A DNA stretch of 64,000 nt, taken from the NCBI GenBank assembly GCA_046735175.1, contig JBKPSP010000027.1, forward strand, positions 220 through 64,219. The letters run 5' to 3'. Made by a program: the position numbers and the translations under genes. The stretch is from Acidobacteriota bacterium. GTDB taxonomy: Bacteria; Acidobacteriota; Terriglobia; Terriglobales; Acidobacteriaceae. Positions within the stretch are counted from its first letter, which is position 1, and every line of letters begins with the position of its first letter. Shown piece by piece: positions 1 through 64,000 of the stretch. The notes beneath the pieces were generated by a model. That model made no database searches and was not told the DNA's origin. It saw nothing but the letters and a program-made list of their open reading frames with translations.

Positions 1-1
1 C

Positions 2-2569
2 ATCCCCCTCGATAAGCTGATTTGTGCCATCGCGAGTTACGGCTATGACTGGGAACGTCATCCAAAACAGGGCCGCATGCCGGCCAAAGATATCGGCAAG
101 TCGGCCTCAGTGCAGGACGCCTGGCTCGCTGCTCGCGATTCCGATGAATACGTAGACTTCGACGGCGACAGCCTCAATCCGCATATCAGTTATCTCGACG
201 AGAAAAATCTGCAACATGACATCTGGTTTACCGACGCTGTGACCGCGCTCAATCAGATGCGGGCCGCGCGCCAACTTGGAATCCGCACCTTCGCCTTGTG
301 GCGCCTGGGATCCGAGGACCGTTCTCTCTGGAAAATTTGGGACTCTCCTACCGACAACGACGCGCCGGCGAAATTGAGCGACGTGCCGCCTGGGCAGGAC
401 GTTGACATGGAAGGTGACGGCGAGATCTTAAATCTGGAAGCGACTCCCACGAACGGCTCCCGCACCATCACTCTCGACCGCACCGGACTTATCACCGACG
501 AAGTGATGGACTCGCTACCCGAGCCCTACCGCGTCGGCCGCTACGGCGCCAGTCCGAATCAGGTCGTAATCACCTTCGATGACGGCCCCGATCCTGAATG
601 GACACCGAAAATCCTTGACATCCTGAAGAAAGAGCACGCCACAGCGACTTTCTTTCTGATAGGAAACCAAGCAGACAAGTTCGCTTCTATCACCTCCCGA
701 ATTTTCCGTGAGGGACATGAAATCGGCAATCATACATTCACCCATCCGGACATTAGTGAACTGTCTGACCGTTTTGTTCAACTTGAGCTGAATGTGACAG
801 AACGCTTGTTCGTTAGCCGGTTGGGTATGCGGACAGTGCTCTTCCGTCCGCCATATTCGCTGGATGCCGAACCGGACACCGAGGATGAGGTCCGGCCGCT
901 CGAGATGTCGGAAAGCATGGGCTACCTGACTATCGGAGACAAGATCGACCCCAATGATTGGCGCCAGACCGACGAGGCGCATCGCAGCGCCGAGCAGATC
1001 GTCCAATCAGTGCTCGACAATCTGCCTCCGTGTCCGCCAGTGAAACGCCTAACCTGCGGCAACATTATTCTTTTGCACGATGGCGGTGGCGACCGCCGCG
1101 AAACCGTGCGCGCCCTGCCTGTGATCATCCAAGGCATTCGTGCCAGGGGATTGCAGATCGCCAGCGTCGCCGATCTACTTCACAAGAACCGTGCTGACAT
1201 CATGCAGCCGATCCCCACCAGCGAACTGTGGTCCGCGTGGCTCACACTCTTGGGCTTCTGGATGTACGGTGCTGTGCAGAAGTTCATCGTTCTCGTCTTC
1301 TTTATTGGAGACGTGTTGATGACCGGGCGACTGCTTTCCATCGGCGCACTGGCGATCTACGACCGCCTCTGTTCGAAGCGGATCCCCGATGCCAAAGACT
1401 TCAGTCCCGCCGTTGCGGTGTTGATCCCCGCGTACAACGAAGAAAAAGTGATCGAGCGCACGATTCGCGCCGCGCTGCGCTCCAGCTATCACAATCTGCG
1501 CGTCATCGTGATCGACGATGGCTCCCGGGACAGGACGCTGGAAGTTGCCCGAACCTGCTTTCCGCGCGAACAAATCAATGGACGTCTGGTGGTCCTGACT
1601 AAACCAAACTCAGGCAAGGCCGACGCACTGAATTTCGGGTTGCAACATCTTCGGCCGCAGGAAGAAATCTTCGTTGGCATTGATGCCGACACGGTGATCG
1701 CTCGCGATGCGGTTGCCTTGCTGGTCCCGCACTTCTTGAATTCCAAAGTCGGCGCGGTCGCCGGCAATGCAAAGGTCGGCAATCGCGTAAACCTCTGGAC
1801 CCGGTGGCAGGCACTTGAATACATCACCAGCCAGAACTTCGAACGACGGGCGCTGAATACCGTGGGAGCTGTCAGCGTGGTACCCGGCGCAATCGGCGCA
1901 TGGCGCGTCTCGGCCGTGCATGAGGCAGCGGCATTCCACACCGATACGGTAGCCGAAGACGCAGATTTGACCATGGCCTTGCTCCGTCGTGGTTACCGAG
2001 TCGAGTATGAAGACCGCGCGCTCGCGTACACCGAAGCCCCGGTTAATGCGAATGGGCTGATGCGGCAAAGATTCCGCTGGTCATTCGGAATTTTGCAGGC
2101 GGTCTACAAGCATCGCGAGGCGTTTACCCGGAAAGGCGTGCTCGGCTGGGTCGCTATTCCAAACATTGTTGTATTCCAGATTCTGCTGCCATTGGTTTCG
2201 CCATTCATCGACATCATGTTCGTGGTCGGTTCGGGATGGTTTTTCCTGCAGAAACAGTTCCATCCGGAATCAGCATCACATTCGGATTTTCAGCGCCTGG
2301 TGATCTTTTTCCTCATGTTCCTGGTCATTGATTTCGTCACGTCGGCGATTGCCTTTGCGTTGGAACGCAGTACCCCAGATACACGAGAGGATTCTTGGCT
2401 GCTGAGCCAGGTGTGGCTGCAGCGGTTCGCGTATCGTCAACTGTTCTCATGGGTGCTGTTTAAGACAGTGAAGCGCGCAGCTGAAGGCGAGCCATTCTCC
2501 TGGGACAAACTGGAACGCACTGCCGCAGTGACCTATCAGGAAGCAGAAGATTCTGTTCACGTACATTGA
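2..2569 (+). CDS. 5'-truncated multidomain polysaccharide synthase: end of a GH18-like domain, NodB-type (CE4) deacetylase, and family-2 processive glycosyltransferase with a C-terminal TM bundle
   Basis: The frame is open from nt 2 (IPLDKLICAIASYGYDW... precedes the first Met at 77), so the gene starts outside the window. NodB motifs TFDDGP and HEIGNHTFTHP are present. GT2 motifs DDGSRD, GIDADT, EDADLT and QRFRWSFG (QxxRW) are followed by hydrophobic helices. Confidence 0.85.
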   Translation: MPLDKLICAIASYGYDWERHPKQGRMPAKDIGKSASVQDAWLAARDSDEYVDFDGDSLNPHISYLDEKNLQHDIWFTDAVTALNQMRAARQLGIRTFALWRLGSEDRSLWKIWDSPTDNDAPAKLSDVPPGQDVDMEGDGEILNLEATPTNGSRTITLDRTGLITDEVMDSLPEPYRVGRYGASPNQVVITFDDGPDPEWTPKILDILKKEHATATFFLIGNQADKFASITSRIFREGHEIGNHTFTHPDISELSDRFVQLELNVTERLFVSRLGMRTVLFRPPYSLDAEPDTEDEVRPLEMSESMGYLTIGDKIDPNDWRQTDEAHRSAEQIVQSVLDNLPPCPPVKRLTCGNIILLHDGGGDRRETVRALPVIIQGIRARGLQIASVADLLHKNRADIMQPIPTSELWSAWLTLLGFWMYGAVQKFIVLVFFIGDVLMTGRLLSIGALAIYDRLCSKRIPDAKDFSPAVAVLIPAYNEEKVIERTIRAALRSSYHNLRVIVIDDGSRDRTLEVARTCFPREQINGRLVVLTKPNSGKADALNFGLQHLRPQEEIFVGIDADTVIARDAVALLVPHFLNSKVGAVAGNAKVGNRVNLWTRWQALEYITSQNFERRALNTVGAVSVVPGAIGAWRVSAVHEAAAFHTDTVAEDADLTMALLRRGYRVEYEDRALAYTEAPVNANGLMRQRFRWSFGILQAVYKHREAFTRKGVLGWVAIPNIVVFQILLPLVSPFIDIMFVVGSGWFFLQKQFHPESASHSDFQRLVIFFLMFLVIDFVTSAIAFALERSTPDTREDSWLLSQVWLQRFAYRQLFSWVLFKTVKRAAEGEPFSWDKLERTAAVTYQEAEDSVHVH

Positions 2570-2581
2570 AGTTCCTGGCCC

Positions 2582-3931
2582 ATGCCCCGAACCGTCATCG
2601 AACCTTTTCGTATCAAGAGCGTCGAACCGATCCGTTGGACGACGCGGCAACAGCGCGAAGTCCTGCTGCGCGCTGCACACTACAACTTATTTTTGCTTCC
2701 CGCCGAAGACGTGTTGATTGACCTGCTCACGGATTCTGGCACCGGCGCCATGTCCACCCATCAATGGGCCGCAGTCATGGAAGGAGATGAAAGTTACGCC
2801 GGAAGCAAAAGCTTCGAACGTTTTCGCGCTTCCGTTCAGGACATCTTCGGCTACAAACACGTGATTCCGGCCCACCAGGGCCGCGCCGCGGAACGCATTC
2901 TCTTCGGAGTTGCCTGCAAAAAAGGCGACGTGGTCCCCAACAACACACACTTCGATACGACGCGCGCGAATGTAGAGTTCGCTGGCGCGGAAGCGCTCGA
3001 TCTCGTGATTCCCGAAGGCCGGGAGCCGGCAAATAAGCATCCGTTCAAGGGAAATATGGATGTCGTCGCCCTGCGAGAGATCATTTCGCGCGTAGGCCGG
3101 GAGCGAGTTCCGTTGGTGATGCTGACGGTCACCAACAACTCCGGCGGCGGTCAACCCGTCTCAATGGAAAACATGCACCAAGTGAGCGCTGTCTGCCGTC
3201 AGAACAAAATCCCGCTCTATTTCGACGCCTGCCGATTTGCCGAGAATAGCTACTTCATCAAGCTCCGCGAGCCCGGATATGACTCGAAGACTCCCAAACA
3301 GATTGCCCAGGAGATGTTCGGCTACGGCGACGGTTGCACCATGTCGGCAAAGAAAGATGGCATGGCCAATATCGGAGGATTTCTCTGCACCAACGACGAC
3401 CTGCTGGCGCAGCAGGAAAAGGATTTGCTCATCCTTACCGAGGGATATCCAACTTACGGCGGTCTCGCCGGCCGCGATCTCGAGGCCATTGCGGTCGGAG
3501 TACAAGAGGCCCTCGAAGAAGACTACCTGCGTTACCGCATTGCTTCGACCGCCTATCTGGGCAATCACATCTCCGAACAAGGCGTGCCCATCGTTCAACC
3601 GCCGGGCGGTCACGCTATTTATTTGGACGCGCGCGCCTTTTTGCCCCACATCCCGCAAAGCGAGTTCCCAGGCGTAGCTCTCGCAGCAGAATTGTACTTA
3701 GAAGGCGGCATTCGATCGGTCGAAATAGGAACGTTGATGTTCGGCGCATCGGCCCAGATGGATTTAGTGCGCCTGGCAATTCCGCGCCGCGTATATACCC
3801 AAAGCCACATCGATTACGTGGTCGAGGTGATTCTCGAAGTTTGGAAAGAACGCGACACAATTCGAGGACTGAACCTTTTGTATCAGGCGCCGTTCTTGCG
3901 CCACTTCACCGCCCGGCTCGAACCGATCTAG
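2582..3931 (+). CDS. Tryptophanase / tyrosine phenol-lyase family PLP-dependent beta-eliminating lyase
   Basis: 449-aa ORF. The N-terminus (EPFRIKSVEP...LLTDSGTGAMS) and the PLP-lysine motif MSAKKDGMANIGGF are typical of TnaA/TPL. TnaA and TPL cannot be told apart by eye. Confidence 0.85.
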   Translation: MPRTVIEPFRIKSVEPIRWTTRQQREVLLRAAHYNLFLLPAEDVLIDLLTDSGTGAMSTHQWAAVMEGDESYAGSKSFERFRASVQDIFGYKHVIPAHQGRAAERILFGVACKKGDVVPNNTHFDTTRANVEFAGAEALDLVIPEGREPANKHPFKGNMDVVALREIISRVGRERVPLVMLTVTNNSGGGQPVSMENMHQVSAVCRQNKIPLYFDACRFAENSYFIKLREPGYDSKTPKQIAQEMFGYGDGCTMSAKKDGMANIGGFLCTNDDLLAQQEKDLLILTEGYPTYGGLAGRDLEAIAVGVQEALEEDYLRYRIASTAYLGNHISEQGVPIVQPPGGHAIYLDARAFLPHIPQSEFPGVALAAELYLEGGIRSVEIGTLMFGASAQMDLVRLAIPRRVYTQSHIDYVVEVILEVWKERDTIRGLNLLYQAPFLRHFTARLEPI

Positions 3932-6380
3932 CTTGCGCTCCGACCGGTTCCCTTCGTGTACCTTCGTGTCCTTTGTGGTTCATTGACGAAAGCCCGATCT
4001 CCACAACGGACGCGGGCCTCATAGCGTTCCTTCCCTCACGACTGACGAGTCGCACATAAATCTTCGCCAACTCATCCACGACGTCATCCCACAGGAATTT
4101 CTCGCGTGCACGCTCTCGTGCTCGCGCCCCAAATTTTTCACGAACCTGGGCGTTGTCCAATAGATAAGTCAGCATTCTCCGCAAATCGGCAACGTCGCCG
4201 CGTTTGAAGGTGAAGCCCGTATCGGCGAGCGCTTCCAGATTTTCTGGCGTGTCGCTGGCGAGCACGCATATGCCCGCGCTCATTGCGTCCAGCAGAGCGA
4301 GAGACAGGCCCTCAAGGTCCGAAGGAAGCACAAACAGCGCGGCATTGGCCAGGATTTCATGCAGGGCATCGCCGGAAAGCCAATCCAGGAAAATGACTCG
4401 ATCACTCGCATGCGTCCGCAAGGCTGCGGAGTATTCGTCCGTATGACTGGAGCCGCCGGCGAGCACCAGTTTGTATGACGTCGCGATTTGTTCAAATGCT
4501 TCGATCAGCAGGTGGCAGTTTTTTTCGGGAGAAAATCTTCCGAGGAATAGAACGTATCCGTTGGGCGACAGGCCCAGGCGTTCAAGATGCCCAGCGCCTA
4601 CATTCTCGCGAATTTCGGTTCCGTTCCCGACCAGCAAAGTCGGTTTCGCATAGTTCGCTCGATAATAATCCTGCAGTACGCGCGAGACTACGATTGTCTG
4701 GTTCGGGAATCTGGCGGAGGTCCACTCGGCAAATCTGAGACAACGCCGTGCAACCCGCCCCCACTTCGCGCGTTGCCAGTCGAGCCCTTGAACCGTAACC
4801 ACAGTGCGTTTGCCGAACACACGTGGAAGAAAAGAAAAGATTGAAGGCCCGATGCAATGGTAATGGACAATATCGCTCCTGCTGAAACACGCATGAATAG
4901 TGGAGAAGAACGTATGCACAAGAGTTTCGAAGTGTTTGGAGCGGAGTGCGGGGATGCGCACCACGCGAACGCCTTCTGCCTGTGCGTCGGCGGGAGTGAA
5001 ATAACTTCGACAATAGGCGGTTACCTCAATTCCCATGCTCGCTAGCCGCTTGGCGGTCTCTTCATAGTAGGTTTCGATTCCGCTGTATTTTCTTCTGACT
5101 CCCCGGCCGCCGATGTACGCCACGCGAATTCGTGGCGAAGGCTGGTGTGAAGCGCATCGCGCGCGAAGGCCCTCGTAAAGGTTCTCCAGTTTCCCGAGGT
5201 GGTCTTCTTGCGAGTGCAGTTCGCGCACCAACTCACGCCCGGCCTCTCCCATCTGTTGCGACAACGCCGGATTACACTGCAACCACGCCATCGCGGCAGC
5301 AAGCCGCTCAATGTCACCCACGGGATACAGAATCCCCGTCTTGCCTTGCTCAACCAGTTCTCGCCGGGAGCCCAAATCTGAAGCAATCACTGCTCTGCAC
5401 ATTGCATAAGATTCGAGAATGCTCTTGCCCATGGTTTCGTAGGCATAGGAAGGAAAAATCGTAAATTGCGCCGAGGAGATTAACTTGTCCAGGTCATCTT
5501 TTTTAAGATGCCCGGTGAACTCCACGTTCTTCAATCCGAGCGATTGAGTACGCTTTTCCATATCCGCCCGCTGTGGCCCATCACCCGCCACGACCAACCG
5601 GAGGTCAGGCAGCAACTTCATCGCGCGGATCAGATCTGCAACTCCCTTCTCGCTCGACAATCGTCCGAAATAGAGCACCGGCGCTTGAGAACCAGGGTGC
5701 GGCGTTGCGCTCAGTGGCAAGGCTTGATGATGAGGCAGGACCTCGATTCGGGATGATTCCCAACCATTCTCGACAAACTTCTCCTTCACAAACCTGCTGG
5801 GCGCTACGATCAAGTCCACACACTTTTCGTAAGTAGCAAGCCAGCGATGAACATATGCTTCGAGTGCAAGCCCGACGGACGCCGCAGTTCCTCCCGCGTA
5901 GCAGCCTTCGCGAACAACGTTGTAGAAGCATCCTCCTTTACACCTCTCGCACGCCTTACCTGCGGAAACCATGTTGTAACTCGGGCAGAGCAGCTTGAAG
6001 TCGTTAACGTGATAAAGCACCGGCACGCCGTGGGCCTTCAGTTCCCACAAGATCGAGGGCGAAAGCTGGTGATAAATATTCCGTACATGCGCGACATCCG
6101 GGCGGAACTCTGCAATCATCTGGCGGATCTTGCGCCGTGCTTCGACCGAGTAGATGGCACGAAGTCCCAAGCGCGCTTTGCTGATTGGATTTGTTTGGCG
6201 CTTGAAGTCAACGTACGGAACAAAGTTGTGGTCGTCTTCGGTGCGAGCGCCGCGTGGATCGGCCATCGAGAACAACGCCACTTCATGGCCCCGCGCCCGC
6301 ATCAACTCCATGGTTTCGAACAGGTACGTCTCGGTCCCGCTAAACCCGAAGTTGTACTTGTTGCAGTAGAGAATCCTCAT
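3906..6380 (-). CDS. Tandem GT4-GT4 fusion glycosyltransferase (two complete family-4 modules)
   Basis: Two successive Glyco_trans_4/Glycos_transf_1 units, each with a GRxxxEKG motif (FGRLSSEKG; LGRFSPEKN) and an E-x7-E/D motif (ETMGKSILE; EGLSLALLD). The start is set at ATG 6380 (MRILYCNKY), preceded by AGGGAGA. The longest ORF starts at 6416. Confidence 0.85.
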   Translation of the reverse strand: MRILYCNKYNFGFSGTETYLFETMELMRARGHEVALFSMADPRGARTEDDHNFVPYVDFKRQTNPISKARLGLRAIYSVEARRKIRQMIAEFRPDVAHVRNIYHQLSPSILWELKAHGVPVLYHVNDFKLLCPSYNMVSAGKACERCKGGCFYNVVREGCYAGGTAASVGLALEAYVHRWLATYEKCVDLIVAPSRFVKEKFVENGWESSRIEVLPHHQALPLSATPHPGSQAPVLYFGRLSSEKGVADLIRAMKLLPDLRLVVAGDGPQRADMEKRTQSLGLKNVEFTGHLKKDDLDKLISSAQFTIFPSYAYETMGKSILESYAMCRAVIASDLGSRRELVEQGKTGILYPVGDIERLAAAMAWLQCNPALSQQMGEAGRELVRELHSQEDHLGKLENLYEGLRARCASHQPSPRIRVAYIGGRGVRRKYSGIETYYEETAKRLASMGIEVTAYCRSYFTPADAQAEGVRVVRIPALRSKHFETLVHTFFSTIHACFSRSDIVHYHCIGPSIFSFLPRVFGKRTVVTVQGLDWQRAKWGRVARRCLRFAEWTSARFPNQTIVVSRVLQDYYRANYAKPTLLVGNGTEIRENVGAGHLERLGLSPNGYVLFLGRFSPEKNCHLLIEAFEQIATSYKLVLAGGSSHTDEYSAALRTHASDRVIFLDWLSGDALHEILANAALFVLPSDLEGLSLALLDAMSAGICVLASDTPENLEALADTGFTFKRGDVADLRRMLTYLLDNAQVREKFGARARERAREKFLWDDVVDELAKIYVRLVSREGRNAMRPASVVEIGLSSMNHKGHEGTRREPVGAQARSVRAGR
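3946..3982. repeat. TGAACCACAAAGG-type intergenic repeat (reverse orientation), member of the TTAACC(R)CAGAGG family
   Basis: ggttcccttcgtgtaccttcgtgtcctttgtggttca. Its reverse complement resembles the copies at 43671-43711 and 56096-56141. It has periodic CACGAAGG/CACAAAGG units. It lies in the 3' overlap zone of two convergent genes. Confidence 0.7.
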
Positions 6381-7590
6381 TGGTCTCCCTCTGGGACGCT
6401 CTGGGCTGCGCACCATGATTCACTCGCTCAAGAAGGTCGACGGCAACTTCGACGACATTCCGGCGGCTGTCGTAACTGATTTCAATCTGGCGCCGGGCTT
6501 CCCGGCGCAAACCATGCAGGTGTTCCCCGGCCAGGCGAATCGCGGTGAGTTTTGCCAGGAAATCGTCCATAGATCCGGGCTGGTACAGAAATCCTGTCTT
6601 GCCCGAGGTAATCAATTCCGGAACACCGGTGATAGCTGGCGCGAGCACGACGCGCTCCATGGCCATTGCTTCCATCAGCGCGATCGGAACGCCTTCGCTG
6701 TGACTGGTAAGCACCACCACGTCTGCTTGCGCATACAGCTCGCGTAGCGCGACCTGATCGACCGATCCGAGCAAACAAACTTCGGGGGTGAGTTCCAATT
6801 CGCCGATCAGTTGCTGCAGTTTTTCGCGTTCGGCGCCTTCCCCGGCGATCTTGCAGACGAATGGAACGCGCGCGGTTTTGAGCGCTCGGCACGCGAGCAG
6901 CAAGAAAGCCTGATTTTTGACAGGGTGCAAGCGCCCAACATTTAGAATCGAAAAAGTTGACGTAGCCAGAGCCGCGATCGGCACCCATCGGCTCACGTCA
7001 ATTCCTAGCCGGTGTACCGCGATCTTCTTTCGGGCAAACGGATACCGATCCAGCAGGTACTTCCGGTTGTATTCAGAGATGGTGAAGCAGCAGTGGCAGT
7101 TTTGCAGTTTGCAATCGAGATAATCGGCACGCACCAGCAGGTCAGAGCCGTGCAGGGTCATGCTGAAATCGATCGCGAGCATACGCGCCGCGGTCATCGC
7201 GCACCAGGAAGCAAAAAAGCCGTGATGCACGTGGATGTGATCGATACCCTCTCGCTGCAACGTCGCTGCCAGGTAGGCGCCGAGCCAGGTGTGAACCAGC
7301 GCTCTGAGCCGGCGGTGATACGGCTCCGGCCCGCGTAACGCCCTGAGGAGCATGTCAGCGATGGCGCCGAATCGCGATACGCAAAGCCATGTCGCCCGCA
7401 AGCACGCCCGAATTCTCAGCGGAAAAACATAGATCGCACCGTGGCCGATCCGCGATCGTGGATCTCTCGGCTTTCGAAACGCGCAAGGTACAACCCGATG
7501 TCCTCGCCGCCGCAGTTCCGTGATCTCCTGTGAGACGTAGCCTTCGGATGGCTCGGGAAAGGAATTCGCGAGATAACAAATCGAGGTCAC
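6340..7590 (-). CDS. Family-4 glycosyltransferase
   Basis: 416-aa ORF with a GT4 C-terminal signature (VGRLHPVKN...SHSEGVPIALMEAMAM...GVPELI). The GTG start overlaps the upstream stop (GTGA). Confidence 0.85.
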   Translation of the reverse strand: MTSICYLANSFPEPSEGYVSQEITELRRRGHRVVPCAFRKPRDPRSRIGHGAIYVFPLRIRACLRATWLCVSRFGAIADMLLRALRGPEPYHRRLRALVHTWLGAYLAATLQREGIDHIHVHHGFFASWCAMTAARMLAIDFSMTLHGSDLLVRADYLDCKLQNCHCCFTISEYNRKYLLDRYPFARKKIAVHRLGIDVSRWVPIAALATSTFSILNVGRLHPVKNQAFLLLACRALKTARVPFVCKIAGEGAEREKLQQLIGELELTPEVCLLGSVDQVALRELYAQADVVVLTSHSEGVPIALMEAMAMERVVLAPAITGVPELITSGKTGFLYQPGSMDDFLAKLTAIRLAGEHLHGLRREARRQIEISYDSRRNVVEVAVDLLERVNHGAQPRASQRETNEDSLLQQVQLRV

Positions 7591-8897
7591 ACATCCTGCA
7601 TGATTAGAAGTTCCCTGGCGTGAGTCTTCTGCGCGGCCAGAATTCCGGCGAAGGTAAAAACAAGCCCATTTACAAATTGATAGTTCATGACCACCGCGCT
7701 CGCGTTAATCAAATACACCGCGAGGATGATCACCCACAAGCGCCGGAACTCCGCATCGGCGAACGTCTGCGTGTTTCCTCCGCGCGACAAACGAAAAAGG
7801 CACACAATCAGCCACGCATAAAGTCCGAGCCCGACAATCCCTCTCTGCACAGCCAGTTCCAGAAATGTGTTGTGGAAGACGTAGTAGTCAGGACGGAAGT
7901 CACTGACCCGACGCGCCACCTCAGCTTGTACCGTGGCCTCGTCTTGCCATCCAAGAACCGGCCGCTCCAAGAACATCTCCCATCCTGCGGCATATATTTC
8001 GCTGCGAAAATCCACGGGAGATTGGTCTCGCAGGCGTTCGGCAAATTCGCTCGAATTGAGGTTCCGTAGCCAGAAGGCAACCGGTCCAATGCAGGCGAGA
8101 ACACACATCGTTATCGCGACTCGGCGCACTTCGCGATTTCGACAGAACACCCAAATGGCCGCGATCGAAAAAGCTGCTGAGATCCAAACCGCTCTGGTTT
8201 TCGTTGCCAGAAGTGCAACCGGCATCGCGGCGAACAGCAGCATGGCAACTGGCGCTGACAGTCTGCCTCGCCGATAGGAGTTCAACGCGACCAGCCCCAG
8301 AATGTTGAGTGAAACTCCATTCGCAACGGCTTGCAGGAACGGCCCACGCGCGCGGTCTACATGAATTCCGACGCTGGGGTCCAGAATGAATCGGGGGAAG
8401 ATCAAGGATTTGATGCCAAATAGAAAGAAGATTGAAACGACACTGAGGTATACAAGAACAGCAATGCAGAACACCTCGAGGTAGCGCAGTTGGTGCGGAG
8501 CTGTGAATGCAGCACCAGCTAAATGAAAGAGCACCAAAGGCACGATCCACTTGGCAGCGAGCAAACTCCACGATTGCGCCTGAAAGGGAGAACCCCATAG
8601 GCCAGCGGCCGCGAGCAGCGTAAGCGCCAGGAGCGGCCAGGTGATCGGATGAGTTCGTGTCTCTTCAGCCCGCGCACACACGCGCAAGGCAACACAGCCC
8701 ATGAGCAACCCCAGTGCGATCCGGTCCACGGGAAAAGCCTTGAGGTCCGGTGGACGAAACAGCATTGCTGTCAATGTCAGCAGGAAGAAGAGGGCTGGGG
8801 CGCTTGCCCATGCGTGCAATAGCCGGAACGGCAGGTGCAGCATCGTGGGTTTCCATGCGTTCTCGACAGACGGTGCTACAACATTGGCAGCACTCAT
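7587..8897 (-). CDS. O-antigen ligase / Wzy-like polytopic membrane protein
   Basis: Multi-TM ORF (about 10 hydrophobic segments) with a central periplasmic loop. Its position between the sugar transferase and the GTs fits a polymerase/ligase. ATG 8897 overlaps the upstream stop as ATGA. The longest ORF starts at 8936. Confidence 0.65.
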   Translation of the reverse strand: MSAANVVAPSVENAWKPTMLHLPFRLLHAWASAPALFFLLTLTAMLFRPPDLKAFPVDRIALGLLMGCVALRVCARAEETRTHPITWPLLALTLLAAAGLWGSPFQAQSWSLLAAKWIVPLVLFHLAGAAFTAPHQLRYLEVFCIAVLVYLSVVSIFFLFGIKSLIFPRFILDPSVGIHVDRARGPFLQAVANGVSLNILGLVALNSYRRGRLSAPVAMLLFAAMPVALLATKTRAVWISAAFSIAAIWVFCRNREVRRVAITMCVLACIGPVAFWLRNLNSSEFAERLRDQSPVDFRSEIYAAGWEMFLERPVLGWQDEATVQAEVARRVSDFRPDYYVFHNTFLELAVQRGIVGLGLYAWLIVCLFRLSRGGNTQTFADAEFRRLWVIILAVYLINASAVVMNYQFVNGLVFTFAGILAAQKTHARELLIMQDV

Positions 8898-10201
8898 GCG
8901 CCACTTCCGCGCGCAACAGCGCCGATCGTCCGCCACAGAATCCGGAGATCAAGCCAAAGGCTCCAGTTGCGGATGTATTCCACATCCAGGGCAACGCTCT
9001 TCTCGAAGGAAGGGTCCTGTCGGGCAGTGACTTGCCACAATCCAGTAATCCCGGGCACGAAATCCAATCTGCGCAGATGGTGAGTGCCATAGCGCTTGAA
9101 ATCATCCGGCGGATGCGGCCTCGGTCCCACCAAACTCATTTCGCCGCGAAGCACGTTCCAGAGCTGTGGAAGTTCGTCGAGGCTGTAGCGGCGGAGAAGT
9201 TTGCCAACGCGGGTGACCCGCGGGTCATCGGTGATCTTGAAAAACGCGCCTGTTCGTTGATTGCGCTTCCGAAGTTGCTCTTTACCAGCTTCTGCATCCG
9301 CCGCCATGGTCCGAAACTTGTAGCAGCGGAACCTTCGCCCTTTAGTCCCCACTCGCTGACTTCGGTAGAGAACCGGCCCTTCGGAATCGATAGCGATCAA
9401 GGCTGCGATGACCAACATCAGCGGGAGAAGTGCTATGAGCGCAAGGGCTGACAACGCCACATCGGCGGCACGTTTTGCAAATAGTTGAATCGCCGGCCTC
9501 TGTTCGCGGCGGACACCTATCACGCGCGCGCGCCCGATGCGTTCAACGGTTATTTCTCCCGACTCTTGTTCGTCCAACTCAGGAATCGCGAAACTTACAT
9601 CAAGTCGCTGCCGTCGGGCTTCACGCATAACGGACAATAAGTCGACATCTTGCGAAACCACCAGGATTTCATCTGCAAACTGCTCGCGGGCAAGGGCTGC
9701 GAATTCTGCGCGCGCGCAGAGTTGCCGAAACTCGGAGGCTGAGATCACTCCGGTCACGCATCGATTCGAATTCCTAATCTCGGCAAGCGTGTTCATCGCC
9801 AGAGCGCCACTTCCAACTGCGAGTACGTTGCGGCGACTACATCTTTCCACCGATAGCGCCCGAACGGTCTTGCGCCCGAGGATTGCGAGAACGCAACTAA
9901 GTGGCACAGCGAGGAGCACAGACCATTGAGAAACGTGCGCTCGGAGGCCATACAGAACTGCAGCGAACAGTAACGAAGTGAACAGGCTTGTACCGAATAG
10001 GGCGAAATCATCCTGATCGAGCCACGTTCGGCGTTGCCGAACCAATCTGCGATAAACGTCGTTCTCAGCGCCAGGGATCAGGCGGGCGAGATCGGACGCT
10101 TGCGGTAAGCGTGGCACCGGCCGCGCGGCAATCGACGCAGGCGCAATCCGGCCATCAAGAATGTTGGTAAGTTGCCCCATTTCGAGTCTTCCGTTGTGCA
10201 C
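8894..10201 (-). CDS. Polyprenyl-phosphate glycosylphosphotransferase (WbaP/EpsB-type bacterial sugar transferase)
   Basis: 435 aa. N-terminal TM helices plus a CoA-binding-like region. The C-terminal bacterial sugar-transferase core is recognisable (FRCYKFRTM...DELPQLWNVLRGEMSLVGPRP). Confidence 0.9.
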   Translation of the reverse strand: MHNGRLEMGQLTNILDGRIAPASIAARPVPRLPQASDLARLIPGAENDVYRRLVRQRRTWLDQDDFALFGTSLFTSLLFAAVLYGLRAHVSQWSVLLAVPLSCVLAILGRKTVRALSVERCSRRNVLAVGSGALAMNTLAEIRNSNRCVTGVISASEFRQLCARAEFAALAREQFADEILVVSQDVDLLSVMREARRQRLDVSFAIPELDEQESGEITVERIGRARVIGVRREQRPAIQLFAKRAADVALSALALIALLPLMLVIAALIAIDSEGPVLYRSQRVGTKGRRFRCYKFRTMAADAEAGKEQLRKRNQRTGAFFKITDDPRVTRVGKLLRRYSLDELPQLWNVLRGEMSLVGPRPHPPDDFKRYGTHHLRRLDFVPGITGLWQVTARQDPSFEKSVALDVEYIRNWSLWLDLRILWRTIGAVARGSGA

Positions 10202-10231
10202 GGCGCTCCTCCCCAGAAGCGCCAGTGCACG

Positions 10232-10915
10232 TTACAGCCGGCGATAAATCGTTTCCGGCACATCAAAAACGCGATCGATCAAAACCGTTCCCAACAAGGG
10301 CAGTTTGTATTGCCCAACCTGTTGCTTCGCGTTCAATGCGACCTCTTTCCTGGTTTTGTTTGCGGTCACAACCAGCACGGCGGCATCGCAAACGCCGGCG
10401 AACGCCGGCAACTCGCCACTTCCCGCGCTCGTGGCGAAAAGAAAATATTGGAAAATCGTGCGGAACTCGGCCATGGATCCGCGCGGCGCGAAGCTCTCCT
10501 GGGCCAGGCGATCGCGGAACAACCATCCCGGCAGACGCCATACGCGATCGCTCAGCGCCACCGAATGAGCGCGCCACACATTCGATTCGGCAACACTCTG
10601 TGGAGGCCGTTTTGACGAAGGCGATACCAGCGCTCCGCCAATGACCGCCGCCTTCAGTCCTGAAATCGTGGCAAGTGTCACCGCGCTCTTCTCGCACAAC
10701 TCGACAACACGCGTCTCCTGATCGGCTGCAAGAAATAGAACCTTTCGGGGCACAACACTTGACCCCGTCGACACGAAGACTTGCCGAACGAGCCCGGCAT
10801 AAGGATCATTCGAGAGAACGTCCGGCCCGAAATCGGCGCCAGAAACTGTCGCGGTATCCGTCTGCGGAATGCGGGCCGGGGATCCAAGTTTCCAGAGCTC
10901 CGCGCTGACGCTCAT
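10232..10915 (-). CDS. BY-kinase (CpsD/EpsG)-like protein with degenerate nucleotide-binding motifs
   Basis: Position and overall pattern match the tyrosine autokinase of EPS loci. The Walker A position reads LFLAADQETRV instead of GEGKS, and there is no C-terminal Tyr cluster. ATGA overlap with the upstream chain-length determinant gene. Confidence 0.6.
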   Translation of the reverse strand: MSVSAELWKLGSPARIPQTDTATVSGADFGPDVLSNDPYAGLVRQVFVSTGSSVVPRKVLFLAADQETRVVELCEKSAVTLATISGLKAAVIGGALVSPSSKRPPQSVAESNVWRAHSVALSDRVWRLPGWLFRDRLAQESFAPRGSMAEFRTIFQYFLFATSAGSGELPAFAGVCDAAVLVVTANKTRKEVALNAKQQVGQYKLPLLGTVLIDRVFDVPETIYRRL

Positions 10916-12426
10916 ACTCCCCTCAGTCTTTCTTTCGGCAGAGAGCGCGGTTTAGGCAGCGCAGCCAGCACTGGCGTTCCCAACACCTGCATCACGTCAC
11001 CGGGACCGCGGAGAGATGGATCAAGATAGTTGGCGACGAACGCACAACCGGTGCTGACGGTCATCGCGCCAAACATCGCAACCAATGTTGAACTCCACAG
11101 CGGCCACACCGGCAAAACCGGCACATGAGGCGCTTCCGCGAGCGTGACGTTCAACATTCCGTTTTGATCGAGCGCATCTCCTATACGCGCCTCTTCGCGC
11201 TTGTTTACGTACAGCAGATATTTGTCTGCCGCTGACTTTAAGTTTTGTTCCAGGTCGCGCTGAACGATTGCGTTCTCGCCTAGCTTTTGCGCTGTCTGGC
11301 GATAGCCGATGATCTGCTTCAATTCGGTCACGTGCCGCTCTTCAAGTGCGTCGAGTTCAACTCGACTCTTCAAAGCTTCCGAATGGGCCCACTGGTATTC
11401 CGGGTCTTGTTCGGTTGTCTCGTCCCGCAGAGGCCTGAGGTCCTCCGCATCGATCGCAGATTTCGTCTGCCTGATCTGGTCCTCGACTTCCTGCACCAGG
11501 CGATAAGAGGGCTGAAATTTCGTCAGCAGTTCGGTGCGCCGAAGCTGAAGTTCAAGAAGTTTGGACTTGAGCTTTTCCTGGAGCTGCTGGTTGTCGGTAT
11601 TTCGGACCTGTCCTACCCGACGCTCTGGCAGGTCATGGAGTTTTGCCTCAAGGGTGTGCGCGCGCTTCGTTGCTTCTGCAATGGAGGCACGCAGCCCGAG
11701 ATCGCCAGCCTCAGCTTCACTTAATTTCTGAAGCGCCAGGTCACGTTCCAGTTCCGGGGACACTACGCGGTTCCTGCGCGTGAAGTCCATCAACCGTCGT
11801 TGTGCCGCATCCAGTGCCTGCCTTGCCTGCTGCATCTGCGATTCGAAAAACGTCTGCTGGCCCGAAGGACGCTTCATTGCAGCGTGTTTCTTGATGTATG
11901 CGTCAGCCAATTTTTCCAAGACTGCGGCTGACAGTTCGGGATTGCCAGAGCTGTAGGCGATCGTGATCAGCCGTGACTTACGGACCGGCAACACATCCAG
12001 TTTTTGAGCGAGACGTTGTACAGCCTTCTGTGTCCTTAGCTCTTGCGAATCGTTTCGCAAAGATGGCAGCCACGAATGTCTTTCGGCGAGTCCCGTTCCG
12101 AGAACGACCTCTCGAAGAATGTCGCCGTCGCGAACCAATTCCATCTCAGAATTCATTTCCTCTTCCGAGATTTCATCGTGATCGAACGCCGGCGAAACGG
12201 TCTGCGTGGGTGTTAACGCCGGATCGATGCGGCCTCGGCGGACAAGTATCTTCATTTCCGCTTTGTACGACGGCATCAAAATGGCGTAGCCCGTGATTCC
12301 GGTGAAGATGAGAAGGAAAACGATGACAAACATTAGCTTGTGACGAAACAGAATGCTTGCCACATCTCTCGCCGTAAGTCGGCGAGACGGATCGAACCGC
12401 GCAGCGAGTTGTAAGGAATCCCCCAT
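10912..12426 (-). CDS. Polysaccharide chain-length determinant (Wzz/GumC family)
   Basis: 504 aa. N-terminal Wzz-type TM segment (HKLMFVIVFLLIFTGITGYAIL), a long coiled-coil periplasmic region and a C-terminal TM helix. Confidence 0.85.
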   Translation of the reverse strand: MGDSLQLAARFDPSRRLTARDVASILFRHKLMFVIVFLLIFTGITGYAILMPSYKAEMKILVRRGRIDPALTPTQTVSPAFDHDEISEEEMNSEMELVRDGDILREVVLGTGLAERHSWLPSLRNDSQELRTQKAVQRLAQKLDVLPVRKSRLITIAYSSGNPELSAAVLEKLADAYIKKHAAMKRPSGQQTFFESQMQQARQALDAAQRRLMDFTRRNRVVSPELERDLALQKLSEAEAGDLGLRASIAEATKRAHTLEAKLHDLPERRVGQVRNTDNQQLQEKLKSKLLELQLRRTELLTKFQPSYRLVQEVEDQIRQTKSAIDAEDLRPLRDETTEQDPEYQWAHSEALKSRVELDALEERHVTELKQIIGYRQTAQKLGENAIVQRDLEQNLKSAADKYLLYVNKREEARIGDALDQNGMLNVTLAEAPHVPVLPVWPLWSSTLVAMFGAMTVSTGCAFVANYLDPSLRGPGDVMQVLGTPVLAALPKPRSLPKERLRGV

Positions 12427-12428
12427 AT

Positions 12429-13151
12429 TTAAAACTGCGCCGGCGTAAAGAAAGTGCTGAGACTCGATGCCGGAAGAAATTTCTTGATCTTCGAAATTCT
12501 GTTCTGCGGAACGAAGAGCATGTCTCCAGGTTTTAATTCCTGGTCTTCTTCCAGGTTCCGCGAAGCAAGCATTGCTTTGAGATTTAATACGTGAGTTTCA
12601 ACAATGCCACTGCTGATTCGCCGAAAAACCACGACTTGGGAGTGTTTTGAGGCGTCGGTGAACCCACCGGCGATCTGGACCGCCTCGGCTGCCGTGGTTG
12701 GAGAGCGCAACTCATACTTGCCCGGGCGTCCGACCTGGCCACCCGCCACAAAAAACGGATGCTCGAAATCCTTAAGGGTGACGCTGACCTCGGGGTCGCG
12801 CAGCGAAGGTTGATACGCTTTCGTGATTGCATCGTGCAAATCAGCTAGAGTCAGGCCCTCTGCCAGCAGATCACCAACTGACTTCAACGATATGAATCCA
12901 TCCGGCTGGACCGTTAACTCCTGGTCAAATTCCGGCGTGAAAGTAAATCGGACTTGGACGACATCGCTTTTTCGCAACCGGTACAGCGGACGGCGTTCCC
13001 CCGTCAGGGCCGGACTCCCGTTTTTAGGATTTCCTGTGCCGTCCGCCACACTGGTTTCTGTGCTGACTGCCCTGCTTTGGGTCTGGGCAGGGATCGCCAA
13101 TGAGATCAGCCATGCGGCAAACATCGCACGAATTGCACGCTCGAGAATCAT
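12429..13151 (-). CDS. Polysaccharide export outer-membrane protein (Wza-like, Poly_export + SLBB)
   Basis: 240 aa with a signal peptide, a YRLRKSDVVQVRF... Poly_export motif and a GKYEL...GGFT SLBB-like segment. First gene of the minus-strand EPS operon, 2 nt from the next gene. Confidence 0.85.
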   Translation of the reverse strand: MILERAIRAMFAAWLISLAIPAQTQSRAVSTETSVADGTGNPKNGSPALTGERRPLYRLRKSDVVQVRFTFTPEFDQELTVQPDGFISLKSVGDLLAEGLTLADLHDAITKAYQPSLRDPEVSVTLKDFEHPFFVAGGQVGRPGKYELRSPTTAAEAVQIAGGFTDASKHSQVVVFRRISSGIVETHVLNLKAMLASRNLEEDQELKPGDMLFVPQNRISKIKKFLPASSLSTFFTPAQF

Positions 13152-13495
13152 TGGCGCTTGGCTGACGGACGAATCACTCCGTCGCCATTGGCAAGTTAGC
13201 CTCGCGTGCCACGACCTACAAGGCGCGAAAAGTACGGTGTACGAAAGTAGGTAGAGAGATCGGCTTACAACTTCCGATGTAGAAGCGCATTAATCGATGA
13301 AGTTGCAAGCACTTGCAGCAAGCGTGGCTGCCTGATGGCATGTTTCTTCAGGCCAGCCTTCAAAATTCAGCTTGCTTATCATCGGAAGTTTTCCACAGGC
13401 TAAAAGCCACTAAATACGTTCCTTGGTCACTGAAACCATGAGCCAGACTCGATAGACTGCCGCTAATCCCAGCAAACTTCGCTGCCTGGTGGCTT

Positions 13496-14206
13496 ATGAC
13501 AAATCATGATTCGAAATCGCAGGTGAGAATTAGCGTGTTGCTGGCCGACTCCAAACCACTGGAGAGCCAACTGCTTGCCGCGTCGTTACAGCAGCGCGGC
13601 CTTGAGGTGATTACGTGCGGAAACGACGTGAGTTCCATTTTGGAACTGATGGATCGCCGTGCCGTGGACGTTGCGGTCCTGAGCTGTGCAGAGCCGCATT
13701 CCGGGCTGCCCGACATGGCGGCGCTACGAACTTTGCATCTGACGCATCCACAAATCCCCAAGATATGTTTGATGGAAACCGACGCCAGCGAACTGGCAGT
13801 GCAGGCATTTCGTTCGGGCGCGCGCGGACTGTTTTGCCTGTCAGACTCGTCTTTTCAGGTGTTCTGCGAATGTATTGAGCGAGTGCATCGTGGAGAAATC
13901 TTCGCAACGACAGAGCAGTTGAATTGCCTGCTGGATTCTGTTTGCCAATTGCCATGTCTTAGAGTGCTTAGCGCCAACGGAGAAAAGCTTCTGACCTCGC
14001 GTGAGGAACAGGTGGTCGCACTGGTTGCCGACGGCCTGAGTAATCGCGATGTCGCGACCGAACTCGGGTTGAGCGAGCACACAGTGAAGAAGTATCTGTT
14101 TCGCATATTTGAGAAGTTAGGCATCTCGAGCCGGGTGGAACTGGTGCTCTACGCCCTGAATCACGGCGCTACACAGCAGTTACAGTGGGTGGTGGCGGGA
14201 GCGTAA
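13496..14206 (+). CDS. LuxR/FixJ-type transcriptional regulator with an atypical (non-phosphorylatable-looking) receiver domain
   Basis: C-terminal LuxR HTH (LTSREEQVVALVADGLSNRDVATELGLSEHTVKKYLFRIFEKLG). The receiver-like N-terminus has Ser at the phospho-acceptor position (VDVAVLSCAEP). Confidence 0.8.
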   Translation: MTNHDSKSQVRISVLLADSKPLESQLLAASLQQRGLEVITCGNDVSSILELMDRRAVDVAVLSCAEPHSGLPDMAALRTLHLTHPQIPKICLMETDASELAVQAFRSGARGLFCLSDSSFQVFCECIERVHRGEIFATTEQLNCLLDSVCQLPCLRVLSANGEKLLTSREEQVVALVADGLSNRDVATELGLSEHTVKKYLFRIFEKLGISSRVELVLYALNHGATQQLQWVVAGA

Positions 14207-14228
14207 CCACGTTTCTGTTCGCAATTGC

Positions 14229-14633
14229 TTGATAGGCCCGCCCCTGTCATACAATGGCAGTGCCTTGCCATTGCTGAAGCGCAAAACCGTCCTTGGCGCG
14301 GGGTTCCTTTGTATCGCCTTGACCCTGGTGGTGATGTTCACCAGCCCGGCCGCATTTCGCAGCCCGTTGGCCTTGGTGGTCATGGCCCTGATTGGCGCGG
14401 CCGCGGTACTGCTGCAGATCCAACTTCGTGACGGTGAATCGAGTCACTTTCGTCCGCCGGTGTGGCTCAACGTCGCGGGTATTCTCTTTACTATAGGGGC
14501 GCTTTTCCCATCCGCCTTGCACCTTGGCGGGAAACTCGTGCAGGCCATGGTACTCGGCGCGGTGGGCAGCTTTGCCATCAGCAGCGCGCTCATTCTTCAT
14601 GGGTTTCGCAAGGACTCGCCAAGACCGGAATGA
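14229..14633 (+). CDS. Hypothetical small membrane protein (about 4 TM helices)
   Basis: Hydrophobic 134-aa ORF with a TTG start (uncertain). Its stop overlaps the rpiA start as ATGA, suggesting co-translation. Confidence 0.45.
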   Translation: MIGPPLSYNGSALPLLKRKTVLGAGFLCIALTLVVMFTSPAAFRSPLALVVMALIGAAAVLLQIQLRDGESSHFRPPVWLNVAGILFTIGALFPSALHLGGKLVQAMVLGAVGSFAISSALILHGFRKDSPRPE

Positions 14634-15331
14634 ACTCGACGAAAACTGAAGTCAATCTTCGCGACCGGGAAAAAGAAGCAGCGGCCTCAGCCGCGCTGGA
14701 CCTGGTGCAACCAGGCCAGATTGTCGGGCTGGGATCAGGTTCCACCGCAACTTATTTTGTGAAATTTCTGGCGGAGCGCGTCCGCCAGGGATTGAAAGTC
14801 ACGGGAATCCCGACATCGCAAGCAACCAAGGAGCTAGCCGAGCAGCTTGGCATTCCCCTCACCACGCTCGACGCCCACCCTGAGATTGATATCGATATCG
14901 ACGGCGCCGACGAGATCGATCCGGACCTCAACCTTATTAAAGGAGGCGGGGGCGCCTTCCTGCGAGAGAAGGTGATCGCATCGGTCTCAAAGCGGTTCGT
15001 GGTGATCGCGGATTCCCTCAAACAAGTCAAACAGCTGGGCAAATTTCCGCTGCCGGTTGAGGTCATCGCCTTCGCCCAATCTCTGATTTCTCCGCAAATC
15101 CAAAAACTCGGCGCGCAAGTCGTTTTGCGGCGTCACGCGGATGGCAGCGTCTATATCACTGACGAGGGACATCACATTCTCGACTGCACCTTCGGCGTGA
15201 TCGATGACCCTCCCGCGCTTGCTGCAGCGATCCGCAAGATCCCCGGCGTGGTCGAGCACGGACTATTCATCGACATGGCCGAAATGGCGCTCATCGGCCG
15301 GGACGGATCTATCATTACACTCCGCCGATGA
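14630..15331 (+). CDS. rpiA: Ribose-5-phosphate isomerase A
   Basis: GLGSGSTA motif, DGADEID and IKGGGGA motifs. The start is set at MNSTKTEV (ATG 14630) rather than the long 14462 ORF. Confidence 0.9.
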   Translation: MNSTKTEVNLRDREKEAAASAALDLVQPGQIVGLGSGSTATYFVKFLAERVRQGLKVTGIPTSQATKELAEQLGIPLTTLDAHPEIDIDIDGADEIDPDLNLIKGGGGAFLREKVIASVSKRFVVIADSLKQVKQLGKFPLPVEVIAFAQSLISPQIQKLGAQVVLRRHADGSVYITDEGHHILDCTFGVIDDPPALAAAIRKIPGVVEHGLFIDMAEMALIGRDGSIITLRR

Positions 15332-17013
15332 CCGCTATCAATATGAGATGTCTCAGGATTGCAATATTTGCGATCGCCCTTGTGCCCTTGCAGGCTGAAG
15401 GCCCGCAACCCGTCACCATCGAAGTCCGCGCCGATCATCCCCAGGGTTCTCTTCCCACATCGTGGAATTTCTTCGGTTACGACGAACCGAACTACACCTA
15501 CGCTCCGAATGGAAAAAAGCTCCTCAACGAAATCGGCCGGCTGAGTCCAACGCCGGCCTACATTCGTGTCCACAATCTTTTCACCACCGGCGACGGCTCA
15601 TCCTCATTGAAGTGGGGATCGACAAATGTCTACACGGAGGACGCGTCCGCCCACCCGGTCTACGATTGGAAAATTATCGACCGTATCTTCGACACATTTC
15701 ACGACTCCGGTCTCAAGCCTCTTGTCGAACTCGGCTTCACGCCCGAAGCGCTCTCCACGCACCCGGAGCCTTATCGCCACAATTTTCCCAATGGATCCAT
15801 TTACACCGGCTGGGCGTACCCACCGAAGGATTACCAGAAGTTCGCTGACCTCGTTTTTCAATTCACAAAGCATCTCCGCGATCGCTACGGCGATGCCGAA
15901 GTGAAAACCTGGCTTTGGGAAGTGTGGAACGAACCCGACATCGACTACTGGCACGGAACGCCGGAAGAATATTTCAAGCTCTACGACTACTCAGCGGAGG
16001 CCGTCCTTCGCGCCTTACCCGGAGCAAAAATCGGCGGCCCAGACTCCACGGGCCCGGGACGCCCCAAGTCCGCCGACTTCCTTCGCCACTTCCTTCAGCA
16101 CTGCGATACCGGCACCAACTACGCCACCGGCAAACCTGGCGCGCCGCTCGATTTCATCAGCTTTCATCCCAAAGGATCGCCAACGTGGCAAGGCGATCAC
16201 GTCCAAATGGGCATCGCCGCACAGCTGAACGCGATCGAGCAGGGTTTCAAAATCGTCGCTTCATTTCCTAAATGGCGCAACACGCCGGTCGTTCTCGGCG
16301 AATCCGATCCCGAGGGCTGTGCCGCATGCTCGGCCGAAAAGAATCCGCAGAACGGCTACCGCAACGGCGCGCTCTACGCCGCTTACGAAGCCGAAGCCTA
16401 CAGCCAAACTCTGGCGCTCGCCGAACGAGAACACATCCATCTGCTGGGCGTAGTCACCTGGGCTTTCGAGTTTGAAGATCAGCCTTATTTCGCCGGGTTT
16501 CGCGAACTCGCCTCAGGTGGCCTGGACAAGCCTGTTCTCAACGCATTTTGCATGTTCGGCTTGATGGATCGAGATCGGGTTGAAACCATTAGTTCCGCTT
16601 CCTTACCCACTGATCAAATCGTGCGCGATGGAGTCCGGGCCGCCCCCGACATTCGCGCCATCGCCACGCGCTCCGACCGCAGCCTGGAAGTATTGGTCTG
16701 GAACTACCACGACGACGATCTCCCCTCGCCTTCCAATACAGTACACCTCACGATCACCGGGTTACCGCAGTCCGTCAACCGCACATTGCTCGAACACTTC
16801 CGCATCGATGCTCGGCACAGCAACGCCTTCACCGCCTGGAAAGAAATAGGATCGCCGCAGCATCCGTCACCTGAGCAATACAACAACCTTGAATCAGCCG
16901 GACAGTTGCAGCTTCTGACTTCACCCTCCTGGATTCAACTCCAGCATGGCACCGCCACTCTCGAATTCGAACTGCCCCGCCAGGGCCTCTCGTTGATAAG
17001 AATCAGCTGGTAG
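15328..17013 (+). CDS. Secreted clan GH-A glycoside hydrolase, GH39-like
   Basis: Signal peptide, WLWEVWNEPD acid/base motif, and size and layout like GH39 beta-xylosidase-type enzymes. ATGA overlap with rpiA. Confidence 0.6.
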   Translation: MTAINMRCLRIAIFAIALVPLQAEGPQPVTIEVRADHPQGSLPTSWNFFGYDEPNYTYAPNGKKLLNEIGRLSPTPAYIRVHNLFTTGDGSSSLKWGSTNVYTEDASAHPVYDWKIIDRIFDTFHDSGLKPLVELGFTPEALSTHPEPYRHNFPNGSIYTGWAYPPKDYQKFADLVFQFTKHLRDRYGDAEVKTWLWEVWNEPDIDYWHGTPEEYFKLYDYSAEAVLRALPGAKIGGPDSTGPGRPKSADFLRHFLQHCDTGTNYATGKPGAPLDFISFHPKGSPTWQGDHVQMGIAAQLNAIEQGFKIVASFPKWRNTPVVLGESDPEGCAACSAEKNPQNGYRNGALYAAYEAEAYSQTLALAEREHIHLLGVVTWAFEFEDQPYFAGFRELASGGLDKPVLNAFCMFGLMDRDRVETISSASLPTDQIVRDGVRAAPDIRAIATRSDRSLEVLVWNYHDDDLPSPSNTVHLTITGLPQSVNRTLLEHFRIDARHSNAFTAWKEIGSPQHPSPEQYNNLESAGQLQLLTSPSWIQLQHGTATLEFELPRQGLSLIRISW

Positions 17014-17040
17014 CGGAGCCTGCCCTGAGCTTGCCGAAGG

Positions 17041-17068
17041 GTCGGACATTCCGTCCGACAATCTTTTA
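17041..17068 (+). terminator. Hairpin plus T-rich tail downstream of the GH39-like gene
   Basis: gtcggac-attcc-gtccgac followed by aatctttta. Confidence 0.5.
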
Positions 17069-17169
17069 CCACTCCGCTTGACAACTCACCCCAACCGCCA
17101 TACTCTGCCTGCGTCCGATTCGTCGCGATCGAGTTCCCGCAGTACATATCTCAACCCCAGGAGAGTTCT

Positions 17170-17421
17170 ATGGCACACGGGATCATCTGGTGGATCGTAG
17201 TTGGACTGATTGCCGGCTGGGCCGCCGGAAAAATCATGAAAGGCGGCGGCTACGGCGTCATCGCCGACATTCTGCTCGGCATCGTCGGCGGCATCGTCGG
17301 CGGCTGGATCGTCGGCCTGCTCGGCGGCGGGGGTGGTGGCGGGCTCATTTCCAGCATACTGGTGGCTATCCTCGGGGCGGTGGTTTTGATCTGGCTTACG
17401 CGGCTGATTAAGAAGGGGTGA
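17170..17421 (+). CDS. GlsB/YeaQ/YmgE family (transglycosylase-associated) small membrane protein
   Basis: 83 aa with a Gly-rich TM pattern (WIVVGLIAGWAAGKIM...GIVGGIVGGWI) typical of this family. Confidence 0.85.
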   Translation: MAHGIIWWIVVGLIAGWAAGKIMKGGGYGVIADILLGIVGGIVGGWIVGLLGGGGGGGLISSILVAILGAVVLIWLTRLIKKG

Positions 17422-17467
17422 GTACTATCATGCAGGCCCACGCAAGAAACTAACTTTCGGCGGGTGG

Positions 17468-17498
17468 CCCACTCAAGCCGGCTTTTGGCTTGAGTGGG
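17468..17498. repeat. CACTCAAG...TTGGCTTGAGTGG hairpin element, copy 1
   Basis: cccactcaagcc-ggctttt-ggcttgagtggg, a 12-bp stem. A related copy lies at 17880-17909. Confidence 0.7.
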
Positions 17499-17541
17499 GA
17501 AGTTGTTAGAGCAAGCGTTGGATTTGATCTGTTCGGGGACA

Positions 17542-17868
17542 ATGGACAGGACCATGACGAAACTTCTTGCTGTCATACTCAGCTTATCTACATATATGGC
17601 TGCCGCAGCCGAGAAGCCGGTAACGATAGTCAGCACCTCTGTGTCAGGCCGACACGTGTTGGTTCATATTCAGCTTGACGGGAAAGCTGATGAGATGACA
17701 TGTACCCGGGGTGTTAAAGGCTGTGTCGTGCCAGATCCGGGCGCCTATTTAATGATTGAACTTTCGCCCGAAGAGAGTCTCTACACTGACTGCGACAATG
17801 TGCGAATCTACTCGCAAGAAACTCAGGCCGGGCAACGAAACGAGATTGGTGATTTCTGTGTTCTGTAG
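17542..17868 (+). CDS. Hypothetical secreted protein
   Basis: The ORF has a signal-peptide-like N-terminus (MDRTMTKLLAVILSLSTYMAAAA). The start was chosen downstream of the hairpin. No recognised domain. Confidence 0.5.
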   Translation: MDRTMTKLLAVILSLSTYMAAAAEKPVTIVSTSVSGRHVLVHIQLDGKADEMTCTRGVKGCVVPDPGAYLMIELSPEESLYTDCDNVRIYSQETQAGQRNEIGDFCVL

Positions 17869-17879
17869 GCAGGTGGTCA

Positions 17880-17909
17880 CCACTCAAGGCCATAGTTGGC
17901 TTGAGTTGG
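17880..17909. repeat. CACTCAAG...TTGGCTTGAGTTGG hairpin element, copy 2 (between convergent genes)
   Basis: ccactcaag-gccatagttgg-cttgagttgg. It sits between the stops at 17868 (+) and 17914 (-) and is likely a bidirectional terminator. Confidence 0.65.
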
Positions 17910-17913
17910 AACG

Positions 17914-19719
17914 TTACTCGCCCTCGCCCACCTTCAGCACCGCCAAGAACGCCTCTTGCGGGATGTCTACCCGCCCGATGCGTTTCATGCGCTTTTTCCC
18001 TTCTTTCTGCTTTTCGAGGAGCTTGCGTTTGCGGGAGATGTCGCCGCCGTAGCATTTGGCAAGGACGTTCTTGCGCATGGCGGCGACGGTTTCGCGGGCG
18101 ATGATCTTTGCTCCGATAGACGCTTGAATAGGAACTTCGAACATCTGTCTCGGGATCAGTGTGCGCATCTTCGAGACCAGCGCTTTGCCGCGTTCGTAAG
18201 CGAAGTCGCGGTGCACGATGATCGAGAGCGCATCCACCGGATCGCCGGCGACCAGGATGTCGAGCTTCACCATCGGCGATTCCCAGGTCCCTGACAGGTG
18301 GTAGTCCAAAGATGCGTATCCGCGCGAAACCGATTTCAGGCGGTCATAAAAATCGAGGACGATTTCGTTCAGCGGCAATTCGTACTGCAGCATGACCCGC
18401 GTCGAGCTCACGTATTCAAAGCTCTTCTGTTTGCCGCGCTTTTCTTCGACCAGCGCCAGAATCCCGCCCACATATTCTTCGTTGGTAAGAATAGTCGCCA
18501 GAATGATCGGCTCGTCGATCTTCGCAATTTCGCTCGGATTCGGCCACCGCGACGGATTATCCACTTCAATCACTTCACCATCGGTCTTCGTAATCTGATA
18601 CCTCACACCCGGGGCCGTCGTTATGAGATCCAGCCCGAATTCCCGCTCCAACCTCTCCTGAATAATTTCCATGTGGAGGAGGCCTAGGAAGCCGCAGCGG
18701 AAGCCGAATCCGAGCGCAACGGAACTTTCTGGCTCGAAGAAGAATGAGGAATCGTTCAGGCGCAACTTTTCCAGCGCCTCGCGCAGTTGAGTGTGCTCGT
18801 GAGAATCCACTGTGTACAGACCAGCAAACACCATTGGCTTGATGTCTTCGAATCCGGGCAGAGGCTCGAGCGCGGGGGCGGAGTCGTCGGTTACGGTGTC
18901 GCCGATTTTCGTGTCGGCAACGTTCTTGATGTTGGCGATCAGAAAGCCGACCTCGCCAGCATGGAGCTCGTCAATCTCGACCGGCTTGGGCGTGAGCACA
19001 CCGAGAGTTTCAACGTCGAAGACCCGGCCGTTCGACCACAAGCGAATCTTCTGTCCCTTGTGCAGCCGTCCTTCGAAGACGCGGACTAGCACAATCACAC
19101 CACGATAAGGATCGAACCAGGAATCGAAGATCAACGCCTGCAGGTGACGTTCGGAGTTGCCTTTCGGCGGCGGAACCTTTTTGACGATGGCTTCGAGCAC
19201 ATCGGGGACGCCTTCGCCGGTTTTGGCGCTGATGAGTAGAGCATCAGTCGCGTCGAGGCCGACCGCGCCTTCAATCATCTCTTTCGTGCGTGGGATATCG
19301 GCGCTCGGGAGGTCGATCTTGTTGATGACCGGAATGATCTCCAGCCCGTGGTTGATCGCAAGATATGAATTCGCCAGCGTCTGCGCTTCAACTCCTTGGG
19401 ATGCATCCACCACCAGCAGCGCGCCCTCGCATGATGCCAGCGAACGCGAAACTTCGTAGGAAAAATCGACGTGGCCCGGAGTGTCAATCAAATTGAGCTG
19501 ATAGGTTTCGCCATCTTTCGCGGTGTACATCAACCGGACGGCGTGGGCTTTGATGGTGATTCCGCGCTCGCGCTCCAGGTCCATCGAGTCGAGCACCTGC
19601 GCTTCCATCTCGCGGGCGGTCAGGGCACCGGTCAACTCCAGCAGGCGGTCCGCAAGCGTAGATTTCCCATGGTCAATGTGCGCCACGACCGAGAAATTGC
19701 GGATATGCTGGGGATCCAT
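17914..19719 (-). CDS. lepA: Translation elongation factor 4 (LepA)
   Basis: [22 protein letters not shown]1 motif, [12 protein letters not shown], and the conserved LepA C-terminal domain. Confidence 0.97.
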
Positions 19720-19792
19720 AGGAGAGCGGATTAAGTACTGATTCTAACAGCCGTATAGCTAGGGGATTGGCGGGCGAGAGCGAGAGCGTTGT

Positions 19793-20527
19793 TTATTTGA
19801 ACCCGCCGGTGACGGCTTCTCGGTACTCCAGCCAGAACGCAGATGCGTTCTGTAGTCCAGCTTCGGCAAGTACGCGAAGGTCTTCGCTCAAGGTGAGCGG
19901 CTGGTCGTGATCGCGGGTCTCGAGATCGGCAATGAATGCACGGGTTGAGGACTCGTTCCTGAAGCGCTCATCACGTCCGGCGGAACGGCGGACAATTCCT
20001 TCAACACGAAGTTCCTGATAGCGGTTTTGTATTTGTACGTCATTTGCCACGATCAAGTCCGCATTCAGGAGCCACCCGCTGGGGTTCAGGAACCCGACCG
20101 CTTCGCGCAGCGCCGGAACTTTGTCGGTCGCCGGGAGATGATGCAGCGCAAACGCCGAATAGACCAGATCGCCACGCTCCCCGGCAATCAAACGCGACAG
20201 CTCGCGAAAATCACCAACGCGGAAATCAACGCGATCGGCGAGAGAACCCAACCTGCCTCTAGCCATATCCACCATGGCAGCCGCGCCATCAATTGCGATC
20301 ACGTGGCAGTTGGCAAAATTTCTGAGAATCGCTTGGGAAAAGAATCCGGTTCCGACGCCGAGGTCGAGCGCGGTAAATTCTTTCTCGCGATCGAACGGGA
20401 CCAGATCGAGAACCACCTCAAGCATTTTGTGCCGATTGGGATGCATCAGGTCCATATCGGCGTCGTAGGACGCGACTCGTTCAGGGATGTCGTAGGCGGC
20501 GACTGAGTGGCTTTTGGCGGTGCTCAT
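19793..20527 (-). CDS. Class I SAM-dependent methyltransferase
   Basis: SAM-binding motif I (ALDLGVGTGFF) and overall Rossmann-type pattern. Substrate unknown. Confidence 0.8.
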   Translation of the reverse strand: MSTAKSHSVAAYDIPERVASYDADMDLMHPNRHKMLEVVLDLVPFDREKEFTALDLGVGTGFFSQAILRNFANCHVIAIDGAAAMVDMARGRLGSLADRVDFRVGDFRELSRLIAGERGDLVYSAFALHHLPATDKVPALREAVGFLNPSGWLLNADLIVANDVQIQNRYQELRVEGIVRRSAGRDERFRNESSTRAFIADLETRDHDQPLTLSEDLRVLAEAGLQNASAFWLEYREAVTGGFK

Positions 20528-20671
20528 GGAACGATCAGTTTAGCATTCGGCGTGAACGACTCTCAGTTCCAGAACATCCATGCCAACTCAAATTGGGAAA
20601 TATTTGCCACCTGAAGGAACTTCTAATCTCGAACTAATCGCCCTCTTAATCTCGCTTGTCACAATCGGATC

Positions 20672-21535
20672 ATGACGGCAGCTGCGGTCCCGGTTCCGAG
20701 CGGTGGTGTCCTGGTAGCCAGCGCTAACGCCCACCTTCACGGTGATGTCTTAAGCCAGTTCCAACTCGGTCGCGGGCCGATTTGCATCGCGAGCGGCGGG
20801 GCCGAAGCTCTGGCAAAGCTGGACAGCGGCAACTGGCAGACGCTCATTCTCGATCGCCATCTTCCCGATCTGGATGCGGAAGAGTTGAGAGGGATCACCG
20901 AGCGGCAGTATCCCGGAATCCGGGTCATGCTGCTTGATCCAGCATCCGCTGAACCACAAAATCGCGGATTGGTGCGGACCCAAACGCCGACTCGGAGCAC
21001 AAGTGCAGCCAACTCCGGGCCTGTCCCCGGCATGGTAGGCGAGAGCAGGCCCATGCGGGAGATGTACCGGATGGTGCGGCTGGTTGCGCCGCGCAATACG
21101 ACAGTGCTCGTGACCGGGCCAACCGGCAGCGGCAAAGAGTTGGTGGCTCGCGCCCTGCATCGTTTAAGTGGCCGGGCGAGCGCGGGATTCGCGGTGCTCA
21201 ATTGCGCGGCCATCCCGGACACACTGATCGAATCCGAATTGTTCGGCCTCTTGCCGAGCACCGCCGACGACAGTCCCCTGCTGCAGTGCCTGCGCTCGGA
21301 GATGCGCGACATTCTCGCCCGGGCCATCGGCGAACTGCCAGAAAAGGAGCGGCAGGTACTGGCTCTTTACTACTTCGAGGAGTTAACCATGAAAGAAGTA
21401 GGCATGGTGCTGGGCGTGGGCGAGTCACGAGTTTCGCAGATTCATTCCATGGCGGTGGTGCGGCTGCGAGCGCGAATGGCGGAACTGACGGCGGCCCACG
21501 GTAAAGCGGCAAAGAAGGCGGCGGGGGCAGGGTGA
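20672..21535 (+). CDS. In-frame chimera: degenerate receiver, the first ~70 residues of a sigma54-interaction AAA+ domain (ends at ESELFG), and FliA/sigma28 region 4
   Basis: GESRPMREMYRMVRLVAPRNTTVLVTGPTGSGKELVARALH...NCAAIPDTLIESELFG matches NtrC-type activators up to the residue before the GAFTGA segment. From nt 21248 the sequence switches to ELPEKERQVLALYYFEELTMKEVGMVLGVGESRVSQIHSMAVVRLR, a sigma70 region 4 of FliA type. Probably non-functional. Confidence 0.75.
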   Translation: MTAAAVPVPSGGVLVASANAHLHGDVLSQFQLGRGPICIASGGAEALAKLDSGNWQTLILDRHLPDLDAEELRGITERQYPGIRVMLLDPASAEPQNRGLVRTQTPTRSTSAANSGPVPGMVGESRPMREMYRMVRLVAPRNTTVLVTGPTGSGKELVARALHRLSGRASAGFAVLNCAAIPDTLIESELFGLLPSTADDSPLLQCLRSEMRDILARAIGELPEKERQVLALYYFEELTMKEVGMVLGVGESRVSQIHSMAVVRLRARMAELTAAHGKAAKKAAGAG

Positions 21536-21540
21536 GGGTC

Positions 21541-21661
21541 TCAGAATGCAGAATTCAGATTCAGAATTTAGATTTTAGATTTCAGATTTCAGATTGTGAC
21601 CAGTTGAGTGGGTTGCTGGCTTTAGATCTGCAATCAAAAATCTGAAATCAGAAATCTGCAG
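21541..21661. repeat. Heptamer-periodic inverted-repeat element (TCAGAAT/CAGATTT units)
   Basis: The left arm has 8 tandem heptamers (tcagaat gcagaat tcagatt cagaatt tagattt tagattt cagattt cagattg). The right arm, aatctgaaatcagaaatctgcag, is its imperfect complement. Confidence 0.85.
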
Positions 21662-21668
21662 TTGAAAT

Positions 21669-22637
21669 ATGGACAAGGTTCTAAACCAGCAGGAAATCGA
21701 CGCGCTTGTGCGCCAGGCACGCGGGGGCGCGACCGCGCGGACGGAAGCGCCGGTCGTTCGCTGGGACTATCGCCAGGCGGGGCGGCTCGGGCGCGAGCAG
21801 ATGGAAGCCATCAGCGGATTACACGAAGGGTTTGCGCGCAGCTTGACTCACTCGATGGGCGCCTATCTGCGTTTGAGTTTTAATGTCGCGCTGGTCTCCG
21901 CCGAGCACCTCAGTTACCGGGAGTTCGTCGGCAGCGTTCCGGAAGGGACCTATCTTTCCTCCTGCAAGCTGGCTCCTTTTGGCGCGCGTGGGCTGGTTCA
22001 ACTGGATATAGGAGTTTCCTTCGCCCTCATCGATGTTCTGCTGGGTGGTGAGGGATCCGCCCAGCCTCCGGTGAGAGAGGTCACGGAGATTGAAGACCAG
22101 GTACTTGAAACCGTGATGCGGATTATCTGCCGTGAACTGCAAGTTGCATGGAGTGCTCTGGGCCTGGAATTCCAATTTGAGCAGCGCCAGCACGCGGCCC
22201 AGGTACAGCACCTTCTCTCTCCGGACGAGCGCGTGCTATGCCTGAGCTTTGAAGTAACCATGAAGGATTGCCGGGGAACTATGAGCGTGATCGTGCCCGC
22301 GGTAATTTCCAGCGCGCTGCTGCGAAAAATTTCCGTAGCGCGGCCGAAGACCTACACCCAGCTTGGTTCGCCGGACTCGGCGCAACGTCTGATGGAGCGG
22401 CTGCTGGCATGCCGCTTCCGCATGCAACTGGGAATGGATGTGCGGACGTCCTCAGAGCAACTGGCAGGCATATCCAAGGGCATGGTGCTGACGTTCAGCC
22501 GGGACAGTGATGGGACTTGTGACCTGTTGGCCGGTACGCGCCCGGTCTTTAAGGCCCGGGTGGCGCGGCGAGGAAACAATCGAGCTGCTCAGATTCTTGG
22601 CGCGCTAGAAGGAAAGATGGAGCGGGGGGCCATATGA
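21669..22637 (+). CDS. fliM: Flagellar motor switch protein FliM
   Basis: N-terminal CheY-P-binding-type motif LNQQEIDALV, FliM middle-domain pattern and a C-terminal FliN-like segment. 322 aa. Confidence 0.88.
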   Translation: MDKVLNQQEIDALVRQARGGATARTEAPVVRWDYRQAGRLGREQMEAISGLHEGFARSLTHSMGAYLRLSFNVALVSAEHLSYREFVGSVPEGTYLSSCKLAPFGARGLVQLDIGVSFALIDVLLGGEGSAQPPVREVTEIEDQVLETVMRIICRELQVAWSALGLEFQFEQRQHAAQVQHLLSPDERVLCLSFEVTMKDCRGTMSVIVPAVISSALLRKISVARPKTYTQLGSPDSAQRLMERLLACRFRMQLGMDVRTSSEQLAGISKGMVLTFSRDSDGTCDLLAGTRPVFKARVARRGNNRAAQILGALEGKMERGAI

Positions 22638-23464
22638 CGGTAACGGACGATACGCAATCAATCGCTCGCGAGTTCATGCAGCTTTGGGCTACAAGCGCGT
22701 CCAACGCGATCGGCCAGATTGTGTCGGGAGCATTTCAAATAGAAGTTACCGAGGAGGCGCCTGCCGGACCGCTTGAAGCCGCAGAAACCGATATTTATCT
22801 GACAATCACTGTGGCGGGGAGTGCGCGCGGCGAGATGAGTTTCCGCCTGCCGGCGAATGTTGCTCTCAAAATGGCAAGAACGTTTTCCGGGGAGCCGAGC
22901 GCGGAGAACAAAGAGTTGACCGCCGACCATCGCTCGGCGCTGGATGAATTTTTCCGGCAGATCGCCGGACATGTCTCCACCGCGGCGAAGGAGAAATGGA
23001 ATGAACTCCCGATCACGGTTGCATCCGGCGAAGCGCCCACTTGGTCACCCGGCGCCAGCGGATGGCTCTGCTCTGCCGCTGGGACACCGTTCGCCATCGC
23101 AATGGAATGGCGGCTGAGTGCGGCACTCACGACTTCGTTGCAGGCATTCCGGCAAGCGTCTGCCTCGACCAGCCAGTCAATACGCCCGTCACCCGCAACG
23201 AACGAAAGCTCCGCGTCCAATTACGACCTGCTCATGAATGTCGACCTTGAACTAACGCTGCGGTTCGGGGAGCGCGAGATGCTCTTGAAGGACATTCTGG
23301 AACTGGGTGCGGGTGCGGTCATTGAGCTTGACCGCGAGGTGGAAGACCCTGCCGATCTCCTGCTGGACGGAAGATTGATTGCCCGCGGCGAGGTGGTCAT
23401 CGTAGACGGAAACTTTGGATTGCGAGTGACAGAGGTCGTCCCAGTTTCACAGACGCTGGCCTGA
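22634..23464 (+). CDS. fliN: Flagellar motor switch protein FliN (FliY-like long form)
   Basis: C-terminal SpoA/FliN domain (VDLELTLRFGEREMLLKDILELGAGAVIELDR...LLDGRLIARGEVVIVDGNFGLRVTEV). ATGA overlap with fliM. Confidence 0.85.
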   Translation: MTVTDDTQSIAREFMQLWATSASNAIGQIVSGAFQIEVTEEAPAGPLEAAETDIYLTITVAGSARGEMSFRLPANVALKMARTFSGEPSAENKELTADHRSALDEFFRQIAGHVSTAAKEKWNELPITVASGEAPTWSPGASGWLCSAAGTPFAIAMEWRLSAALTTSLQAFRQASASTSQSIRPSPATNESSASNYDLLMNVDLELTLRFGEREMLLKDILELGAGAVIELDREVEDPADLLLDGRLIARGEVVIVDGNFGLRVTEVVPVSQTLA

Positions 23465-23469
23465 ACCGC

Positions 23470-24315
23470 ATGGCAGTATCAACACAGCGACTTCGCGAGG
23501 CGGTACTGCACTGGGAAGCCCGCGTACTTGGATGCCAGGCACCGGATTGCTCCAGGCACCACCGGATCTGGAAGCGAATTTCGAGCCACTCACGGAGTAT
23601 TCGCGTACATGGCGTGCAGTATTGTTTTCCGCAGTGCTTTGAACGGGAGCTGCAACGGAAATGTGAAGCTCTGCAGTTATCGGAAGGGTTCGAAAGCCGC
23701 CGGGAGCGCCGCATTCCGCTGGGACTGCTGATGCTTTCGCGAGACGACGTGACACCTGCGCAGCTTCATGAAGCTCTCGCCGAACAGGGCCGCCGGAACG
23801 AGATGCGCATCGGCGAATGCATGCAGCGCCTCGGATTTGTTGGGCAGCAGCAGGTCACAGCCGCACTGGCAGCGCAATGGCGCTGCCCGGTCCTGCATAA
23901 GATGCCGCGGCAACTGCTGCACTGCGGCCTGCCCCACGGACTGCTGCTGGAATTCGAGATGTTGCCGGTGCATTTTGTATCAGCCACGCGAACTCTTCAC
24001 GTTGCGTTTGCCACGGAGATCGCATATGGCGCGCTGGTCGCGGTCGAGCAGATGCTGGATTGCAGGACGGAAGCCTGTCTGGTCACACCCGCGGCGTTCC
24101 AAGCTGGGATTGAGCGTTTGCAGCAAACCGCCGCCCCTTCGGAAAAACTCTTCGCCAATTCGCGCAGCCCCGCAGAAATTGCGCGAATCACGTCGAGCTA
24201 TGCTGCGAGGCTCGAGGCAGAGAACGTCAAGCTTGTCGCTTGTGGAGACTTGGCCTGGGTTAGAATCGACGGCGACCGCGAGCCGACGAATTTACTATTT
24301 CAGCGACCGTGTTGA
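23470..24315 (+). CDS. T2SSE_N (MshEN)-domain protein with an N-terminal Cys-rich zinc-finger-like segment
   Basis: PLGLLMLSRDDVTPAQLHEALAEQ and RIGECMQRLGFVGQQQVTAALAAQ resemble the tandem 24-residue MshEN motif. The downstream P...HV.FA pattern is typical of GspE N-terminal domains. The N-terminus has CQAPDC...YCFPQC. Confidence 0.7.
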   Translation: MAVSTQRLREAVLHWEARVLGCQAPDCSRHHRIWKRISSHSRSIRVHGVQYCFPQCFERELQRKCEALQLSEGFESRRERRIPLGLLMLSRDDVTPAQLHEALAEQGRRNEMRIGECMQRLGFVGQQQVTAALAAQWRCPVLHKMPRQLLHCGLPHGLLLEFEMLPVHFVSATRTLHVAFATEIAYGALVAVEQMLDCRTEACLVTPAAFQAGIERLQQTAAPSEKLFANSRSPAEIARITSSYAARLEAENVKLVACGDLAWVRIDGDREPTNLLFQRPC

Positions 24316-24365
24316 AAGGCGGAATTGGCATTTTGGCGCTTGGCCCGTATGGATGGATGCTCACC

Positions 24366-24632
24366 CTAAGTTTTAGAGCTCGGCCGCAACACAAGCTCTG
24401 ATCCCTGGGCTAGATAGCCCTTTCGGCGAAACCAATCCTGCATCGCGCTTTGCAGGCCGGCGAGCGGAACTCTTTCGCCAATCTCGACCACACCGTCAGC
24501 CACCGGGAGGGTATCGTCGAAAACGCTGGCATTGGTAAAACTGCGCATGGAAAAGCTATCAAGCCATTTCAATGGGCATGGAAGCCGCTCGCCTTCGTGT
24601 TCGTACTCCACGAGGATTTTGCGGGAAAACAT
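24366..24632 (-). CDS. Hypothetical protein
   Basis: 88-aa ORF from ATG 24632 (MFSRKILVEYEHEG...). The longer ORF start lies inside the heptamer repeat. No recognised domain. Confidence 0.35.
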   Translation of the reverse strand: MFSRKILVEYEHEGERLPCPLKWLDSFSMRSFTNASVFDDTLPVADGVVEIGERVPLAGLQSAMQDWFRRKGYLAQGSELVLRPSSKT

Positions 24633-24647
24633 GAGGGAAGAATAGCA

Positions 24648-24795
24648 GCACTCAGCATTCAGCACTCAGCATTCAGCATTCAGCCAGGGAAGAGGGCTGT
24701 AGATTCCAATAGGATTGCATGAATCGGTTCGATGAGTCATCGCGAATGCGTGGCTATTTGTTCGGGCTGAATGCTGAGTGCTGAATGCCGAGTAC
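24648..24795. repeat. Heptamer-periodic inverted-repeat element (GCATTCA/GCACTCA units)
   Basis: The left arm is gcactca gcattca gcactca gcattca gcattca gcc (24648-24685). The right arm, gctgaat gctgagt gctgaat gccgagt (24766-24793), is its complement. The spacer is about 80 nt. Confidence 0.9.
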
Positions 24796-24799
24796 TTTT

Positions 24800-25117
24800 C
24801 TACATCGCCGGCGATGGCGTGGCAGAGGCTGGAGCAGTTGTCTCGCCGTTGACTAGATCCTTGAGTTCTTTGCTCGGCTTGAAGAAAGGGATCTTCTTTG
24901 CCGGAACTTCAACGCGATCGCCAGTTTTCGGATTGCGGCCGACGCGGGGCTTACGTTGACGGGTACGGAAGCTGCCGAAACCGCGGATCTCGATTTTGTC
25001 GCCCGCCCGCAGCGAGCGCACGACGCTCTCAAAGATGGTTTCGACGATGACCTCGCTGTCTTTGCGGGTCAACTCCGCCAGCCGAGACACCTCGTCGATC
25101 AAGTCCGCCTTTGTCAT
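24800..25117 (-). CDS. ihfB: HU/IHF family DNA-binding protein, IHF-beta-like
   Basis: IEIRGFGSFRTR...GRNPKTGDRVEVPAKKIPFFKPSKELK matches the IHF/HU beta-arm signature. Confidence 0.85.
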   Translation of the reverse strand: MTKADLIDEVSRLAELTRKDSEVIVETIFESVVRSLRAGDKIEIRGFGSFRTRQRKPRVGRNPKTGDRVEVPAKKIPFFKPSKELKDLVNGETTAPASATPSPAM

Positions 25118-25239
25118 AGCTTCTCCCCAAGACAGCTTCTAGTGACTAGCTGCCCCCGGCGATGGCCAGCGCAGCAGCTTCTCCATAACATTCTCAAAAA
25201 TCGAGGTTTATGGCAAGAGCCGAGACGGCTTCTCCCCAT

Positions 25240-26157
25240 CTATCGCCACAAATAATAGAAGCCCATCTGCTCGTCCAGCAATTTCTCTTTCGTCGGGAGC
25301 CAGGGTGATACATCTCCCATCAGCAGGTCGAGCAAAGATTTCCGTTCGCGTTCGGGATGGACCAGCACCGGCTCGCCGCTTATGTGGACTGCTTTGGCTG
25401 TGTCCTCAACCGCGCTGCGGAAATCTCCGATCTGGTCCACGAGATGCATGCCCAAAGCCTGCTCGCCGGTCCAGACGCGACCATCCGCGATCGGCTTGAT
25501 GTCTGAGTCTTTTACATGCCGGCCGTCAGCAACGGCGTGGACGAACTGGCTGTACATGTTATCGATCAGGCCCTGCAAATACTGGCGTTCGGCCGGAGTC
25601 AGTTCGCGGCGCGGGTCGCCGGTGTCTTTGAATTCACCCACCTTGAGCACTTCAGGTTTCAGCTTCGCCCACTTCAAAAGATCGCCATAGTTCACCCATT
25701 CAGCGATCACGCCAATCGAACCCACCACACTGCCGCTGTCGGCGTAAATCTTATTGGTCGCTGACGAAACGTAATAAGCGCCGCTGGCGCCGACTGTCTC
25801 GATATCGGCCACGATGTGCTTGTGCTTTTCGTCGCGTATGCGCTTGACTTCGCGATAGATCTCTTCCGAGGCGGCCACTCCTCCGCCGGGCGAGTTCACG
25901 TGGATCAGGATGGCCTTGATCGAGTCGTCATCCGCAAACTTGCGCAACTGCTCGACTACATCACTGGGATCGAGAATGACGCCATCCAGGTCGACGACGC
26001 CGATTTTGTCGCCAAAGGCGTGGATCCCGGCCCGCTGGCCGCCTCCCGCATGCAGCGCTACGTAGACCAGGGTAAACACGGCCAGCACAAAGAGGAAGAA
26101 TGCTCCTCCCCCAATCAACACCCAGAGCCATACGCGCGAGCGACTGTTTTCACCCAT
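25240..26157 (-). CDS. sppA: Signal peptide peptidase SppA (36K type)
   Basis: N-terminal TM anchor and ClpP/crotonase-fold S49 motifs (INSPGGGV..., GASGAYY, GSIGV). Confidence 0.88.
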   Translation of the reverse strand: MGENSRSRVWLWVLIGGGAFFLFVLAVFTLVYVALHAGGGQRAGIHAFGDKIGVVDLDGVILDPSDVVEQLRKFADDDSIKAILIHVNSPGGGVAASEEIYREVKRIRDEKHKHIVADIETVGASGAYYVSSATNKIYADSGSVVGSIGVIAEWVNYGDLLKWAKLKPEVLKVGEFKDTGDPRRELTPAERQYLQGLIDNMYSQFVHAVADGRHVKDSDIKPIADGRVWTGEQALGMHLVDQIGDFRSAVEDTAKAVHISGEPVLVHPERERKSLLDLLMGDVSPWLPTKEKLLDEQMGFYYLWR

Positions 26158-26255
26158 AAATGGCTAGTAGTTTAGCACTTACGGGAGCCATGAGCAGCGA
26201 GCTTCGAGTGAACTGAGCGTTAGATCGCTCGCGGCTCACCGCTCAGTGCTTGTGG

Positions 26256-27110
26256 CTACGCGGGAGCGATGACCTTCAGCACCTTTGGCTCTACGCTGAA
26301 TTCCACCGGAGTCTGGCAGACGAACTCGCCATCGGCGTAAACGTCTAATGGATATTCCGTCTCGATGCGGAGTTTCTCCGCCTGCTCATACTGGACTTCT
26401 TCGAATCCCAGATGCCGGCCGAAGAACACCGTAGGAAAAAGGCAGAACAGCTTGAAGGTGTCCATGCTGCGGACCGTGCACAGGTCGAGCTTGCCGTCAT
26501 CGAGTTTCGCTTGCGGAGCGATCTTCATGCCGCCGCCGTAAGTTTGTGCGTTGGCGACTGCGGCCAACATCGTGGGTCGAAATGGCTGGCCTGCATTGCC
26601 ATTGTTTGAAATCTTCATGGGAAGAGGAGCGAAGCGAAAAAATTCACGAGTGGCGGTTAAAGCGTAACCGCCATGGCCGCGAATCCAACTGGGAAGTTCG
26701 TTGGCATGCTTGTTGATTTGGCTGTCGAGCCCGATTCCGGCCACGCAGCAGAAGTATCGGCTGCATTGCGCCGATGTTTCTGACCCCAAGCCTCTGATTA
26801 CCCCGAGGTCGATCGTGCGAAAGCCCGCCGCCTCTTCCGCGAACTTGCGCCACGCATCGATCGAGTCTTGCAGGTTTCGCAGGCCAAGAGCGCGAGCAAA
26901 ATCATTCCCGCTTCCGCAAGGCACGACCAGCAGCGGAACGTCTAAATCGAGCAATGTCGTAAGTTGATGGTGGATGGTACCGTCGCCGCCGAAGATGATG
27001 ATGGCTTCAGCCTGCTCGATCAGCGATGTCCATCGCACATTGGTGGCACGCTGGAATTCAAGGAAGTCTTTCGACACGTTCCCCGGCCCAAGAATCGCAG
27101 CAGCGCGCAT
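26256..27110 (-). CDS. Diacylglycerol kinase family lipid kinase (YegS/BmrU-like)
   Basis: GGDGTIHH and PCGSGNDFAR motifs of the DAGK catalytic domain. Confidence 0.85.
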   Translation of the reverse strand: MRAAAILGPGNVSKDFLEFQRATNVRWTSLIEQAEAIIIFGGDGTIHHQLTTLLDLDVPLLVVPCGSGNDFARALGLRNLQDSIDAWRKFAEEAAGFRTIDLGVIRGLGSETSAQCSRYFCCVAGIGLDSQINKHANELPSWIRGHGGYALTATREFFRFAPLPMKISNNGNAGQPFRPTMLAAVANAQTYGGGMKIAPQAKLDDGKLDLCTVRSMDTFKLFCLFPTVFFGRHLGFEEVQYEQAEKLRIETEYPLDVYADGEFVCQTPVEFSVEPKVLKVIAPA

Positions 27111-27257
27111 GCGCGGGTATTAGAGCACAGAGAGCAGCAGGGGAATAGGTGTTTCTTGATAATTGAGTGATCGTGTGTTCCAAATCGGAACGAAGTTAGC
27201 TGAATGCTTATTCAGGAGAACGCTTTCCCAGCTTAAGCGTACACCAAAATTAGAACG

Positions 27258-28496
27258 TCAATTTAGATGAACTCGTTTAACGCGCTTTCCAACCCGAACC
27301 AGGATCCCGCCATTCGAAGGAATGTTCACGATTGGAGTGCTCACGGCATTACCGTTGATCGTAACCGCTCCTTCCTGAATCTTGCGTTCTCCTTCGGTCC
27401 GGGACGACACCAAACCAGCTTCTTTCAGAAGCTTATCAACGCGGATCGCGTAGCTTCCGTTCTTTGACTCTGATCCAGCGGCCACCGCGGACTTATCGAT
27501 CGTGACCTCTTCTACACTCTCTGGCGCTTGGTTCTTCTGGAACTGCTTCGCCCAATCCTCTGCGGCTTTGGCTGCCGCTTCGGCGGAGTGAAAATCCTTA
27601 ACGATGCGCGCTGCCAAGTCTTTCTTCGCCTGCATCGGGTGCGCGTCCTTCTTCATGCGCTCGATCTCGGCCATCTGCACGTCAGTCAGCAGTTCGTAGT
27701 AGCGCCACATCATCTCGTCGGAAATGGACATCAGCTTGCCGTACATCTCCAGTGGCGCTTCCTTGATTCCTATGGCGTTGCCGTACGACTTGGACATCTT
27801 CTGCACACCGTCCAAGCCTTCGAGGATGGGCATCGTCAAAATGACCTGAGATTCCTGCCCATGAGCGCGCTGCAGTTCGCGGCCCATCAGCAGGTTGAAC
27901 TTCTGGTCTGTGCCGCCGAGTTCAACGTCTGCCTTGAGCATCACCGAGTCGTATCCTTGTGAGATCGGATAGAGCAACTCGTGAAGGGCGATCGGTTTTT
28001 CTTCCTGGAAGCGCTTGTGAAAATCCTCGCGCTCGAGCATCTGCGAAACGGTGAATTTGGCCGCGAGCTTAATCCAGTCTGAAGACTTCAATTTGTCAAA
28101 CCACTCGCTGTTGAAGCGAACTTCGGTGGTCCGCGGCGAGAGGATTTTGTAAACCTGCTCCATGTAGGTCTTGGCGTTCTTCATCAATTCTTCGGCGCTG
28201 AGAGGCGGGCGAGTCGCCGAGCGTCCTGTGGGATCGCCGATCATGCCGGTGAAATCGCCGATCAGAAAAATGACGGTGTGGCCAAGGTCCTGAAAGTGCT
28301 TCAGCTTGCGCAACAGCACGGTGTGACCGAGGTGCAGGTCGGGTGCAGTGGGATCGAAGCCGGCTTTGACGCGCAGCGGTTTGCCTGCCGCGAGGGACTT
28401 CTCAAGCTTCTCGCGCAGTTCTGACTCCTTCACAACCTCGGCGGAGCCTTTTTTTATGTATGTCAGTTGTTCATCAACGGGGGCGAAAGTTGGCAT
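27258..28496 (-). CDS. tyrS: Tyrosine--tRNA ligase
   Basis: HIGH-type motif (DLHLGH), KMSKS motif (KMSKSYGN) and a C-terminal S4-like domain. Confidence 0.95.
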
Positions 28497-28513
28497 TGTT
28501 CAAGCATTATAAG

Positions 28514-28626
28514 GAATGCAGAAGGCAGAAGTCAGAATTCAGAAGTAAACCGGCCTGCCCATTTGACCGGAAGATGATTCCGCACTGGGTCTTACTTCTG
28601 CATTCTGACTTCTGCCTTCTGACTTC
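28514..28626. repeat. Heptamer-periodic inverted-repeat element (GAAGGCA/GAAGTCA units)
   Basis: The left arm is gaatgca gaaggca gaagtca gaattca gaagtaa (28514-28548). The right arm is ttacttc tgcattc tgacttc tgccttc tgacttc (28592-28626). The right arm overlaps the 3' end of purN. Confidence 0.9.
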
Positions 28627-29221
28627 GTAACAATCGGCGACCCACGATGGTGAATTCGCCCGCAAGAACCAAGTTGATGGCCTCGCTGTATGCAATGTGC
28701 TCCTGCTCCAGAATCCGCGCTGCAAGCGTGTGTTCATCATCAGAATCGAGAACTGGGACGGATTTTTGCAGGATGATGGCCCCGTGATCCAGTTCCTCAT
28801 CGACGAAGTGGACCGTGCAGCCCGCGACCTTCACTCCGTACGCAAACGCCTGCTCCTGCGCCTCGAGTCCCGGGAATGCCGGCAACAAAGAAGGATGGAT
28901 ATTCAGAATCCGTTGCGGGAATTGCTTTACAAACCATGGCGAGAGCAGGCGCATGTAGCCGGCGAGGCAAACAATATCGACCTTGTGCTGCTGCAAAGCT
29001 GCGACGACTTCCCTATCGTGGTCTTCACGGGCCTTGCCTTTCGAGGGTATGACCAGAGCCTCAAGGCCGAGTTGTCGCGCAGTCTCGATCCCGCCTGCGT
29101 CGGTCCTGTTGGAGATCACCACCGCAATGCGTGCGTCCGGGATTTTTCCAGCCGCGACGTTTTTGGCAATCGCCTCGAAGTTAGATCCGCGCCCGGAGAG
29201 AAGAATGCCGATGTTTTTCAT
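28592..29221 (-). CDS. purN: Phosphoribosylglycinamide formyltransferase
   Basis: MKNIGILLSGRGSN..., NIHPSLLP and the C-terminal PurN pattern. The last ~10 codons (QKAEVRMQK*) are encoded by the repeat arm. Confidence 0.93.
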   Translation of the reverse strand: MKNIGILLSGRGSNFEAIAKNVAAGKIPDARIAVVISNRTDAGGIETARQLGLEALVIPSKGKAREDHDREVVAALQQHKVDIVCLAGYMRLLSPWFVKQFPQRILNIHPSLLPAFPGLEAQEQAFAYGVKVAGCTVHFVDEELDHGAIILQKSVPVLDSDDEHTLAARILEQEHIAYSEAINLVLAGEFTIVGRRLLRSQKAEVRMQK

Positions 29222-29375
29222 CGCAGGCCCACGCAGCCATCTTTGTGATCTTGTCTACTCATCGCGATAAAACGCTAAATGCTGGTGTGAATGTCCGTCA
29301 ATTGGGCCCCCGTGCACCGCCGGAGGGTGCGAACTTTGCGTGAACCGTTTACAGTGGCTGAGGCATCTTCCACCC

Positions 29376-30098
29376 ATGATTTCACGAGCACTGCAGGCCT
29401 TTGTGATTTGCGCATGCGCTATTCAACTTGCTGCGCAGCAGGGTACCGCCTCGCTGCCCGAATCTCCGGGGCAAACGTCACAGGCAGAGAAGGACCAGTC
29501 GGGCAGAATGCTCGGCATTCCGCAGTTCGGCGTGACAAACGAGAAGCATCCGGCGCCGATGAGCGCGGGACAGAAGTTCCGCCTTTTCTACCGTACGGCT
29601 GTCGATCCAGCGGAGTTCGTCGTCATCGGTTTCGAGGCGGGCATCAACCAGGCAAGTAATTCCTTCCCCGGCTACGGACAAGGCGCTGCCGGATACGGCA
29701 AGCGTTATGGTGCCGCATTCGCCGACCAGTTGTCGGCTGAGTTCTTTAGCAACTTCGCCTATCCGGTACTGCTTAAGCAGGACCCACGCTACTTCCGAAT
29801 GGGCGATGGCCCGGTCAAGCAGCGATTTTTTTATGCGCTTGCTCAGGAATTCGTCGGACACAAAGATGGAGGACGAAAAACCTTCAACTGGCCGACCACT
29901 TTGGGGGCTTTAACGGCGGGAGGCATTTCTAACGCTTACTATCCGGAAGACGACCGCGGTTTTGGACTGACCGTGAGCCGCGCGGCCATATCAATGCTCT
30001 ATGGAAGTTTGAGTGGAGTGGGCAATGAATTCTGGCCCGATATCTCGCGAAAACTGCACCGCAAGAAATCAGTGCCGGGCGATCAATCCCAGAAATAG
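29376..30098 (+). CDS. Hypothetical secreted protein
   Basis: Signal peptide MISRALQAFVICACAIQLAAQQ. No domain recognised by eye. Confidence 0.6.
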   Translation: MISRALQAFVICACAIQLAAQQGTASLPESPGQTSQAEKDQSGRMLGIPQFGVTNEKHPAPMSAGQKFRLFYRTAVDPAEFVVIGFEAGINQASNSFPGYGQGAAGYGKRYGAAFADQLSAEFFSNFAYPVLLKQDPRYFRMGDGPVKQRFFYALAQEFVGHKDGGRKTFNWPTTLGALTAGGISNAYYPEDDRGFGLTVSRAAISMLYGSLSGVGNEFWPDISRKLHRKKSVPGDQSQK

Positions 30099-30272
30099 CA
30101 GAACGGAAAGCAGAAGCGCCGCCCAGGCGTTGGCGCGCACGAATTTGTGCGTCGCCGGCCAGGGGAACATTAGGACGTCGAAGACCGCGATCAACCGCTC
30201 CGGCCACAAGAGGCCGGCCATTCCGAAGGCAAGAGACAACTGCACAACCAGAGACAAAACCAGATGGTTCAT
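30069..30272 (-). CDS. Hypothetical small membrane protein (2 TM)
   Basis: 67-aa hydrophobic ORF from ATG 30272. Its 3' end overlaps the convergent gene by 30 nt. Weak support. Confidence 0.35.
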   Translation of the reverse strand: MNHLVLSLVVQLSLAFGMAGLLWPERLIAVFDVLMFPWPATHKFVRANAWAALLLSVLLFLGLIARH

Positions 30273-30377
30273 CCCAACGCTCCAACGCAAGATTTCAGGA
30301 CGGAAAACCGTTAGTAGAAGTCTAGCGTGAGTACGTGAGGGCGAGTCAACGAAAAAACGCGGGTTTGCAAACTTAGG

Positions 30378-30737
30378 TCAGTCTTCCTTCTTGGACGTGC
30401 CGGCCAGCCAGCGGAAGAACATATTCACCAGGCTGAGGAAGATGGCTCCCCAGAAGGAGGAGAAGAACGAGTCAACGCTGAAAGCGGGGCGCAGCAGGGC
30501 CGACGCCAGCTCCAGCATGAGGGCGTTGATGACTAGCCAGAAAATTCCCAGCGTGAGAACGGTGAGAGGAAAGGTAATGACTTTTAGAATCGCGCCAAGA
30601 GTTGCATTGATAAAGCCGATAACAATGGCTGCTACGAGCGCCGCAGCCAGTCCGCGCACGTGAATACCCAGCGGCAGCTGCGCGACCACCCATACCGCGA
30701 GCGCGCTCAGGATCCAGTTGATGAGGATGCGAGTCAT
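30378..30737 (-). CDS. Phage_holin_4_2 (YvlD-like) family membrane protein
   Basis: 119 aa, four TM helices. The pattern ...VIGFINATLGAILKVITFPLTVLTLGIFWLVINALML... is typical of this family. Confidence 0.75.
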   Translation of the reverse strand: MTRILINWILSALAVWVVAQLPLGIHVRGLAAALVAAIVIGFINATLGAILKVITFPLTVLTLGIFWLVINALMLELASALLRPAFSVDSFFSSFWGAIFLSLVNMFFRWLAGTSKKED

Positions 30738-30819
30738 CTTGCTCTGAGCTAAAGAATATAGTTACTGGACGGCATACACGCAAACTGCCTCAGCAAACCC
30801 GCGCAACCACGAACGCGGT

Positions 30820-30972
30820 GTCATCCCAGCGAAGCAGTAATTGAGCGCCGCGAAAACGCTGCGCAGTCGAGGGACCCTGTGTTTTTGGTCTCGTCCCTGC
30901 TTCTTACGGCCGTAAACACAAGGTCTCTCGACTACGCGGCTCGCGTAGGCGAGCCCCTTCGCTCGAGATGAC
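30820..30972. repeat. About 150-nt nested inverted-repeat element (GTCATC...CGAAG termini)
   Basis: Outer arms: gtcatcccagcgaagc / ccttcgctcgagatgac. Inner arms: cagtcgagggaccctgtgttt / aaacacaaggtctctcgactac. It accounts for the spurious 95-aa ORF 30762-31049. Confidence 0.75.
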
Positions 30973-30992
30973 ATCGCCTGTAGGGATTTACG

Positions 30993-31016
30993 TCTGACGC
31001 CTGAAGCCTGACGCCT
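30993..31016. repeat. Short heptamer array (CCTGACG/CCTGAAG x3)
   Basis: tctgacg cctgaag cctgacg cct, 25 nt upstream of the E1-beta start. Confidence 0.6.
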
Positions 31017-31040
31017 TATCGTAGTAAACTTTTTCCGGTC

Positions 31041-32015
31041 ATGGCACAACTTACATATCTGGAGGCCATCCGCCAGGGCATCTGGGAAGAGATGGAGCGC
31101 GATCCGGCCGTCTTCTGCATTGGCGAGGACATCGGTATCTACGGCGGAGCTTTCAAAATTACCGACGGATTCATTGATACCTTCGGCCCCGAACGCGTGA
31201 TCGATACTCCGATCGCGGAATCGGCAATTGTGGGCGCGGCTTTCGGCGCGTCACTAACGGGAATGCGCCCTGTTGCCGAATTTCAGTTCATGGATTTCAT
31301 CAGCTGCGCCATGAATCAGATCAGCAACATGGTGGCGAAGACGCATTATCTGTGGGGAGCACCTGCGCCGTTAGTCCTGCGCGGGCCGAGCGGCGGTGGG
31401 GTGCACGGCGGCCCATTCCACTCTCAGAATCCTGAGATGTGGTTCGTGCACAATCCCGGACTGAAGGTGGTTTGTCCGGCGACACCGTACGACGCCAAGG
31501 GGCTAATCAAGTCTGCTATCCGCGACAACAATCCGGTGGTGTTTTTCGAGCACAAGTATCTCTATCGCCGGATTAAAGAGGATGTGCCAGCGGATGATTA
31601 CGTGGTTCCTCTCGGCAAGGCGCGGATTGCCCGCGAGGGCCGCGACATTAGCATCATTACTTATGCCGCGATGGTCCACCTGGCGCTCGAAGCCGCAGAA
31701 TTGTTGGCGAAAGAGGGAATAGAACTCGAGATTGTCGATTTACGTACCTTGGCGCCGCTTGATCGCGAGGCGATTGCCGATACCGTTCGCAAGACCAACA
31801 AGGTCATCCTTCTTCACGAAGACACAAGGACCGGAGGCATCGCAGGCGAGATTGCCGCCATCATCAATGAGGAAGCATTCGACGACCTCGACGGTCCGAT
31901 CGTGCGAATTACGGCACTCGACAGCGCCGTGCCGTTTTCGCCGCCGCAGGAAGAGCACTTTCTGCCCCAGTTGAAAGATGTGGTCGAGAAAGCGCGTTGG
32001 CTGAAGTCGTATTGA
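31041..32015 (+). CDS. 2-oxoacid (pyruvate/branched-chain) dehydrogenase E1 component beta subunit
   Basis: 324 aa. The pattern ...GEDIG.YGGAFK.T.G...FG..RV.DTPI.E... is a transketolase-like Pyr/C-terminal domain pattern. Confidence 0.9.
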   Translation: MAQLTYLEAIRQGIWEEMERDPAVFCIGEDIGIYGGAFKITDGFIDTFGPERVIDTPIAESAIVGAAFGASLTGMRPVAEFQFMDFISCAMNQISNMVAKTHYLWGAPAPLVLRGPSGGGVHGGPFHSQNPEMWFVHNPGLKVVCPATPYDAKGLIKSAIRDNNPVVFFEHKYLYRRIKEDVPADDYVVPLGKARIAREGRDISIITYAAMVHLALEAAELLAKEGIELEIVDLRTLAPLDREAIADTVRKTNKVILLHEDTRTGGIAGEIAAIINEEAFDDLDGPIVRITALDSAVPFSPPQEEHFLPQLKDVVEKARWLKSY

Positions 32016-32023
32016 AATCCGAT

Positions 32024-32118
32024 GTAGAGACGTAGCTTGCTACGTTTTTTGCAGGCGGCGTGTGTCATCGCACGCTGCTGTGCCGCTGCACGCAAGACGT
32101 TGCAAGCAACGTCTCTAC
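32024..32118. repeat. Inverted pair of GTAGAGACGT-GCTTGC-ACGT modules; the left module doubles as an intrinsic terminator
   Basis: gtagagacgtagcttgctacg(tttttt) at 32024-32050 and acgttgcaagcaacgtctctac at 32097-32118. Each module is itself palindromic. Confidence 0.8.
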
Positions 32119-32140
32119 GTTCGATCTTGAGGAGATTCCC

Positions 32141-32713
32141 ATGCGAGCTTTCGTACTCGGGATCATTGTTACGATTTTTGTGGCGTTTGCCATTGTGCTC
32201 GGCGTGGCCGAGTTCGGGCTTATGCCGACGAATGCTGACGCGACTCCGCCGGCGTTCGAAACGAAGATGGCCGGAAACGCGCTTGATGCCGCGATGGAGC
32301 GCGCGGCGCCTCGGGTGAACAATCCCGTGCCGCCGACCGATGAGAACCTGATTGCCGGCATGAAGATCTACACCATGAACTGCTCGGTGTGCCACGGCAC
32401 ACTCGACTACAAGCCCAGCCCGCTTGAGCATTCGCTCTATCCGCCGCCGCCGCAGGTCATCATCGATCCCCTCGATGATCCCGAGTGGCATCTCTACTAC
32501 GCGATTCGTACTGGCGTACGCTACACGGGAATGCCAGCATGGAACAAAGCCCTCAGCGAGCAGGACATGTGGAAGGTCACCGGCTTCCTCTCGCGTCTCG
32601 ATAAACTCCCGCCGGGCGTGCAGGACTACTGGAAGAAATCCTTCGGAACTTCACCTGAGGAACACAAGGGCGAAGGGCACGAAGAACACGGCGGGCACGA
32701 GCATCACGATTGA
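32141..32713 (+). CDS. Membrane-anchored mono-haem c-type cytochrome with a His-rich C-terminal tail
   Basis: ATG 32141 is preceded by GAGGAG. There is an N-terminal TM helix, a single CSVCH haem-binding motif, a distal GMPAW Met ligand region and the tail EEHKGEGHEEHGGHEHHD. Confidence 0.8.
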   Translation: MRAFVLGIIVTIFVAFAIVLGVAEFGLMPTNADATPPAFETKMAGNALDAAMERAAPRVNNPVPPTDENLIAGMKIYTMNCSVCHGTLDYKPSPLEHSLYPPPPQVIIDPLDDPEWHLYYAIRTGVRYTGMPAWNKALSEQDMWKVTGFLSRLDKLPPGVQDYWKKSFGTSPEEHKGEGHEEHGGHEHHD

Positions 32714-32737
32714 GCATGCCCGCTTCCCAAAAAGCTC

Positions 32738-32831
32738 TTAACCGCAGGGGCGCAGAGAAGGCCCGCCGAGGGCGCAGGAGGGAGTCTTTCTCTGCGAACT
32801 TTGCGCTTTTCTTTGCGATCTCTGCGGTTAA
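32738..32831. repeat. TTAACCGCAGAG-type inverted-repeat element
   Basis: ttaaccgcaggggcgcagagaagg ... ctttgcgatctctgcggttaa, directly after the cytochrome c stop. Related copies lie at 49207-49246 and 57737-57854. Confidence 0.85.
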
Positions 32832-32948
32832 AGACTCTTCTGAGTGTAGCGCCACGTCGGGGCGGACGCCGGACGGCCTGCGACGCGTGACGATATAATT
32901 ACCAGTTACTATTCGCTCAATCCACACTGAGCCAGGTGGAAGGAAATC

Positions 32949-34295
32949 ATGCCGACTGACATCGTTATGCCCCAAATGGGCGAGTCCATCGTTGAGGGGA
33001 CCATCACCAAGTGGCTCAAGAAGCCCGGCGACAAGATCCAGCGCGACGAGCCGCTGTTTGAGATTTCGACCGACAAGGTTGACGCTGAAATTCCTGCGCC
33101 CGCGTCTGGCGTCCTGTCGGAGATCAAAGTCACTGAGGGCACGACCGTTCAGGTGAACACGGTCGTCGGCACAATTTCTTCCGATGGCGAAGGGGCGGTG
33201 AAGAGCGCGCCCACTGCCGAGAAGAAGGCTGCACCAGCCGCTTCCCCAGCAAAGGCTCAGCCACCGGCACCGTCTCCTCAAGCGAATGGAACACCGGCAG
33301 CGGCGCCGCCCGCTCCGGCCACGGCAAAGCATGATGAAGATGAACATGCGCGATCGTCACCGCTAGTCCGGAAAATCGCGCGCGAGCACAACGTGGATTT
33401 ATCGCAAGTCGAAGGCAGCGGCCTGGGCGGAAGAATTACCAAGCAGGACATCCTGGCGTTTATCGAAGGCGGAGGTTCTGCGGCTCAGGCGCCAGCTTCG
33501 ACATCGGCAGCCTACCAAGCGCCCGCGCCTTCGCGACAGCCCACGATCGAAGCACCCGCTGCGGTTGCGCCACCCCGTCCGGCCGAAATTCCCGGCGATC
33601 TCGTGCCTCAGTCGCGCATGCGGCAGCTCATCGCCAAGCACATGATCGAGTCGCGCCGCACCAGCGCCCACGTCCACTGCATGTTTGAGGTGGACCTCAC
33701 GCGCATCGTCAATATCCGGAATAAGAACAAGGCCGCGTTCGAACAGCGCAATGGCGCGCGCCTGACGTTCATGCCATTTTTCGTGCGCGCGGCAATCATC
33801 GGCCTGCAGCAGTTCCCGATCGTGAATGCCTCGACCGAAGGCGACAACATCCGCTATCACCGGCATGTGAACGTCGGCATCGCCGTCGCGCTCGATTGGG
33901 GATTGATCGTTCCCGTGCTCAAGAACGCCGACGAACTGAACTTTCTCGGCCTGCAGCGCGGAATCACCGATCTCGGCGAGCGCGCCCGCAATAAGAAACT
34001 CAAGCCGGAGGAAGTCGAAGGCTCGACGTTCACCGTCACTAATCCCGGCCAGTTCGGCGCAGTGTTCGGCTTGCCGATCATCAATCAGCCGAACTCGGCG
34101 ATCATGGGCGTCGGCGGCATCACTAAAATGCCGCTGGTCGTCACCGACAAAGACGGCAACGACTCCATCGCCATCCGCTCCGTCGTGCACCTCACCCTCG
34201 GCTACGACCACCGCCTGATAGACGGCGCCGTCGCCGACCAGTTCATGGCGTACGTGAAGAAGACGCTGGAGGGGTGGAGCGAGGATGTTGGGTAG
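32949..34295 (+). CDS. Dihydrolipoamide acyltransferase (E2) of a 2-oxoacid dehydrogenase complex
   Basis: N-terminal lipoyl domain (EISTDKVDAEIPAP), Ala/Pro linker, E3-binding domain (SPLVRKIAREHNVDL) and catalytic domain with DHRLIDGA. Confidence 0.93.
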   Translation: MPTDIVMPQMGESIVEGTITKWLKKPGDKIQRDEPLFEISTDKVDAEIPAPASGVLSEIKVTEGTTVQVNTVVGTISSDGEGAVKSAPTAEKKAAPAASPAKAQPPAPSPQANGTPAAAPPAPATAKHDEDEHARSSPLVRKIAREHNVDLSQVEGSGLGGRITKQDILAFIEGGGSAAQAPASTSAAYQAPAPSRQPTIEAPAAVAPPRPAEIPGDLVPQSRMRQLIAKHMIESRRTSAHVHCMFEVDLTRIVNIRNKNKAAFEQRNGARLTFMPFFVRAAIIGLQQFPIVNASTEGDNIRYHRHVNVGIAVALDWGLIVPVLKNADELNFLGLQRGITDLGERARNKKLKPEEVEGSTFTVTNPGQFGAVFGLPIINQPNSAIMGVGGITKMPLVVTDKDGNDSIAIRSVVHLTLGYDHRLIDGAVADQFMAYVKKTLEGWSEDVG

Positions 34296-34318
34296 GCGGC
34301 TCGCGTTTCCTTTCCTGT

Positions 34319-35496
34319 ATGCCGACAGAGACTAGAGATCACAACGTGTACATTCTGGGTGCCGGATTTTCGCGGGACTCCGGTGCTCCACTGATTCATG
34401 ATTTTTTGGATAGGTCGCGTGAGTTTTTCGACGATCCGGAGTCCGCGCTCGATCAACAGGAGCGCCAGCAGTTCGAAGATGTTTTTCAATTTAAGCGAGA
34501 GGTCGCGAAAGCCCGAGAGAAATTTCGCATTGACCTCGATGATATCGAACAGTTTTTTGGGCTTGTCGAAATGTCGCACCGTCTCGGCACCGTCAGCGCG
34601 GGAACTCGCGACGCTACTGTCTACCTCATCGCGAAAACTCTTCAGCTTGCTATAGCGAGGAATGCCCAAAGACCGCAGGTAAAGCTCCACTTACTACAAG
34701 GTTTTGCTGCACAAGATTCATTTAGTCAATACGTTCGCAAGCTTGTCGGGTACCAGCCGGACATGTTTGAGACCGACATCTACACGCATTTCGCGCTCTA
34801 TCTATCGGGAAATACGACGACCAGAGAAAGCTGCAGTCACGCTCCAATACAGTTATTACGTTTAACTACGACCTAGTTCTGGATGAAGCCCTAGATCGAG
34901 TTGAGGCGAATCCAGAATACGAGCTCGCTGGCGCTGCTTACGAAGAGGCGAAGATCGGCTACCCGGTGGTTCGCCTCCTTAAGTTACACGGCTCGACAAA
35001 TTGGGCGATCTGCGCATGCAAGCAGATCCATGTCCTTGGAAAGAAAGCCACAGCTGAGCCTGCTATGTTCAGATCTATGGCATGTCGAAAATGCGGAAAG
35101 GGTGGCCTTAAGCTGCTTTTAGTTCCACCGTCTTGGGACAAAAGCGAATATAGCCAGATTATGCAACCAGTTTGGAAAACAGCTGTCGAGGCGATCCAGC
35201 GCGCCACGAGGATCTGTGTGATTGGTTACTCAATGCCCGAAACCGATGCCTTTTTCAAGTTTTTGCTGACTCTTGGATTGGCAGAGAACGACGGACTGTA
35301 CAAGCTCATTGTTGTCGATCGCGTCCTGCAAGCTCCCACTGCTGACGAAGTAACAATCGAAAAACGTTGGCGAAACATGCTGGAAGGAGTGTTTGTCAAA
35401 CGACGCTTTCACTTTTTCGACCGCGGTGTGGCAGAGTTCATGAAAGGGCCGATTCAGTATCACCTACGACGCGGAGAGCAAGTCAATATGAGTTAA
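34319..35496 (+). pseudogene. SIR2-like (SIR2_2 / defence-type NADase-like) gene interrupted by a single frameshift
   Basis: ORF 34319-34876 carries VYILGAGFSRDSGAPL. The -1 frame continues from ~34810 with KYDDQRKLQSRSNTVITFNYDLVLDEAL...VVRLLKLHGSTNW...CRKCG...VIGYSMPETD to 35496. Adding one nt in the gggaaa run near 34808-34813 gives one 392-aa ORF. The Asn (FNYD) and His (LHGS) residues are intact. Confidence 0.75.
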
Positions 35497-35690
35497 ATTC
35501 CAGGGGTTCATACAGGTTCCCGGACGATTTTTGTGGGTACAGTCTTACTTGAGAAGGAGTGGTAGATCGCACAGCGGAGCCTGTCCGTGTTCAACCAGTC
35601 CTCAAACTTTGCATCTTGTTCCATCAGCGCAACCCATTCGGGGGCTGGCCCGGCCTTTCCTTTTCTACTTACGGAACCTCCACGATGAGG

Positions 35691-35852
35691 CTGCCCCAGC
35701 CTTTGCGGTTTTCAAAGGCTGGGTTATCACGAACGATGAACCAGGTGGCGGTTGTCGCAATGTTCGGGTGCGAATGGAAGTTGAGGGTGCGGGAAGGCTG
35801 GCCCAAGCGGTCGAAAATCCCTGCCCTTTGAAAACCACAAAGCACGGGGCAT
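35691..35852. repeat. Inverted-repeat element (TGCCCC..CTTTG.GGTTTTCAAAGG arms)
   Basis: The left arm is ctgccccagcctttgcggttttcaaaggctggg (35691-35723). The right arm is ccctgccctttgaaaaccacaaagcacggggcat (35818-35852). Arms are about 80% complementary by eye. Confidence 0.7.
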
Positions 35853-35957
35853 CCTCAATTCTAGTGATACATACCGTGAAAAGCGGGCCGTCTCCCAATC
35901 TGGGATAAGTTAGACCGGCAGCTCGTACTGCGCTATCCTTCTGGCGGGGTTTGAGCC

Positions 35958-37301
35958 ATGAACAAACGGACCTTCCTCAAGCTCGGCTCGGCTGCGGCAG
36001 CCACTCCGTTCCTCTCACCCATGCTTGCCTGGGCTTCGAAGGAAAAGCTGACCAACTGGGCGGGCAATCTCGAATACGGAACGGAGCAGCTCACTTCGGC
36101 CGCTTCGACAACAGACGTTCAGAACTTTGTGAAGGCTCACAGCAGCTTCAAGGTCCTCGGCACCCGCCACTGCTTCAACGACATCGCTAATACCTCACAC
36201 GAGTTCCTCTCGTTGAAGCCTCAGGACAAAGTTGTTGGACTGGACGCGAAGGCGCGCACGGTAACGATTGAAGCCGGCATGAAATACGGTCAATTGGCCC
36301 CTTATCTTCATCAGAACGGATTCGCGCTTCATAATCTCGCCTCGTTGCCACACATTTCAGTTGCGGGCGCGTGCAGTACCGGTACGCACGGATCGGGAGA
36401 GAAGAACGGAACTTTGTCCACTGCCGTCTCAGCGCTGGAAATGGTTCTGGCCTCGGGAGAAGTGCGCATGCTATCGCGCGAGAAGGACGGGGAGACATTC
36501 CATGGCGCGGTGGTTGGTCTGGGAGCGCTGGGTGTAATTACTAAACTCACTCTCGATCTTCAGCCCACCTTCATGATGCAGCAGTACGTTTACGAAGACC
36601 TGCCGCTCGATCAACTGACGGAGAATTTCGATGCCATCGAAGCTGCCGGATACAGCGTGAGCCTGTTTACCGACTGGCAGAAGCCGCGCCTGAATGAAGT
36701 CTGGATCAAGAGCCGGATGGACGCGGAACACAAATTCGAAGCTAAGCCGGTGTTCTACGATGCCAAGCTCGCAACACGCAATCTACATCCGATCGCAGAT
36801 CTCTCGGCAGAAAACTGTACCGAGCAAATGGGAGTTCCCGGGCCCTGGTACGAACGCCTGCCGCACTTCCGCATGGGATTCACGCCCAGCGCAGGCAAAG
36901 AGCTGCAGTCAGAATACTTCGTGCCTCGCCAGCACGCGGTGGATGCGATCCTCGCGGTGCAGCGGCTCCACGAAATGGTCAGCCCGCACATGCTGATCAC
37001 CGAAATTAGAACCATTGCCGCTGATGACTTGTGGATGAGTACTGCCTACAAGCAGCCAAGTGTGGCCATCCACTTCACCTGGAAGCAGGATTTGCCAGCG
37101 GTCAGTAAGGTGCTGCCGGTCATCGAGAAAGAGTTGACTCCGTTCAAAGTCCGCCCGCACTGGGGAAAGCTGTTCACCATCAGTCGTGAAGAACTGAAGA
37201 CGAGGTACGAAATGCTGCCGGAGTTCGTCGCGCTATGCAATCAGTTCGACCCCAAGGGCAAATTCCGCAACAGCTTTCTCAACAGAAATATTTTTCGCTA
37301 G
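35958..37301 (+). CDS. Tat-signal FAD-binding oxidoreductase (alditol / sugar-1,4-lactone oxidase family)
   Basis: NKRTFLKLGSAAAATPFL...AWA is a Tat-like leader. It has a PCMH-type FAD-binding domain (GTRHCFN, GTHGSG) and a C-terminal ALO-type domain (HWGK). Confidence 0.85.
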   Translation: MNKRTFLKLGSAAAATPFLSPMLAWASKEKLTNWAGNLEYGTEQLTSAASTTDVQNFVKAHSSFKVLGTRHCFNDIANTSHEFLSLKPQDKVVGLDAKARTVTIEAGMKYGQLAPYLHQNGFALHNLASLPHISVAGACSTGTHGSGEKNGTLSTAVSALEMVLASGEVRMLSREKDGETFHGAVVGLGALGVITKLTLDLQPTFMMQQYVYEDLPLDQLTENFDAIEAAGYSVSLFTDWQKPRLNEVWIKSRMDAEHKFEAKPVFYDAKLATRNLHPIADLSAENCTEQMGVPGPWYERLPHFRMGFTPSAGKELQSEYFVPRQHAVDAILAVQRLHEMVSPHMLITEIRTIAADDLWMSTAYKQPSVAIHFTWKQDLPAVSKVLPVIEKELTPFKVRPHWGKLFTISREELKTRYEMLPEFVALCNQFDPKGKFRNSFLNRNIFR

Positions 37302-37320
37302 GTGGAACGGAGTCGCCCAG

Positions 37321-37698
37321 TTGCGAACCTTCAAATCGCCGCGCTATGCTTTGTTCCTGATGCAACGCCTCACCGCCAGGCTGCTATTGCTGCTGATCGC
37401 GCTGGGAGTGTGCCAGCCGCTGGTGGAGGCGCTCTCTGCCGCGCCGCCGCATGCCTGCTGCTTGCGAAAGCTTCATGCGCGTCCGAACCACCCGGCACAG
37501 GTGCAAGATCGTAGGAAGGCAGGCGGCAACTGCTGTCCCCCGCTGACTACGCCGCATACGGCGAATCCGGTTTCTGGCGGTCAAACGCATTTTGCCCGGA
37601 CAATCTCCAACCTGAAGCTCATTTCGCAGGATTGTTTTCTTCACAACGCGTTTCAATCCAGCCTCTCCACTCGCGCTCCGCCGTCCCACCTCGGGTAA
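37321..37698 (+). CDS. Hypothetical protein (weak)
   Basis: TTG-initiated 125-aa ORF with one hydrophobic segment and two CC pairs, immediately upstream of the TonB-dependent receptor. No domain recognised. Confidence 0.3.
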   Translation: MRTFKSPRYALFLMQRLTARLLLLLIALGVCQPLVEALSAAPPHACCLRKLHARPNHPAQVQDRRKAGGNCCPPLTTPHTANPVSGGQTHFARTISNLKLISQDCFLHNAFQSSLSTRAPPSHLG

Positions 37699-37737
37699 AT
37701 CCAGGACAGCAATCCTTTGAATCGCAGGAGGGGGCGC

Positions 37738-39933
37738 ATGCTTCAACGCTGCGCGCTGCTTGCCGGAATTTGTGTGATGCTGTGCGGCGAGCTCAGCGCT
37801 TCGATATTCGGCTCAATTACGGGGCTTATTCATGATCCCGAGCACCGGCCGGTTCAGGGTGCGAAGGTGATCATCTGGTCGAACACGACGCAATGGACGA
37901 CTACAACCACAAGCGATCAGGCCGGACAGTTCCGCTTCGACAATGTTGCACTGGGAACTTACACCGTGGAAGTTGATGCGCCCGGTTTCTCGCCGCAGAC
38001 CCAGCAACTGACGCTGGGGTCGGAAGGAGAGATGCGATTGCATTTTCCGTTGAGCATCGCTCAGGCGAACGAATCGGTCCGGGTCACGGATGTCGTTTCG
38101 CAGGTAAATGCCGATTCTTCTACCTCAACCAGCGTGATTGACCGCGAGCAGATCGCGGAGACGCCCGGCGCAACCGAGCCCAACAGTATGGCAATGATTA
38201 CCAATTACGTCCCGGGCGCGTACATGATTCACGATCAACTGCACATTCGCGGAGGGCACCAGGCTTCCTGGTTGCTCGATGGAGTGCCGGTGCCGAATAC
38301 CAGCATTGCGTCCAACGTTGGGCCACAGTTCGATCCCAGAGACATTGACACAATCGAAGTGCAACGCGGGGGATACTCGGCGGAATACGGCGACCGCACG
38401 TACGGCGTTTTCAACGTCGTCACACGCTCGGGTTTCGAACGGAATCGTGAAGGCGAATTCGTCGTGGGCTACGGAAGCTTCAACCAGACCAGCAACCAGA
38501 TCAGCTTTGGAGATCACAGCGAGCGGTTTGCGTATTACGGCAGTTTGTCGGGATACCGCACCGACCTCGGACTCGAAACGCCGGTGCAGAAGGTGATCAA
38601 TGACCAGGGTGCCGGGTTGAGCGCGTTTACGTCACTGATCTTCAACAAGGATGTGAACAATCAATTGCGTTTGGTGGCGTCGGCCCGCGGCGATCACTAC
38701 CAGGTGCCGATCGATCCGTCTGCGCCGTTGCACGATGTGGAAAACGAGCGCGATGATTTCGTGAATTTCTCATGGTTGCATACCATGGGGACAGGCGTGA
38801 CGCTCACGGTTTCGCCGTTCTACCACTTCAATCGCGCGCATTACGAGCCGAGTTTTGCCGATGCAGTGCAGTCGGAATACGATCGCGGATCCAATTATGT
38901 TGGCGGCGTGACCACGATCGGTGTGGTTCGCGGACGCCACAACTTTCACGCCGGACTGCAAGCCTTCGGTGAGCGCGATAATCAGTTCTACAAGGCAAAC
39001 ACGTTGCCGCCGGGCGGACCGGACACATTTCCCCCATCCCGAACCGTGCCCTGGACCAACACTGAAGCAGCTTTCCTCGAGGAACAATTCAAAGCCACAA
39101 GCTGGCTTACCTTGAACGGAGGGGTGCGACTCACCCATTATGGCGGGCCGGTCAGCGAGAACTCCGCCGATCCGCGCATCGGGGCGGCGGTTCAGATTCC
39201 ACATCTGCACTGGGTCCTGCGCGGATTCTATGGACGCTACTATCAGGCACCGCCGCTGGTGACGGTGAACAATCCCGTTCTCAGCCAGACGTTTCTTCCG
39301 CTCCACGGCGAGCGCGATGAACAGCGCGAGATCGGGCTGGCAATTCCGTTCCAAGGCTGGACGTTCGACGTGAGCAACTTTCGTACTGCCGCGCGTAACT
39401 TCTTCGATCACGATGCGCTCGGCAATTCGAACGTCTTTTTTCCTCTGACGCTGGCGCATGCTCGTATTCGCGGATGGGAGGCGACGACGACCTCGCCCCG
39501 GATCGCCAACCGGGCGCAATTTCACCTGGTGTATTCGCATCAGTATGCGGAATGGTCAGGCGATGTGACTGGGGGGCTCATCGGCGGGGACTCATGCGAC
39601 ACGCTCTGCTTCCTGGATCACGATCAGCGGGACACGCTGACCACGGGATTAGACCTTGCTTTGCCGTGGAAGGCTTCGGCTGATGTGAACCTGAGCTATG
39701 GGTCCGGGTTTTTGAACGGCGACGGCGATGTGATGCCGACGCACTTACCCGATCACACCAGCTTCGATCTAGGGCTGGCGAAATCGTTTGGCGAAAAGTT
39801 CACGTTGCGCCTGACCGGCCTGAATCTTTCGAACAATCATTACATGCTCGATAACAGCAACTCGTTTGGAGGCACGCATTTTGTTAATCCGCGGGAAATT
39901 TCGGCGCAGTTGACGTACAGATTCCGCTATTGA
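37738..39933 (+). CDS. TonB-dependent receptor with an N-terminal carboxypeptidase-regulatory-like domain
   Basis: ATG 37738 follows AGGAGGGGG. Features are a signal peptide, a CarboxypepD_reg-like beta-sandwich (GLIHDPEHRPVQGAKVIIW...GTYTVEVDAPGF), a plug domain and a C-terminal aromatic residue (YRFRY). Confidence 0.88.
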   Translation: MLQRCALLAGICVMLCGELSASIFGSITGLIHDPEHRPVQGAKVIIWSNTTQWTTTTTSDQAGQFRFDNVALGTYTVEVDAPGFSPQTQQLTLGSEGEMRLHFPLSIAQANESVRVTDVVSQVNADSSTSTSVIDREQIAETPGATEPNSMAMITNYVPGAYMIHDQLHIRGGHQASWLLDGVPVPNTSIASNVGPQFDPRDIDTIEVQRGGYSAEYGDRTYGVFNVVTRSGFERNREGEFVVGYGSFNQTSNQISFGDHSERFAYYGSLSGYRTDLGLETPVQKVINDQGAGLSAFTSLIFNKDVNNQLRLVASARGDHYQVPIDPSAPLHDVENERDDFVNFSWLHTMGTGVTLTVSPFYHFNRAHYEPSFADAVQSEYDRGSNYVGGVTTIGVVRGRHNFHAGLQAFGERDNQFYKANTLPPGGPDTFPPSRTVPWTNTEAAFLEEQFKATSWLTLNGGVRLTHYGGPVSENSADPRIGAAVQIPHLHWVLRGFYGRYYQAPPLVTVNNPVLSQTFLPLHGERDEQREIGLAIPFQGWTFDVSNFRTAARNFFDHDALGNSNVFFPLTLAHARIRGWEATTTSPRIANRAQFHLVYSHQYAEWSGDVTGGLIGGDSCDTLCFLDHDQRDTLTTGLDLALPWKASADVNLSYGSGFLNGDGDVMPTHLPDHTSFDLGLAKSFGEKFTLRLTGLNLSNNHYMLDNSNSFGGTHFVNPREISAQLTYRFRY

Positions 39934-40026
39934 GAAGTCGTGGGTCCCAGTGGTCGTTTCTGTCCGGACAGACTCATGGAATGTTCGGCGCACTCTGCAG
40001 TTAATGCTTTTGAACCGGAGAACTGA

Positions 40027-40350
40027 ATGAACGCAAAACTTCTTACTTTCATCTGCCTGGCTGTGGCGCTCTCGACATCCTGCAACAAAGCCCCGGCCAC
40101 GGCCGCCAAGCGCTACCATTTGAAGGGCAAAGTGGTTTCTATCGACAAGCAGGGCAAAATGGCCAACATTGACTCCGAGGCCATCCCCGACTTCATGGGT
40201 GCGATGACCATGCCGTATACCGTCAAGCCTGAAGGCGAACTCGACCAACTCAAGCCCGGCGACGCGATCACGGCTGATGTGGTTGTGCAGGACGAAAGCG
40301 CTTGGCTGGAGAATGTTGTGGTGATCGCACCGCCCCCGGTTTCCAAATGA
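40027..40350 (+). CDS. CusF-like periplasmic copper-binding lipoprotein
   Basis: Lipobox LSTSC. GKVVSID...ANIDSEAIPDFMGAMTMPY matches the CusF_Ec-type M-x-M fold pattern. Confidence 0.7.
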   Translation: MNAKLLTFICLAVALSTSCNKAPATAAKRYHLKGKVVSIDKQGKMANIDSEAIPDFMGAMTMPYTVKPEGELDQLKPGDAITADVVVQDESAWLENVVVIAPPPVSK

Positions 40351-40754
40351 AGTACGCGCTCTTGATCGTCGCGCTCGTCGGGCTGGCCGCTTCGTCACTT
40401 GCGCTGCGCGAACACTATCGTCCCTACGGCGACTCTCCATGCGACATCAATGCGCATTGGGATTGCGGAATCGTGAATCATAGCCCGTATGCGGTGGTCC
40501 ATGGAATTCCGGTAGCGGTCGTCGGAATCGCGGGGTACCTCTTGCTCGGAGCCCTTGCCCTGAAGGGTGCCTACCGACTGATGCTCGCCTTTGCTCTCCC
40601 CGCGCTGGCGTTTTCTCTATCTCTGGCACGGATTGAGGCACATGATCTCGGAGTTTGGTGTCTGTATTGTGTGATCTCGCTTGGGGCGATTTCGATCATG
40701 ACGTTGCTGCTGGTGGGCGCTGTTGCCGTCAGTTTGCGTAAGCAATCGGCGTAG
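40347..40754 (+). CDS. Vitamin K epoxide reductase (VKOR) family membrane protein
   Basis: The loop Cys pair (SPCDINAHWDC) and the CLYC redox motif sit in a 4-TM protein. ATGA overlap with the CusF-like gene. Confidence 0.8.
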   Translation: MKYALLIVALVGLAASSLALREHYRPYGDSPCDINAHWDCGIVNHSPYAVVHGIPVAVVGIAGYLLLGALALKGAYRLMLAFALPALAFSLSLARIEAHDLGVWCLYCVISLGAISIMTLLLVGAVAVSLRKQSA

Positions 40755-40824
40755 AAGGCCTCGACGGAAACGCTTCATGCAAGTTTGATCTAGGTTATCG
40801 TTCTCACAATTAACTGGAGGCACC

Positions 40825-41529
40825 ATGAGAAATTTCCTCGTTGTGGCATTCGTGTGTGTGGCTTCTTTCTTGGCGCAAAGCCAGCAACTCATAACTGCAC
40901 CGAAGGTCATTAAGACGACGGGAACGGCGGAAATAAAGGTCACACCCGACAAAGCGATCATCCAGGTTGGGGTCGAGCGGCAGAGTGCGACCGCAAAAGG
41001 CGCGAAAGCTGCCGCAGACAACATCTCGCGAAAGATCCTCGCGGCACTCAAAGCGAGCGCGGTGGAAGACAAGGACATCCAAACTGCCTACTTGTACCTG
41101 CAGCCCACGAGCTATTACGAAAAGCACGTACGCATCAACAACTTTACGGCGACCCAGTCCCTCTCGGTTACCGTTCGCGACCTTTCTCACTTGGACAGTG
41201 TCATGGACACTGTGATGTCGGCCGGCGCCAATCGCATCGATGGCATTGAATACCAATCCAGCGAACTGAGGAAATACAGGGACCAGGCACGCGATGAGGC
41301 GGCCAAGGCAGCAAAGGAAAAAGCCATCGCTCTCGCGACGGCGCTGGGAAATCAGATTGGGAAGACGTATTCGATAGAAGAGGTCCAGCAGTGGAATGGC
41401 CCTTACGGCTACGCCAGCCTCCAAGCGAACGCGGTGTTCGAAGGACCGATGAAATCACGGGTCCCTTCCACCGCTCCCGGACAACTAACTGTCACAGCGT
41501 CCGTAGTCGTCAGCTTTGATTTGTTGTGA
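40825..41529 (+). CDS. SIMPL (DUF541) domain periplasmic protein
   Basis: Signal peptide. ...GTAEIKVTPDKAIIQVGVE...ARDEAAKAAKEKA...PGQLTVTASVVVSFDL is the SIMPL family pattern. Confidence 0.8.
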   Translation: MRNFLVVAFVCVASFLAQSQQLITAPKVIKTTGTAEIKVTPDKAIIQVGVERQSATAKGAKAAADNISRKILAALKASAVEDKDIQTAYLYLQPTSYYEKHVRINNFTATQSLSVTVRDLSHLDSVMDTVMSAGANRIDGIEYQSSELRKYRDQARDEAAKAAKEKAIALATALGNQIGKTYSIEEVQQWNGPYGYASLQANAVFEGPMKSRVPSTAPGQLTVTASVVVSFDLL

Positions 41530-41640
41530 AGCTGAGAATTGGAAAGCCCCACGTCTCATGGGTGCAAGAGAGGTTCCGTCGAGCTTCGCTCGACTGAACG
41601 GGCGGGCCGCCCGTTCCACATGGCCTGAGGGAGATTTCAA

Positions 41641-41675
41641 GCAAAAACAAAAAGGCGACCTTTACAGGTCGCCTT
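41641..41675 (-). terminator. Rho-independent terminator of the cold-shock gene
   Basis: On the minus strand: aaggcgacc-tgtaaa-ggtcgcctt followed by tttgttttt. Confidence 0.85.
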
Positions 41676-41695
41676 AACCAAGTTGTAAGTGGTTG

Positions 41696-41896
41696 TTAGA
41701 CAGCCTTTACGTTCTCGGCTTGGAAGCCCTTGGGGCCCTTTACTACGTCGAAGCTGACTTGCTGACCTTCCTGCAGGCTGCGGAATCCGTTGCTTTGAAT
41801 GGCCGAGAAGTGAACGAACACGTCCTCGCCGTTCTGGCGGCTGATGAAACCATAACCTTTGGCGTCGTTAAACCACTTTACTGTTCCTGTTTCCAT
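41696..41896 (-). CDS. cspA: CspA-family cold-shock protein
   Basis: [15 protein letters not shown] (RNP1) and VFVHFSAI (RNP2). 66 aa. Confidence 0.97.
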
Positions 41897-42022
41897 GGTA
41901 TTGCTTTGTTTCCTTTGTGTTGAAATCGCGCTGAGTTTTCGCTGGACTTCTGCAGGCAGGTCACGCAGGTGCGGGATTGCTTGTTGCAGTGGTACCGCTA
42001 AATCAAACGCAGCTACATTATA
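41897..42022 (-). promoter_or_regulatory. Long 5' leader of the cold-shock gene with a candidate -10 box
   Basis: A perfect TATAAT on the minus strand (plus coordinates 42017-42022, context GGTATAATG) lies about 120 nt upstream of the ATG. Long structured leaders are typical of cspA-type genes. No convincing -35 element. Confidence 0.35.
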
Positions 42023-42128
42023 CCTTAGATGGTCAAGAAAGGCTAGACGAATGCGGACAGACCTTCAAAGAACAGGCTAACTGTCCACCCTAAGCTGGTT
42101 GCGCTGACCTCTATGCGAAAATCCTTGC

Positions 42129-42779
42129 GTGATCGCGGAAACGATCCCGGGTGGCTACGACGGAGGGGGAAGGAGGGTCACAGCCGCCTACTTCCACCGC
42201 AACGCACACGGGGCCCTGCCAATAGGGCGTTACCTGAGCCACCGCTTAACAGTCCAGTGCAGTTGTTTAGACGATGTCCGCCGATTCCTGAATGAATGTC
42301 GCGGGGTCTCCTCCGTGGATTTGTTTGGAAAATACAGGTGGCAACCGCCAGAGGATTTCGAACGCTTGAAAAAGGGAGGTTGTGTAGATTTCTCGCTATG
42401 GACATGGCGGCAGTTACTCGCCCTGGGCTACGATGCACGCTTTGTTGGCGGGAGAAGTGGCCGCTACGGAACAGGGCACGCTTGGGTTGAATATTTCGAA
42501 GATGGAAAATGTTTCCTTGTTGAGCCGCAACTCAGCAAAGCTGGAGAGAGGATTCCAAGGCTGACCACAGTCCGCTACCACCCTAAGGTTTCCGTCGCGC
42601 AAGACGGGGAAAAACTCTTGTATTTTGCTCATCGGGAAACTGAATTCGCTCCTAAATGGCGGACTCTATTGTCGCTTCTATGGGAGTGGTTCACCTTTTG
42701 GGCGTTGTTCTGGCTGAAAAACGCTCACCATCTGCCACTTTTGCTTGGGCGGCTTTGGCGAAGAAAAGTCCAACGGTAA
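42129..42779 (+). CDS. Transglutaminase-like cysteine-protease-fold protein with a C-terminal TM segment
   Basis: GGCVDFSLWTW (Cys), GTGHAWVEY (His) and FLVEP (acidic) are spaced like a transglutaminase-core triad. GTG start, uncertain. Confidence 0.5.
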   Translation: MIAETIPGGYDGGGRRVTAAYFHRNAHGALPIGRYLSHRLTVQCSCLDDVRRFLNECRGVSSVDLFGKYRWQPPEDFERLKKGGCVDFSLWTWRQLLALGYDARFVGGRSGRYGTGHAWVEYFEDGKCFLVEPQLSKAGERIPRLTTVRYHPKVSVAQDGEKLLYFAHRETEFAPKWRTLLSLLWEWFTFWALFWLKNAHHLPLLLGRLWRRKVQR

Positions 42780-42860
42780 CTAAGTTATGCCGAAAAATAC
42801 AAAAGGCGCTCGCTTTTTGGCGAGCGCCTTTACCCAACGCGGGGCTGGTTGACCCCAAAC

Positions 42861-43535
42861 TTATTTCGCAGTTACCAACGAATGCGTGATCGCGTGGACT
42901 GACAGCGCGATTCGGTTCTGCACGCCTACTTTGCGCATCAGCTTGGCGACGTGAGCTTTTACAGTCCGCTCTTCGATTCCCAGGGCTGAGCCGATTTCTT
43001 TATTGGAGCGGCCGGCGACCAGCATCTCCAGGACTTCTTTTTCGCGGTCGGTGAAAGTCACGCGGCCGGCTGGGAAGATGCGTCCCGGAGCCGAACTGAC
43101 GCGCTCAATAAACATCGAGAGCACGCGGCGAGGGGCCCAGACCGAACCTTGATGAACGATTCTCAAGGCCTGCACAAATTCGCTGGCAGAAGCGGCTTCG
43201 TCGACGTAGCCTTTTGATCCCGAGGCGATCGCTTTGAGAATGGTTTCTTCGTCCATGCCGGCGCCGGTCACGATGATTCTGAGGTCGGGGCGGGAAGCCT
43301 TCAGGCTGGCCATCACGTCGAACAGGTTTTGGCCGTTGCGGTTACCGAGGAGCACGAGGTCGATGTCCTGCATGACCGCGATATCGGGCAGGCTGGCCGA
43401 GACCAACTCGAAATCCGGTTCGGAATCAAACAGGGCGCGAAAGCCAACAAACCGCAGCGGATCGCTTTCAACTACGGCGATGCGAATCTGCGCTTTCTTG
43501 CTTGGTGTCGCCTTCATTGCGGTTCCAGCTTTCAT
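42861..43535 (-). CDS. LuxR/NarL-type regulator with a degenerate receiver domain
   Basis: LuxR HTH (FTDREKEVLEMLVAGRSNKEIGSALGIEERTVKAHVAKLMRKVG). The receiver phospho-acceptor position is Gly (DLVLLGNRNG). Confidence 0.8.
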   Translation of the reverse strand: MKAGTAMKATPSKKAQIRIAVVESDPLRFVGFRALFDSEPDFELVSASLPDIAVMQDIDLVLLGNRNGQNLFDVMASLKASRPDLRIIVTGAGMDEETILKAIASGSKGYVDEAASASEFVQALRIVHQGSVWAPRRVLSMFIERVSSAPGRIFPAGRVTFTDREKEVLEMLVAGRSNKEIGSALGIEERTVKAHVAKLMRKVGVQNRIALSVHAITHSLVTAK

Positions 43536-43670
43536 AGGTATGGCTGTCCTCGGAGGTAGCGATGTAAGTAGGATATCTGCAATAGAAAGCGATGCAAGTT
43601 CCGTAACGTATTGTGAATTACGGGAGTAACATGGATTTGCATCCGAACTCGTGGTGCTCCGGAAGAAAAT

Positions 43671-43711
43671 CTTGAACCACAGAGGGCACAGAGGTTCACA
43701 GAGGAAAACAC
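43671..43711. repeat. TGAACCACAGAGG-type repeat abutting a start codon
   Basis: cttgaaccacagagggcacagaggttcacagaggaaaacac ends 6 nt before ATG 43718. Its last GAGGA can serve as the SD. Confidence 0.75.
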
Positions 43712-43717
43712 ATAGGC

Positions 43718-44155
43718 ATGAACATTCGACGAGGGCTCATTAGAGGAATTTCAGTTTTGCTGCTGGCGGCGGTAGTGTCGGCACAGGCGGCGTATACGCC
43801 GAAATTCAAGGGCGATCCGGCGCGGTCGGATTCGGAGGCGGCGGCGCTCGGATATCTGCGGACGTTTTTGCGAGCGCAGAAAATCTACAAAAAGAAGAAC
43901 GGTAAGTACGCGTACACATTGATGGACCTGTCGAAAACCGGGTCGTTCACCCGGCGCATGGCGTCTTCGACCGATCGCGGCGACTATACGGTGAAGTTTC
44001 GTCCGCATAAGGACAAGGACACGTTCGAGATCACGATGGTGCCGAAGCAGGAAGACTCGACGCATCGCTCCTTCTTCTCGGATGAACAGGGAAAGCTTCG
44101 GGTGGACGAGACGAAAGAGGCGGATGCTGGGTCCGACGTGTTGAAGGCGGACTGA
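43718..44155 (+). CDS. Hypothetical secreted protein
   Basis: Signal peptide (ISVLLLAAVVSAQAA). No domain recognised. Confidence 0.55.
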   Translation: MNIRRGLIRGISVLLLAAVVSAQAAYTPKFKGDPARSDSEAAALGYLRTFLRAQKIYKKKNGKYAYTLMDLSKTGSFTRRMASSTDRGDYTVKFRPHKDKDTFEITMVPKQEDSTHRSFFSDEQGKLRVDETKEADAGSDVLKAD

Positions 44156-44200
44156 AAGAACCATCGTTCGTCGTACGTCGTTCTTCAAAACTGGGAGCCT

Positions 44201-44911
44201 CTAACCTCCTGCGCCAACCTTTACGTCCACTGCCTTTCCGTTGTGGAAGCTGATTCTGACCGGTTTGCCGCCGTTGGGGTAGTTGAGTGTGCGGTCGGTT
44301 GAGTCGCTGCCTGATTCCAGCAAGCCGAGGCCGAGCGCAAAATCTGCCTGGATTTCATTCATGCCGGGCTTGGCTTGATGCTGGTCGATCGCCTGCCACA
44401 CGTCTCCGGGCCAATGCTTGTAGAGCCCGTGCGGATCTTCGAAGAACAGCATGTCATTCACCCAGAAATTGTAGAACCCACCTTGTTCGGTTCCGATTGC
44501 TGTGGCGTACGACTTCCCCGCATCGTCGAAGACGGCAAGGAGCTGTTTTTGGGTGCCCTCTTTTGGCGACGCGCCAGTCACCAGATCTTTGACCTCGAGC
44601 TTTTGCAGCGGGAGAAGCTTGCCAGCTTCATGACCGAGATCGGCGTGGTGCGACTGCAGATTGTAGGGGAAGTAGGCGTAGGCATATCCCACCTTGACCC
44701 ATGCCGGCTGTTTCGTAAGCTCGGCTTTGGCGGATTTCAGGTCGTAGGGAAAAATCTTTTTGGGATGAACATAGAAATCGGGATCGATGGCCGGGGCCTG
44801 CTGTTTCTGTGAGACGGCTGAATCCTGATGGCGTTCGTAGAAGATCCAGGCGACGCGGATTGCGGCGAGGACCATGCCGAGAGTGAGGATGGTTTGGATT
44901 TTCTGTTTCAT
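44201..44911 (-). CDS. Hypothetical membrane-anchored protein
   Basis: 236 aa with an N-terminal TM anchor (TILTLGMVLAAIRVAWIF). No domain recognised. Confidence 0.6.
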   Translation of the reverse strand: MKQKIQTILTLGMVLAAIRVAWIFYERHQDSAVSQKQQAPAIDPDFYVHPKKIFPYDLKSAKAELTKQPAWVKVGYAYAYFPYNLQSHHADLGHEAGKLLPLQKLEVKDLVTGASPKEGTQKQLLAVFDDAGKSYATAIGTEQGGFYNFWVNDMLFFEDPHGLYKHWPGDVWQAIDQHQAKPGMNEIQADFALGLGLLESGSDSTDRTLNYPNGGKPVRISFHNGKAVDVKVGAGG

Positions 44912-44914
44912 AAA

Positions 44915-45064
44915 GCCATCAGCCGTCAGCCATCAGCCGTCAGGAAAACCAGTTCCTGGGTTTTGGCTCTTAGCTGACCAGCCAAGGTTCACGCTAAAGG
45001 CTAACAGCTAGGAGCTAAAAGCTAAAAGTTTTACCTGATGGCTGACGGCTGATGGCCGATGGCT
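44915..45064. repeat. Triple heptamer-array element in a divergent promoter region
   Basis: The left arm is gccatca gccgtca gccatca gccgtca (44915-44942). The central array is gctaaag gctaaca gctagga gctaaaa gctaaaa (44993-45027). The right arm, cctgatg gctgacg gctgatg gccgatg (45034-45061), is complementary to the left arm. Confidence 0.9.
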
Positions 45065-45094
45065 CGCTTGAGATAAACTGAGAGCGAGACATTT

Positions 45095-45415
45095 ATGTCA
45101 GCCCTCACGCAGGAAGAAGTCTTCACGGCGCTAAAGGATTGTTACGATCCGGAGATTCCGGTCAATATTGTCGATCTCGGGTTGATTTATGGGGTCAAGA
45201 TCGATCCGATCGAAAATGAGCAGCAGGACGTTACGGTGGACATGACATTGACCGCGCAAGGCTGTCCGGCGCATGTGCAGATCGGGGAACAGGTGAAGTC
45301 ACGGGTGCAGCAGCTTGCGGGGGTGCGGAACGTGAACGTCAACGTGGTCTGGAACCCACCGTGGACGCCTGAGCGCTTGAGCAACGATGCGCGCAAGCAA
45401 CTGGGCATTGAGTAG
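45095..45415 (+). CDS. DUF59 / SufT-like iron-sulfur cluster assembly protein
   Basis: VFTALKDCYDPEIPVNIVDLGLIY...TLTAQGCPA is the classic DUF59 (MIP18) signature. Confidence 0.85.
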   Translation: MSALTQEEVFTALKDCYDPEIPVNIVDLGLIYGVKIDPIENEQQDVTVDMTLTAQGCPAHVQIGEQVKSRVQQLAGVRNVNVNVVWNPPWTPERLSNDARKQLGIE

Positions 45416-45607
45416 CTGAGCGGACGGTGCCCCGGGCTTGTTAAGCCGGAATCTCGGTCGTCCCTACGGGACTTGGAACCACTTCTTAATGTTCCAGCGC
45501 TGAAGGGCGGGGCTAAGCTCGGCCGGCCTTCCGGGTCTGTTGCGAGGAGTTAGGGATATTAAGATTGCACGGGCAAGGACCGCCGATGCCCCACAACTTC
45601 TTCACGA

Positions 45608-45916
45608 TCAGCTGCGCAGCAGAGTGTCAACCCAATCGCGGTTGCGGCGATCATTGGCGGCCGCAAGATGCTCGCCCACGCGCGACGCGACTTCGAGCAC
45701 AGTCAGCCCGCGATCAATGTAGTGCGGCAACTCCGCTCGAATGGAGCGAAATTTTTCCGGATACTCAGAAGCCAAGGCGGTAAGGCTCACTCCCATGAGG
45801 AGGAGTCCCGGGCCGGGCTTACCCTTGACGAAACAGATCGTGCTCAAGGCAGCGGAGCCTGCGATGAGCGCTCGTTTCCAGTTTTCCATTTCCTGCCGTT
45901 CTTCTCTTCTGGTCAT
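45608..45916 (-). CDS. Hypothetical protein
   Basis: 102-aa ORF with one or two hydrophobic segments. No domain recognised. Confidence 0.4.
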   Translation of the reverse strand: MTRREERQEMENWKRALIAGSAALSTICFVKGKPGPGLLLMGVSLTALASEYPEKFRSIRAELPHYIDRGLTVLEVASRVGEHLAAANDRRNRDWVDTLLRS

Positions 45917-45957
45917 AGCTTCTCGAATATACTGCCGAGTGCCTTCGGAGGGCTAGG

Positions 45958-47106
45958 ATGCGAACTTTCAGGGTTGTGACCTGCTTATCAACACTTTTTG
46001 TTTGTATTGCGTGGGGAGAGTCAAAGCCGCGCGCCCGCGATTTGGGTGTCCCATTCGATGGGACGCCGGGGACCCTTAATGCGATTACAGATGTAAAGGG
46101 AGTAGAAGTTGGCCAGACCACGCTGATCTCGGGCGAAGGCAAGCTGAAGGTCGGGATTGGGCCGGTACGGACGGGTGTGACGGCGATCTTCCCGCGAGGC
46201 AAAGATTCTCTGGACCCGGTTTTCGCAGGCATCTTCAGCCTGAACGGCAATGGCGAGATGACGGGAGCGCATTGGGTTGAAGATTCCGGATTTCTGGACG
46301 GGCCGGTCATGATTACGAATACGCATAGTGTCGGGGTGGTGCGCGATGCGGTGATCGCATGGCGAGTGAAGCGAGCGCCGCCTGACCAGGAGGGCTATAC
46401 ATGGTCCTTGCCGGTTGTCGCTGAAACCTGGGACGGCGATCTAAACGACGCTAACGGCTTTCACGTAAAACCCGAACACGTATTCAGCGCCCTCGACGCG
46501 GCCGCTGCCGGACCGGTCGTGGAAGGTAATGTTGGCGGCGGCACAGGCATGGTTTGCAACGAGTTCAAAGGCGGCATCGGGACCTCATCGCGGAAGCTTG
46601 ACGCGAAGTTTGGCGGTTACACCGTAGGCGCTCTTGTGCAATGCAATTATGGGTGGAGAAGTCAGTTACGGATTGCAGGCGTTCCGGTTGGACGCGAGAT
46701 CACCGAGAACACGACACGCGACGACGATGTCGGATCAATCATTGTGGTTGTCGCAACCGATGCTCCGCTGATTCCGACACAATTGAAACGTGTCGCCAGG
46801 CGCGTGACTCTGGGGTTAGGCAGACTCGGCAGTTTCTCGGGAAATGGTTCCGGAGACCTGTTCATCGCTTTCTCGACGGCAAATTCCGGAGCTGCGGACG
46901 CAACGGGGGTACGGAAGCTGGAGATGCTTCCGAATGAACGCATCAATCCCCTGTTTGTAGCGACCGTCCAGGCCACGGAGGAGGCTGTAGTCAATGCGAT
47001 GGTTGCAGCCGAGACTATGACAGGCATCAACAACCACACTGTCATGGCTCTGCCGCACGACAAGCTGCGGGAAGTCTTGAAAAAATACAACCGGCTAGTG
47101 AAGTGA
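45958..47106 (+). CDS. P1 family (S58, DmpA/BapA-like) aminopeptidase
   Basis: Signal peptide. PGTLNAITDV.GV.VG..T, ...VGGGTGM... and ...GSGD... patterns are typical of peptidase family S58. Confidence 0.8.
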   Translation: MRTFRVVTCLSTLFVCIAWGESKPRARDLGVPFDGTPGTLNAITDVKGVEVGQTTLISGEGKLKVGIGPVRTGVTAIFPRGKDSLDPVFAGIFSLNGNGEMTGAHWVEDSGFLDGPVMITNTHSVGVVRDAVIAWRVKRAPPDQEGYTWSLPVVAETWDGDLNDANGFHVKPEHVFSALDAAAAGPVVEGNVGGGTGMVCNEFKGGIGTSSRKLDAKFGGYTVGALVQCNYGWRSQLRIAGVPVGREITENTTRDDDVGSIIVVVATDAPLIPTQLKRVARRVTLGLGRLGSFSGNGSGDLFIAFSTANSGAADATGVRKLEMLPNERINPLFVATVQATEEAVVNAMVAAETMTGINNHTVMALPHDKLREVLKKYNRLVK

Positions 47107-47236
47107 CGCGACCGGGAGAGTGGTTACTGCGGTTACCCCGAATTTACATCATTTCCGGCCAACTGGTTTAGACTTACGCAACGGCGGTATCGCATCTTCC
47201 CCGGCAGGTCGCCACATCGACTGAGGAACAACGGCG

Positions 47237-49132
47237 TTGAGTATCCGGCCGAAACCAGCTCCCGCGCTTACTGAAGCCGAACAGCGACTTCGCACCATTG
47301 TCTCCAAAGCCCCGGTCATTTTGTTTGCCGCCGACCAGAACGGCACGGTGACGCTTTGCGAGGGCAAGGCACTGCAAAAGCTCGGCAAAGTTCCTGGCCA
47401 GTCCGTCGGGCAATCCCTGCTCGAGATGTATGGAAAATACCCGGCTCTGATCACGAGCATTCGCCGCGCTCTCCGCGGTGAAGAGTTCTTGAGTGTTGAG
47501 GAACTTCCCGAGCTTGGTCTGTGCTTCGAAACCCACTGGGTGCCGCAGCATTCTGAGGATGGCGAGCTGGCCGGCACTATCGCTGTAGCGGTGGATGTGA
47601 GCGAGCGCAGCCGTAACGAGCGCGCGAGGGAGGAGGCCGAAACTCTTTATCGCAGCCTGGTGGAGCAACTCTCGGCCGTCACCTACATCGCGGAGCTGGG
47701 AGTTGAGGGCGAGTGGCTGTTTGTCAGCCCTCAGATTGAATCGCTCCTGGGATACACGGCGCAGGAATGGCGCGCCAACGCCGCCAACTGGATCGAGAAC
47801 GTGCATCCGGAAGACCGCGAAATTGTTCTGGCGGCAGAGGATGCAACCCTGCAAGGGAAATCTTTCCGGGCGGAGTATCGGATGTTCCGCCGTGACGGCA
47901 AACTTATTTGGATCAACGATAGCGGCTCGCTGGTGCCGGGGCCGAATGGCCGGTCATTGCTGCACGGTGTTCTCCTCGAAGTAACTGAGCAAAAGCAATT
48001 GCAGGTGCATCTCTCGCACAGCCAACGCATGGAAGCTGTGGGACAGCTGGCGTCCGGCGTCGCGCACGACTTCAACAATCTGTTGACGATTATCAAGGGC
48101 TACAGCAGCCTGCTGATGGAGCGGGATCTGGATGAGACTGACGCACACGCGGCGCGAGAGATCCAACAGGCTGCGGAGCGCGCGGCTGCGCTGACTCACC
48201 AGCTTTTGGCATTCAGCCGCAAGCAGACCCTGCAGCCGCGAGTGCTGGACTTGAACAAGATTGTTCACGGCCTAGAAATGATGCTCCGCCGCGTACTCAC
48301 CGAGAACGTGGAGTTGCGCATCCAAACGGCGGCAGATTTGGGACTGGTGAAAGCCGATCCGGTGCAGATGGAACAGGTCCTGATCAACCTGGTGGTGAAC
48401 GCTCGAGACGCCATGCCCAAGGGAGGTACGCTAACCATTGCCACTGCGCCCCGTCAAGTATTGCAGCACTCGGGTGAGGGCGAATCGTTGATGCGCGCAG
48501 GTTCGTACGTGAGTCTGACCGTATCGGATACCGGCATAGGAATGGATTCGGCGACGCGGACCCGGATATTCGAACCCTTTTTCACCACGAAAGAGGTTGG
48601 CAAGGGAACCGGATTGGGCCTCGCAACCGTATATGGCATTGTCAAGCAGAGCAACGGCCATATCGAGGTCGAAAGCGAACCCGGGAAAGGCGCCGCTTTC
48701 CGCATATCATTGCCCAGAGTTGAACAGGAAGTGACCGCACCACGGAAGCCCCCAATGACCGAGCCCAAACACGGAACTGGAACAATTCTGTTGGCCGAGG
48801 ACGAACCGCTTTTGCGAGAGCTGGGCCAAACCATTCTTACCCAGGCGGGTTATAAGATCCTGACCGCACCCAATGCCGACGCGCTTGAGACGTTCGTCGC
48901 CGAGCACGAAGGCAAAATCGATTTACTGCTGACTGACGTCGTCATGCCGGGCATGAGCGGGCCGGAACTGGTGAAACTGGTGCGCGCGCGCTGGCCCGAG
49001 GTGCGGGTTCTGTATATGTCCGGGTACGCGGACGACGAAATTGAGGATCTGGATCGCGATGCCGGATTTTTGCAAAAGCCCTTTACGCCAACCGAACTGA
49101 CCGAGAAGATTGCGGAGATGCTGGCGAGGTAG
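47237..49132 (+). CDS. Hybrid sensor histidine kinase/response regulator (PAS-PAS-HisKA-HATPase-REC)
   Basis: H-box VGQLASGVAHDFNNLL, N/G boxes (NLVVNARDAM; DTGIGM; GTGLGLA) and a C-terminal receiver (ILLAEDE...DLLLTDVVMPGMSG). TTG start, uncertain. Confidence 0.88.
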   Translation: MSIRPKPAPALTEAEQRLRTIVSKAPVILFAADQNGTVTLCEGKALQKLGKVPGQSVGQSLLEMYGKYPALITSIRRALRGEEFLSVEELPELGLCFETHWVPQHSEDGELAGTIAVAVDVSERSRNERAREEAETLYRSLVEQLSAVTYIAELGVEGEWLFVSPQIESLLGYTAQEWRANAANWIENVHPEDREIVLAAEDATLQGKSFRAEYRMFRRDGKLIWINDSGSLVPGPNGRSLLHGVLLEVTEQKQLQVHLSHSQRMEAVGQLASGVAHDFNNLLTIIKGYSSLLMERDLDETDAHAAREIQQAAERAAALTHQLLAFSRKQTLQPRVLDLNKIVHGLEMMLRRVLTENVELRIQTAADLGLVKADPVQMEQVLINLVVNARDAMPKGGTLTIATAPRQVLQHSGEGESLMRAGSYVSLTVSDTGIGMDSATRTRIFEPFFTTKEVGKGTGLGLATVYGIVKQSNGHIEVESEPGKGAAFRISLPRVEQEVTAPRKPPMTEPKHGTGTILLAEDEPLLRELGQTILTQAGYKILTAPNADALETFVAEHEGKIDLLLTDVVMPGMSGPELVKLVRARWPEVRVLYMSGYADDEIEDLDRDAGFLQKPFTPTELTEKIAEMLAR

Positions 49133-49136
49133 AAGC

Positions 49137-49206
49137 GGCTCTTGGCTCTTGGCTCTTGGCTCTTGGCTCTTGGCTCTTGGCTCTTGGCTCTTGGCTCTTG
49201 GCTCTT
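49137..49206. repeat. Perfect tandem repeat (GGCTCTT) x10
   Basis: Counted base by base: ten uninterrupted copies of ggctctt, starting 5 nt after the kinase stop codon. Confidence 0.97.
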
Positions 49207-49246
49207 GGCGTTCTCCGCGGCCTTTCTCTGCGATCTCTGCGGTTAA
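49207..49246. repeat. Half TTAACCGCAGAG-type element fused to the heptamer array
   Basis: ggcgttctccgcggcctttctctgcgatctctgcggttaa matches the right arm of the 32738-32831 element. Confidence 0.75.
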
Positions 49247-49294
49247 AAGCTTTTGCAATAAGCCGCAGGTGAGTCTGTGCTACAGTCCTCTTTG

Positions 49295-49450
49295 ATGTCG
49301 TCCCAACCATCCGCACTCCCTGAACTTCTTTATTGCCCGAAATGCGCGACCGAAGTTTCCGATCCCCTGACTTGCGGCGATTGTGGCGCGGTTATTTGCA
49401 GAAAATGCGGGACGCCACTGGAATTTCCCGACGAACTGGGTATGGGGTGA
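49295..49450 (+). CDS. Small (51-aa) zinc-ribbon protein, below the ORF-track size cut-off
   Basis: My own translation: MSSQPSALPELLYCPKCATEVSDPLTCGDCGAVICRKCGTPLEFPDELGMG, with three CxxC pairs (CPKC, CGDC, CRKC). Confidence 0.5.
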   Translation: MSSQPSALPELLYCPKCATEVSDPLTCGDCGAVICRKCGTPLEFPDELGMG

Positions 49451-49476
49451 GCTCGCTTCGATTACGCCTTTACGCC

Positions 49477-49947
49477 TCAAAATCTGTTGTCGTTGACTTC
49501 AATCCAATAGCCGTCAGGATCCTGGAAGTAAATCTGGTGCACTCCGTCCGGGCGGTTGGTGACTTTTCCGTCCTCGCCCTTGAAGTCGCTGTATTTAACT
49601 TGCATCTTGTCCAGATGTGCCCGGAATGCATCCACCGATGCCACGTGGAAGGCGAAGTGTAGTTCCTTATCCTGTTGCGGAACGTCTGCGGCTTTTCCGA
49701 CTACGTGCAATTGCTCGTGCGGACCGATGTGATACCAGATGTGATTGTTGTCCTTGAACGGATCGGGAATTCGTTTCAGTTGCAGCACCTTGTCGTAGAA
49801 TTCCCCGCTCTTCTGCAGATCGCGAACGTGCCGTGTGGTGTGGTCGAAGACTGGCGAATTGCTCTGCGCGAATGATGGGCGAGAGAGCAGAACAGACACG
49901 AACATCACTGCGGCAATTGTAACTTCGGCAATTCTGCGAGTCTTCAT
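49477..49947 (-). CDS. Secreted VOC (glyoxalase/bleomycin-resistance fold) family protein
   Basis: Signal peptide from ATG 49947 (MKTRRIAEVTIAAVMFVSVLL...AQ). The FDHTTRHVRD...HFAFHV...YFQDPDGYWIEV pattern marks the VOC fold. Confidence 0.8.
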   Translation of the reverse strand: MKTRRIAEVTIAAVMFVSVLLSRPSFAQSNSPVFDHTTRHVRDLQKSGEFYDKVLQLKRIPDPFKDNNHIWYHIGPHEQLHVVGKAADVPQQDKELHFAFHVASVDAFRAHLDKMQVKYSDFKGEDGKVTNRPDGVHQIYFQDPDGYWIEVNDNRF

Positions 49948-49994
49948 GGCCCGGCATAGTACCACAATCCGAGCGTGGCTTGAGGTCTCGAAGC

Positions 49995-51191
49995 TTACAC
50001 CGGAACCGCTGTCTTCCTTGGGGGATTGAAGAACGGCAGCTTCGTCACCTTCGCAGAAGCTTTCTGACGCATGGCCTCAATGGTGACTTCCATCTGCAGC
50101 GTGGTGCCGGGATTCGCGTGATTGGCCTCGACACTGGCGAGCGCGATCAGCTTCTTCAGGGTCGGAGACCAAGTGGTAGAGGTCGCTTTTCCTACCTGCC
50201 GATTGCCGGAGTAAACCGGGACGTGCACGCGTGACGCCTGGCTGGGCGCGGCGGGCGTGAGACCGAGATCTTCGTATAAAGCTTCGATTTCGTTCCAGTC
50301 GAGTTCGAGCCCGACCAATTGGCGCGCGACTCCGTTACGGTTGTCACGTTCGAGGGCGGCGCATCCGACGAAGTTTTCCTTTTCCAGGTGGACCATCTTT
50401 GCGAAGCCCAGCTCATACGGCGAATACCTTTGCGAAGCGATCAGGGCTCGGCGTGAACTGGTGTAGTCAACGTCGAGCAGGAGGAGTCCGGCTTCAATGC
50501 GCGCAACATCTAACGCCAACATCCCAGTTGGATGGAGATCGAACTGTCTGCCAGCAGTCGTAACTGCGTCCCAGATCTTTACCGCGTCTTTCCAGTCCAC
50601 CCAGATTTCATAGCCGAGGTCGCCGGTATAGCCGGTGCGCGAAATGTCGACGGGGATGCCGGCGATCTTGCCACTGGTCATGCGGAAATATTTGAGATTG
50701 GAGAGTTCCGCCTCGGCGATGGTCTTCAGCACCTTCGCGGAGGTCGGACCTTGCAAAGCCAGGGCGGCAGTTTTTTCCGATACGTCTTCGATCTGCACCT
50801 GCATGTTCAAGCCGTTCTGGTGAAACCAGCGGATATTAGGTTCGGCGGCGGTCCAGCGGTAGCGGTTTTCATCGAGGCGCGTGATGGTGCCGTCGTCGAT
50901 GACTTTGCCCTGCTCATCGCACCAGCAGCAGTAAATGACCTGGCCCTTGGCGACTTTGTTGATGTCGCGGGTGATGATGCGGTTCACGAGTTTGGTCGCG
51001 TCGCGGCCGGTGATCAGGTACTTGTAAAGCGGCGTGATGTCGATGAGCGCGGCGGCGTTGCGGATAGCGTTGTACTCGTGTTCGTGGTGAACTTCGTACA
51101 CGCTGACGGTGTAGTATCCCGACCACTCGCGATAGTTGAGGCTATGGCAGAGTGAGAGAGTGCGTTCGTGAAATGCGGTTCCGATGGGCAT
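49995..51191 (-). CDS. Aminomethyltransferase (GcvT) family folate-binding protein
   Basis: From ATG 51191 (MPIGTAFHERT...). GcvT-fold pattern (...ITPLYKY.I.G.DA..L......D......G...Y....DE.G....DG...). The long N-terminal extension of the ORF-track entry is rejected. Confidence 0.8.
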   Translation of the reverse strand: MPIGTAFHERTLSLCHSLNYREWSGYYTVSVYEVHHEHEYNAIRNAAALIDITPLYKYLITGRDATKLVNRIITRDINKVAKGQVIYCCWCDEQGKVIDDGTITRLDENRYRWTAAEPNIRWFHQNGLNMQVQIEDVSEKTAALALQGPTSAKVLKTIAEAELSNLKYFRMTSGKIAGIPVDISRTGYTGDLGYEIWVDWKDAVKIWDAVTTAGRQFDLHPTGMLALDVARIEAGLLLLDVDYTSSRRALIASQRYSPYELGFAKMVHLEKENFVGCAALERDNRNGVARQLVGLELDWNEIEALYEDLGLTPAAPSQASRVHVPVYSGNRQVGKATSTTWSPTLKKLIALASVEANHANPGTTLQMEVTIEAMRQKASAKVTKLPFFNPPRKTAVPV

Positions 51192-51394
51192 AGGTATTGG
51201 TAAATTCCGAATCTGGATTATACCCATCGCCGGGCGCGCGATGCAGTTTCCCAAAATGGCCAGGGAAGAAATCAACCCGCAATCCTTGTAGCTAAACCAA
51301 AAAAAATGGGCATATGATCCACAGCAGCGCCACATAGTCCGACACCTGTGGCCGGTGCACCTTCCGAAAGCCCGCTTCCTTGAACGGAGGCCCG

Positions 51395-52549
51395 ATGTCA
51401 CTGTTAAATACTGGCTCCGCCTCGTTTGTACCCTCGCGTTTCCTCAAACATCAGGTTCTTACCATCGCGGTTGGCGTGTCCCTCACGATCGGGGCCTTCG
51501 CCATTTGGCCGATATTGCCTGTTCAGTTGCTGAGCACAAACTATCTACCCCACGCATTTTGCTATTTGAGGAGGCCCGGGTTGGTGTGGACCCACGTCTC
51601 TGCAGATTTACTGATTGGGGTGTCATACCTTGCGATCTCGATCACGCTCGGATATCTGGGTTACAAAGGGCGGCGCGATGTTCCGTATCACTGGATGTTT
51701 CTGGCGTTCGGACTCTTCATTCTTGGCTGTGGCGGAACGCATTTCGTGGAAGCGGTCACGTTTTGGATCCCCGTGTATGTGCTGGCGGCCGCGGTCAAAC
51801 TTTTCACCGCTGCAGTTTCGCTCACTACAGCTGCGGTGCTTCCTTTTACTGTGCAGCACGCGTTTGACCTCATAAAGCAGGCTAGAGCAACGGAACAACG
51901 GACGGCAGAACTGCGCGCAAGTGAAGAGCGTAAGGATGCCCTGCTTCAGGAAGTCCATCACCGGGTGAAAAACAATATGGCGGTGATTTGCAGTCTTTTT
52001 TATCTGCAATCGATCCATACGAAGGACGAGGAGACCGCGCAGATTTTTCGTGACATGGAGAATCGCGTGCATTCCATGGCGCTGGTCCACGAAAGCCTCT
52101 ACGGATCGGACAACCTGGCGCGCATCGACTTTGCCGAATATTCCCGGCGTTTGGCGGAAGATATTCTGGCGTCGCACGGGAGCCCTGACGTGTTAGTGCG
52201 CTTGCGTGCCGAACTGGAGCCTGTAACCATGGGCGCTGACTTAGCGGTGCCATGTGGGCTCATCCTCAATGAACTGGTCTCGAATGCGTTTAAGCATGGC
52301 TTTCCTGAGGGCGCGCGCGGCGAGATCAACCTGACGCTGCGCGGTGATGCAGGCGGCAGATATACTCTGTGCGTTCAGGACAGCGGGGTGGGGATTCCCG
52401 CCGGCCTTGATGTCAGAAACAGCCGATCTCTTGGACTGAAACTGGTGCGGTTGCTGACCCAGCAGATTCGCGGTTCGTTCGAGCTGGTGAAGTGTGACCA
52501 GGGGACCTCAGCCAACCTGCACTTTGAGGTGAGCCAACATGCATGCTGA
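51395..52549 (+). CDS. Membrane sensor histidine kinase: ethylene-binding-domain-like TM module + HisKA_2 + HATPase_c
   Basis: ATG 51395 follows GGAGG. The TM region aligns with ETR1 residues ~20-115, including C-x3-H (LGCGGTHF). The H-box EVHHRVKNNMAVI is HisKA_2 type. The ATP-binding region is LILNELVSNAFKHGF...DSGVGIP...GLKLV. Confidence 0.8.
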   Translation: MSLLNTGSASFVPSRFLKHQVLTIAVGVSLTIGAFAIWPILPVQLLSTNYLPHAFCYLRRPGLVWTHVSADLLIGVSYLAISITLGYLGYKGRRDVPYHWMFLAFGLFILGCGGTHFVEAVTFWIPVYVLAAAVKLFTAAVSLTTAAVLPFTVQHAFDLIKQARATEQRTAELRASEERKDALLQEVHHRVKNNMAVICSLFYLQSIHTKDEETAQIFRDMENRVHSMALVHESLYGSDNLARIDFAEYSRRLAEDILASHGSPDVLVRLRAELEPVTMGADLAVPCGLILNELVSNAFKHGFPEGARGEINLTLRGDAGGRYTLCVQDSGVGIPAGLDVRNSRSLGLKLVRLLTQQIRGSFELVKCDQGTSANLHFEVSQHAC

Positions 52550-52955
52550 TTTAATCACGACTGAGCCACGCGCACTGATTGTGGAAGATGAAGCTCTGAT
52601 CGCGGAAGAACTGAGAGAGCGGCTTTCGCGGTTGGGTTTTTCGATCATTGCGGCTGTGGATTCCGGCGAAGAAGGTATAGCAATCGCTACGCGAGAACGT
52701 CCTGACCTAGTCTTGATGGACATAAGGTTGAAGGGCCAGAAGGATGGCGTCCAAGCTGCTAAAGAGATTCGCGAGCAGGTTGATGTGCCAATTGTTTACC
52801 TGACTGCCCACTCGGATCGTGGCACTGTGGACCGGGCGAGTAATACCGACCACGATGGTTTCATCCTGAAGCCATTCGTGAGGCGAGAATTGCAGTCTAC
52901 GATAGAGGTCGCGATGCAGCGGCATGCGATGAGGGCGCAGGAGAAGGTGCAGTAG
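52539..52955 (+). CDS. Single-domain response regulator (CheY-like)
   Basis: Canonical receiver: VEDE acidic pair, DLVLMDIRL phospho-acceptor, YLTAHS and ILKPF. It overlaps the kinase gene by 11 nt. Confidence 0.9.
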   Translation: MHADLITTEPRALIVEDEALIAEELRERLSRLGFSIIAAVDSGEEGIAIATRERPDLVLMDIRLKGQKDGVQAAKEIREQVDVPIVYLTAHSDRGTVDRASNTDHDGFILKPFVRRELQSTIEVAMQRHAMRAQEKVQ

Positions 52956-53146
52956 AGGGACGCAACAAATCCCAGTCTTCAACGGACTTTCATCCCAAAC
53001 TCGCACGGGCGAGAGAGGAACCTCACGACGCGCGTGGATTAGCACGGACATGAGTGGGATTGTGGATTACACATGCGCCTGGAATCTGGCGTAGCTCGCA
53101 AGCTGACGTTAGGTTCCCTCCCTTTATGAAGCCTGGATTGTAAGCC

Positions 53147-54178
53147 CTATTCGATTCCTCGACCAGTCAACCGTTCGATTACGGTTTTCACTGGGCCTGA
53201 GAGTTCAATGCTCCCCTCAAAACTGCGCGTTTCTATTCCGTCGCTCTCGGCGACAATCATGTCTTTGTCGTGAAACTCAAAAATAATCCTGGGTTGGCCT
53301 ATGGGAAGCCCGTGCCGTCTGGAACGAGAAACCACAAAGGCCCACATTGACTGCCCAGCCCGTAGTCGGCTGTCGTACCCGGCTTGGCGGAGTTGTCGCA
53401 GGAAGTGAAGCACTTTAGTTCGTGAAGGGAAATGGAAATCATCGACGTAGGAACGTTCAACCCAATTCCAGCTGTGCAGAAATTCGCCTTCTATGGGATT
53501 CCCGCGTTCGTAATACTCGGCGATTTCTCCTATGGAAAGCCACGGGAATTCTTTGCGCATTTCTGACGGTTGTACATCCTCGCAGAGCCATCTTTTCAGG
53601 ACAGCACCGAATTGGCTCAAATCATCTACATCGTGACGAAACATCTCACAGTCATCCCATTTGCAGGATGCTTGAGGGACATCGTTACGAAGATAAATAT
53701 GACATGAGCGTGCGTGAGTTCGAAACCAGAGTGATCGGAACTCAGGCGACGCAAGGCCTTTCTGGAGTTCGGTTGAAAGCTTCTGCAGTTCCGGAAACGC
53801 CTTAGTAACAGAGGTAAGAATGTGAGTTAATTCGCGTTCTGGCTTGTCCACAAATGCGAAATGGTCGTAGAGCGAGGACAGTGACTGACCATCCAGCCAG
53901 CATTGAACAGCTCTCTCTGCCTCGTCGATCGACCGCGTTCTGCCAGCCGCAACTTTCTGCTCTACATCTTTAAATACGATCAGGAACTCAGGGCCGCGAT
54001 ACTCACGGAGTCGGTAATGGAAGCAGTGCACAACAGCCAATCGTTGCTGCCGCTTCGCACGGCATTTGGAGTTCGTTCCCTTTCCGTTAATCTCCACAGT
54101 AACATCGGCCGAACGTGGGAACCGCTGAACTAGACGGTCGGATAACTCGCACGCGTAATCTTCCTGGGGGTATTGCAT
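53147..54178 (-). CDS. Hypothetical protein, no recognisable domain (AT-richer orphan)
   Basis: 343-aa uninterrupted ORF flanked by ~190-nt and ~280-nt non-coding regions. A hand count of nt 53401-53520 gives 57/120 G+C. Confidence 0.6.
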   Translation of the reverse strand: MQYPQEDYACELSDRLVQRFPRSADVTVEINGKGTNSKCRAKRQQRLAVVHCFHYRLREYRGPEFLIVFKDVEQKVAAGRTRSIDEAERAVQCWLDGQSLSSLYDHFAFVDKPERELTHILTSVTKAFPELQKLSTELQKGLASPEFRSLWFRTHARSCHIYLRNDVPQASCKWDDCEMFRHDVDDLSQFGAVLKRWLCEDVQPSEMRKEFPWLSIGEIAEYYERGNPIEGEFLHSWNWVERSYVDDFHFPSRTKVLHFLRQLRQAGYDSRLRAGQSMWAFVVSRSRRHGLPIGQPRIIFEFHDKDMIVAESDGIETRSFEGSIELSGPVKTVIERLTGRGIE

Positions 54179-54417
54179 AGGCGAAACTTAGTTTATCTAA
54201 TACAGCAAACAGCTCATCTGGGCTAAAATGGTTTGCTCATGTCACGCCTTCTCCAGTGGAGCGTTCTTCCTAGCGGACTCTGATCCGCGTCGCGCGAAGT
54301 CCTGTTCGCGAGTATTATTCCTGTTCACATAGAATTCAGCGGCTTAAGCCGCGGACCATCTGTATGAATTTTGCGGCACGTCTGAAGACGTGCCCTGATA
54401 CGAATCAACGGCGTAAA

Positions 54418-54452
54418 GCTGACAGCTGAGAGCTGACAGCCAGGAGCTAGAA
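54418..54452. repeat. Heptamer array (GCTGACA/GCTGAGA x5) abutting a start codon
   Basis: gctgaca gctgaga gctgaca gccagga gctagaa ends 4 nt before ATG 54457. The AGGAG within unit 4 can act as the SD. Confidence 0.85.
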
Positions 54453-54456
54453 GGCA

Positions 54457-56040
54457 ATGGCTGTTTCATACGACGCAATCGTCATCGGAGGCGGGCACAA
54501 CGGGCTCACGCATGCGGCGTATCTTGCGAAGGCGGGCAAGAAAGTGCTCGTGCTCGAGCGTCGGCACGTGCTCGGAGGGGCGGCGGTTACGGAGGAAGTT
54601 TTTCCGGGATTCAAGTTCTCGGTCTGCTCCTATGTTGTGTCGCTGTTGCGGCCGGAGATCATTCGCGATCTCGACCTGCCGCGGCATGGCCTCGAAATCC
54701 TTCCGCTGGACGGCACGTTCACGCCGATGCCTAATGGCGATTACCTGTGGCGCGTGAACGATCATGGCAGAACGTATCGCGAGATCGCACGGCACTCGCG
54801 ACTTGATGCGGATGCTTACGACGACTTCGGCAAGGCGATGCAGCCGATGTGCCACTTCGTGAAGCCGATTCTGAACATGGTGCCGCCCGACCCAACCGGG
54901 CTGAATCCGAAAGAACTTTCGAAGCTGCTGTTCATGGCTCGGCGATTCCAGAAGCTTTCGAGCGGTGATCGCTACAACCTGGTGCAGCTCATGACGATGA
55001 GTGCGGCGGACTTTCTCGATCAGTGGTTCGAGACGGATGTGCTCAAGGCGACGATGTCGGCGTCCGGGATTATCGGGACGTTTCTCGGAGTGCGTTCGCC
55101 CGGCACAGCGTACGTTTTGCTGCACCACTACATGGGCGAGATCGACGGCGCATTTCGCGCCTGGGGATTCGCACGTGGCGGCACCGGCGGAATTTCAAAT
55201 GCGATTGGCGACGCGGCGGTCGAAGCGGGCGTGGAGATTCGAAAGGAAGCGGGAGTTGCGAAGATTATCGTGAAAGCCGGGCGGGCTGTCGGCGTTGCGC
55301 TGAGCAACGGCGATGAAATCTACGGAAAGGTTATTTCATCGAGCGTCGATCCGCGGCATACGTTCATTGAGTTCATCGATAACGCAAATCTGCCAGGAGA
55401 CTTTCTCGACGAAGTTCGCCGATACAAATACCGGGGATCTTCGGGGAAAGTGAACCTTGCGCTCGATGCTCTGCCGGACTTCAGATGCATGCCCGGGCCG
55501 GGTGCGCACTTGCGCGGTGCGATTTCGATTTCGCCGGCAGTTGAATACATGGAGCGCGCTTACGACGACGCGAAATATGGGACGTTCTCGCGGCGTCCTT
55601 ATATCGACATGGTGATTCCGTCGTTGACTGATCCGAGCGTAGCGCCTCCGGGAAAACATGTGCTCTCATGCTTCGTGCAGTATGCACCGTACAAATTGAA
55701 GCCCGGGCTTGATTGGGACCAACTGCGCGATGATTTTGGGAACACAGTGATCGACACGATCTCGGAGTACGCGCCGAACCTGAAGAACATCATCCTGCAC
55801 AAACAGGTTGTGACGCCGCTCGATCTTGAACGCGAGTGGGGGCTGAGCGAGGGGAACATTTTTCAGGGCGAACTGTCGCTGGAGCAGCTTTTCTTTTTGC
55901 GTCCCGCACCGGGATGGGCGCGGTTCCGAACGCCGATCAAGAATCTGTACATGTGCGGCTCGGCAACGCATCCCGGCGGCGGGATCATGGGTGCGCCGGG
56001 AAGATTGTCGGCGCTGGAAGTTTTGAAAGATGTGGGTTGA
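54457..56040 (+). CDS. Phytoene-desaturase (CrtI)-family NAD(P)/FAD-dependent oxidoreductase, paralogue 1
   Basis: IVIGGGHNGL dinucleotide-binding motif, 527 aa, C-terminal GSATHPGGGI motif. Confidence 0.85.
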   Translation: MAVSYDAIVIGGGHNGLTHAAYLAKAGKKVLVLERRHVLGGAAVTEEVFPGFKFSVCSYVVSLLRPEIIRDLDLPRHGLEILPLDGTFTPMPNGDYLWRVNDHGRTYREIARHSRLDADAYDDFGKAMQPMCHFVKPILNMVPPDPTGLNPKELSKLLFMARRFQKLSSGDRYNLVQLMTMSAADFLDQWFETDVLKATMSASGIIGTFLGVRSPGTAYVLLHHYMGEIDGAFRAWGFARGGTGGISNAIGDAAVEAGVEIRKEAGVAKIIVKAGRAVGVALSNGDEIYGKVISSSVDPRHTFIEFIDNANLPGDFLDEVRRYKYRGSSGKVNLALDALPDFRCMPGPGAHLRGAISISPAVEYMERAYDDAKYGTFSRRPYIDMVIPSLTDPSVAPPGKHVLSCFVQYAPYKLKPGLDWDQLRDDFGNTVIDTISEYAPNLKNIILHKQVVTPLDLEREWGLSEGNIFQGELSLEQLFFLRPAPGWARFRTPIKNLYMCGSATHPGGGIMGAPGRLSALEVLKDVG

Positions 56041-56141
56041 TTCCTCTGTGTGACTCTGTGATCAGAAAAAGAACGAACAGTTCCCGATAGAAGCTTTAAC
56101 CACAGAGGACAGAGAGGTACACAGAGGAAAAGCCACAGAGA
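56041..56141. repeat. TTAACCACAGAGG-type inverted-repeat element between the two CrtI-family paralogues
   Basis: The left arm is ttcctctgtgtgactctgtga. The right arm is ttaaccacagaggacagagaggtacacagaggaaaagccacagagaagc. Confidence 0.85.
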
Positions 56142-56146
56142 AGCAA

Positions 56147-57736
56147 ATGCCTAACTCTCACGACATCGTCATTATCGGCGGCGGGCACAACGGCCTGGTC
56201 ACGGCATTTTATCTTGCCAAGGCCGGATTAAAGCCGCTGGTATTGGAGCGACGTAATCAGGTTGGCGGCGCGGCCATCACGGAGGAATTCCACCCTGGTT
56301 TTCGCACATCCGCCCTCGCGCACTCGGCGGGGCCGCTGCGCCCGGAAGTCGGGCGCGACATGCAGCTTGAGCGGCATGGGCTGAAGATCGTCACTCCTGA
56401 AATCGCGGTAACAACGCTTTCGCCTGATGGACGCGCGCTGATGATTCCGGCCGACATTAACAAAGCCGCGGAGCAAATCGCCAGGTTCTCGCAGGCGGAC
56501 GCTGCAAAGTACCGTGAGTTCCAGCCTGCATTAGAAAAAGCCTCACGGGTGATCGCAAAAACTCTGGCGATGACTCCGCCAGAAATTGAGAATCCGACGA
56601 AGGCTGATCTGTTCGGGCTGCTTCAGATCGGACGGTCCGTGCGCGGGCTAGGAAGGAAGAACACGTTCAACCTGCTGCGCTGGGCGCCGATGGCGGTTGC
56701 CGATCTTGCAGCTGAGTTTTTCGAAACAGAATTACTGCGCGCCACGGTTGCTGCTCGCGGGATATTCGGGACATTTCTGGGGCCGTGGTCGGCAGGGACG
56801 GCGCTGGTGCTGTTGCTTCGCGCCGCGGCGGACGCGACTCCGGTTGGCGGCAATTTCTTTGCTGTTGGCGGCGCAGGAGCGATCACGCAAGCGATGGCTG
56901 CCGCGGCACAGCAAGCCGGCGGGGAGATTCGCACTGGCGCGGAAGTGATTGAGATTCAGATCCAGGGCGGAGTGGCGCGCGGCGTGGTGCTGTCATCAGG
57001 AGAAGAGATCACGGCGCGCGCGGTGATTTCGAACGCCGATCCGAAGCGGACGTTCCTTAAGCTGACCGATCCTTCGTTGCTTTCGCCTACATTTACGAAA
57101 CGTCTGCAGAATTATCGGACGAATGGAACCGTCGCGAAGGTGAACCTGGCGCTCGCGGGGCTGCCGACTTTCAAGGGTCTTGAAGGGAATACCGAGGCGC
57201 TGAAAGGCCGAATGCAGATCGGGCATGAGATTGATTATCTGGAGCGCGCGTTTGATGAGTCGAAGTATGGGAACTTTTCGCGCGCGCCGTATCTGGAGAT
57301 CACGATCCCGTCGCTGACCGATCCTTCGCTTGCCCCGGACGGCAGGCACGTGATGTCTGTTTACATGCAGTACGCGCCTTACAAATTGAAGAATGGCACT
57401 TGGGACGATCAGCGTACCGCGCTCGGCGACACGGTGGTGAAGACGCTCGCACAATATGCGCCTGACCTGCCGGAGAAGATCTTGAGCCATCAGATCATCA
57501 CGCCTCAGGACCTTGAGGACAACTACGGGCTGACCGGCGGGCACATCTTCCACGGCGAACTGGCGCTGGATCAGGTGTTCACCATGCGTCCGATGCTGGA
57601 TTGGGCGCGGTACCGCACGCCGATTCACGGGTTGTATTTGTGCGGCTCGGGGACGCATCCCGGGACGGGGTTGACCGGCGGTTCGGGGCAGAATGCGGCG
57701 AGGGAGATTGTGAAGGATTTGAAGAACCGGCGGTGA
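56147..57736 (+). CDS. Phytoene-desaturase (CrtI)-family NAD(P)/FAD-dependent oxidoreductase, paralogue 2
   Basis: IIGGGHNGL motif and GSGTHPGTGL. Collinear similarity to paralogue 1 along the whole length. Confidence 0.85.
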   Translation: MPNSHDIVIIGGGHNGLVTAFYLAKAGLKPLVLERRNQVGGAAITEEFHPGFRTSALAHSAGPLRPEVGRDMQLERHGLKIVTPEIAVTTLSPDGRALMIPADINKAAEQIARFSQADAAKYREFQPALEKASRVIAKTLAMTPPEIENPTKADLFGLLQIGRSVRGLGRKNTFNLLRWAPMAVADLAAEFFETELLRATVAARGIFGTFLGPWSAGTALVLLLRAAADATPVGGNFFAVGGAGAITQAMAAAAQQAGGEIRTGAEVIEIQIQGGVARGVVLSSGEEITARAVISNADPKRTFLKLTDPSLLSPTFTKRLQNYRTNGTVAKVNLALAGLPTFKGLEGNTEALKGRMQIGHEIDYLERAFDESKYGNFSRAPYLEITIPSLTDPSLAPDGRHVMSVYMQYAPYKLKNGTWDDQRTALGDTVVKTLAQYAPDLPEKILSHQIITPQDLEDNYGLTGGHIFHGELALDQVFTMRPMLDWARYRTPIHGLYLCGSGTHPGTGLTGGSGQNAAREIVKDLKNRR

Positions 57737-57854
57737 GCTTCTCTGCGGCCTCGTTGGTTTTCCCTGCGTACTCTGCGGTTAAGAGCTTTTCGGCAGCTAA
57801 GAGATCTTAACCGCAGAGGTCGCCGAGAAAAATCGCGGAGATCGCCGAGAAAAC
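57737..57854. repeat. TTAACCGCAGAG-type inverted-repeat element
   Basis: ...ctctgcggttaagagct ... agatcttaaccgcagaggtcgccgagaaaaatcgcggagatcgccgagaaaa begins at the base after the stop codon. Confidence 0.85.
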
Positions 57855-57902
57855 TCTTATCCAAGCCGATTGGTCGGGTACCATCGCATTTACCGAACCT
57901 AC

Positions 57903-58760
57903 ATGACAAGGAATTCTGCCGTTCTGCTACTGAGCTGTCCCGACCGCAAGGGCATCGTCGCGGCGGTGTCGGGATTCGTTGCGCAGCATGGGGGCAACAT
58001 TCTGCACGCTGATGAACATGGAGATCACGACTCCGACACGTTTCTGATGCGCGTCGAGTTCGATCCTGCAGGGCTCGATTTGCCGCTGACCGATTTCAAT
58101 TGGCAGTTCAAGAAAATTGCCGAACAGTTCTCCATGCAGTGGCGGCTGGCGCTCTCGGATGTGCGGCAGCGCATGGCGATTCTGGTTTCGAAGTACGACC
58201 ACTGCCTGGTGGACCTGCTGTATCGGCACAAGAGCGGAGAGTTGGCTTGCGACATTCCCTGCATTGTTTCAAATCACGCGGACAGCCAAGCCATCGCAGA
58301 TTTTTACCGCATCCCGTTTTATCTGATTCCAGTTGAGAAGGACGCCAAGCGAGCAGCCGAAGGCCAGATTCTGGCACTGCTTGAGCGCAACGCGGTGGAC
58401 TTCATCGTGCTCGCGCGCTACATGCAGATTCTCTCGACGGATTTTGTAAACAAATATCCCAGCCGCATCATCAACATTCATCATTCGTTTTTGCCGGCGT
58501 TTGTTGGGAGCAGGCCCTATCATCAGGCATTCGAGCGCGGCGTGAAGCTGATCGGCGCAACCAGCCACTACGTCACCGAAGTGCTTGACGACGGTCCCAT
58601 CATCGAGCAGGATGTGGTGCGCGTTTCGCATCGCGATTCGGTCGAAGATTTGATTCAGAAGGGGCGCGATCTGGAGAAGGTGGTGCTGTCGCGCGCGGTG
58701 CGGTGGCACATTGAGAATCGGGTGCTGCTTTATGGGAACAAGACTGTAGTGTTTGAGTAA
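57903..58760 (+). CDS. purU: Formyltetrahydrofolate deformylase
   Basis: N-terminal ACT domain (VLLLSCPDRKGIVAAVSGFV) and a formyltransferase core (INIHHSFLPAF.G..PY.QA). Start at ATG 57903. Confidence 0.93.
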   Translation: MTRNSAVLLLSCPDRKGIVAAVSGFVAQHGGNILHADEHGDHDSDTFLMRVEFDPAGLDLPLTDFNWQFKKIAEQFSMQWRLALSDVRQRMAILVSKYDHCLVDLLYRHKSGELACDIPCIVSNHADSQAIADFYRIPFYLIPVEKDAKRAAEGQILALLERNAVDFIVLARYMQILSTDFVNKYPSRIINIHHSFLPAFVGSRPYHQAFERGVKLIGATSHYVTEVLDDGPIIEQDVVRVSHRDSVEDLIQKGRDLEKVVLSRAVRWHIENRVLLYGNKTVVFE

Positions 58761-58844
58761 TTTAGAACCGGGGTCCTTCGGATCCAGGGTTCCCGCCCTG
58801 GAATAGAAGTATTGAGATTGCTTACCCGGGCGCATGAATCTATC

Positions 58845-59708
58845 ATGCCTGCTACAAAGGAAAAACATGGCCGCACAAGACCAATTACTGTATGTGTAAT
58901 TAACCTGAAGGGCGGTGTGGGAAAGTCTACTATTGCCGCTCTACTGGCACGAAGAGCGTTTACGAGAGGTCTGGATGTTCTGGCAATTGATCTTGACCCG
59001 CAAGCGAACCTTAGCCAGGGGCTTATGCACAGTGATTACAGAGAGTTCTTGAAACAGCAACGCCCTTCCATAGTTGAAGTTTTCAGCGGATACATCCCAC
59101 CATCTAAACAGGCATCGTCGCCCTCTTCCCTCCCTATCAACGCCACATTCGAAGTTATCGCCCAATCAGACGCTAAGTCACTTCAATTAATTCCGGCGCG
59201 GTTTGATTTTTCTGACAACTTACTGGGTGCAATTCGGCCAGATCCTAAGGTGCTTGCCAAGTTTCTAAGTTCGAATTTCAAGCATAAAGACCTCATCATC
59301 ATTGACTGCTCACCGACGGAGTCGATTCTAACAACCGCCGCCTACCATGCTAGTGGCAACGTGCTAGTACCCGTAAAACCTGAGTACTTTGCCACGGTGG
59401 GCTTTCCATTACTACGAGAGTCTCTTGAGAATTTCAGGAGCCATAATCGCGCCCACCACATTTCTGTTGTGGGTGTCGTTATCAACAATGCCTTCTACGA
59501 TGGGGGAAACAACGGAGGTCCCGAGAAGACGCGCGCCCTGGCTGATATTAGAACGGAGGCCAAGAAGAATGGGTGGAGAGTGTATGCGCACGAAATTGAG
59601 CACTCGAGAGGATTCCCCAAGATCATGCGCGGCGACTACAGTTATCCCGGCAATGCCCAATATTTCTACACATTTGCGAATGAATTCTTCGAATCTATTG
59701 GTGTGTAG
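58845..59708 (+). CDS. ParA/MinD-superfamily (deviant Walker A) ATPase, orphan
   Basis: VINLKGGVGKSTIA (deviant Walker A), DLDPQANLS (A') and LIIIDCSP (Walker B). No parB-like gene nearby. The first 120 nt have 57 G+C by hand count, versus 70/119 in purU. Confidence 0.85.
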   Translation: MPATKEKHGRTRPITVCVINLKGGVGKSTIAALLARRAFTRGLDVLAIDLDPQANLSQGLMHSDYREFLKQQRPSIVEVFSGYIPPSKQASSPSSLPINATFEVIAQSDAKSLQLIPARFDFSDNLLGAIRPDPKVLAKFLSSNFKHKDLIIIDCSPTESILTTAAYHASGNVLVPVKPEYFATVGFPLLRESLENFRSHNRAHHISVVGVVINNAFYDGGNNGGPEKTRALADIRTEAKKNGWRVYAHEIEHSRGFPKIMRGDYSYPGNAQYFYTFANEFFESIGV

Positions 59709-59734
59709 CTGTAGGAATTCGGTAGGATAAACAG

Positions 59735-60265
59735 ATGAAGAACCAAAATGGCGTTCTGCCCAGATTGGTCCAAATACTGGTGGACGAGTGGGGGTACGAC
59801 AGAGTAGCGCAAGAACTCTCTCGTGTTAACCGATTCTCGGATATTTCTTTGCCCTCACGCCGTTCAAGAAATGGTTCGGCGAAACGCAGGCTCAATCCAA
59901 CGGAGCAAGTACAGAAGATGCCACTCGAGTCGGGCCGACGAGAGGCGCTACTGCGACTCGCGAAGCGATATGAAGAGCGACAATTTTTGCCAAATGTCGC
60001 GGCAGTCAGAGAATTTTTGTCGATGGCGGGTTACGATCCAGGTCCGATGAAGGATCGGGATCAAGCGTTTCGAACCCTACTCTTAACGCTTCTTCAACTT
60101 CCAACTGAGCGGCTCAACCAGCTGACGCACTCTTCCCTGCACTCAGGTCCTTCGCAGCTCGGCCCAATATCTGACGCAATTGCAGCGGCGGGAGAACAGA
60201 TGCCGAGGCGGGCCCATCCATCCGACACGTCCTCGAACTCCGAACATGAGGTGCAAAAGTTTTGA
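59735..60265 (+). CDS. Hypothetical 176-aa protein, candidate ParA partner
   Basis: It starts 26 nt after the ParA-like gene and has the same AT-richer composition. It has a basic stretch (SRRSRNGSAKRR) and a Ser/Pro-rich C-terminus. No domain recognised. Confidence 0.55.
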   Translation: MKNQNGVLPRLVQILVDEWGYDRVAQELSRVNRFSDISLPSRRSRNGSAKRRLNPTEQVQKMPLESGRREALLRLAKRYEERQFLPNVAAVREFLSMAGYDPGPMKDRDQAFRTLLLTLLQLPTERLNQLTHSSLHSGPSQLGPISDAIAAAGEQMPRRAHPSDTSSNSEHEVQKF

Positions 60266-60351
60266 CAGGTTTTCCTTACCAAGGTAACTACCTCGTAATC
60301 CCTCCCCTCTGGCAGTATTAATTTGGAACCGGTTTCATCGAGGGAAAACTA

Positions 60352-61854
60352 TTGGCTGAAGATCCCAAATGGGAGCTTGCCATCCTCGCCACCGTGCAGG
60401 GCTTTTACGAGAAGCTTTTGCAGGAGGCGGTGGAGGGCGAGGTACCTGTGCCTGCGGGTCTCGAGACTGTCTCACTGCAAGGAGATGATGACGTCGGGGG
60501 CATGCTGGCGGCAATGCGGCGCTGGCTGCGTCTGCTCGACATGGCAATTTCTCCGGCAATGCTGCGCCGCGCTTTTGGCGAGCAGACCGATCCCGAGATC
60601 GCCGAGGCCATGCTCCGTTATTTTGTGCGGAAGAAAGAGCACACGGAATCCGACCGCGACAAGACCGACATTGTTGCCACGTTCTTGTACCGGCATCCGC
60701 GCGTGCCAGGGCAGTGGGAGCAGCGCGGCTACGGACTGGATGGATCGCTGCCGCTTTCGCCGTTTGAAATCGCGCTGATCGAGATTCTTGCCGATTCCGA
60801 CCTGCCCGAGTTGCCGGAAGAACATCTGCAACTGCTGCGCCGCTTCGATCCGCTGGAAGAGCAGGTGCTTCGTTTTCGCGATCTGAATGCGCTGCTTGAG
60901 TCGGGGCTGATTCAGACCGTGCGTCAGTTGAAGGGGACGCTCGAAGATTCGTTCTTTCATCCCGGCGTGCTGGCGACGATCGCGCCTTACAACGCGACAT
61001 TTGGCGCGAAGTTCGATGAACTGTTTCGCGAGGCGACGAAACAGATCAAAGATTTCTCTACCGAGCTGGAAGACCAGGGCGGAACGATTCTCGGCAGCGT
61101 GGATGGCGTGGATGTAACCGTCGATCACGTCAAGGCAATGGACGAGGACAATCTGCTCAAGCTCGATTATGGTCAGGCGCTCGACAAGTTCCGCCGGGTT
61201 TCGAAGTTAAAGCAGACGCTGGAACAGAAGCCTCCCATGAAGCGCGGATCGAAGCCGGCGAAACCCGCGCCGAAACCAGCCGTGAAGACGGCGAGCGCGG
61301 TGGTGGTAAATGCGCCTTTCAATTTGAAGGCGATGCGGAAAGCGGTCACGCCGCAGCAGGTGGCGGCGGAAGAGACCAAGCTGTTGAAGGTCGAGGAGTC
61401 GGTAAGAATTTTCGTGCGCGTGGCCGATCCGAAGTTCCGGCAAGTGGTGCCGATGCGGTTCTTCAACCTGACGCTCACTCCGGCGGAAGCCGACGCATAT
61501 TGCGCGGACTATCTCGAAGAGAAAAGCTTGCGTGCCGGCGTAGCGCGAGTGCTGTTGCGGCTTGTAGCCGTGACGGCCCGGCTGATCACGGAGCTTGAGG
61601 AGTTGAAGCGGGCGAACAAATCTCCTTCGCTTTGGAAGCTGCATGCAGATTCGCTGGTCACGCTGCTCGAAATCGGCGCGAACGCCACGGAGAACGCCGA
61701 GAAGGTCTGCAATCTGGCTGGACAGCGTGGGCACCGGCAGCAGGTGGAAGAAGTCCAGACGTCGCTCAAGAAGCTTCGAGATTACAGCGGGATTGCGGAG
61801 CGCACGCTAACGGGATCGGCGGAGGCCAAGAGCGCGGCGGCGGGGGCGGATTAG
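60352..61854 (+). CDS. Hypothetical 500-aa protein (two helical halves joined by a Lys/Pro/Ala-rich linker)
   Basis: Long uninterrupted ORF with host-like G+C. TTG start uncertain; the next in-frame ATG is 50 codons downstream. No domain recognised. Confidence 0.6.
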   Translation: MAEDPKWELAILATVQGFYEKLLQEAVEGEVPVPAGLETVSLQGDDDVGGMLAAMRRWLRLLDMAISPAMLRRAFGEQTDPEIAEAMLRYFVRKKEHTESDRDKTDIVATFLYRHPRVPGQWEQRGYGLDGSLPLSPFEIALIEILADSDLPELPEEHLQLLRRFDPLEEQVLRFRDLNALLESGLIQTVRQLKGTLEDSFFHPGVLATIAPYNATFGAKFDELFREATKQIKDFSTELEDQGGTILGSVDGVDVTVDHVKAMDEDNLLKLDYGQALDKFRRVSKLKQTLEQKPPMKRGSKPAKPAPKPAVKTASAVVVNAPFNLKAMRKAVTPQQVAAEETKLLKVEESVRIFVRVADPKFRQVVPMRFFNLTLTPAEADAYCADYLEEKSLRAGVARVLLRLVAVTARLITELEELKRANKSPSLWKLHADSLVTLLEIGANATENAEKVCNLAGQRGHRQQVEEVQTSLKKLRDYSGIAERTLTGSAEAKSAAAGAD

Positions 61855-61901
61855 GTCTCGCTGACGTAGAGCCGTCAATCAGAACCCCATAGGAACACGG
61901 C

Positions 61902-62531
61902 ATGCCTCGTGCTAGTACCCTGAGCGAAATCATCGACATGTTGTGGGACCACCCCGAAAATGCGGAGTGGACTCCAAAACTTAAAGATATTCCTGGGCCG
62001 CTTTTTCGCGAATGGATGGCCAGCCGCGATATAGAGATCCTCGGGTTTGTATATTCGACGCTTGGCAACCAAAAATTTCGTGTTGAGCCGGAACTCTCAC
62101 TCGATGAGTACCTCAAATTCGTAAGGAACTACTACGAGCGGTGCTTCTTTGAGAATCCCGATGGCGAGTGGTCGGACAGCAGATACTCAGCAGGCTGGGA
62201 TCTGGTGAATGTGCTGGCATTCCAGTGGGATAGTTCGCAAGTGCCGCGGTCGGTCATGGAAGATTGGAAGAACTGGCTCGCTGAGAACTACAGACGCGGC
62301 TCAGAAGAGGTCCGGACCTGCATAATTAGTGCTACCCTCGAACATTTGTTCGAGAGGGGAACCATGCGCAAGTTCTTTGCCGATTGGGTGAAGGATCCAG
62401 TCCTAAGAACGGCTTACGAACATGCTCTACTTTGGTATGCGGGAGGCGGAAGGACACCACTTGGCAAGAGCACTGCTGTTCAGCCCCGCGTTCGATCTCA
62501 GCTGGAAAAGAGCCGTCTTTGCAAGAAATAG
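61902..62531 (+). CDS. Hypothetical 209-aa Trp-rich protein
   Basis: Uninterrupted ORF with no signal peptide and no domain recognised. Confidence 0.5.
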   Translation: MPRASTLSEIIDMLWDHPENAEWTPKLKDIPGPLFREWMASRDIEILGFVYSTLGNQKFRVEPELSLDEYLKFVRNYYERCFFENPDGEWSDSRYSAGWDLVNVLAFQWDSSQVPRSVMEDWKNWLAENYRRGSEEVRTCIISATLEHLFERGTMRKFFADWVKDPVLRTAYEHALLWYAGGGRTPLGKSTAVQPRVRSQLEKSRLCKK

Positions 62532-62552
62532 ATTATCTACCCCGATCAAATA

Positions 62553-62572
62553 GGCGGGCGAGGACGCCCGCC
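62553..62572. terminator. GC-rich hairpin between convergent genes
   Basis: ggcgggcg-agga-cgcccgcc, an 8-bp perfect stem. No clear U-tract. Confidence 0.5.
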
Positions 62573-62588
62573 GCACACAGTCAGTTTT

Positions 62589-62623
62589 ACTGACGGCTGA
62601 CGGCTGATAGCTGACAGCTAATT
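62589..62623. repeat. Heptamer array (GCTGACG/GCTGATA/GCTGACA x5) overlapping the RNase E/G stop codon
   Basis: actgacg gctgacg gctgata gctgaca gctaatt. The stop codon (cta on the plus strand, 62618-62620) lies in the last unit. Confidence 0.8.
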
Positions 62624-64000
62624 GATGTCGAACTGCTCCTGGTGCAGCGCCGGGTCGCTCTTGACGATGATCGTCTTCTTCGAGAGCTCTTCGAGTTCAT
62701 TCAACCAGCGGCCGTTGTTAGTCTTCAGCGCCTTGGCCACTTCGGGATTCACGCGCAGCATCACGTCTGAGTGCTCCAAGTGCTTTGAGATCTTTCGCAT
62801 CTCGACATAGATCTCGTTGCAAACGGTATTGACGTTTTTCACGAATCCGGTGGCTTCGCAGTACGGGCATGGCGAGCCGATGGTGCGCTCGAGGGATTGC
62901 TTTACGCGCTTGCGCGTGATTGCCACCAGGCCGAAGTCGTTAAACTGCAGGACCTTCGACGGCGAGCGGTCGGCGCGCAGTGCTTCTTCCAAAGCCTGCA
63001 TGACCTTCTGGCGGTTGCGGCGCTCGTCCATGTCGATGAAGTCGATCACGATGATGCCGCCGAGGTCGCGCAGGCGAATCTGGCGGACGATCTCTTTGAT
63101 CGCGTCCACGTTGGTTTTAACGATGGTGTCTTCGAGGCGCGCAGTCTTGCCAACGTACTTGCCGGTGTTGACGTCAATCGCGACCAGAGCTTCGGTTTGA
63201 TTGATGACAATGTAGCCGCCGCTCTTCAGCCAAACTTTCGACTTGAGAGCTTTGTCGATTTCGTCCTTGAGGCCGAATTGTTCGAAGAGCGGAGTCTCTT
63301 TCGAGTAGAGCTTCACGCGCCGGACCAGCGCGGGCTGGAAACGGTTGGCGAAGCGCAGGATGCGCTCGTACTCCTGCTCGGTGTCAACCCAGATGGCTGA
63401 GAAATCGGACGTGACCTGGTCGCGCAGAATGCGTTCGACGACGTTCAGGTCGTGATAGATCAGCGCGGGCGGCTTGCTGTTTTCTGCGCGGGTGCGGATC
63501 TCGTTCCACAGGCCTTTCAGGAAACGGATGTCGGCGCGGAGTTCGTCTTCTGCGGCGCTCTGCGCGGCGGTGCGGACGATGAAGCCGCCATGGCCATTTT
63601 CGCGCTCGCTGTTGATGATGCGCTTCAGTCGCTGGCGCTCTTCTTCGGAAGCAATCTTGCGGGAGACGCCGGTGTGGTTCACGGTCGGCATGTAAACCAG
63701 AAAACGTCCGGGAAGCGCGATGTGGCTGGTGATGCGCGCGCCCTTTTTGCCGATCGGTTCTTTGGCTATCTGGACAAGAATCTCCTGGCCTTCTTTGAGG
63801 AGATCGGTGATCTGCGGAAGGTTCTGCGGCTCGGTGCGGCGGAAGCGGCGTCCACCGCCGCCGCGGCGGAAACCTCCGCGCCGTCCGCGGTCGCGGTCGA
63901 AGGAACGGCGCGGGCGTTGGGTGTAAGCGGCGGTTGCAGCAGGAGCACGTACTTCGACGCGGGCGTCGACGGTGCCATTGCCGATGGCTTCAGCGTCAAG
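62618..64000 (-). CDS. Rne/Rng-family ribonuclease (RNase E/G), 5' end outside the window
   Basis: The frame is open to nt 64000. The S1-domain end (LKEGQEILVQIAKEPIGKKGARITSHIALPGRFLVYMP) is followed by the RNase E/G catalytic core (GGFIVRTA..., IDVNTGK, DFIDM) and a C-x2-C Zn-link (CPYCEATG). Confidence 0.9.
   Translation of the reverse strand, partial: LDAEAIGNGTVDARVEVRAPAATAAYTQRPRRSFDRDRGRRGGFRRGGGGRRFRRTEPQNLPQITDLLKEGQEILVQIAKEPIGKKGARITSHIALPGRFLVYMPTVNHTGVSRKIASEEERQRLKRIINSERENGHGGFIVRTAAQSAAEDELRADIRFLKGLWNEIRTRAENSKPPALIYHDLNVVERILRDQVTSDFSAIWVDTEQEYERILRFANRFQPALVRRVKLYSKETPLFEQFGLKDEIDKALKSKVWLKSGGYIVINQTEALVAIDVNTGKYVGKTARLEDTIVKTNVDAIKEIVRQIRLRDLGGIIVIDFIDMDERRNRQKVMQALEEALRADRSPSKVLQFNDFGLVAITRKRVKQSLERTIGSPCPYCEATGFVKNVNTVCNEIYVEMRKISKHLEHSDVMLRVNPEVAKALKTNNGRWLNELEELSKKTIIVKSDPALHQEQFDIN

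Follow-up and report, generated by a model that had tools for sequence, protein, structure and literature searches.

The window, i.e., the entire 64-kb stretch of DNA analyzed here, derives from an uncultured soil member of the Terriglobales (Acidobacteriota). A preliminary description had listed eight loci of tandem 7-nt units in it and had read four of them as hairpins, and both statements were borne out. Tandem Repeats Finder (TRF) detected period-7 arrays at all eight loci (21541-21595, 21626-21658, 24646-24684, 24766-24788, 28514-28545, 28590-28626, 30990-31016, 44914-44943, 44993-45028, 45035-45064, 49137-49209, 54417-54440, and 62590-62619), and inverted-repeat alignment delivered hairpins at four of them, with 23/27, 29/31, 29/30, and 30/35 positions paired. 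For the single arrays at 30990, 49137, 54417, and 62589, an inverted-repeat search found no partner. The features are:

21541..21596, no strand assigned: hairpin 1, distal arm, ~8 units TCAGAAT/TCAGATT/TTAGATT (TRF, sequence, inverted-repeat alignment); begins 6 nt past the stop (21535) of a gene with sigma-54-activator and sigma-70 region 4 domains (Pfam)
21626..21661, plus: hairpin 1, proximal arm, AATCTGA/AATCTGC-type units, CTGA-forward, ending 8 nt 5' of the fliM ATG (21669)
21570-21596 / 21631-21657: hairpin 1 pairing, 23/27, spacer 34 nt, RNA fold z=-2.8
24646..24686, minus: hairpin 2, proximal arm, GCTGAAT/GCTGAGT x5.6 on the minus strand, then TGCTATTCT, then the ATG (24633) of a small conserved ORF (88 aa in the relative L001)
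24764..24796, minus: hairpin 2, distal arm, ending 4 nt from the HU gene stop
24647-24677 / 24766-24796: hairpin 2 pairing, 29/31, spacer 88 nt, RNA fold z=-10.9
24800-25117, minus: HU gene (Pfam)
28506..28511, minus: tyrS -10 box TATAAT, 12 nt 5' of the ATG (codon 28494-28496, first base 28496; promoter scan)
28514..28548, minus: hairpin 3, proximal arm, CTTCTGA ATTCTGA CTTCTGC CTTCTGC on the minus strand
28535-28530, minus: tyrS -35 word CTGACT, inside this proximal arm (promoter scan)
28590..28626, minus: hairpin 3, distal arm, overlapping the final codons and stop of purN (28592-29221, minus)
28519-28548 / 28592-28621: hairpin 3 pairing, 29/30, spacer 43 nt, RNA fold z=-7.5
30990..31016, plus: single array, CCTGACG/CCTGAAG x3.9, CTGA-forward, 24 nt 5' of the ATG (31041) of a 2-oxoacid dehydrogenase E1-beta gene
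44914..44948, minus: hairpin 5, left arm, CTGACGG/CTGATGG on the minus strand, stopping 2-3 nt short of the start codon (44911) of a 236-aa gene
44993..45028, no strand assigned: hairpin 5, central array, GCTAAAG/GCTAACA/GCTAGGA/GCTAAAA, pairing with 44958-44985 (GGCTCTTAGCTGACCAGCC) into an inner palindrome
45030..45064, plus: hairpin 5, right arm, CTGATGG/CTGACGG, 30 nt 5' of the ATG (45095) of an Fe-S assembly protein gene
44914-44948 / 45030-45064: hairpin 5 pairing, 30/35, spacer 81 nt with the nested inner palindrome, RNA fold z=-11.8 (plus) and -9.3 (minus)
49137..49209, no strand assigned: single array, (GGCTCTT)x10.4 in perfect copies, without CTGA core or partner, beginning 4 nt past the stop of a hybrid histidine kinase gene
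54417..54452, plus: single array, GCTGACA/GCTGAGA, then degenerate units, CTGA-forward, ending 4 nt 5' of the ATG (54457) of a CrtI-family oxidoreductase gene
62589..62623, plus: single array, CTGACGG/CTGATAG/CTGACAG, in a convergent junction, overlapping the stop of an RNase E/G gene (62618, minus), with no start codon downstream

The GGCTCTT unit was also found in the inner arm of hairpin 5.

The preliminary description had named two findings that would speak against it: no genome-wide period-7 excess in intergenic DNA over shuffled sequence, or arrays created by assembly. In our own period scan of the window, 13 arrays reached a score of >=8, whereas 100 shuffles within 200-nt blocks averaged 0.92 arrays and peaked at 4. 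At a score of >=10, period 7 gave seven arrays, period 14 (2x7) three and period 12 one, while periods 4-6, 8-11, 13, and 15 gave none in the same scan. Only 10.6% of the window is non-coding (89.4% coding), and 10 of the 13 arrays are wholly non-coding (p=4e-8). Furthermore, CTGA or TCAG is present in 9/13 arrays, while 5.5% would be expected per random heptamer (p=3e-9); this core is conserved and the remaining three positions vary. The proposal of one intergenic family with a GCTGANN/NCAG-like core thus stands overall, but the 49137 array lacks the core and the 28590-28626 arm overlaps the 3' end of purN. The arms were recovered in contigs of X5, X6, and X9, which are independent runs from soil and rhizosphere, so the arrays are no assembly artifact.

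The layout of the elements relative to genes is regular. At junctions, a stop codon is followed by an (NNNTCAG)n arm, then by the loop and the (CTGANNN)n arm, and after another 2-30 nt by a start codon. At 7/8 loci, 2-30 nt separate the end of a CTGA-forward arm from a start codon, the distal arms adjoin or overlap the stop codons 21535, 24800, and 28592, and single CTGA-forward runs occur where the inverted partner is absent. The earlier placement of the elements after stops, against starts, and in a divergent promoter region agrees with the gene layout. All four hairpins of the window have the TCAG arm 5' and the CTGA arm 3', and the same order prevails across phyla (40:6 when chains of cores are counted, 37:7 in a generic inverted-repeat search; p about 1e-6) as well as in viral contigs (91:29). 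The forward arm carries TGA or another stop in all three frames at 5/7 loci, and the reverse orientation is mostly open. Based on Pfam, the array-adjacent genes are functionally unrelated.

One might speculate that each heptad is the site for a single subunit of a protein that binds DNA or RNA cooperatively, and that the neighboring promoter or start codon would be controlled by this binding, much as with the heptad operators of the omega repressor and tandem MetJ boxes or, at the RNA level, HutP and TRAP on spaced NAG triplets. A conserved CTGA core amid three variable positions, the fixed arm order, an array unit at the tyrS -35 position, and forward-facing arrays just 5' of start codons, both here and in Beggiatoaceae (PMC4679880), would fit such sites, and Aklujkar et al. 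read comparable pairs in Geobacter as global-regulator sites (PMC2700814). However, a candidate protein was not found, the neighboring genes have unrelated functions, and arrays also lie 3' of stop codons and in the convergent junction at 62589. In addition, the occurrence in many phyla and viral contigs would require a near-universal reader. We thus regard binding arrays as unlikely.

To what extent the elements change over time can be seen in relatives. In L001, whose TyrRS is 93% identical to that of the window, arrays are present at 3/4 orthologous junctions (fliM, HU, E1-beta) with different copy numbers and unit variants; the fliM-junction array, for example, lies at 16876-16968 and differs in copy number. 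The purN-tyrS junction of L001 contains a lipocalin gene and degenerate units only, and the E1-beta array, present in L001, is absent from the orthologous site of L007. Among ~80 relatives, many possess an array upstream of tyrS, with TTCTGAC, AATCTGA, or CAATTCG as unit type depending on the lineage. Arrays hence persist at orthologous junctions while copy number and unit sequence change. Within the environmental runs, one X5 contig spanning 44685-44983 contains a 7-nt gap, most likely in the left arm of hairpin 5 (44914..44948), and in both X5 and X6 one additional T at 21559 brings a unit back to 7 nt. However, since the X5 gap was the only 7-nt variant seen and the arrays of L001-L004, four metagenome assemblies of the sister species, are identical, the arrays look stable within populations.

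This bears on the idea of phase-variable contingency loci, in which copy-number changes would switch neighboring genes on and off. Steps of 7 nt change both the reading frame and promoter spacing, one 7-nt variant was seen in X5, and the perfect (GGCTCTT)x10.4 copies, at whose edges (49137-49209) short-read contigs end, suggest a recent expansion. Yet the neighbors are housekeeping genes (tyrS, HU, fliM, E1-beta), the sister-species arrays do not differ, and extra upstream units do not alter how far the nearest unit lies from the -10 box, so that we consider phase variation very improbable.

The preliminary description had further argued from the locus-specific units that arrays grow locally, by expansion or slippage or a templated mechanism, and are not copied from one master element. 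Each locus indeed has its own unit mixture, but this claim needs qualification because the loci draw their units from a small vocabulary that they share. The arm type of 24646-24686 is very abundant in metagenomes and metatranscriptomes: in soil DNA and RNA data, identical arms were met at many other loci with differing loops and flanks, with a contig depth of 222-297 at such arms compared to about 5. Near-identical unit vocabularies were found in Verrucomicrobiia (L034) and the cyanobacterium Okeania (L066).

Within a locus, both arms resemble each other: the own partner arm was the best match in 8/13 loci (p=2e-4). If such symmetry served an RNA helix, the arms would pair into long double-stranded stems in polycistronic or read-through RNA, and these might act between cistrons as RNase III processing sites, 3'-end stabilizers, or terminators, analogous to the stems of 23S rRNA intervening sequences. 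Intervening sequences with an S23p (PF05635) ORF are found in Leptospira and Coxiella. Several observations are in line with such functional RNAs besides the co-varying arms. The folds are very stable (z=-7.5 to -11.8), many metatranscriptome contigs carry arrays and a 151-nt RNA record of run X21 extends without mismatch from the HU 3' end through the distal arm to 24727. Moreover, no fewer than 25 relatives have a PF05635 (23S_rRNA_IVP) four-helix-bundle gene enclosed by the arms at purN-tyrS, which corresponds to the architecture of intervening sequences with their gene in the loop of a long inverted repeat. However, this element of the relatives lies outside the 23S rRNA and the window comprises the empty hairpin only. 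Arm mismatches on the sense strand, as assigned by a crude ORF caller, amounted to 28 G·U, 32 A·C, and 73 others; G·U pairs are thus not in excess over A·C on this inferred strand and most mismatches are of the transversion type. Furthermore, 4/8 loci are single arrays that cannot pair, a stem requires neither a 7-nt period nor a fixed CTGA polarity, and neither Rfam nor a terminator scan marked the hairpins or arrays. Functional RNA hairpins hence appear rather unlikely to us. The mismatches lack the G·U bias that selection for an RNA helix would be expected to leave, so that the likeness of the arms seems to be kept up at the DNA level and not by such selection.

The tyrS junction illustrates how an array can be embedded in its surroundings. 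With 10/12 matches, CTGACT-18-TATAAT ranks first among the sigma-70-like sites in 10.5 kb, TATAAT is kept 7-13 nt from the ATG in essentially all of the ~80 relatives, and array units run in phase into this local promoter sequence. Judged from these motifs, one array unit likely supplies the -35 box for a conserved promoter whose leader is very short, and may thereby affect tyrS expression. Only one promoter-proximal arm gave a consensus match in the promoter scan.

The same junction provides hints toward small mobile palindromic elements, similar to MITEs or REPINs, whose heptamer runs would be terminal inverted repeats of reiterated recombinase-binding sites, with empty hairpins as deletion derivatives of cargo-carrying copies. 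L201 possesses arms plus a remnant of the IVP gene 5' end, and the gene occurs between the arms in either orientation (L143, L157). An asymmetric word with fixed polarity toward the interior, identical arms around different loops at many loci, and the arrays in viral contigs point in the same direction. RAYT-mobilized REP/REPIN elements are likewise short hairpin-forming intergenic repeats at gene junctions with fixed orientation, but they are near-identical copies of one 20-40-nt palindrome, whereas the arms of the window are tandem heptamers with locus-specific words. In ~1.5 Mb of loci, the IVP gene was not found outside purN-tyrS and close homologs occupy this same site, indicating vertical inheritance. 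No transposase and no target-site duplications were seen, and both the individual unit mixture of each locus and the phasing into the tyrS promoter are at odds with mobility. Such elements are therefore a quite unlikely explanation.

Among known repeats, the heptanucleotide STRR repeats of heterocystous cyanobacteria (reported by Mazel et al., 1990), with CCCCAGT, TTGGTCA, and CAACAGT reportedly among their units, had been put forward as the closest analog. They resemble the window elements as tandem, intergenic 7-nt units at many loci per genome without known function, but differ in unit sequence and phylum and are not known to be defined by hairpin pairs or start-codon position. Two other systems are closer, as both share the CTGA core. 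MacGregor (2015, PMC4679880) described TAACTGA direct repeats from intergenic regions of marine Beggiatoaceae as well as some Cyanobacteria and Bacteroidetes. They comprise 2-6 or more tandem copies of a CTGA-core 7-nt unit, lie in forward orientation few nt 5' of start codons, vary between strains by 7-nt-step indels, and show a patchy phylum distribution with function unknown (PMC4679880). In contrast, the three non-core positions of the window units vary by locus, tandem TAACTGA is absent from the window, inverted pairs occur at half of its loci compared to one indirect repeat in the BOGUAY genome (PMC4679880), and the host is an acidobacterium. The pairing is shared instead with Geobacter metallireducens, where inverted pairs of five tandem MTYCTGA heptanucleotides were listed as "Class 3 global regulator binding sites" (Aklujkar, 2009, PMC2700814). 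Here, too, CTGA-core heptamers face each other on opposite strands at variable distance and occur inside operons, for example between proB and proA, and the tyrS arm of the window contains two exact MTYCTGA units (CTTCTGA ATTCTGA). However, Geobacter employs one consensus word at eight sites, while the window holds several, and binding of IHF or HU was only hypothesized for these sites (PMC2700814).

Taken together, we favor, with a probability of about 0.5, CTGA-core elements that are palindromic simple-sequence repeats at the DNA level and are shaped by slippage and templated repair, while our confidence in the mechanism itself is low to moderate. Arrays would arise and change size in 7-nt steps via replication slippage; as relayed by MacGregor (2015, PMC4679880), heptanucleotides are the most abundant class of long simple-sequence repeats and polymerase slippage was proposed for them (Mrazek, 2007). 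Templated repair within the palindrome may keep the two arms alike without selection for an RNA helix, so that an element would stay long at one junction despite turnover of its unit sequence and copy number. Only the TCAG-first polarity would be tolerated or produced, possibly because an upstream reading frame could then run into the element and the exit arm would offer TGA in every frame as well as outward-facing, -35-like CTGAC words. In read-through RNA, the long hairpin might mark a transcript boundary, probably as a secondary effect.

As a counterpoint, neutral slippage provides no obvious explanation for a CTGA core and arm order recurring across phyla and viral contigs; this recurrence points to a sequence-specific reader or maker.

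Independent of the mechanism, we conclude with high confidence that the eight loci are members of a CTGA-core heptanucleotide-repeat class common to many bacterial phyla. The elements of this acidobacterial window are thus no new kind of element and represent a widespread, partly described class of bacterial repeats.

Taken together, our results place these loci, with a probability of roughly 0.85, among the CTGA-core heptanucleotide arrays and hairpins, a known class that still lacks an explanation. A period scan with a score threshold of at least 8, controlled by shuffling inside 200-nt blocks (n = 100), found 13 period-7 arrays in the window; the shuffled sequences had 0.92 on average and never more than 4. 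At a score of at least 10, the window held seven arrays of period 7, three of period 14 (2 × 7) and one of period 12, and none of periods 4–6, 8–11, 13 or 15. Ten of the 13 arrays are wholly non-coding (p = 4e-8), although a crude ORF call assigns 89.4% of the window to coding sequence, and CTGA or its reverse complement TCAG is present in 9 of 13 against 5.5% expected (p = 3e-9). The enrichment was shown for the window itself, for relatives totalling about 650 kb and for pattern matches totalling about 860 kb. All eight loci at which the preliminary description had seen tandem heptamers were reported by Tandem Repeats Finder, with agreeing sequences. Its claim that four of them form inverted-repeat hairpins was likewise borne out, with spacers of 34–88 nt. 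In the following list, the distal arm is the one beside the upstream stop codon and the proximal arm the one beside the next start codon.

21541-21661, hairpin; distal arm starts 6 nt past the stop codon at 21535, proximal arm ends 8 nt ahead of fliM
24646-24796, hairpin; distal arm ends 4 nt from the HU stop codon at 24800, proximal arm ends 12 nt ahead of a small conserved ORF with its start at 24633
28514-28626, hairpin between purN and tyrS; distal arm overlaps the purN stop codon at 28592, proximal arm ends 17 nt ahead of tyrS
44914-45064, hairpin; proximal arm ends 2–3 nt ahead of the gene with its start at 44911
45030-45064, the other proximal arm of this last hairpin; ends 30 nt ahead of the Fe-S protein gene
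Single array; 24 nt ahead of the E1-beta gene
Single array; 4 nt ahead of the crtI-family gene
62589, array at a convergent junction; the sole CTGA array without a downstream start codon

The RNA folding z-scores of the four hairpins were -2.8, -10.9, -7.5 and -11.8 (-9.3 on the opposite strand for the last), and no inverted partner was found for the arrays at 30990, 49137, 54417 and 62589. Since the arms are covered by contigs from independent soil and rhizosphere sequencing runs, an assembly artefact was ruled out. In other strains, short-read contigs break at the longest array, (GGCTCTT)n. Directly past this array lies one copy of a second, unrelated repeat family with CTCTGCG/CGCAGAG words (Tandem Repeats Finder periods 21–22), which occurs at 49210-49260, 32787-32826 and 57812-57853. 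Within the hybrid histidine kinase gene, at 47940-48106, metagenome contig depth rises to 56–361 from about 4 in the flanks, and the cause is either a strongly conserved part of a domain or one more dispersed repeat. Upstream of the E1-beta array, an unrelated imperfect inverted repeat with 27-nt arms (GCTGCGCAGTCGAGGGACC...) was found at 30858-30940, and it is conserved in the sister species (L001).

The STRR1–3 repeats of heterocystous cyanobacteria have the units CCCCAGT, TTGGTCA and CAACAGT. They had been proposed as the closest analogue, which we cannot uphold: the units of the window differ, the host here belongs to the Terriglobales, and STRR repeats are more distant than two other types. 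The first, described from Beggiatoaceae, Cyanobacteria and Bacteroidetes, consists of TAACTGA direct repeats that immediately precede start codons and differ between strains by 7-nt indels (MacGregor 2015, PMC4679880). It shares with the nine CTGA-bearing window arrays the tandem 7-nt CTGA units, and it resembles the window arrays in its intergenic, forward orientation upstream of start codons; tandem TAACTGA was not found in the window, which holds five single TAACTGA words. The second comprises eight inverted pairs of five MTYCTGA heptanucleotides in Geobacter metallireducens (Aklujkar 2009, PMC2700814). These class 3 sites are likewise pairs of opposite-strand arrays at variable distance, and the tyrS arm fits their tandem consensus (CTTCTGAATTCTGA at 28532-28545, minus strand), whereas the remaining window loci carry other words. 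REP/REPIN elements are defined by many near-identical copies of one palindrome together with a RAYT gene; the words of the window vary by locus, but identical arms are abundant in metagenomes. In general, heptanucleotides are described as the dominant class of long simple-sequence repeats, and polymerase slippage has been proposed (Mrazek 2007, as summarised in PMC4679880). Our literature search found no paper on Acidobacteria cases, on the arm order or on a link to PF05635.

The hairpins follow a common layout. On the sense strand, the upstream stop codon is followed by a (NNNTCAG)n arm, a loop and a (CTGANNN)n arm, with the start codon 2–30 nt further on, and a CTGA-forward arm ends at this distance ahead of a start codon in seven of eight loci. 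Across phyla, ATG is about twice as frequent downstream of the arrays as on the control side. At 5 of 7 loci every frame of the forward arm contains a stop codon, while the opposite orientation is largely open, so that purN is able to read into its arm. The genes next to the arrays have ordinary housekeeping roles. Ahead of fliM and fliN stands a gene that encodes sigma-54-activator and sigma-70 region 4 domains; the other groups are HU with an S49 peptidase and a YegS-like kinase, tyrS with purN, a holin-family gene with the E1-beta gene, an Fe-S assembly protein with a hybrid histidine kinase, and a CrtI-family gene with RNase E/G. The gene ahead of fliM (20672-21535) combines a truncated sigma-54 interaction domain (profile 1–73 of 168) with sigma-70 region 4, a pairing that is unusual in a flagellar regulator.

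At tyrS, the proximal arm coincides with a promoter element. CTGACT-18-TATAAT (28535 to 28506, minus strand) was the only strong sigma-70-type match in 21000-31500, and its -35 box (CTGACT) lies inside the heptamer arm. In essentially all of about 80 relatives (L129–L208), a TATAAT-like box (TATAAT or TGCAATAAT) stands 7–13 nt upstream of the tyrS ATG, a distance that implies a leaderless or near-leaderless mRNA. In many of them a heptamer run lies immediately upstream of this box, with a lineage-specific word (TTCTGAC/TTCTGCA, AATCTGA/AATCTGC or CAATTCG-like). Shine-Dalgarno-like cores were present in 22 of the 62 crude gene calls of the window. Promoter and terminator scans gave no consensus promoter at the other proximal arms and no intrinsic terminator at the hairpins, and a positional -10 motif downstream of arrays was weakly enriched across phyla.

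In Terriglobales, what lies between purN and tyrS varies: the spacer holds a PF05635 gene, a lipocalin-like gene (L001:9426-9929) or, as in the window, the hairpin alone. For the TyrRS encoded here (27258-28496), an exact look-up gave no record, and the best named relatives come from Terriglobales and Acidobacteria metagenome-assembled genomes. Between purN and tyrS, 25 of 80 related loci, as well as L008 and L209–L214, contain a gene for a PF05635 protein of 115–160 aa, annotated as four helix bundle protein of the 23S_rRNA_IVP family; the domain is carried, for example, by the protein P0121. Where both flanks are available, the gene is bracketed by heptamer arms at most loci, and a long inverted repeat encloses the ORF in L008 (gene at 9559-9957), L138, L143, L157, L158, L185 and others. 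It was found in either orientation (L143 and L157) and in decayed form in L196, L171 and L192, and L201 kept the arms with a remnant of the gene's 5' end. The inner ends of the window loop (GTAAGACC ... GGTTTAC) match the flanks of the gene in L158 and L185, and we therefore infer that the hairpin at 28514-28626 is the empty form of a PF05635 cassette. A PF05635 ORF is also carried by 23S rRNA intervening sequences, which are excised by RNase III. The parallel, a PF05635 ORF inside a long inverted repeat, applies to the relatives only, and the location differs, being the purN-tyrS spacer here instead of a 23S rRNA helix. The Avd proteins of diversity-generating retroelements also belong to the PF05635 family. 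The idea that the gene accompanies the arrays in general was rejected, since the HMM matched it only at the purN-tyrS site; neither the window, nor the remaining flanks of the relatives, nor 120 array-bearing loci of other phyla gave a match, and the close homologues are all located at the purN-tyrS site as well.

Among relatives, the junctions persist and the arrays turn over. The sister species (L001–L006), whose TyrRS is 93% identical and which is present in many soil metagenomes, is syntenic with the window and has arrays at the fliM, HU and E1-beta junctions that differ from those of the window in copy number and unit variants; its purN-tyrS spacer holds the lipocalin gene and degenerate units only. 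Period 7 was still leading in 80 TyrRS-related metagenome loci, at a density of 2.3 arrays per 100 kb; the window has 10.9. Within populations the arrays look stable: their sequences are identical among L001–L004, a single 7-nt gap was found in a contig of one independent run (X5) spanning 44685-44983, and in X5 and a second run (X6) an additional T at 21559 restores a 7-nt unit. Hypervariable copy number among close strains would mark a phase-variable contingency locus.

The two arms of a hairpin co-vary: at 8 of 13 loci, no other arm matched as well as the locus's own partner (p = 2e-4). If selection acted on an RNA helix, it should favour G·U pairs. However, the mismatches of 66 hairpins comprised 28 G·U, 32 A·C and 73 others, with the sense strand inferred by a crude ORF caller, and thus gave no RNA wobble signature. 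This argues for a symmetry kept at the DNA level, which might go back to a palindromic origin or to templated correction. The arrays are transcribed: the arm type of 24646 is very abundant in metatranscriptome contigs, and one metatranscriptome read, within sparse coverage by assembled contigs, joins the HU 3' end to the hairpin. Rfam gave no match at or above the gathering score in the 64-kb window, and a terminator scan did not mark the arrays or hairpins.

The arm order extends far beyond this organism. In all four window hairpins the TCAG arm is 5' and the CTGA arm 3', a property that does not depend on the strand read. When 185,579 species genomes were scanned for (CTGAN3)x5, the matches listed came from Acidobacteriota, Cyanobacteria, Chloroflexota, Planctomycetota, Verrucomicrobiota, Bacteroidota, Gemmatimonadota, Parabeggiatoa and others. 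Outward (TCAG...CTGA) exceeded inward pairs by 40:6 when core chains were counted in the window, the relatives and the pattern matches listed (the latter supplying 37 of the 40 outward and all 6 inward pairs), and by 37:7 in a generic inverted-repeat search of loci including these matches (p about 1e-6 for each). Viral contigs gave 91:29 among the matches listed, with at least 115 CTGA stretches against 58 for the control core CGTA; GACT was dropped as a control core because it overlaps CTGACT units. The vocabulary also recurs nearly unchanged in distant taxa: a genome of Verrucomicrobiia (L034) has GCTGAAT/GCTGAGT, and Okeania (L066) has TCAGCCG/TCAGCCA. Heptamer hairpins of other phyla without the CTGA core (L059:5995-6145, L060:2019-2173, L119:5575-6149 and L127:760-866) have the units GGGGACT, GGGACAC, GGAAGAA and TTAGGAG; their purine-rich arm seemingly comes first, a hint that the polarity rule may be broader.

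With low confidence, we read the loci as palindromic simple-sequence elements at the DNA level, which would be resized through 7-nt slippage, homogenised between arms via templated repair and tolerated at gene junctions only, in one polarity only. Secondary effects might then include a boundary hairpin in read-through RNA, stop codons in all frames and the -35 box at tyrS. What this slippage and repair explanation chiefly leaves out is the core and arm order shared across phyla, and on that account a protein that reads the repeats and a mobile element are possible rivals. In a more far-reaching form, which we regard as improbable, the CTGA hairpins would be one oriented class of junction elements across phyla, with the TCAG arm invariably ahead of the CTGA arm, written, maintained or read by sequence-specific machinery that bacteria of these phyla share with their viruses. 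A heptad-counting nucleic-acid-binding protein or a recombinase could be a candidate for this machinery, and the PF05635 four-helix-bundle protein its occasional cargo or partner. If so, they would not be slippage debris but portable modules that supply promoters, stops and processing sites.

Among the long simple-sequence repeats of many bacterial genomes, heptanucleotide repeats are the most frequent type, yet they have no accepted origin or function. The window provides an acidobacterial case with unusually clear rules: a CTGA core, a near-invariant arm order, a stop-to-start placement, junctions that persist while the unit word is replaced, and purN-tyrS arms that carry a -35 box and in relatives enclose an IVP-family gene. 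These rules yield testable predictions on the reader or maker of the repeats. In practical terms, they bear on metagenome assembly, because contigs break at the arrays, and on the annotation of gene starts, promoters and transcript boundaries in soil Acidobacteriota.

What the first reader, a model, noticed from the sequence alone, without database searches (positions are those of the whole stretch)
34319..35496. Frameshifted, AT-richer SIR2-like gene immediately downstream of the lipoylated E2 gene
Two adjacent ORFs (34319-34876 and 34966-35496) form one SIR2-like protein broken by a single frameshift. The upstream frame carries the Rossmann start VYILGAGFSRDSGAPL. From ~34810 the -1 frame continues KYDDQRKLQSRSNTVITFNYDLVLDEAL...LLKLHGSTNW, then a Cys-rich insert (CACK...CRKCG) and VIGYSMPETD. 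Adding one base in the gggaaa run (~34808-34813) gives a 392-aa ORF.

The Asn (NYD) and His (LHGS) residues used by defence-type SIR2 NADases (ThsA, DSR, SIR2-HerA and SPARSA families) are intact. The lesion is therefore either very recent or a homopolymer sequencing error.

Hand counts give 61/120 and 56/120 G+C in two samples, against ~59% in neighbouring genes, which suggests horizontal acquisition.

Two readings are possible: (a) a decaying single-gene anti-phage NADase, or (b) a sirtuin-type modifier of the lipoyl-E2 encoded 24 nt upstream. Precedents for (b) are the lipoamidase activity of SIRT4/CobB and the lipoylation-dependent ADP-ribosylation of the SirTM/GcvH-L operons.
Basis: partly seen in the sequence, partly recalled or inferred. 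Interest (0 to 1): 0.6.

Follow-up and report, generated by a model that had tools for sequence, protein, structure and literature searches.

The report
Broken stand-alone SIR2-like accessory gene
A single missing base has split a small NAD-using SIR2-type enzyme gene that sits in a variable slot behind a metabolic E2 gene in a soil acidobacterium. It most likely belongs to an untested family of one-gene phage-defence enzymes, and nothing indicates it acts on its E2 neighbour.

Summary
Frame 1 (34319-34810) and frame 3 (34810-35496) together encode one ~392-aa protein that has lost one base in TCGGGAAATAC (34805-34815).

- **Family.** The read-through aligns end to end with more than 800 intact ~390-aa proteins (best 73-74% identity). 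Profile search finds 1,110 clusters at E<=1e-30, almost all single-domain. It is SIR2_2-type: GAGFS, N184/D186/H225 and a conserved Cys4 zinc module. The AlphaFold model of an orthologue has pLDDT 91. Its best PDB match is the SIR2 of SIR2-HerA, followed by classical sirtuins.
- **Accessory gene.** It is absent from 30 of 30 congeners. It lies in a 1.66-kb islet exactly between the E2 stop and the next conserved gene. Its G+C is ~50-52% in every host examined.
- **E2 link.** E2 adjacency occurs only in one small clade (3 genomes). About 18 other contexts lack E2. Seven of those carry defence, toxin-antitoxin or mobile-element genes (SIR2-HerA, OLD nuclease, AbiU2, HEPN-like Ymh).
- **The lesion.** Apart from the frameshift the copy is undecayed (125 of 127 conserved columns kept). 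The lesion is therefore recent, or less likely an assembly error.

Reading (a), an inactivated one-gene NADase-type defence gene, is favoured. Reading (b), an E2 modifier, is unsupported.

The parts
32949..34295 (+). Upstream neighbour: lipoyl-bearing E2 acyltransferase (448 aa), the last gene of a conserved E1-beta / cytochrome c / E2 block
   Evidence: Pfam finds Biotin_lipoyl, E3_binding and 2-oxoacid_dh. Orthologues at 75-81% identity occur in congeners.
34296..34318 (+). 23-nt spacer between the E2 stop and the SIR2-like start, with no terminator-like or promoter-like site
   Evidence: The spacer is 20 nt in L001 and L137.
34319..34810 (+). N-terminal part of the SIR2-like gene (frame 1, residues 1-164): Rossmann start GAGFS (34358-34372) and a helical insert
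   Evidence: It aligns with residues 1-163 of intact homologues.
34805..34815 (+). Lesion site TCGGGAAATAC, where one base is missing relative to TCG GGN AAA TAC. In the 0 frame it reads G GGA AAT, which has the form of a -1 slippery heptamer.
   Evidence: There is no stable downstream RNA structure (z = +1.06).
34811..34876 (+). Out-of-frame tail of the upstream ORF (NTTTRESCSHAPIQLLRLTTT, then stop)
34810..35496 (+). C-terminal part (frame 3, residues 166-393): N184 (34864-34866), D186 (34870-34872), H225 (34987-34989), the Cys4 zinc module (35011-35094), VPPSWDK and GYSMPETD; stop at 35494-35496
   Evidence: PMC11472057 names N163/D165/H212 in the aligned SIR2 of SIR2-HerA.
35497..35957 (.). 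Non-coding remainder of the 1.66-kb islet. It holds an inverted repeat (35686-35718 / 35825-35857) and a terminator-like hairpin (35640-35658, + strand). Homology with congeners resumes at 35957.
35958..37301 (+). Downstream conserved gene: FAD-linked oxidase (ALO / FAD_binding_4). In congeners G010 and G008 it follows E2 after different cargo.

Best explanation
**What it is (shown).** The locus is a single gene for a ~392-aa stand-alone SIR2_2-type protein. It has an NAD-binding Rossmann fold, the Asn/Asp/His catalytic set and a sirtuin-like Cys4 zinc module. It belongs to a large, uncharacterised family centred on Acidobacteriota. It is an accessory gene lodged in a 1.66-kb variable islet directly behind the E2 gene. 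It has been switched off by the loss of one base, which separates the NAD-binding N-terminal half from the catalytic C-terminal half.

**What it does (inferred).** By analogy with ThsA, DSR and the SIR2 of SIR2-HerA, the intact protein most likely consumes NAD+, by NADase or ADP-ribosyl transfer, when triggered, as a one-gene anti-phage or abortive-infection effector.

**How the state arose (inferred).** Such genes are costly and are often lost, and this copy was inactivated very recently. Its position after E2 reflects insertion into a variable slot at the 3' edge of a conserved operon. There it can be read from the operon's promoter. It does not reflect a functional tie to E2.
For: **Identity**
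- End-to-end alignment with more than 800 intact homologues.
- Profile search finds 1,110 clusters at E<=1e-30, almost all of 350-415 aa.
- Pfam SIR2_2 at threshold, plus weak PADLOC SIR2 and Aga_SIR2 hits.
- AF2 model of orthologue P0003: pLDDT 91.1, pTM 0.91.
- Foldseek top hits are the SIR2 of E. coli SIR2-HerA/Nezha (E 6e-12, TM ~0.5), then Sir2Af2, Sir2Tm, SIRT3 and ThsA.
- The family profile aligns NYD and KLHGS.NW with N163/D165/H212 of the Paenibacillus SIR2.

**Accessory status**
- Absent from 30 of 30 same-genus and 30 of 30 family- or order-level genomes.
- Homology with congeners stops at the E2 stop and resumes at the FAD-oxidase start.
- The slot carries different cargo in nearly every congener: a PIN gene, a NucS_C-like nuclease, DUF4015 and others.

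**Defence association**
- Relatives sit next to a canonical SIR2+HerA pair and an HNH gene (L062), an OLD nuclease (L063), HEPN_AbiU2 (L061), and HEPN-like Hypoth_Ymh with ParE (L143, L147).
- Others sit next to IS200-like or PDDEXK genes (L003, L059).
- No conserved partner gene exists.

**Recurrent loss**
- Many relatives are truncated or frameshifted at different positions, some on 50-160-kb contigs.

**Recent lesion**
- 67 of 68 invariant and 58 of 59 near-invariant family columns are kept.
- The branch length is not inflated.

**The lesion is probably real**
- No other broken gene was seen in the 64-kb window.
- All 6 of the ~1,000-aa RND genes in the genome are intact.
Against: - No member of this family has been tested. 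Three paper searches found none that names this family, so NADase activity and defence are inferred.
- Profile matches to the defence SIR2 models are weak (E about 1e-5 to 1e-7).
- The family keeps the sirtuin zinc module. PMC11472057 says this module is absent from bacterial defence SIR2s and is linked to deacylase activity.
- About half of the contexts examined are plain housekeeping neighbourhoods: E2, SerRS, histidine/aromatic lyase, MiaB, Lpt/ABC.
- No homologue was found in 50,697 phage records and only two distant ones in plasmids.
- Reads could not be checked, so the frameshift may be an assembly error and the gene may in fact be intact.
Confidence: 0.6

Rival explanations
1. The gene is intact in the organism, and the frameshift is a consensus or assembly error at the short GGG/AAA runs. 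Everything else in the best explanation stands (stand-alone SIR2_2-type accessory gene).
For: - The copy shows no other sign of decay: 125 of 127 conserved columns are kept and the branch is normal.
- The lesion lies in adjacent 3-base homopolymers.
- The genome is a 259-contig draft.
- No independent assembly of this strain was found to confirm the break.
Against: - Runs of three bases are not error-prone in short-read data.
- About 80 kb of other coding sequence that was checked has no frameshift.
- Relatives of this family are often genuinely truncated at various sites.
Confidence: 0.3
2. The protein is a sirtuin-type protein modifier (de-lipoylase, deacylase or ADP-ribosyltransferase) that acts on the lipoyl domain of the E2 encoded 23 nt upstream. 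It would be co-transcribed with E2.
For: - Same strand, with a 20-23-nt spacer and no terminator, in three genomes whose downstream genes all differ.
- The family keeps a Cys4 zinc module at the same place and spacing as classical sirtuins.
- PMC11472057 links that module to deacylase activity.
- Classical sirtuins are strong fold hits.
Against: - The three E2-adjacent genes form one small clade, which also contains two members sitting elsewhere. This amounts to at most one or two placement events.
- About 18 other contexts lack any E2 within 5-6 kb.
- Thirty of 30 congeners have the orthologous E2 without this gene.
- Pfam SIR2 scores 13 bits against a cut-off of 24, and NCBIfam CobB scores 11 against 320.
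- There is no macrodomain, GcvH-L or LplA2 partner as in SirTM operons.
Confidence: 0.06
3. The break is bridged by programmed -1 ribosomal frameshifting on G GGA AAT. This would yield full-length protein (...LSGNYDD...) at low level and so throttle a toxic enzyme.
For: - The 0-frame sequence at the break is a canonical X XXY YYZ heptamer.
- The slip product would carry Asn at a variable family position where one relative (P0125) has Asn.
Against: - A one-base deletion from GGN AAA TAC creates this heptamer automatically.
- There is no stable downstream structure (z = +1.06) and no Rfam hit.
- Orthologues are single ORFs with GGT AAG / GGC AAG at the site.
- Broken relatives break at different places.
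Confidence: 0.03

Closest known systems
SIR2 subunit of the SIR2-HerA (Nezha) anti-phage system (PDB 8sub, 8uae, 8j4u, 8w9l)
   Same: - It is the best structural match (Foldseek E 6e-12, TM ~0.5, similar length of ~380-400 aa).
- It is the best sequence-profile match in the PDB (E 0.004).
- The catalytic N-x-D and H of KLHGS.NW align.
   Different: - Only 10-15% identity.
- No HerA gene beside it in the window or in any other context. The one exception, L062, has its own canonical SIR2+HerA pair upstream.
- This family has a Cys4 zinc module that the HerA-linked SIR2 lacks.
Thoeris ThsA, DSR1/DSR2 and SIR2-APAZ (SPARSA) defence NADases
   Same: They share the Pfam SIR2_2 type, the GAGxS / NYD / HGS motifs, the fold (ThsA 8btp, E 2.5e-7) and a weak PADLOC Aga_SIR2 match (26 bits).
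   Different: - Those proteins carry sensor or partner modules: SLOG with ThsB, a >1,000-aa sensor region, or APAZ with a short pAgo.
- This protein is a bare ~390-aa SIR2 domain with a short C-terminal helical tail and no fixed neighbour.
Classical sirtuin deacylases (CobB, Sir2Af2, Sir2Tm, SIRT2/3), including the lipoamidase activity of SIRT4/CobB
   Same: - Rossmann fold and catalytic His.
- A Cys4 zinc module placed directly after the catalytic His with the same spacing (aligned with PfSir2A).
- Foldseek E about 1e-8.
   Different: - Below the Pfam SIR2 and NCBIfam CobB cut-offs by a wide margin.
- NYD in place of QNID-type motifs.
- A large helical insert between GAGFS and NYD.
- Patchy accessory distribution rather than a housekeeping one.
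SirTM / GcvH-L / macrodomain / LplA2 operons (lipoylation-dependent ADP-ribosylation)
   Same: A sirtuin-like gene encoded beside a lipoyl-carrier protein gene.
   Different: - No macrodomain, GcvH-L or LplA2 gene is present.
- The neighbour is a catalytic E2.
- The adjacency is limited to one clade of the family.

Membership tests
SIR2_2 (PF13289) superfamily | Profile match at or above the Pfam gathering score | tested here: met
   The C-terminal piece scores 24.9 bits against a cut-off of 24.5. The read-through scores 23.7, just under. Most homologues carry a precomputed PF13289 hit.
SIR2_2 (PF13289) superfamily | NAD-binding GAGxS plus the catalytic Asn/Asp and His | tested here: met
   GAGFS, N184, D186 and H225 are invariant in 69 relatives. 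They align with N163/D165/H212 of PDB 8w9l.
SIR2_2 (PF13289) superfamily | SIR2 Rossmann fold | tested here: met
   AF2 model of the orthologue has pLDDT 91. There are 93 PDB matches at E<=0.001, and all 50 hits listed (the tool shows only the top 50) are SIR2 proteins.
SIR2-HerA (Nezha) system | Adjacent HerA-type ATPase gene | tested here: not met
   The neighbours are E2 and an FAD oxidase. A HerA query finds nothing in the window. No HerA is present in other contexts except L062, which has its own SIR2.
Thoeris ThsA | C-terminal SLOG domain and a ThsB (TIR) partner gene | tested here: not met
   Only a SIR2_2 hit on the protein. The protein is a single domain of 392 aa. No TIR gene is adjacent.
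DSR1/DSR2 | Large (>1,000 aa) protein with a sensor region fused to SIR2 | tested here: not met
   392 aa. Family lengths are 350-415 aa.
SPARSA (SIR2-APAZ + short pAgo) | APAZ region and an adjacent short Argonaute | tested here: not met
   Only a weak Aga_SIR2 match (26 bits) limited to the NYD..HGS stretch. The adjacent genes are E2 and an FAD oxidase.
Classical sirtuin deacylases (PF02146 / CobB) | Profile match over the curated cut-off | tested here: not met
   Pfam SIR2 scores 13.2 bits against 24. NCBIfam CobB scores 11 against 320.
Classical sirtuin deacylases (PF02146 / CobB) | Cys4 zinc module after the catalytic His | tested here: met
   C233, C235, C257 and C260 are conserved (three invariant, one at >=90%). 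They align with the Zn module of PfSir2A 3jwp. Metal binding itself was not tested.
Classical sirtuin deacylases (PF02146 / CobB) | NAD-dependent removal of acyl or lipoyl groups from lysine | not testable with these tools
   This needs an enzyme assay.
SirTM-type lipoyl-dependent ADP-ribosylation operon | Operon with a macrodomain, GcvH-L and LplA2 | tested here: not met
   The flanking genes are E1-beta, cytochrome c, E2 and an FAD oxidase.
Anti-phage defence gene (generic) | Recurrent placement beside known defence genes | tested here: inconclusive
   About 7 of 19 independent contexts have an adjacent defence, toxin-antitoxin or mobile-element gene. No background rate was computed.
Anti-phage defence gene (generic) | Protection against phage when expressed | not testable with these tools
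   This needs an experiment.

The most novel reading that the evidence does not exclude
The family may be a missing link between deacylase sirtuins and defence NADases. It would be a one-gene, zinc-module-bearing SIR2 that modifies a protein target rather than simply burning NAD+. In the E2-linked clade it would be co-transcribed with, and act on, the lipoyl domain of the 2-oxoacid dehydrogenase E2, for example shutting down central metabolism on infection by ADP-ribosylating or stripping the lipoyl-lysine.
Probability: 0.06. Interest if true: 0.7.

Novelty: new variant of a known kind. Interest (0 to 1): 0.33.

Why it matters
SIR2-domain NADases are a major class of bacterial immune effectors. 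All characterised ones work with a sensor domain or a partner protein, and all lack the sirtuin zinc module.

This locus points to a large family: more than 1,000 clusters at 50% identity, mostly in soil Acidobacteriota. Its members are bare ~390-aa SIR2 proteins that keep the zinc module and have no fixed partner. If they defend against phage, how they sense infection is an open question.

The individual copy in this window is an inactivated accessory gene, which is ordinary. It is useful mainly as a pointer to the family and as an example of how often such genes are lost.

Tried and rejected
- **Independent assemblies with the same break.** Exact look-ups of the two ORF products, with several start choices, were not in the collection. 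A search with the N-terminal piece, including its out-of-frame tail, found nothing above 79% identity over most of its length; one short fragment reached 86% over 42% of the query.
- **Programmed frameshift.** The site is a slippery heptamer, but there is no downstream structure and no Rfam match. Orthologues are unbroken and broken relatives break at different sites. Rejected as unlikely.
- **Family-wide E2 linkage.** tblastn of E2 against 80 genome loci gave only one distant hit, 5 kb away. Rejected.
- **A conserved partner gene.** All-against-all comparison of neighbours in 30 loci found none. The only recurrent neighbour is an IS200-like RAYT.
- **A remnant of a Hypoth_Ymh, HerA, OLD or AbiU2 gene in the 460-nt stretch after the gene.** No match.
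- **tRNA or direct repeats bounding the islet.** None.
- **Phage or plasmid carriage.** No phage hit and two distant plasmid hits.
- **Literature.** No paper in the held library names a stand-alone SIR2 of this type.
- **E2 tree.** It was too poorly resolved to show whether the three E2-linked genomes are each other's closest relatives.
Full report
**1. The observation**

- An ORF starting at ATG 34319 encodes MPTETRDHNVYILGAGFS... and runs in frame 1 to a stop at 34874-34876.
- Frame 3 is open from 34771 and encodes ...GKYDDQRKLQSRSNTVITFNYDLVLDEAL...LLKLHGSTNWAICACK...CRKCG...VIGYSMPETD..., ending at stop 35494-35496.
- Joined at ...YLSG|KYDD..., the two parts give a protein of about 392 aa.
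- That protein aligns over 97-100% of its length with more than 800 database proteins of 378-405 aa. The best hits are 73-74% identical, with E-values down to 2e-185.
- The two closest syntenic orthologues read GCG GGT AAG TAT GAC and TGC GGC AAG TAC GAT at the break. The window reads TCG GGA AAT ACG AC.
- One base is therefore missing at or beside the third position of the Gly codon, within GGGAAA (34807-34812).
- G+C is 50.2% in the gene, 61.7% in E2 and 56.4% in the window. GC3 is 0.53-0.54 against 0.60-0.75 for neighbouring genes.
- The spacer to the E2 stop is 23 nt.

**2. What the protein is**

*Profile matches.* These are weak but consistent.
- Pfam SIR2_2 scores 24.9 bits on the C-terminal piece (cut-off 24.5).
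- The classical SIR2 model scores only 13 bits (cut-off 24).
- PADLOC gives Aga_SIR2 and the SIR2 models of SIR2-HerA at E of 1e-5 to 1e-7.
- NCBIfam gives nothing significant.

*Family size.*
- A 69-sequence alignment has 68 invariant columns. They include GAGFS, FNYD, KLHGS.N, three Cys with a fourth at >=90%, P-P-W-D-K and G-Y-S.
- A profile search of 1.84 billion representatives finds 1,110 clusters at E<=1e-30 and 5,644 at E<=1e-10.
- Almost all the best hits are 350-415 aa, which means single-domain proteins.
- In the genome collection, close relatives (>=45% identity) all come from Acidobacteriota/Terriglobales MAGs. Relatives at 22-34% identity occur in many phyla.

*Structure.*
- An AlphaFold2 model of the intact orthologue P0003 is confident (pLDDT 91.1, pTM 0.91).
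- Its best PDB matches are the SIR2 subunits of the E. coli SIR2-HerA/Nezha complexes (E 6e-12, TM ~0.5).
- Classical sirtuins follow (Sir2Af2, Sir2Tm, SIRT3, SIRT2; E about 1e-8 to 1e-6), then ThsA.

*Catalytic residues and the zinc module.*
- The family profile aligns its NYD and KLHGS.NW with residues 163-165 and 212 of the Paenibacillus SIR2 (8w9l). The authors name these residues as catalytic (N163, D165, H212).
- The same profile aligns H-x7-C-x-C...C-x2-C with the zinc module of Plasmodium Sir2A.
- That paper states that the zinc finger is absent from bacterial defence SIR2 proteins. Its presence here is a real difference from ThsA, DSR and HerA-linked SIR2.

**3. Genomic setting**

*The genome.*
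- It is a 4.26-Mb, 259-contig draft, 94% complete, with one copy of the gene.

*Distribution.*
- None of 30 same-genus genomes and none of 30 further genomes of the family or order has an orthologue.
- Most of them do have the orthologous E2, at 75-81% identity.

*The slot behind E2.*
- The DNA after E2 is a synteny break point: almost every congener has different genes there.
- In G010 and G008 the same FAD oxidase follows E2, as in the window. Nucleotide homology stops exactly at the E2 stop (34295) and resumes at the oxidase start (35957).
- Between those points G010 has 1.56 kb and G008 has 1.03 kb of unrelated DNA, where the window has its 1.66 kb.
- Other congeners carry a PIN gene, a NucS_C-like nuclease, a DUF4015/LysM gene, a histidine kinase and others in the slot.
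- No tRNA gene and no direct repeats flank the islet.
- There is no terminator-like or promoter-like site between E2 and the SIR2-like gene. A terminator-like hairpin lies at 35640-35658. Read-through from the E2 operon is therefore plausible but not shown.

**4. The E2 link**

*For a link.*
- Two metagenome contigs, L001 (P0003) and L137 (P0002), show the same arrangement: holin-family gene, E1-beta, cytochrome c, E2, then the SIR2-like gene after 20 nt.
- What follows differs in each: ValRS in one and small ORFs in the other.
- By their E2 sequences both are congeners of the window's organism.

*Against a link.*
- In the SIR2 tree the three E2-linked genes fall in one small clade: (window,(P0003,(P0002,(P0001,P0006)))).
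- P0001 and P0006, nested within that clade, are not next to E2.
- All other contexts lack E2. These are P0022 and relatives, P0009, P0004, P0005, P0013 and twelve acidobacterial genome loci.

*Assessment.* The adjacency records one, or at most a few, placement events in a variable slot. It is not a family-wide association. This does not exclude a local functional tie, but it removes the main comparative argument for one.

**5. Clues to function from relatives**

No neighbour is conserved across the family. Recognised defence, toxin-antitoxin or mobile-element genes recur directly beside family members:
- L062: a canonical SIR2 (346 aa) plus HerA pair (PADLOC HerA, 769 bits) immediately upstream, and an HNH-type endonuclease downstream.
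- L063: an OLD-family ATPase-TOPRIM nuclease upstream.
- L061: HEPN_AbiU2 downstream.
- L143/L144 and L147: Hypoth_Ymh proteins with weak HEPN matches, with a ParE toxin nearby.
- L003/L057 and L059: IS200-like RAYT and PDDEXK_5 genes.
- A Cohnella plasmid homologue (33% identity) lies between a NUDIX gene and RelE/ParE pairs.

Other members sit behind SerRS, an aromatic amino-acid lyase, MiaB or Lpt/ABC genes. That makes roughly 7 of 19 independent contexts with a defence or mobile neighbour. No background rate was computed, so this is suggestive only. There is no homologue in the phage collection.

**6. State of this copy**

*No decay beyond the frameshift.*
- The read-through keeps 67 of 68 invariant and 58 of 59 near-invariant family columns.
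- The two departures are A21S and L79F. Two departures is also the family median.
- Its branch in the tree is no longer than those of its intact sisters.
- Nothing but the frameshift marks it as a pseudogene, so the lesion is either very recent or not real.

*Evidence that it is real.*
- The ORF map of the 64-kb window shows no other split gene. The two overlapping same-strand pairs are separate genes (CusF and VKOR; a small ORF and an S58 peptidase).
- All six ~1,000-aa RND transporter genes of the genome are unbroken.
- Truncated or frameshifted relatives are common and break at many different positions, several of them on contigs of 50-160 kb.

I put the odds at about 2:1 that the deletion is real. 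No second assembly of this strain was found.

**7. Programmed frameshifting**

- In the 0 frame the break reads G GGA AAT, a textbook -1 slippery heptamer. A slip would give ...LSGNYDD..., with Asn at a variable family position.
- A one-base loss from GGN AAA TAC produces this heptamer automatically.
- There is no stable structure downstream (z = +1.06) and no Rfam hit.
- Orthologues are single ORFs.
- I give this about 3%.

**8. Verdict**

- The finding is real and the gene identification is right.
- The best reading is an inactivated, or possibly mis-assembled, copy of an uncharacterised stand-alone SIR2_2-type enzyme. It probably consumes NAD+ and probably serves in defence, and it lies in a variable slot at the 3' end of an E2 operon.
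- The E2-modifier idea is not supported by distribution. It survives only through the retained zinc module and the tight spacing.
- The single locus is of modest interest. The family, a bare SIR2 with a sirtuin zinc module, no partner and more than 1,000 clusters, deserves an experimental test.

Noticed in passing
L062:3146-7672: One acidobacterial MAG has a four-gene same-strand row: a canonical SIR2 (346 aa), HerA (622 aa, PADLOC 769 bits), a member of the family studied here (48% identity), and an HNH-type endonuclease fragment. This is a defence island with two different SIR2 types side by side.
   Followed up: partly
window 34296-35957 and loci L041-L056: The position directly after the E2 stop codon is a variable slot across the genus. 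Congeners carry a PIN gene, a NucS_C-like nuclease, DUF4015/LysM, a histidine kinase, a membrane protein or rearranged blocks there. Homology with G010 and G008 ends and resumes exactly at the flanking gene boundaries.
   Followed up: partly
window 30378-34295; L001:3048-7980; L137:1354-4980: The block holin_4_2 (opposite strand) / E1-beta / c-type cytochrome / E2 has no E1-alpha gene. It is conserved in at least three congeners, so the odd composition of this 2-oxoacid dehydrogenase cluster is not an assembly accident.
   Followed up: no
window 34807-34813: The frameshift site reads G GGA AAT in the 0 frame, a canonical -1 slippery heptamer. No stimulatory structure follows it.
   Followed up: yes
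window 35686-35857: The 33-nt inverted-repeat arms (85% complementary, 106 nt apart) have partial copies on two other contigs of the genome (C199, C200). This is a low-copy repeat element of unknown nature.
   Followed up: partly
L143:4674-5414; L147:101-883: Hypoth_Ymh (PF09509) proteins, 42% identical to each other, lie beside family members in two different arrangements, one upstream and one downstream. They weakly match HEPN models of defence systems. They could be an occasional partner.
   Followed up: partly
L148:5379-7083 (Cohnella herbarum plasmid NZ_CP051681.1): A 33%-identical homologue annotated 'hypothetical protein' follows a NUDIX gene by 170 nt and is flanked by RelE/ParE toxin genes. 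A NUDIX-SIR2 pairing would fit NAD/ADP-ribose chemistry.
   Followed up: no
P0121, P0122, P0128, P0137, P0142, P0147, P0148: Many relatives of the family are truncated with out-of-frame tails at different positions, several on long contigs. This suggests the family is frequently pseudogenised in nature.
   Followed up: partly

Follow-up and report, generated by a model that had tools for sequence, protein, structure and literature searches.

A histidine kinase with an ethylene-binding-domain homologue and its stand-alone receiver in uncultured Terriglobales

Among the described systems closest to the locus studied here, AzoEtr1/AzoRR(Etr1) of the alphaproteobacterium Azospirillum brasilense consists of a histidine kinase with an N-terminal ethylene-binding domain (EBD), whose gene overlaps that of a downstream stand-alone receiver of 135 aa (PMC11819568). 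AzoEtr1 binds 14C-ethylene and controls root colonisation, and its D35A and C75A mutants were made as predicted non-binders (PMC11819568). In cyanobacteria, SynEtr1 (UirS/PixA, slr1212) with slr1213 of Synechocystis PCC 6803, and GeiEtr1/2 of Geitlerinema, likewise signal from an EBD to a response regulator by means of histidine-kinase phosphotransfer (PMC6682694). These cyanobacterial proteins contain GAF/cyanobacteriochrome domains (together with PAS) and are also photoreceptors, and slr1213 activates csiR1 transcription. In plants, receptors such as Arabidopsis ETR1 and ERS1 combine a three-helix Cu(I) EBD with a GAF domain and a HisKA-type kinase, the receiver being fused or not, and signal mainly via CTR1 with no need of kinase activity. 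Plants, Synechocystis, and Azospirillum were all reported to conform to an inverse-agonist model (PMC11819568).

We looked at a kinase gene and a receiver gene located in a window of 64,000 nucleotides (the whole stretch of DNA that was analysed) from an uncultured member of the Terriglobales. The features of the pair are given in Table 1. The kinase open reading frame ends at 52549 and has candidate starts at 51380 (TTG) and 51395 (ATG). The ATG is the likely start, since the homologues are 384 aa long and aligned across 100% of the query, and since a GGAGG is found 6 nt upstream of it. In total, 120 kinase homologues, most of them of 384 aa, showed 67-92% identity and the same Pfam set. The receiver gene has a GAGG upstream of its ATG, and Pfam Response_reg is the sole domain of its product (E 2.4e-24). 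The open reading frames and their overlap were found as a preliminary description of this DNA had given them. Its EBD-like region also stood, but the residue numbers (~68-164) followed from the TTG start: counted from the ATG, nt 51581 (+) is residue 63, where the Pfam match begins. Searches with the receiver affiliated it with generic receiver domains and with nothing distinctive, and a scan for promoters and terminators gave no signal above background. HisKA_2/HWE kinases commonly partner single-domain receivers. As in AzoEtr1, the gene of an EBD kinase overlaps the adjacent one, which encodes a stand-alone receiver, and the host is a soil bacterium. Contrary to slr1213, the acidobacterial receiver has no output domain. 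Of the two systems, AzoEtr1 is the one for which ethylene binding and phenotypes were demonstrated.

Table 1. Coordinates of the kinase-receiver pair and of its features within the window.
Feature	Position	Strand	Details
Sensor histidine kinase gene	51395..52549 (stop codon included)	+	384 aa; order TM0, EBD-like module, HisKA_2, HATPase_c
Extra N-terminal helix TM0	51452..51529	+	residues ~20-45; hydropathy; AF2 helix 15-37/40-47 at low pLDDT
Juxtamembrane motif P52-H53-A-F-C56-Y57	51548..51565	+	just N-terminal to EBD helix 1
EBD homologue	51581..51865	+	residues 63-157; three TM helices ~61-91, 99-121, 126-150
Asp71 codon (gat)	51605..51607	+	ETR1 Asp25 equivalent; alignments; D in 121/121 close and 147/149 distant homologues
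Ser82 codon (tcg)	51638..51640	+	at ETR1 Pro36 position; sole binding-essential ETR1 residue not conserved
Cys112-Gly-Gly-Thr-His116	51728..51742	+	equivalent of Cys65-x3-His69, the Cu(I) ligand pair of ETR1; alignment; Cys codon tgt 51728-51730 (+), His codon cat 51740-51742 (+)
Lys135 codon (aaa)	51797..51799	+	ETR1 Lys91 (TM3) equivalent; alignment; K in 121/121 close and 143/149 distant homologues
HisKA_2 dimerisation/phosphoacceptor domain	51950..52174	+	residues 186-260; Pfam PF07568, E 6.3e-26; H-box HHRVKNN
Presumed phospho-His H189	codon 51959-51961	+	invariant in 121 close homologues
HATPase_c ATP-binding domain	52259..52528	+	residues 289-378; Pfam PF02518, E 2e-9
Stand-alone response regulator gene	52539..52955	+	138 aa, receiver domain alone; start overlaps kinase stop by 11 nt
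Receiver phospho-acceptor Asp61 (predicted)	codon 52719-52721	+	

A search with a profile of ethylene-binding domains, which had been proposed as a check, gave a significant match. Pfam PF25487 (ETR1_N) covered residues 63-157 with an E-value of 3.2e-28 and a score of 98.3 bits, the gathering cutoff being 27, and the match spanned profile positions 2-95 of 97, i.e., nearly the full model. By BLASTP, the kinase was 30% identical to the ETR1 N-terminus over 107 aa (E 3e-12). The ETR1 query, which we take to be the N-terminus of the Arabidopsis protein, was 82-91% identical to database proteins named plant ethylene receptors; a database search with it gave four bacterial proteins and otherwise only short plant fragments, the exact Arabidopsis entry not being among them. 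Three transmembrane helices were detected in the domain both by hydropathy (~66-90, 99-121, and 124-150) and in the AF2 model (61-91, 99-121, and 126 onward). With the PF25487 match and the BLASTP alignment, the helix-for-helix resemblance to ETR1 noticed in the preliminary description cannot be ascribed to chance. Altogether, these results strongly support true homology between the sensor of the kinase and the copper-dependent ethylene-binding domain of plants and cyanobacteria.

Conservation was calculated over a close set of 121 homologues (67-92% identity). The mean was 0.867 for the EBD, 0.886 for HisKA_2, and 0.787 for the HATPase_c region, the EBD and HisKA_2 being the two best-conserved segments of the kinase. 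Such a value would be unexpected, being above that of HATPase_c, if the membrane domain were of EBD descent but had lost ligand sensing to become a mere anchor or dimerisation module, the kinase being regulated otherwise. That reading appears highly improbable, as D71, C112, H116, and K135, all of them buried and either polar or charged, are kept across a deeply diverged clade and as the kinase contains no other candidate input domain. It could call upon the loss of one residue that is essential in ETR1 and upon the lack of a cytoplasmic sensor domain, which makes it arguable by default only.

The residues of the binding pocket were compared in the close set and in a distant set of 149 representatives with 46-79% EBD identity. 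For ETR1, I35, I62, and P36 are listed as essential for ethylene binding (PMC6586836). Asp25 is involved in copper/ethylene binding and in a polar bridge to Lys91, its signal-output partner (PMC10266040). The list of seven residues for ETR1 ethylene binding, as used here, comes partly from secondary sources. Wang et al. in 2006 reportedly placed Tyr32 among the seven residues that ETR1 needs for ethylene binding. The equivalents of Asp25 and Tyr32 announced in the preliminary description are indeed present, invariant in the 121 close homologues and nearly so in the 149 distant ones. Its C-x3-H pair was found at the very codons it had named: Cys112 is present in 121/121 close and 149/149 distant homologues, and His116 in 121/121 and 146/149, respectively. 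Y78, I81, and I109 correspond to Tyr32, Ile35, and Ile62. Y78 and I109 are invariant in the close set, while Ile is found at position 81 in 120 of its 121 members and Val in the remaining one; all three are nearly invariant across the distant set. The kinase therefore shares with ETR1/ERS1 the equivalents of D25, Y32, I35, I62, C65, H69, and K91, and, like AzoEtr1, it conserves those of the Asp, Cys, His, and Lys. The conservation of Lys91 as K135 had not been mentioned before.

At the Pro36 position, all 121 close homologues contain Ser, and the 149 distant representatives contain Ser (136), Ala (9), Thr (3), or Gly (1), and never Pro. In contrast, Pro occupies this position in 21 of the 22 plant EBDs and in the four Pro-type bacterial EBDs that were checked (P0330-P0333). 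The bacterial EBDs for which ethylene binding was demonstrated reportedly keep all seven residues (PMC11819568, PMC6682694). This is reported for AzoEtr1, Pro36 included, as well as for the cyanobacterial proteins, and Pro36 is also present in plant receptors, contrary to the acidobacterial kinase. Since validated bacterial receptors reportedly keep all seven residues and the Pro36 equivalent is here a Ser, ethylene binding by the acidobacterial EBD is plausible but less secure than had been implied at first. The change itself had escaped the preliminary description. Fixed as it is, it represents a natural experiment on a residue held essential in ETR1, whose mutation there abolishes ethylene binding.

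It may be asked whether the Pro36-to-Ser change reshapes the TM1 pocket in such a way that the same fold and Cu(I) site serve another ligand or another affinity. Candidate ligands would be CO, volatile sulfur compounds, and alkenes or alkynes of larger size, or else ethylene itself at much higher concentrations only. We regard this as a minor possibility. Ser/Ala/Thr is fixed across a large clade and Pro in plants and other bacterial EBDs, and fixation on the scale of a clade suggests a clade-specific functional shift and not drift. The natural D25N variant, which cuts the affinity of ETR1 ~100-fold and is still functional (PMC10266040, PMC11971883), gives a precedent for affinity tuning by single pocket residues, and an odorant receptor of the mouse, which responds to organosulfur ligands in a Cu(I)-dependent manner, was cited as a mechanistic parallel (PMC10266040). 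However, all other pocket and output residues are unchanged, the P36A mutation of ETR1 may disturb the helix and not a ligand contact, and our data indicate no specific alternative ligand. In the same line, it seems unlikely that the Ser36 clade as a whole differs in function from the receptors of plants, cyanobacteria, and Azospirillum, as a separate branch of membrane gas sensors based on Cu(I) that prefer another ligand or bind ethylene with a markedly different affinity. If this were true, bacteria would have two classes of copper-dependent sensors of volatiles, the clade forming the second.

The reading that we prefer is that the two-gene system of these uncultured Terriglobales is probably a Cu(I)-dependent sensor of ethylene, or of a closely related alkene, controlling phosphotransfer to the receiver. 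We infer that copper is bound and that ethylene is the ligand, and likewise the sign of the response and all events past the receiver. Cys112 and His116 of TM2, together with Asp71 of TM1, would hold Cu(I) in the core of the membrane, and ethylene or a closely related small alkene would enter the membrane and bind the copper. Ligand binding might then disturb the polar bridge from Asp71 to Lys135 in TM3. As TM3 is predicted to be continuous with the HisKA_2 helix bearing His189, autophosphorylation and phosphotransfer to Asp61 of the co-translated receiver could be altered. For the direction of signalling and for what the receiver acts on, our proposal follows pure analogy: the ligand would most likely switch the kinase off as an inverse agonist, as in plants, Synechocystis, and Azospirillum. 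Since it contains no output domain, the receiver would have to contact other proteins, or else relay phosphate or serve as a sink for it.

The path from the membrane to the kinase core was looked at next. No GAF or PAS domain was found in the kinase by the Pfam search, so the HisKA_2 (HHRVKNN) output without GAF described earlier holds. A match to the HWE_HK profile (E 1.7e-7) places the kinase in the HisKA_2/HWE family. The output is of the histidine-kinase type, as in ETR1/ERS1, but the architecture is not the EBD-GAF-HisKA kinase of plant receptors. It differs as well from that of the cyanobacterial proteins, with their GAF and PAS domains, and from that of AzoEtr1, in which a PAS domain separates the EBD from the kinase; in the acidobacterial protein, the EBD joins HisKA_2 directly. 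The nearest solved kinase cores were the LOV-HK EL346 (4r39/4r3a; phmmer E 1e-18, Foldseek E 2e-12) and the Brucella LOV-HK. EL346 of Erythrobacter litoralis has the same HisKA_2/HWE-type cytoplasmic core, but it is soluble and senses light by its LOV domain, whereas the input is here a membrane-embedded EBD. With the AF2 model, Foldseek matches were confined to the cytoplasmic kinase core and included no EBD; those of the HATPase_c domain were histidine-kinase catalytic domains. In this model, which is of moderate confidence (mean pLDDT 71.9, pTM 0.48), a continuous helix (126-208) is predicted to run from TM3 into HisKA_2, His189 included. PDB sequence searches, in which the kinase as well as the ETR1 N-terminus served as queries, returned no solved EBD structure. 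The kinase would be a minimal ethylene receptor, its EBD wired by one continuous helix to the kinase with neither GAF nor PAS in between, which makes it attractive for biochemical and structural work on ethylene signal transmission.

The N-terminal end of the kinase was also considered. The additional transmembrane helix of the preliminary description (TM0) is real according to both hydropathy and AF2. A hydrophobic segment is found ahead of the juxtamembrane motif in 116 of the 149 distant representatives, and the sequence conservation of TM0 is low (mean 0.57). With K/R counts taken for the positive-inside rule, TM0 would place the N-terminus of the kinase in the cytoplasm. The key residues of AzoEtr1 are ~36 positions nearer its N-terminus (D35 vs. 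D71), which leaves no room for TM0. Among plant receptors, subfamily 1 is devoid of TM0; in subfamily 2, an additional hydrophobic stretch is found at the N-terminus.

The P-H-x2-C-Y motif following TM0 had been overlooked. H53, C56, and Y57 are invariant in the 121 close homologues, and the His and the Cys are found in 145 and 146 of the 149 distant representatives, respectively. The motif is also present in the Pro36-type bacterial EBDs P0330-P0333. Its location matches that of the Cys4/Cys6 region of ETR1; ETR1/ERS1 have extracytoplasmic Cys residues N-terminal to helix 1, and SynEtr1 and GeiEtr1/2 have a single Cys there, in likeness to the acidobacterial kinase. The motif would be periplasmic, and it might conceivably serve in disulfide dimerisation or in copper entry. 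Together with the conserved Cys/His/Asp triad, His53 and Cys56 are typical metal-binding residues, and the EBD could then be a sensor of copper status or of redox/oxygen, in which the occupancy or the oxidation state of the copper site is the signal and the H-x2-C motif may take part. The hosts are Terriglobales of soil and peat, a habitat where redox presumably fluctuates. This explanation is nevertheless quite improbable: all homologues that were tested bind their copper tightly as a cofactor, the Cu(I) KD of ETR1 being femtomolar (PMC6586836), no copper-homeostasis gene lies by the cassette in 25 related loci, and the Asp-Lys output pair that couples the ligand to signalling is retained.

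Finally, we looked at the genomic context and the distribution of the system. In all 25 related loci, from Terriglobales/Ca. Sulfotelmatobacter, a receiver orthologue is directly downstream of the kinase. No other conserved neighbour for copper transport, ethylene/ACC metabolism, or an effector was found around these loci, where only the kinase and the receiver recur, and no copper-handling or ethylene-related gene was linked to the cassette. Further window neighbours are shared with the closest relatives only: a GcvT-like gene with L001 and L019, and FAD oxidoreductases with L001. On a wider scale, EBD-like domains form 7,174 protein clusters at 50% identity. The 70 distant representatives that were tested all contain an ETR1_N match together with signalling outputs, and 48 of them have a PAS domain; bacterial EBDs are mostly fused with PAS and kinase domains and not with GAF. 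EBDs in bacteria had been presented at first as scattered and seldom tested. Their bacterial occurrence stands, but the domain is common and a system of the AzoEtr1 type has already been characterised experimentally, so that the novelty was overstated. The best reading is that a kinase-receiver pair of this kind is already known in bacteria and that the acidobacterial version is a real but modestly novel variant.

The Ser36 clade, with TM0, the P-H-x2-C-Y motif, and Ser/Ala/Thr at the Pro36 position, occurs widely among uncultured Acidobacteriota and extends at least to Zixibacteria. If ethylene is bound, abundant uncultured Acidobacteria of soil and peat would join cyanobacteria and Azospirillum as direct perceivers of ethylene, which in soil could signal plant roots, waterlogging, or neighbouring microbes. 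One candidate from Rhizomicrobium (L067) seemed by its match coordinates to be an alphaproteobacterial EBD-HisKA_2 protein and is in fact an unrelated kinase with a periplasmic sensor. A paralogue of the kinase (L024) shows the domain order EBD-PAS-HisKA_2, as in AzoEtr1.

The kinase ORF, counted from its ATG, encodes 384 aa and shares 11 nt with the next ORF, whose 138-aa product contains, according to Pfam, a receiver domain and nothing else; the preliminary description was thus right about both the overlap and the stand-alone receiver. An in-frame TTG further upstream would give a 389-aa kinase. The ATG is favoured, since most homologues among the 120 matches listed are 384 aa long and align end to end, and since a GGAGG lies 6 nt 5' of it. 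Residues are therefore numbered from the ATG throughout, whereas the preliminary description counted from the TTG; its nucleotide coordinates, including those of the Cys and His codons, were correct.

Positions of the features in the window, in the kinase and in a related genome
Feature	Position	Strand	Remark
PAS-HisKA hybrid kinase	47237-49132	+	2.2 kb upstream of the EBD kinase
(GGCTCTT) x 10.4 tandem repeat	49137-49209		100% matches
In-frame TTG	51380		
EBD kinase	51395-52549	+	
Cys codon (tgt)	51728-51730		
His codon (cat)	51740-51742		
Receiver	52539-52955	+	
343-aa ORF	53147-54178	-	
FAD-dependent oxidoreductase	54457-56040	+	
FAD-dependent oxidoreductase	56147-57736	+	
TM0	residues about 20-45		hydropathy, AF2 model
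TM1	residues about 61-91		hydropathy, AF2 model
TM2	residues 99-121		hydropathy, AF2 model
TM3	residues from 126		hydropathy, AF2 model
Paralogue L013	3294-4439		SMAG_U1948
Paralogue L024	5818-7488		SMAG_U1948, 556 aa

The preliminary description had aligned the sensor by eye with the ethylene-binding domain (EBD) of Arabidopsis ETR1, and a profile search bears this out: the curated Pfam model PF25487 (ETR1_N) matched residues 63-157 over model positions 2-95 of 97 (E 3.2e-28; 98.3 bits against a cutoff of 27). By BLASTP, the kinase is 30% identical to the ETR1 N-terminus over 107 aa (E 3e-12). Database proteins annotated as plant ethylene receptors share 82-91% identity with the ETR1 sequence used, which makes it a valid plant reference even though the database search did not recover the exact Arabidopsis entry. 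Judged by sequence, the likeness to the ETR1 EBD far exceeds chance. Beyond the EBD, Pfam found HisKA_2 (E 6e-26) and then HATPase_c, with neither GAF nor PAS in the kinase, in agreement with the GAF-less HisKA_2 output read earlier. The kinase is clearly a member of both the ETR1_N homology family and the HisKA_2 kinases. Hydropathy and the AF2 model (mean pLDDT 71.9) also place the extra N-terminal helix, TM0, that had been noticed. In this model TM3 is prolonged as a single unbroken helix up to residue 208, and thus leads directly into the HisKA_2 (DHp) helix bearing the H-box (HHRVKNN; presumed phospho-His, H189). The charge distribution is consistent with ETR1 topology, which fits a cytoplasmic TM1-TM2 loop (KGRRDVPY), an outside pre-TM1 segment and a TM0 returning the N-terminus to the cytoplasm. 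A PDB sequence search and Foldseek on the AF2 model found no solved EBD structure.

We then compared the ETR1-equivalent residues in 121 close homologues (67-92% identity, from the matches listed) and in more distant proteins. Residues 46-165 were searched exhaustively by phmmer against 1.84 billion cluster representatives, with EBD matches in 7,174 proteins at E≤1e-3, of which 4,502 reached E≤1e-10; residues were counted in the best 149 of the 7,174 representatives (EBD identity 46-79%).

Conservation of kinase residues aligned with ETR1 and of other kinase positions
ETR1	Kinase	121 close homologues	149 best representatives
	H53	invariant	145
	C56	invariant	146
D25	D71	invariant	147
Y32	Y78	invariant	147
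I35	I81	120	148
P36	S82	invariant	S 136, A 9, T 3, G 1, Pro 0
I62	I109	invariant	148
C65	C112	invariant	149
H69	H116	invariant	146
K91	K135	invariant	143
	H189	invariant	

The Cys/His pair and the Asp25 and Tyr32 equivalents pointed out earlier are thus conserved well beyond close relatives. Mean column conservation in the 121 sequences was 0.867 for the EBD and 0.886 for HisKA_2, so that the EBD is as conserved as the kinase core, TM0 being weakly conserved (0.57). Invariant buried polar residues, in a kinase without any other input domain, argue against a degenerate membrane anchor, which we consider very improbable. H53 and C56 belong to a motif, P52-H53-x-x-C56-Y57, directly before TM1, where the plant receptors have their Cys4/Cys6 region. 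Pro occupies position 36 in 21/22 plant EBDs and in four bacterial ETR1-like proteins, one from the gammaproteobacterium Exilibacterium; these four have P-H-x2-C-(Y/F) and lack TM0, which is present in 116 of the 149 representatives. Judged from these counts, bacterial EBDs in general have the H-x2-C motif, TM0 is frequent within the clade, and the change that is diagnostic of the clade is Pro36-to-Ser. The clade is not restricted to Acidobacteriota, since the cluster of one representative bears the name Zixibacteria. The Pro36-type proteins P0330-P0333 (e.g. from Exilibacterium tricleocarpae) are 133-145 aa long, hardly more than an EBD with P-H-x2-C-F; they may in some cases be self-contained EBD proteins that lack an output domain, or else fragments.

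ETR1_N was matched by 70/70 distant representatives, with HisKA in 57, PAS in 48, a fused receiver in 22, HisKA_3 in six, HisKA_2 in three, and STAS and GAF in two each. The absence of the plant GAF architecture is therefore normal among bacterial EBD proteins, and the direct EBD-HisKA_2 fusion is a minority arrangement.

Ethylene binding reportedly needs seven ETR1 residues, all kept in SynEtr1 (Synechocystis), GeiEtr1/2 (Geitlerinema) and AzoEtr1 (Azospirillum) (PMC6682694, PMC11819568); essential residues include I35, P36, I62, C65 and H69 (PMC6586836). D25 is required for copper and ethylene binding and is coupled to K91 for signal output (PMC10266040). Because it has Ser82 for Pro36, the kinase falls outside the strict seven-residue definition that the literature applies to predicted functional ethylene receptors, and Ser82 could give the same copper site a different ligand or affinity, an unlikely reading but one to be weighed; a copper or redox sensor is less likely still. 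We rather favour, with some confidence, a Cu(I)-dependent ethylene-type sensor. Cu(I) would be held in the membrane core by C112, H116 and D71, ethylene, the presumed ligand, would bind the copper, and the change would pass to TM3 through a D71-K135 bridge. Since TM3 runs on into the DHp helix, the change would alter H189 autophosphorylation and the phosphotransfer to D61 of the receiver, which is translationally coupled to the kinase. Here we infer copper binding, the ligand, whether the response is positive or negative, and all steps beyond the receiver.

The pair can be counted, by analogy, as working like AzoEtr1 of A. brasilense, an EBD-PAS-kinase whose stop codon is overlapped by the gene of a 135-aa stand-alone receiver; the first 130 residues of AzoEtr1 bind 14C-ethylene, and AzoEtr1 controls biofilm formation and root colonisation (PMC11819568). 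In Azospirillum and Synechocystis, ethylene responses become constitutive when the receptor is disrupted (PMC11819568), which fits the plant inverse-agonist model; by analogy, ligand binding would probably lower kinase activity. Unlike AzoEtr1, the kinase is of another subfamily, lacks PAS, and has TM0 and Ser at position 36. The ethylene-sensor idea of the preliminary description thus holds in its core and not in the rarity it implied, given 7,174 EBD matches and a characterised AzoEtr1. Numerous bacterial EBDs are already known (a survey covers 1,221 eukaryotic and prokaryotic EBDs; PMC10266040), as is this one closely analogous system, and a specialist would find the present one expected rather than surprising. 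Two points are of real interest: Pro36-to-Ser is fixed across a large clade, and the EBD-to-kinase wiring is minimal, so that it could be useful for studies of mechanism and structure.

Full-length relatives (58-83% identity) were found at 25 loci of GTDB species genomes, all MAGs labelled Acidobacteriota, Terriglobales, Acidobacteriaceae or Candidatus Sulfotelmatobacter. A receiver orthologue directly follows the kinase in 25/25, which establishes the gene pairing, and no other gene recurs among these loci. In Terriglobales SMAG_U1948 the EBD-HisKA_2 kinase occurs as two paralogues, and a separate receiver follows each of them; L024 has a PAS domain inserted between EBD and HisKA_2, the domain order of AzoEtr1, indicating modular evolution inside the family. 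Near the window kinase are a glyoxalase-family gene and a GcvT-like aminomethyltransferase, the latter shared with L001 and L019, the nearest two relatives. Downstream of the receiver, the tandem paralogous oxidoreductases (amine-oxidase/phytoene-desaturase type) are probably unrelated to the sensor, since their synteny extends to the closest relative, L001, and to no other locus. Between the receiver and the first of them, the 343-aa ORF has no Pfam or PHROG match and no detected counterpart in the 25 loci; it looks like a lineage-specific insertion, as the corresponding gap in L001 is only about 270 nt. The hybrid kinase, which is cytoplasmic, with two PAS domains, HisKA, HATPase_c and a receiver, is not conserved beside the EBD kinase at the 25 loci. 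Starting 5 nt past its stop codon is the heptanucleotide repeat; it is unusual for bacterial intergenic DNA to hold so regular a microsatellite.
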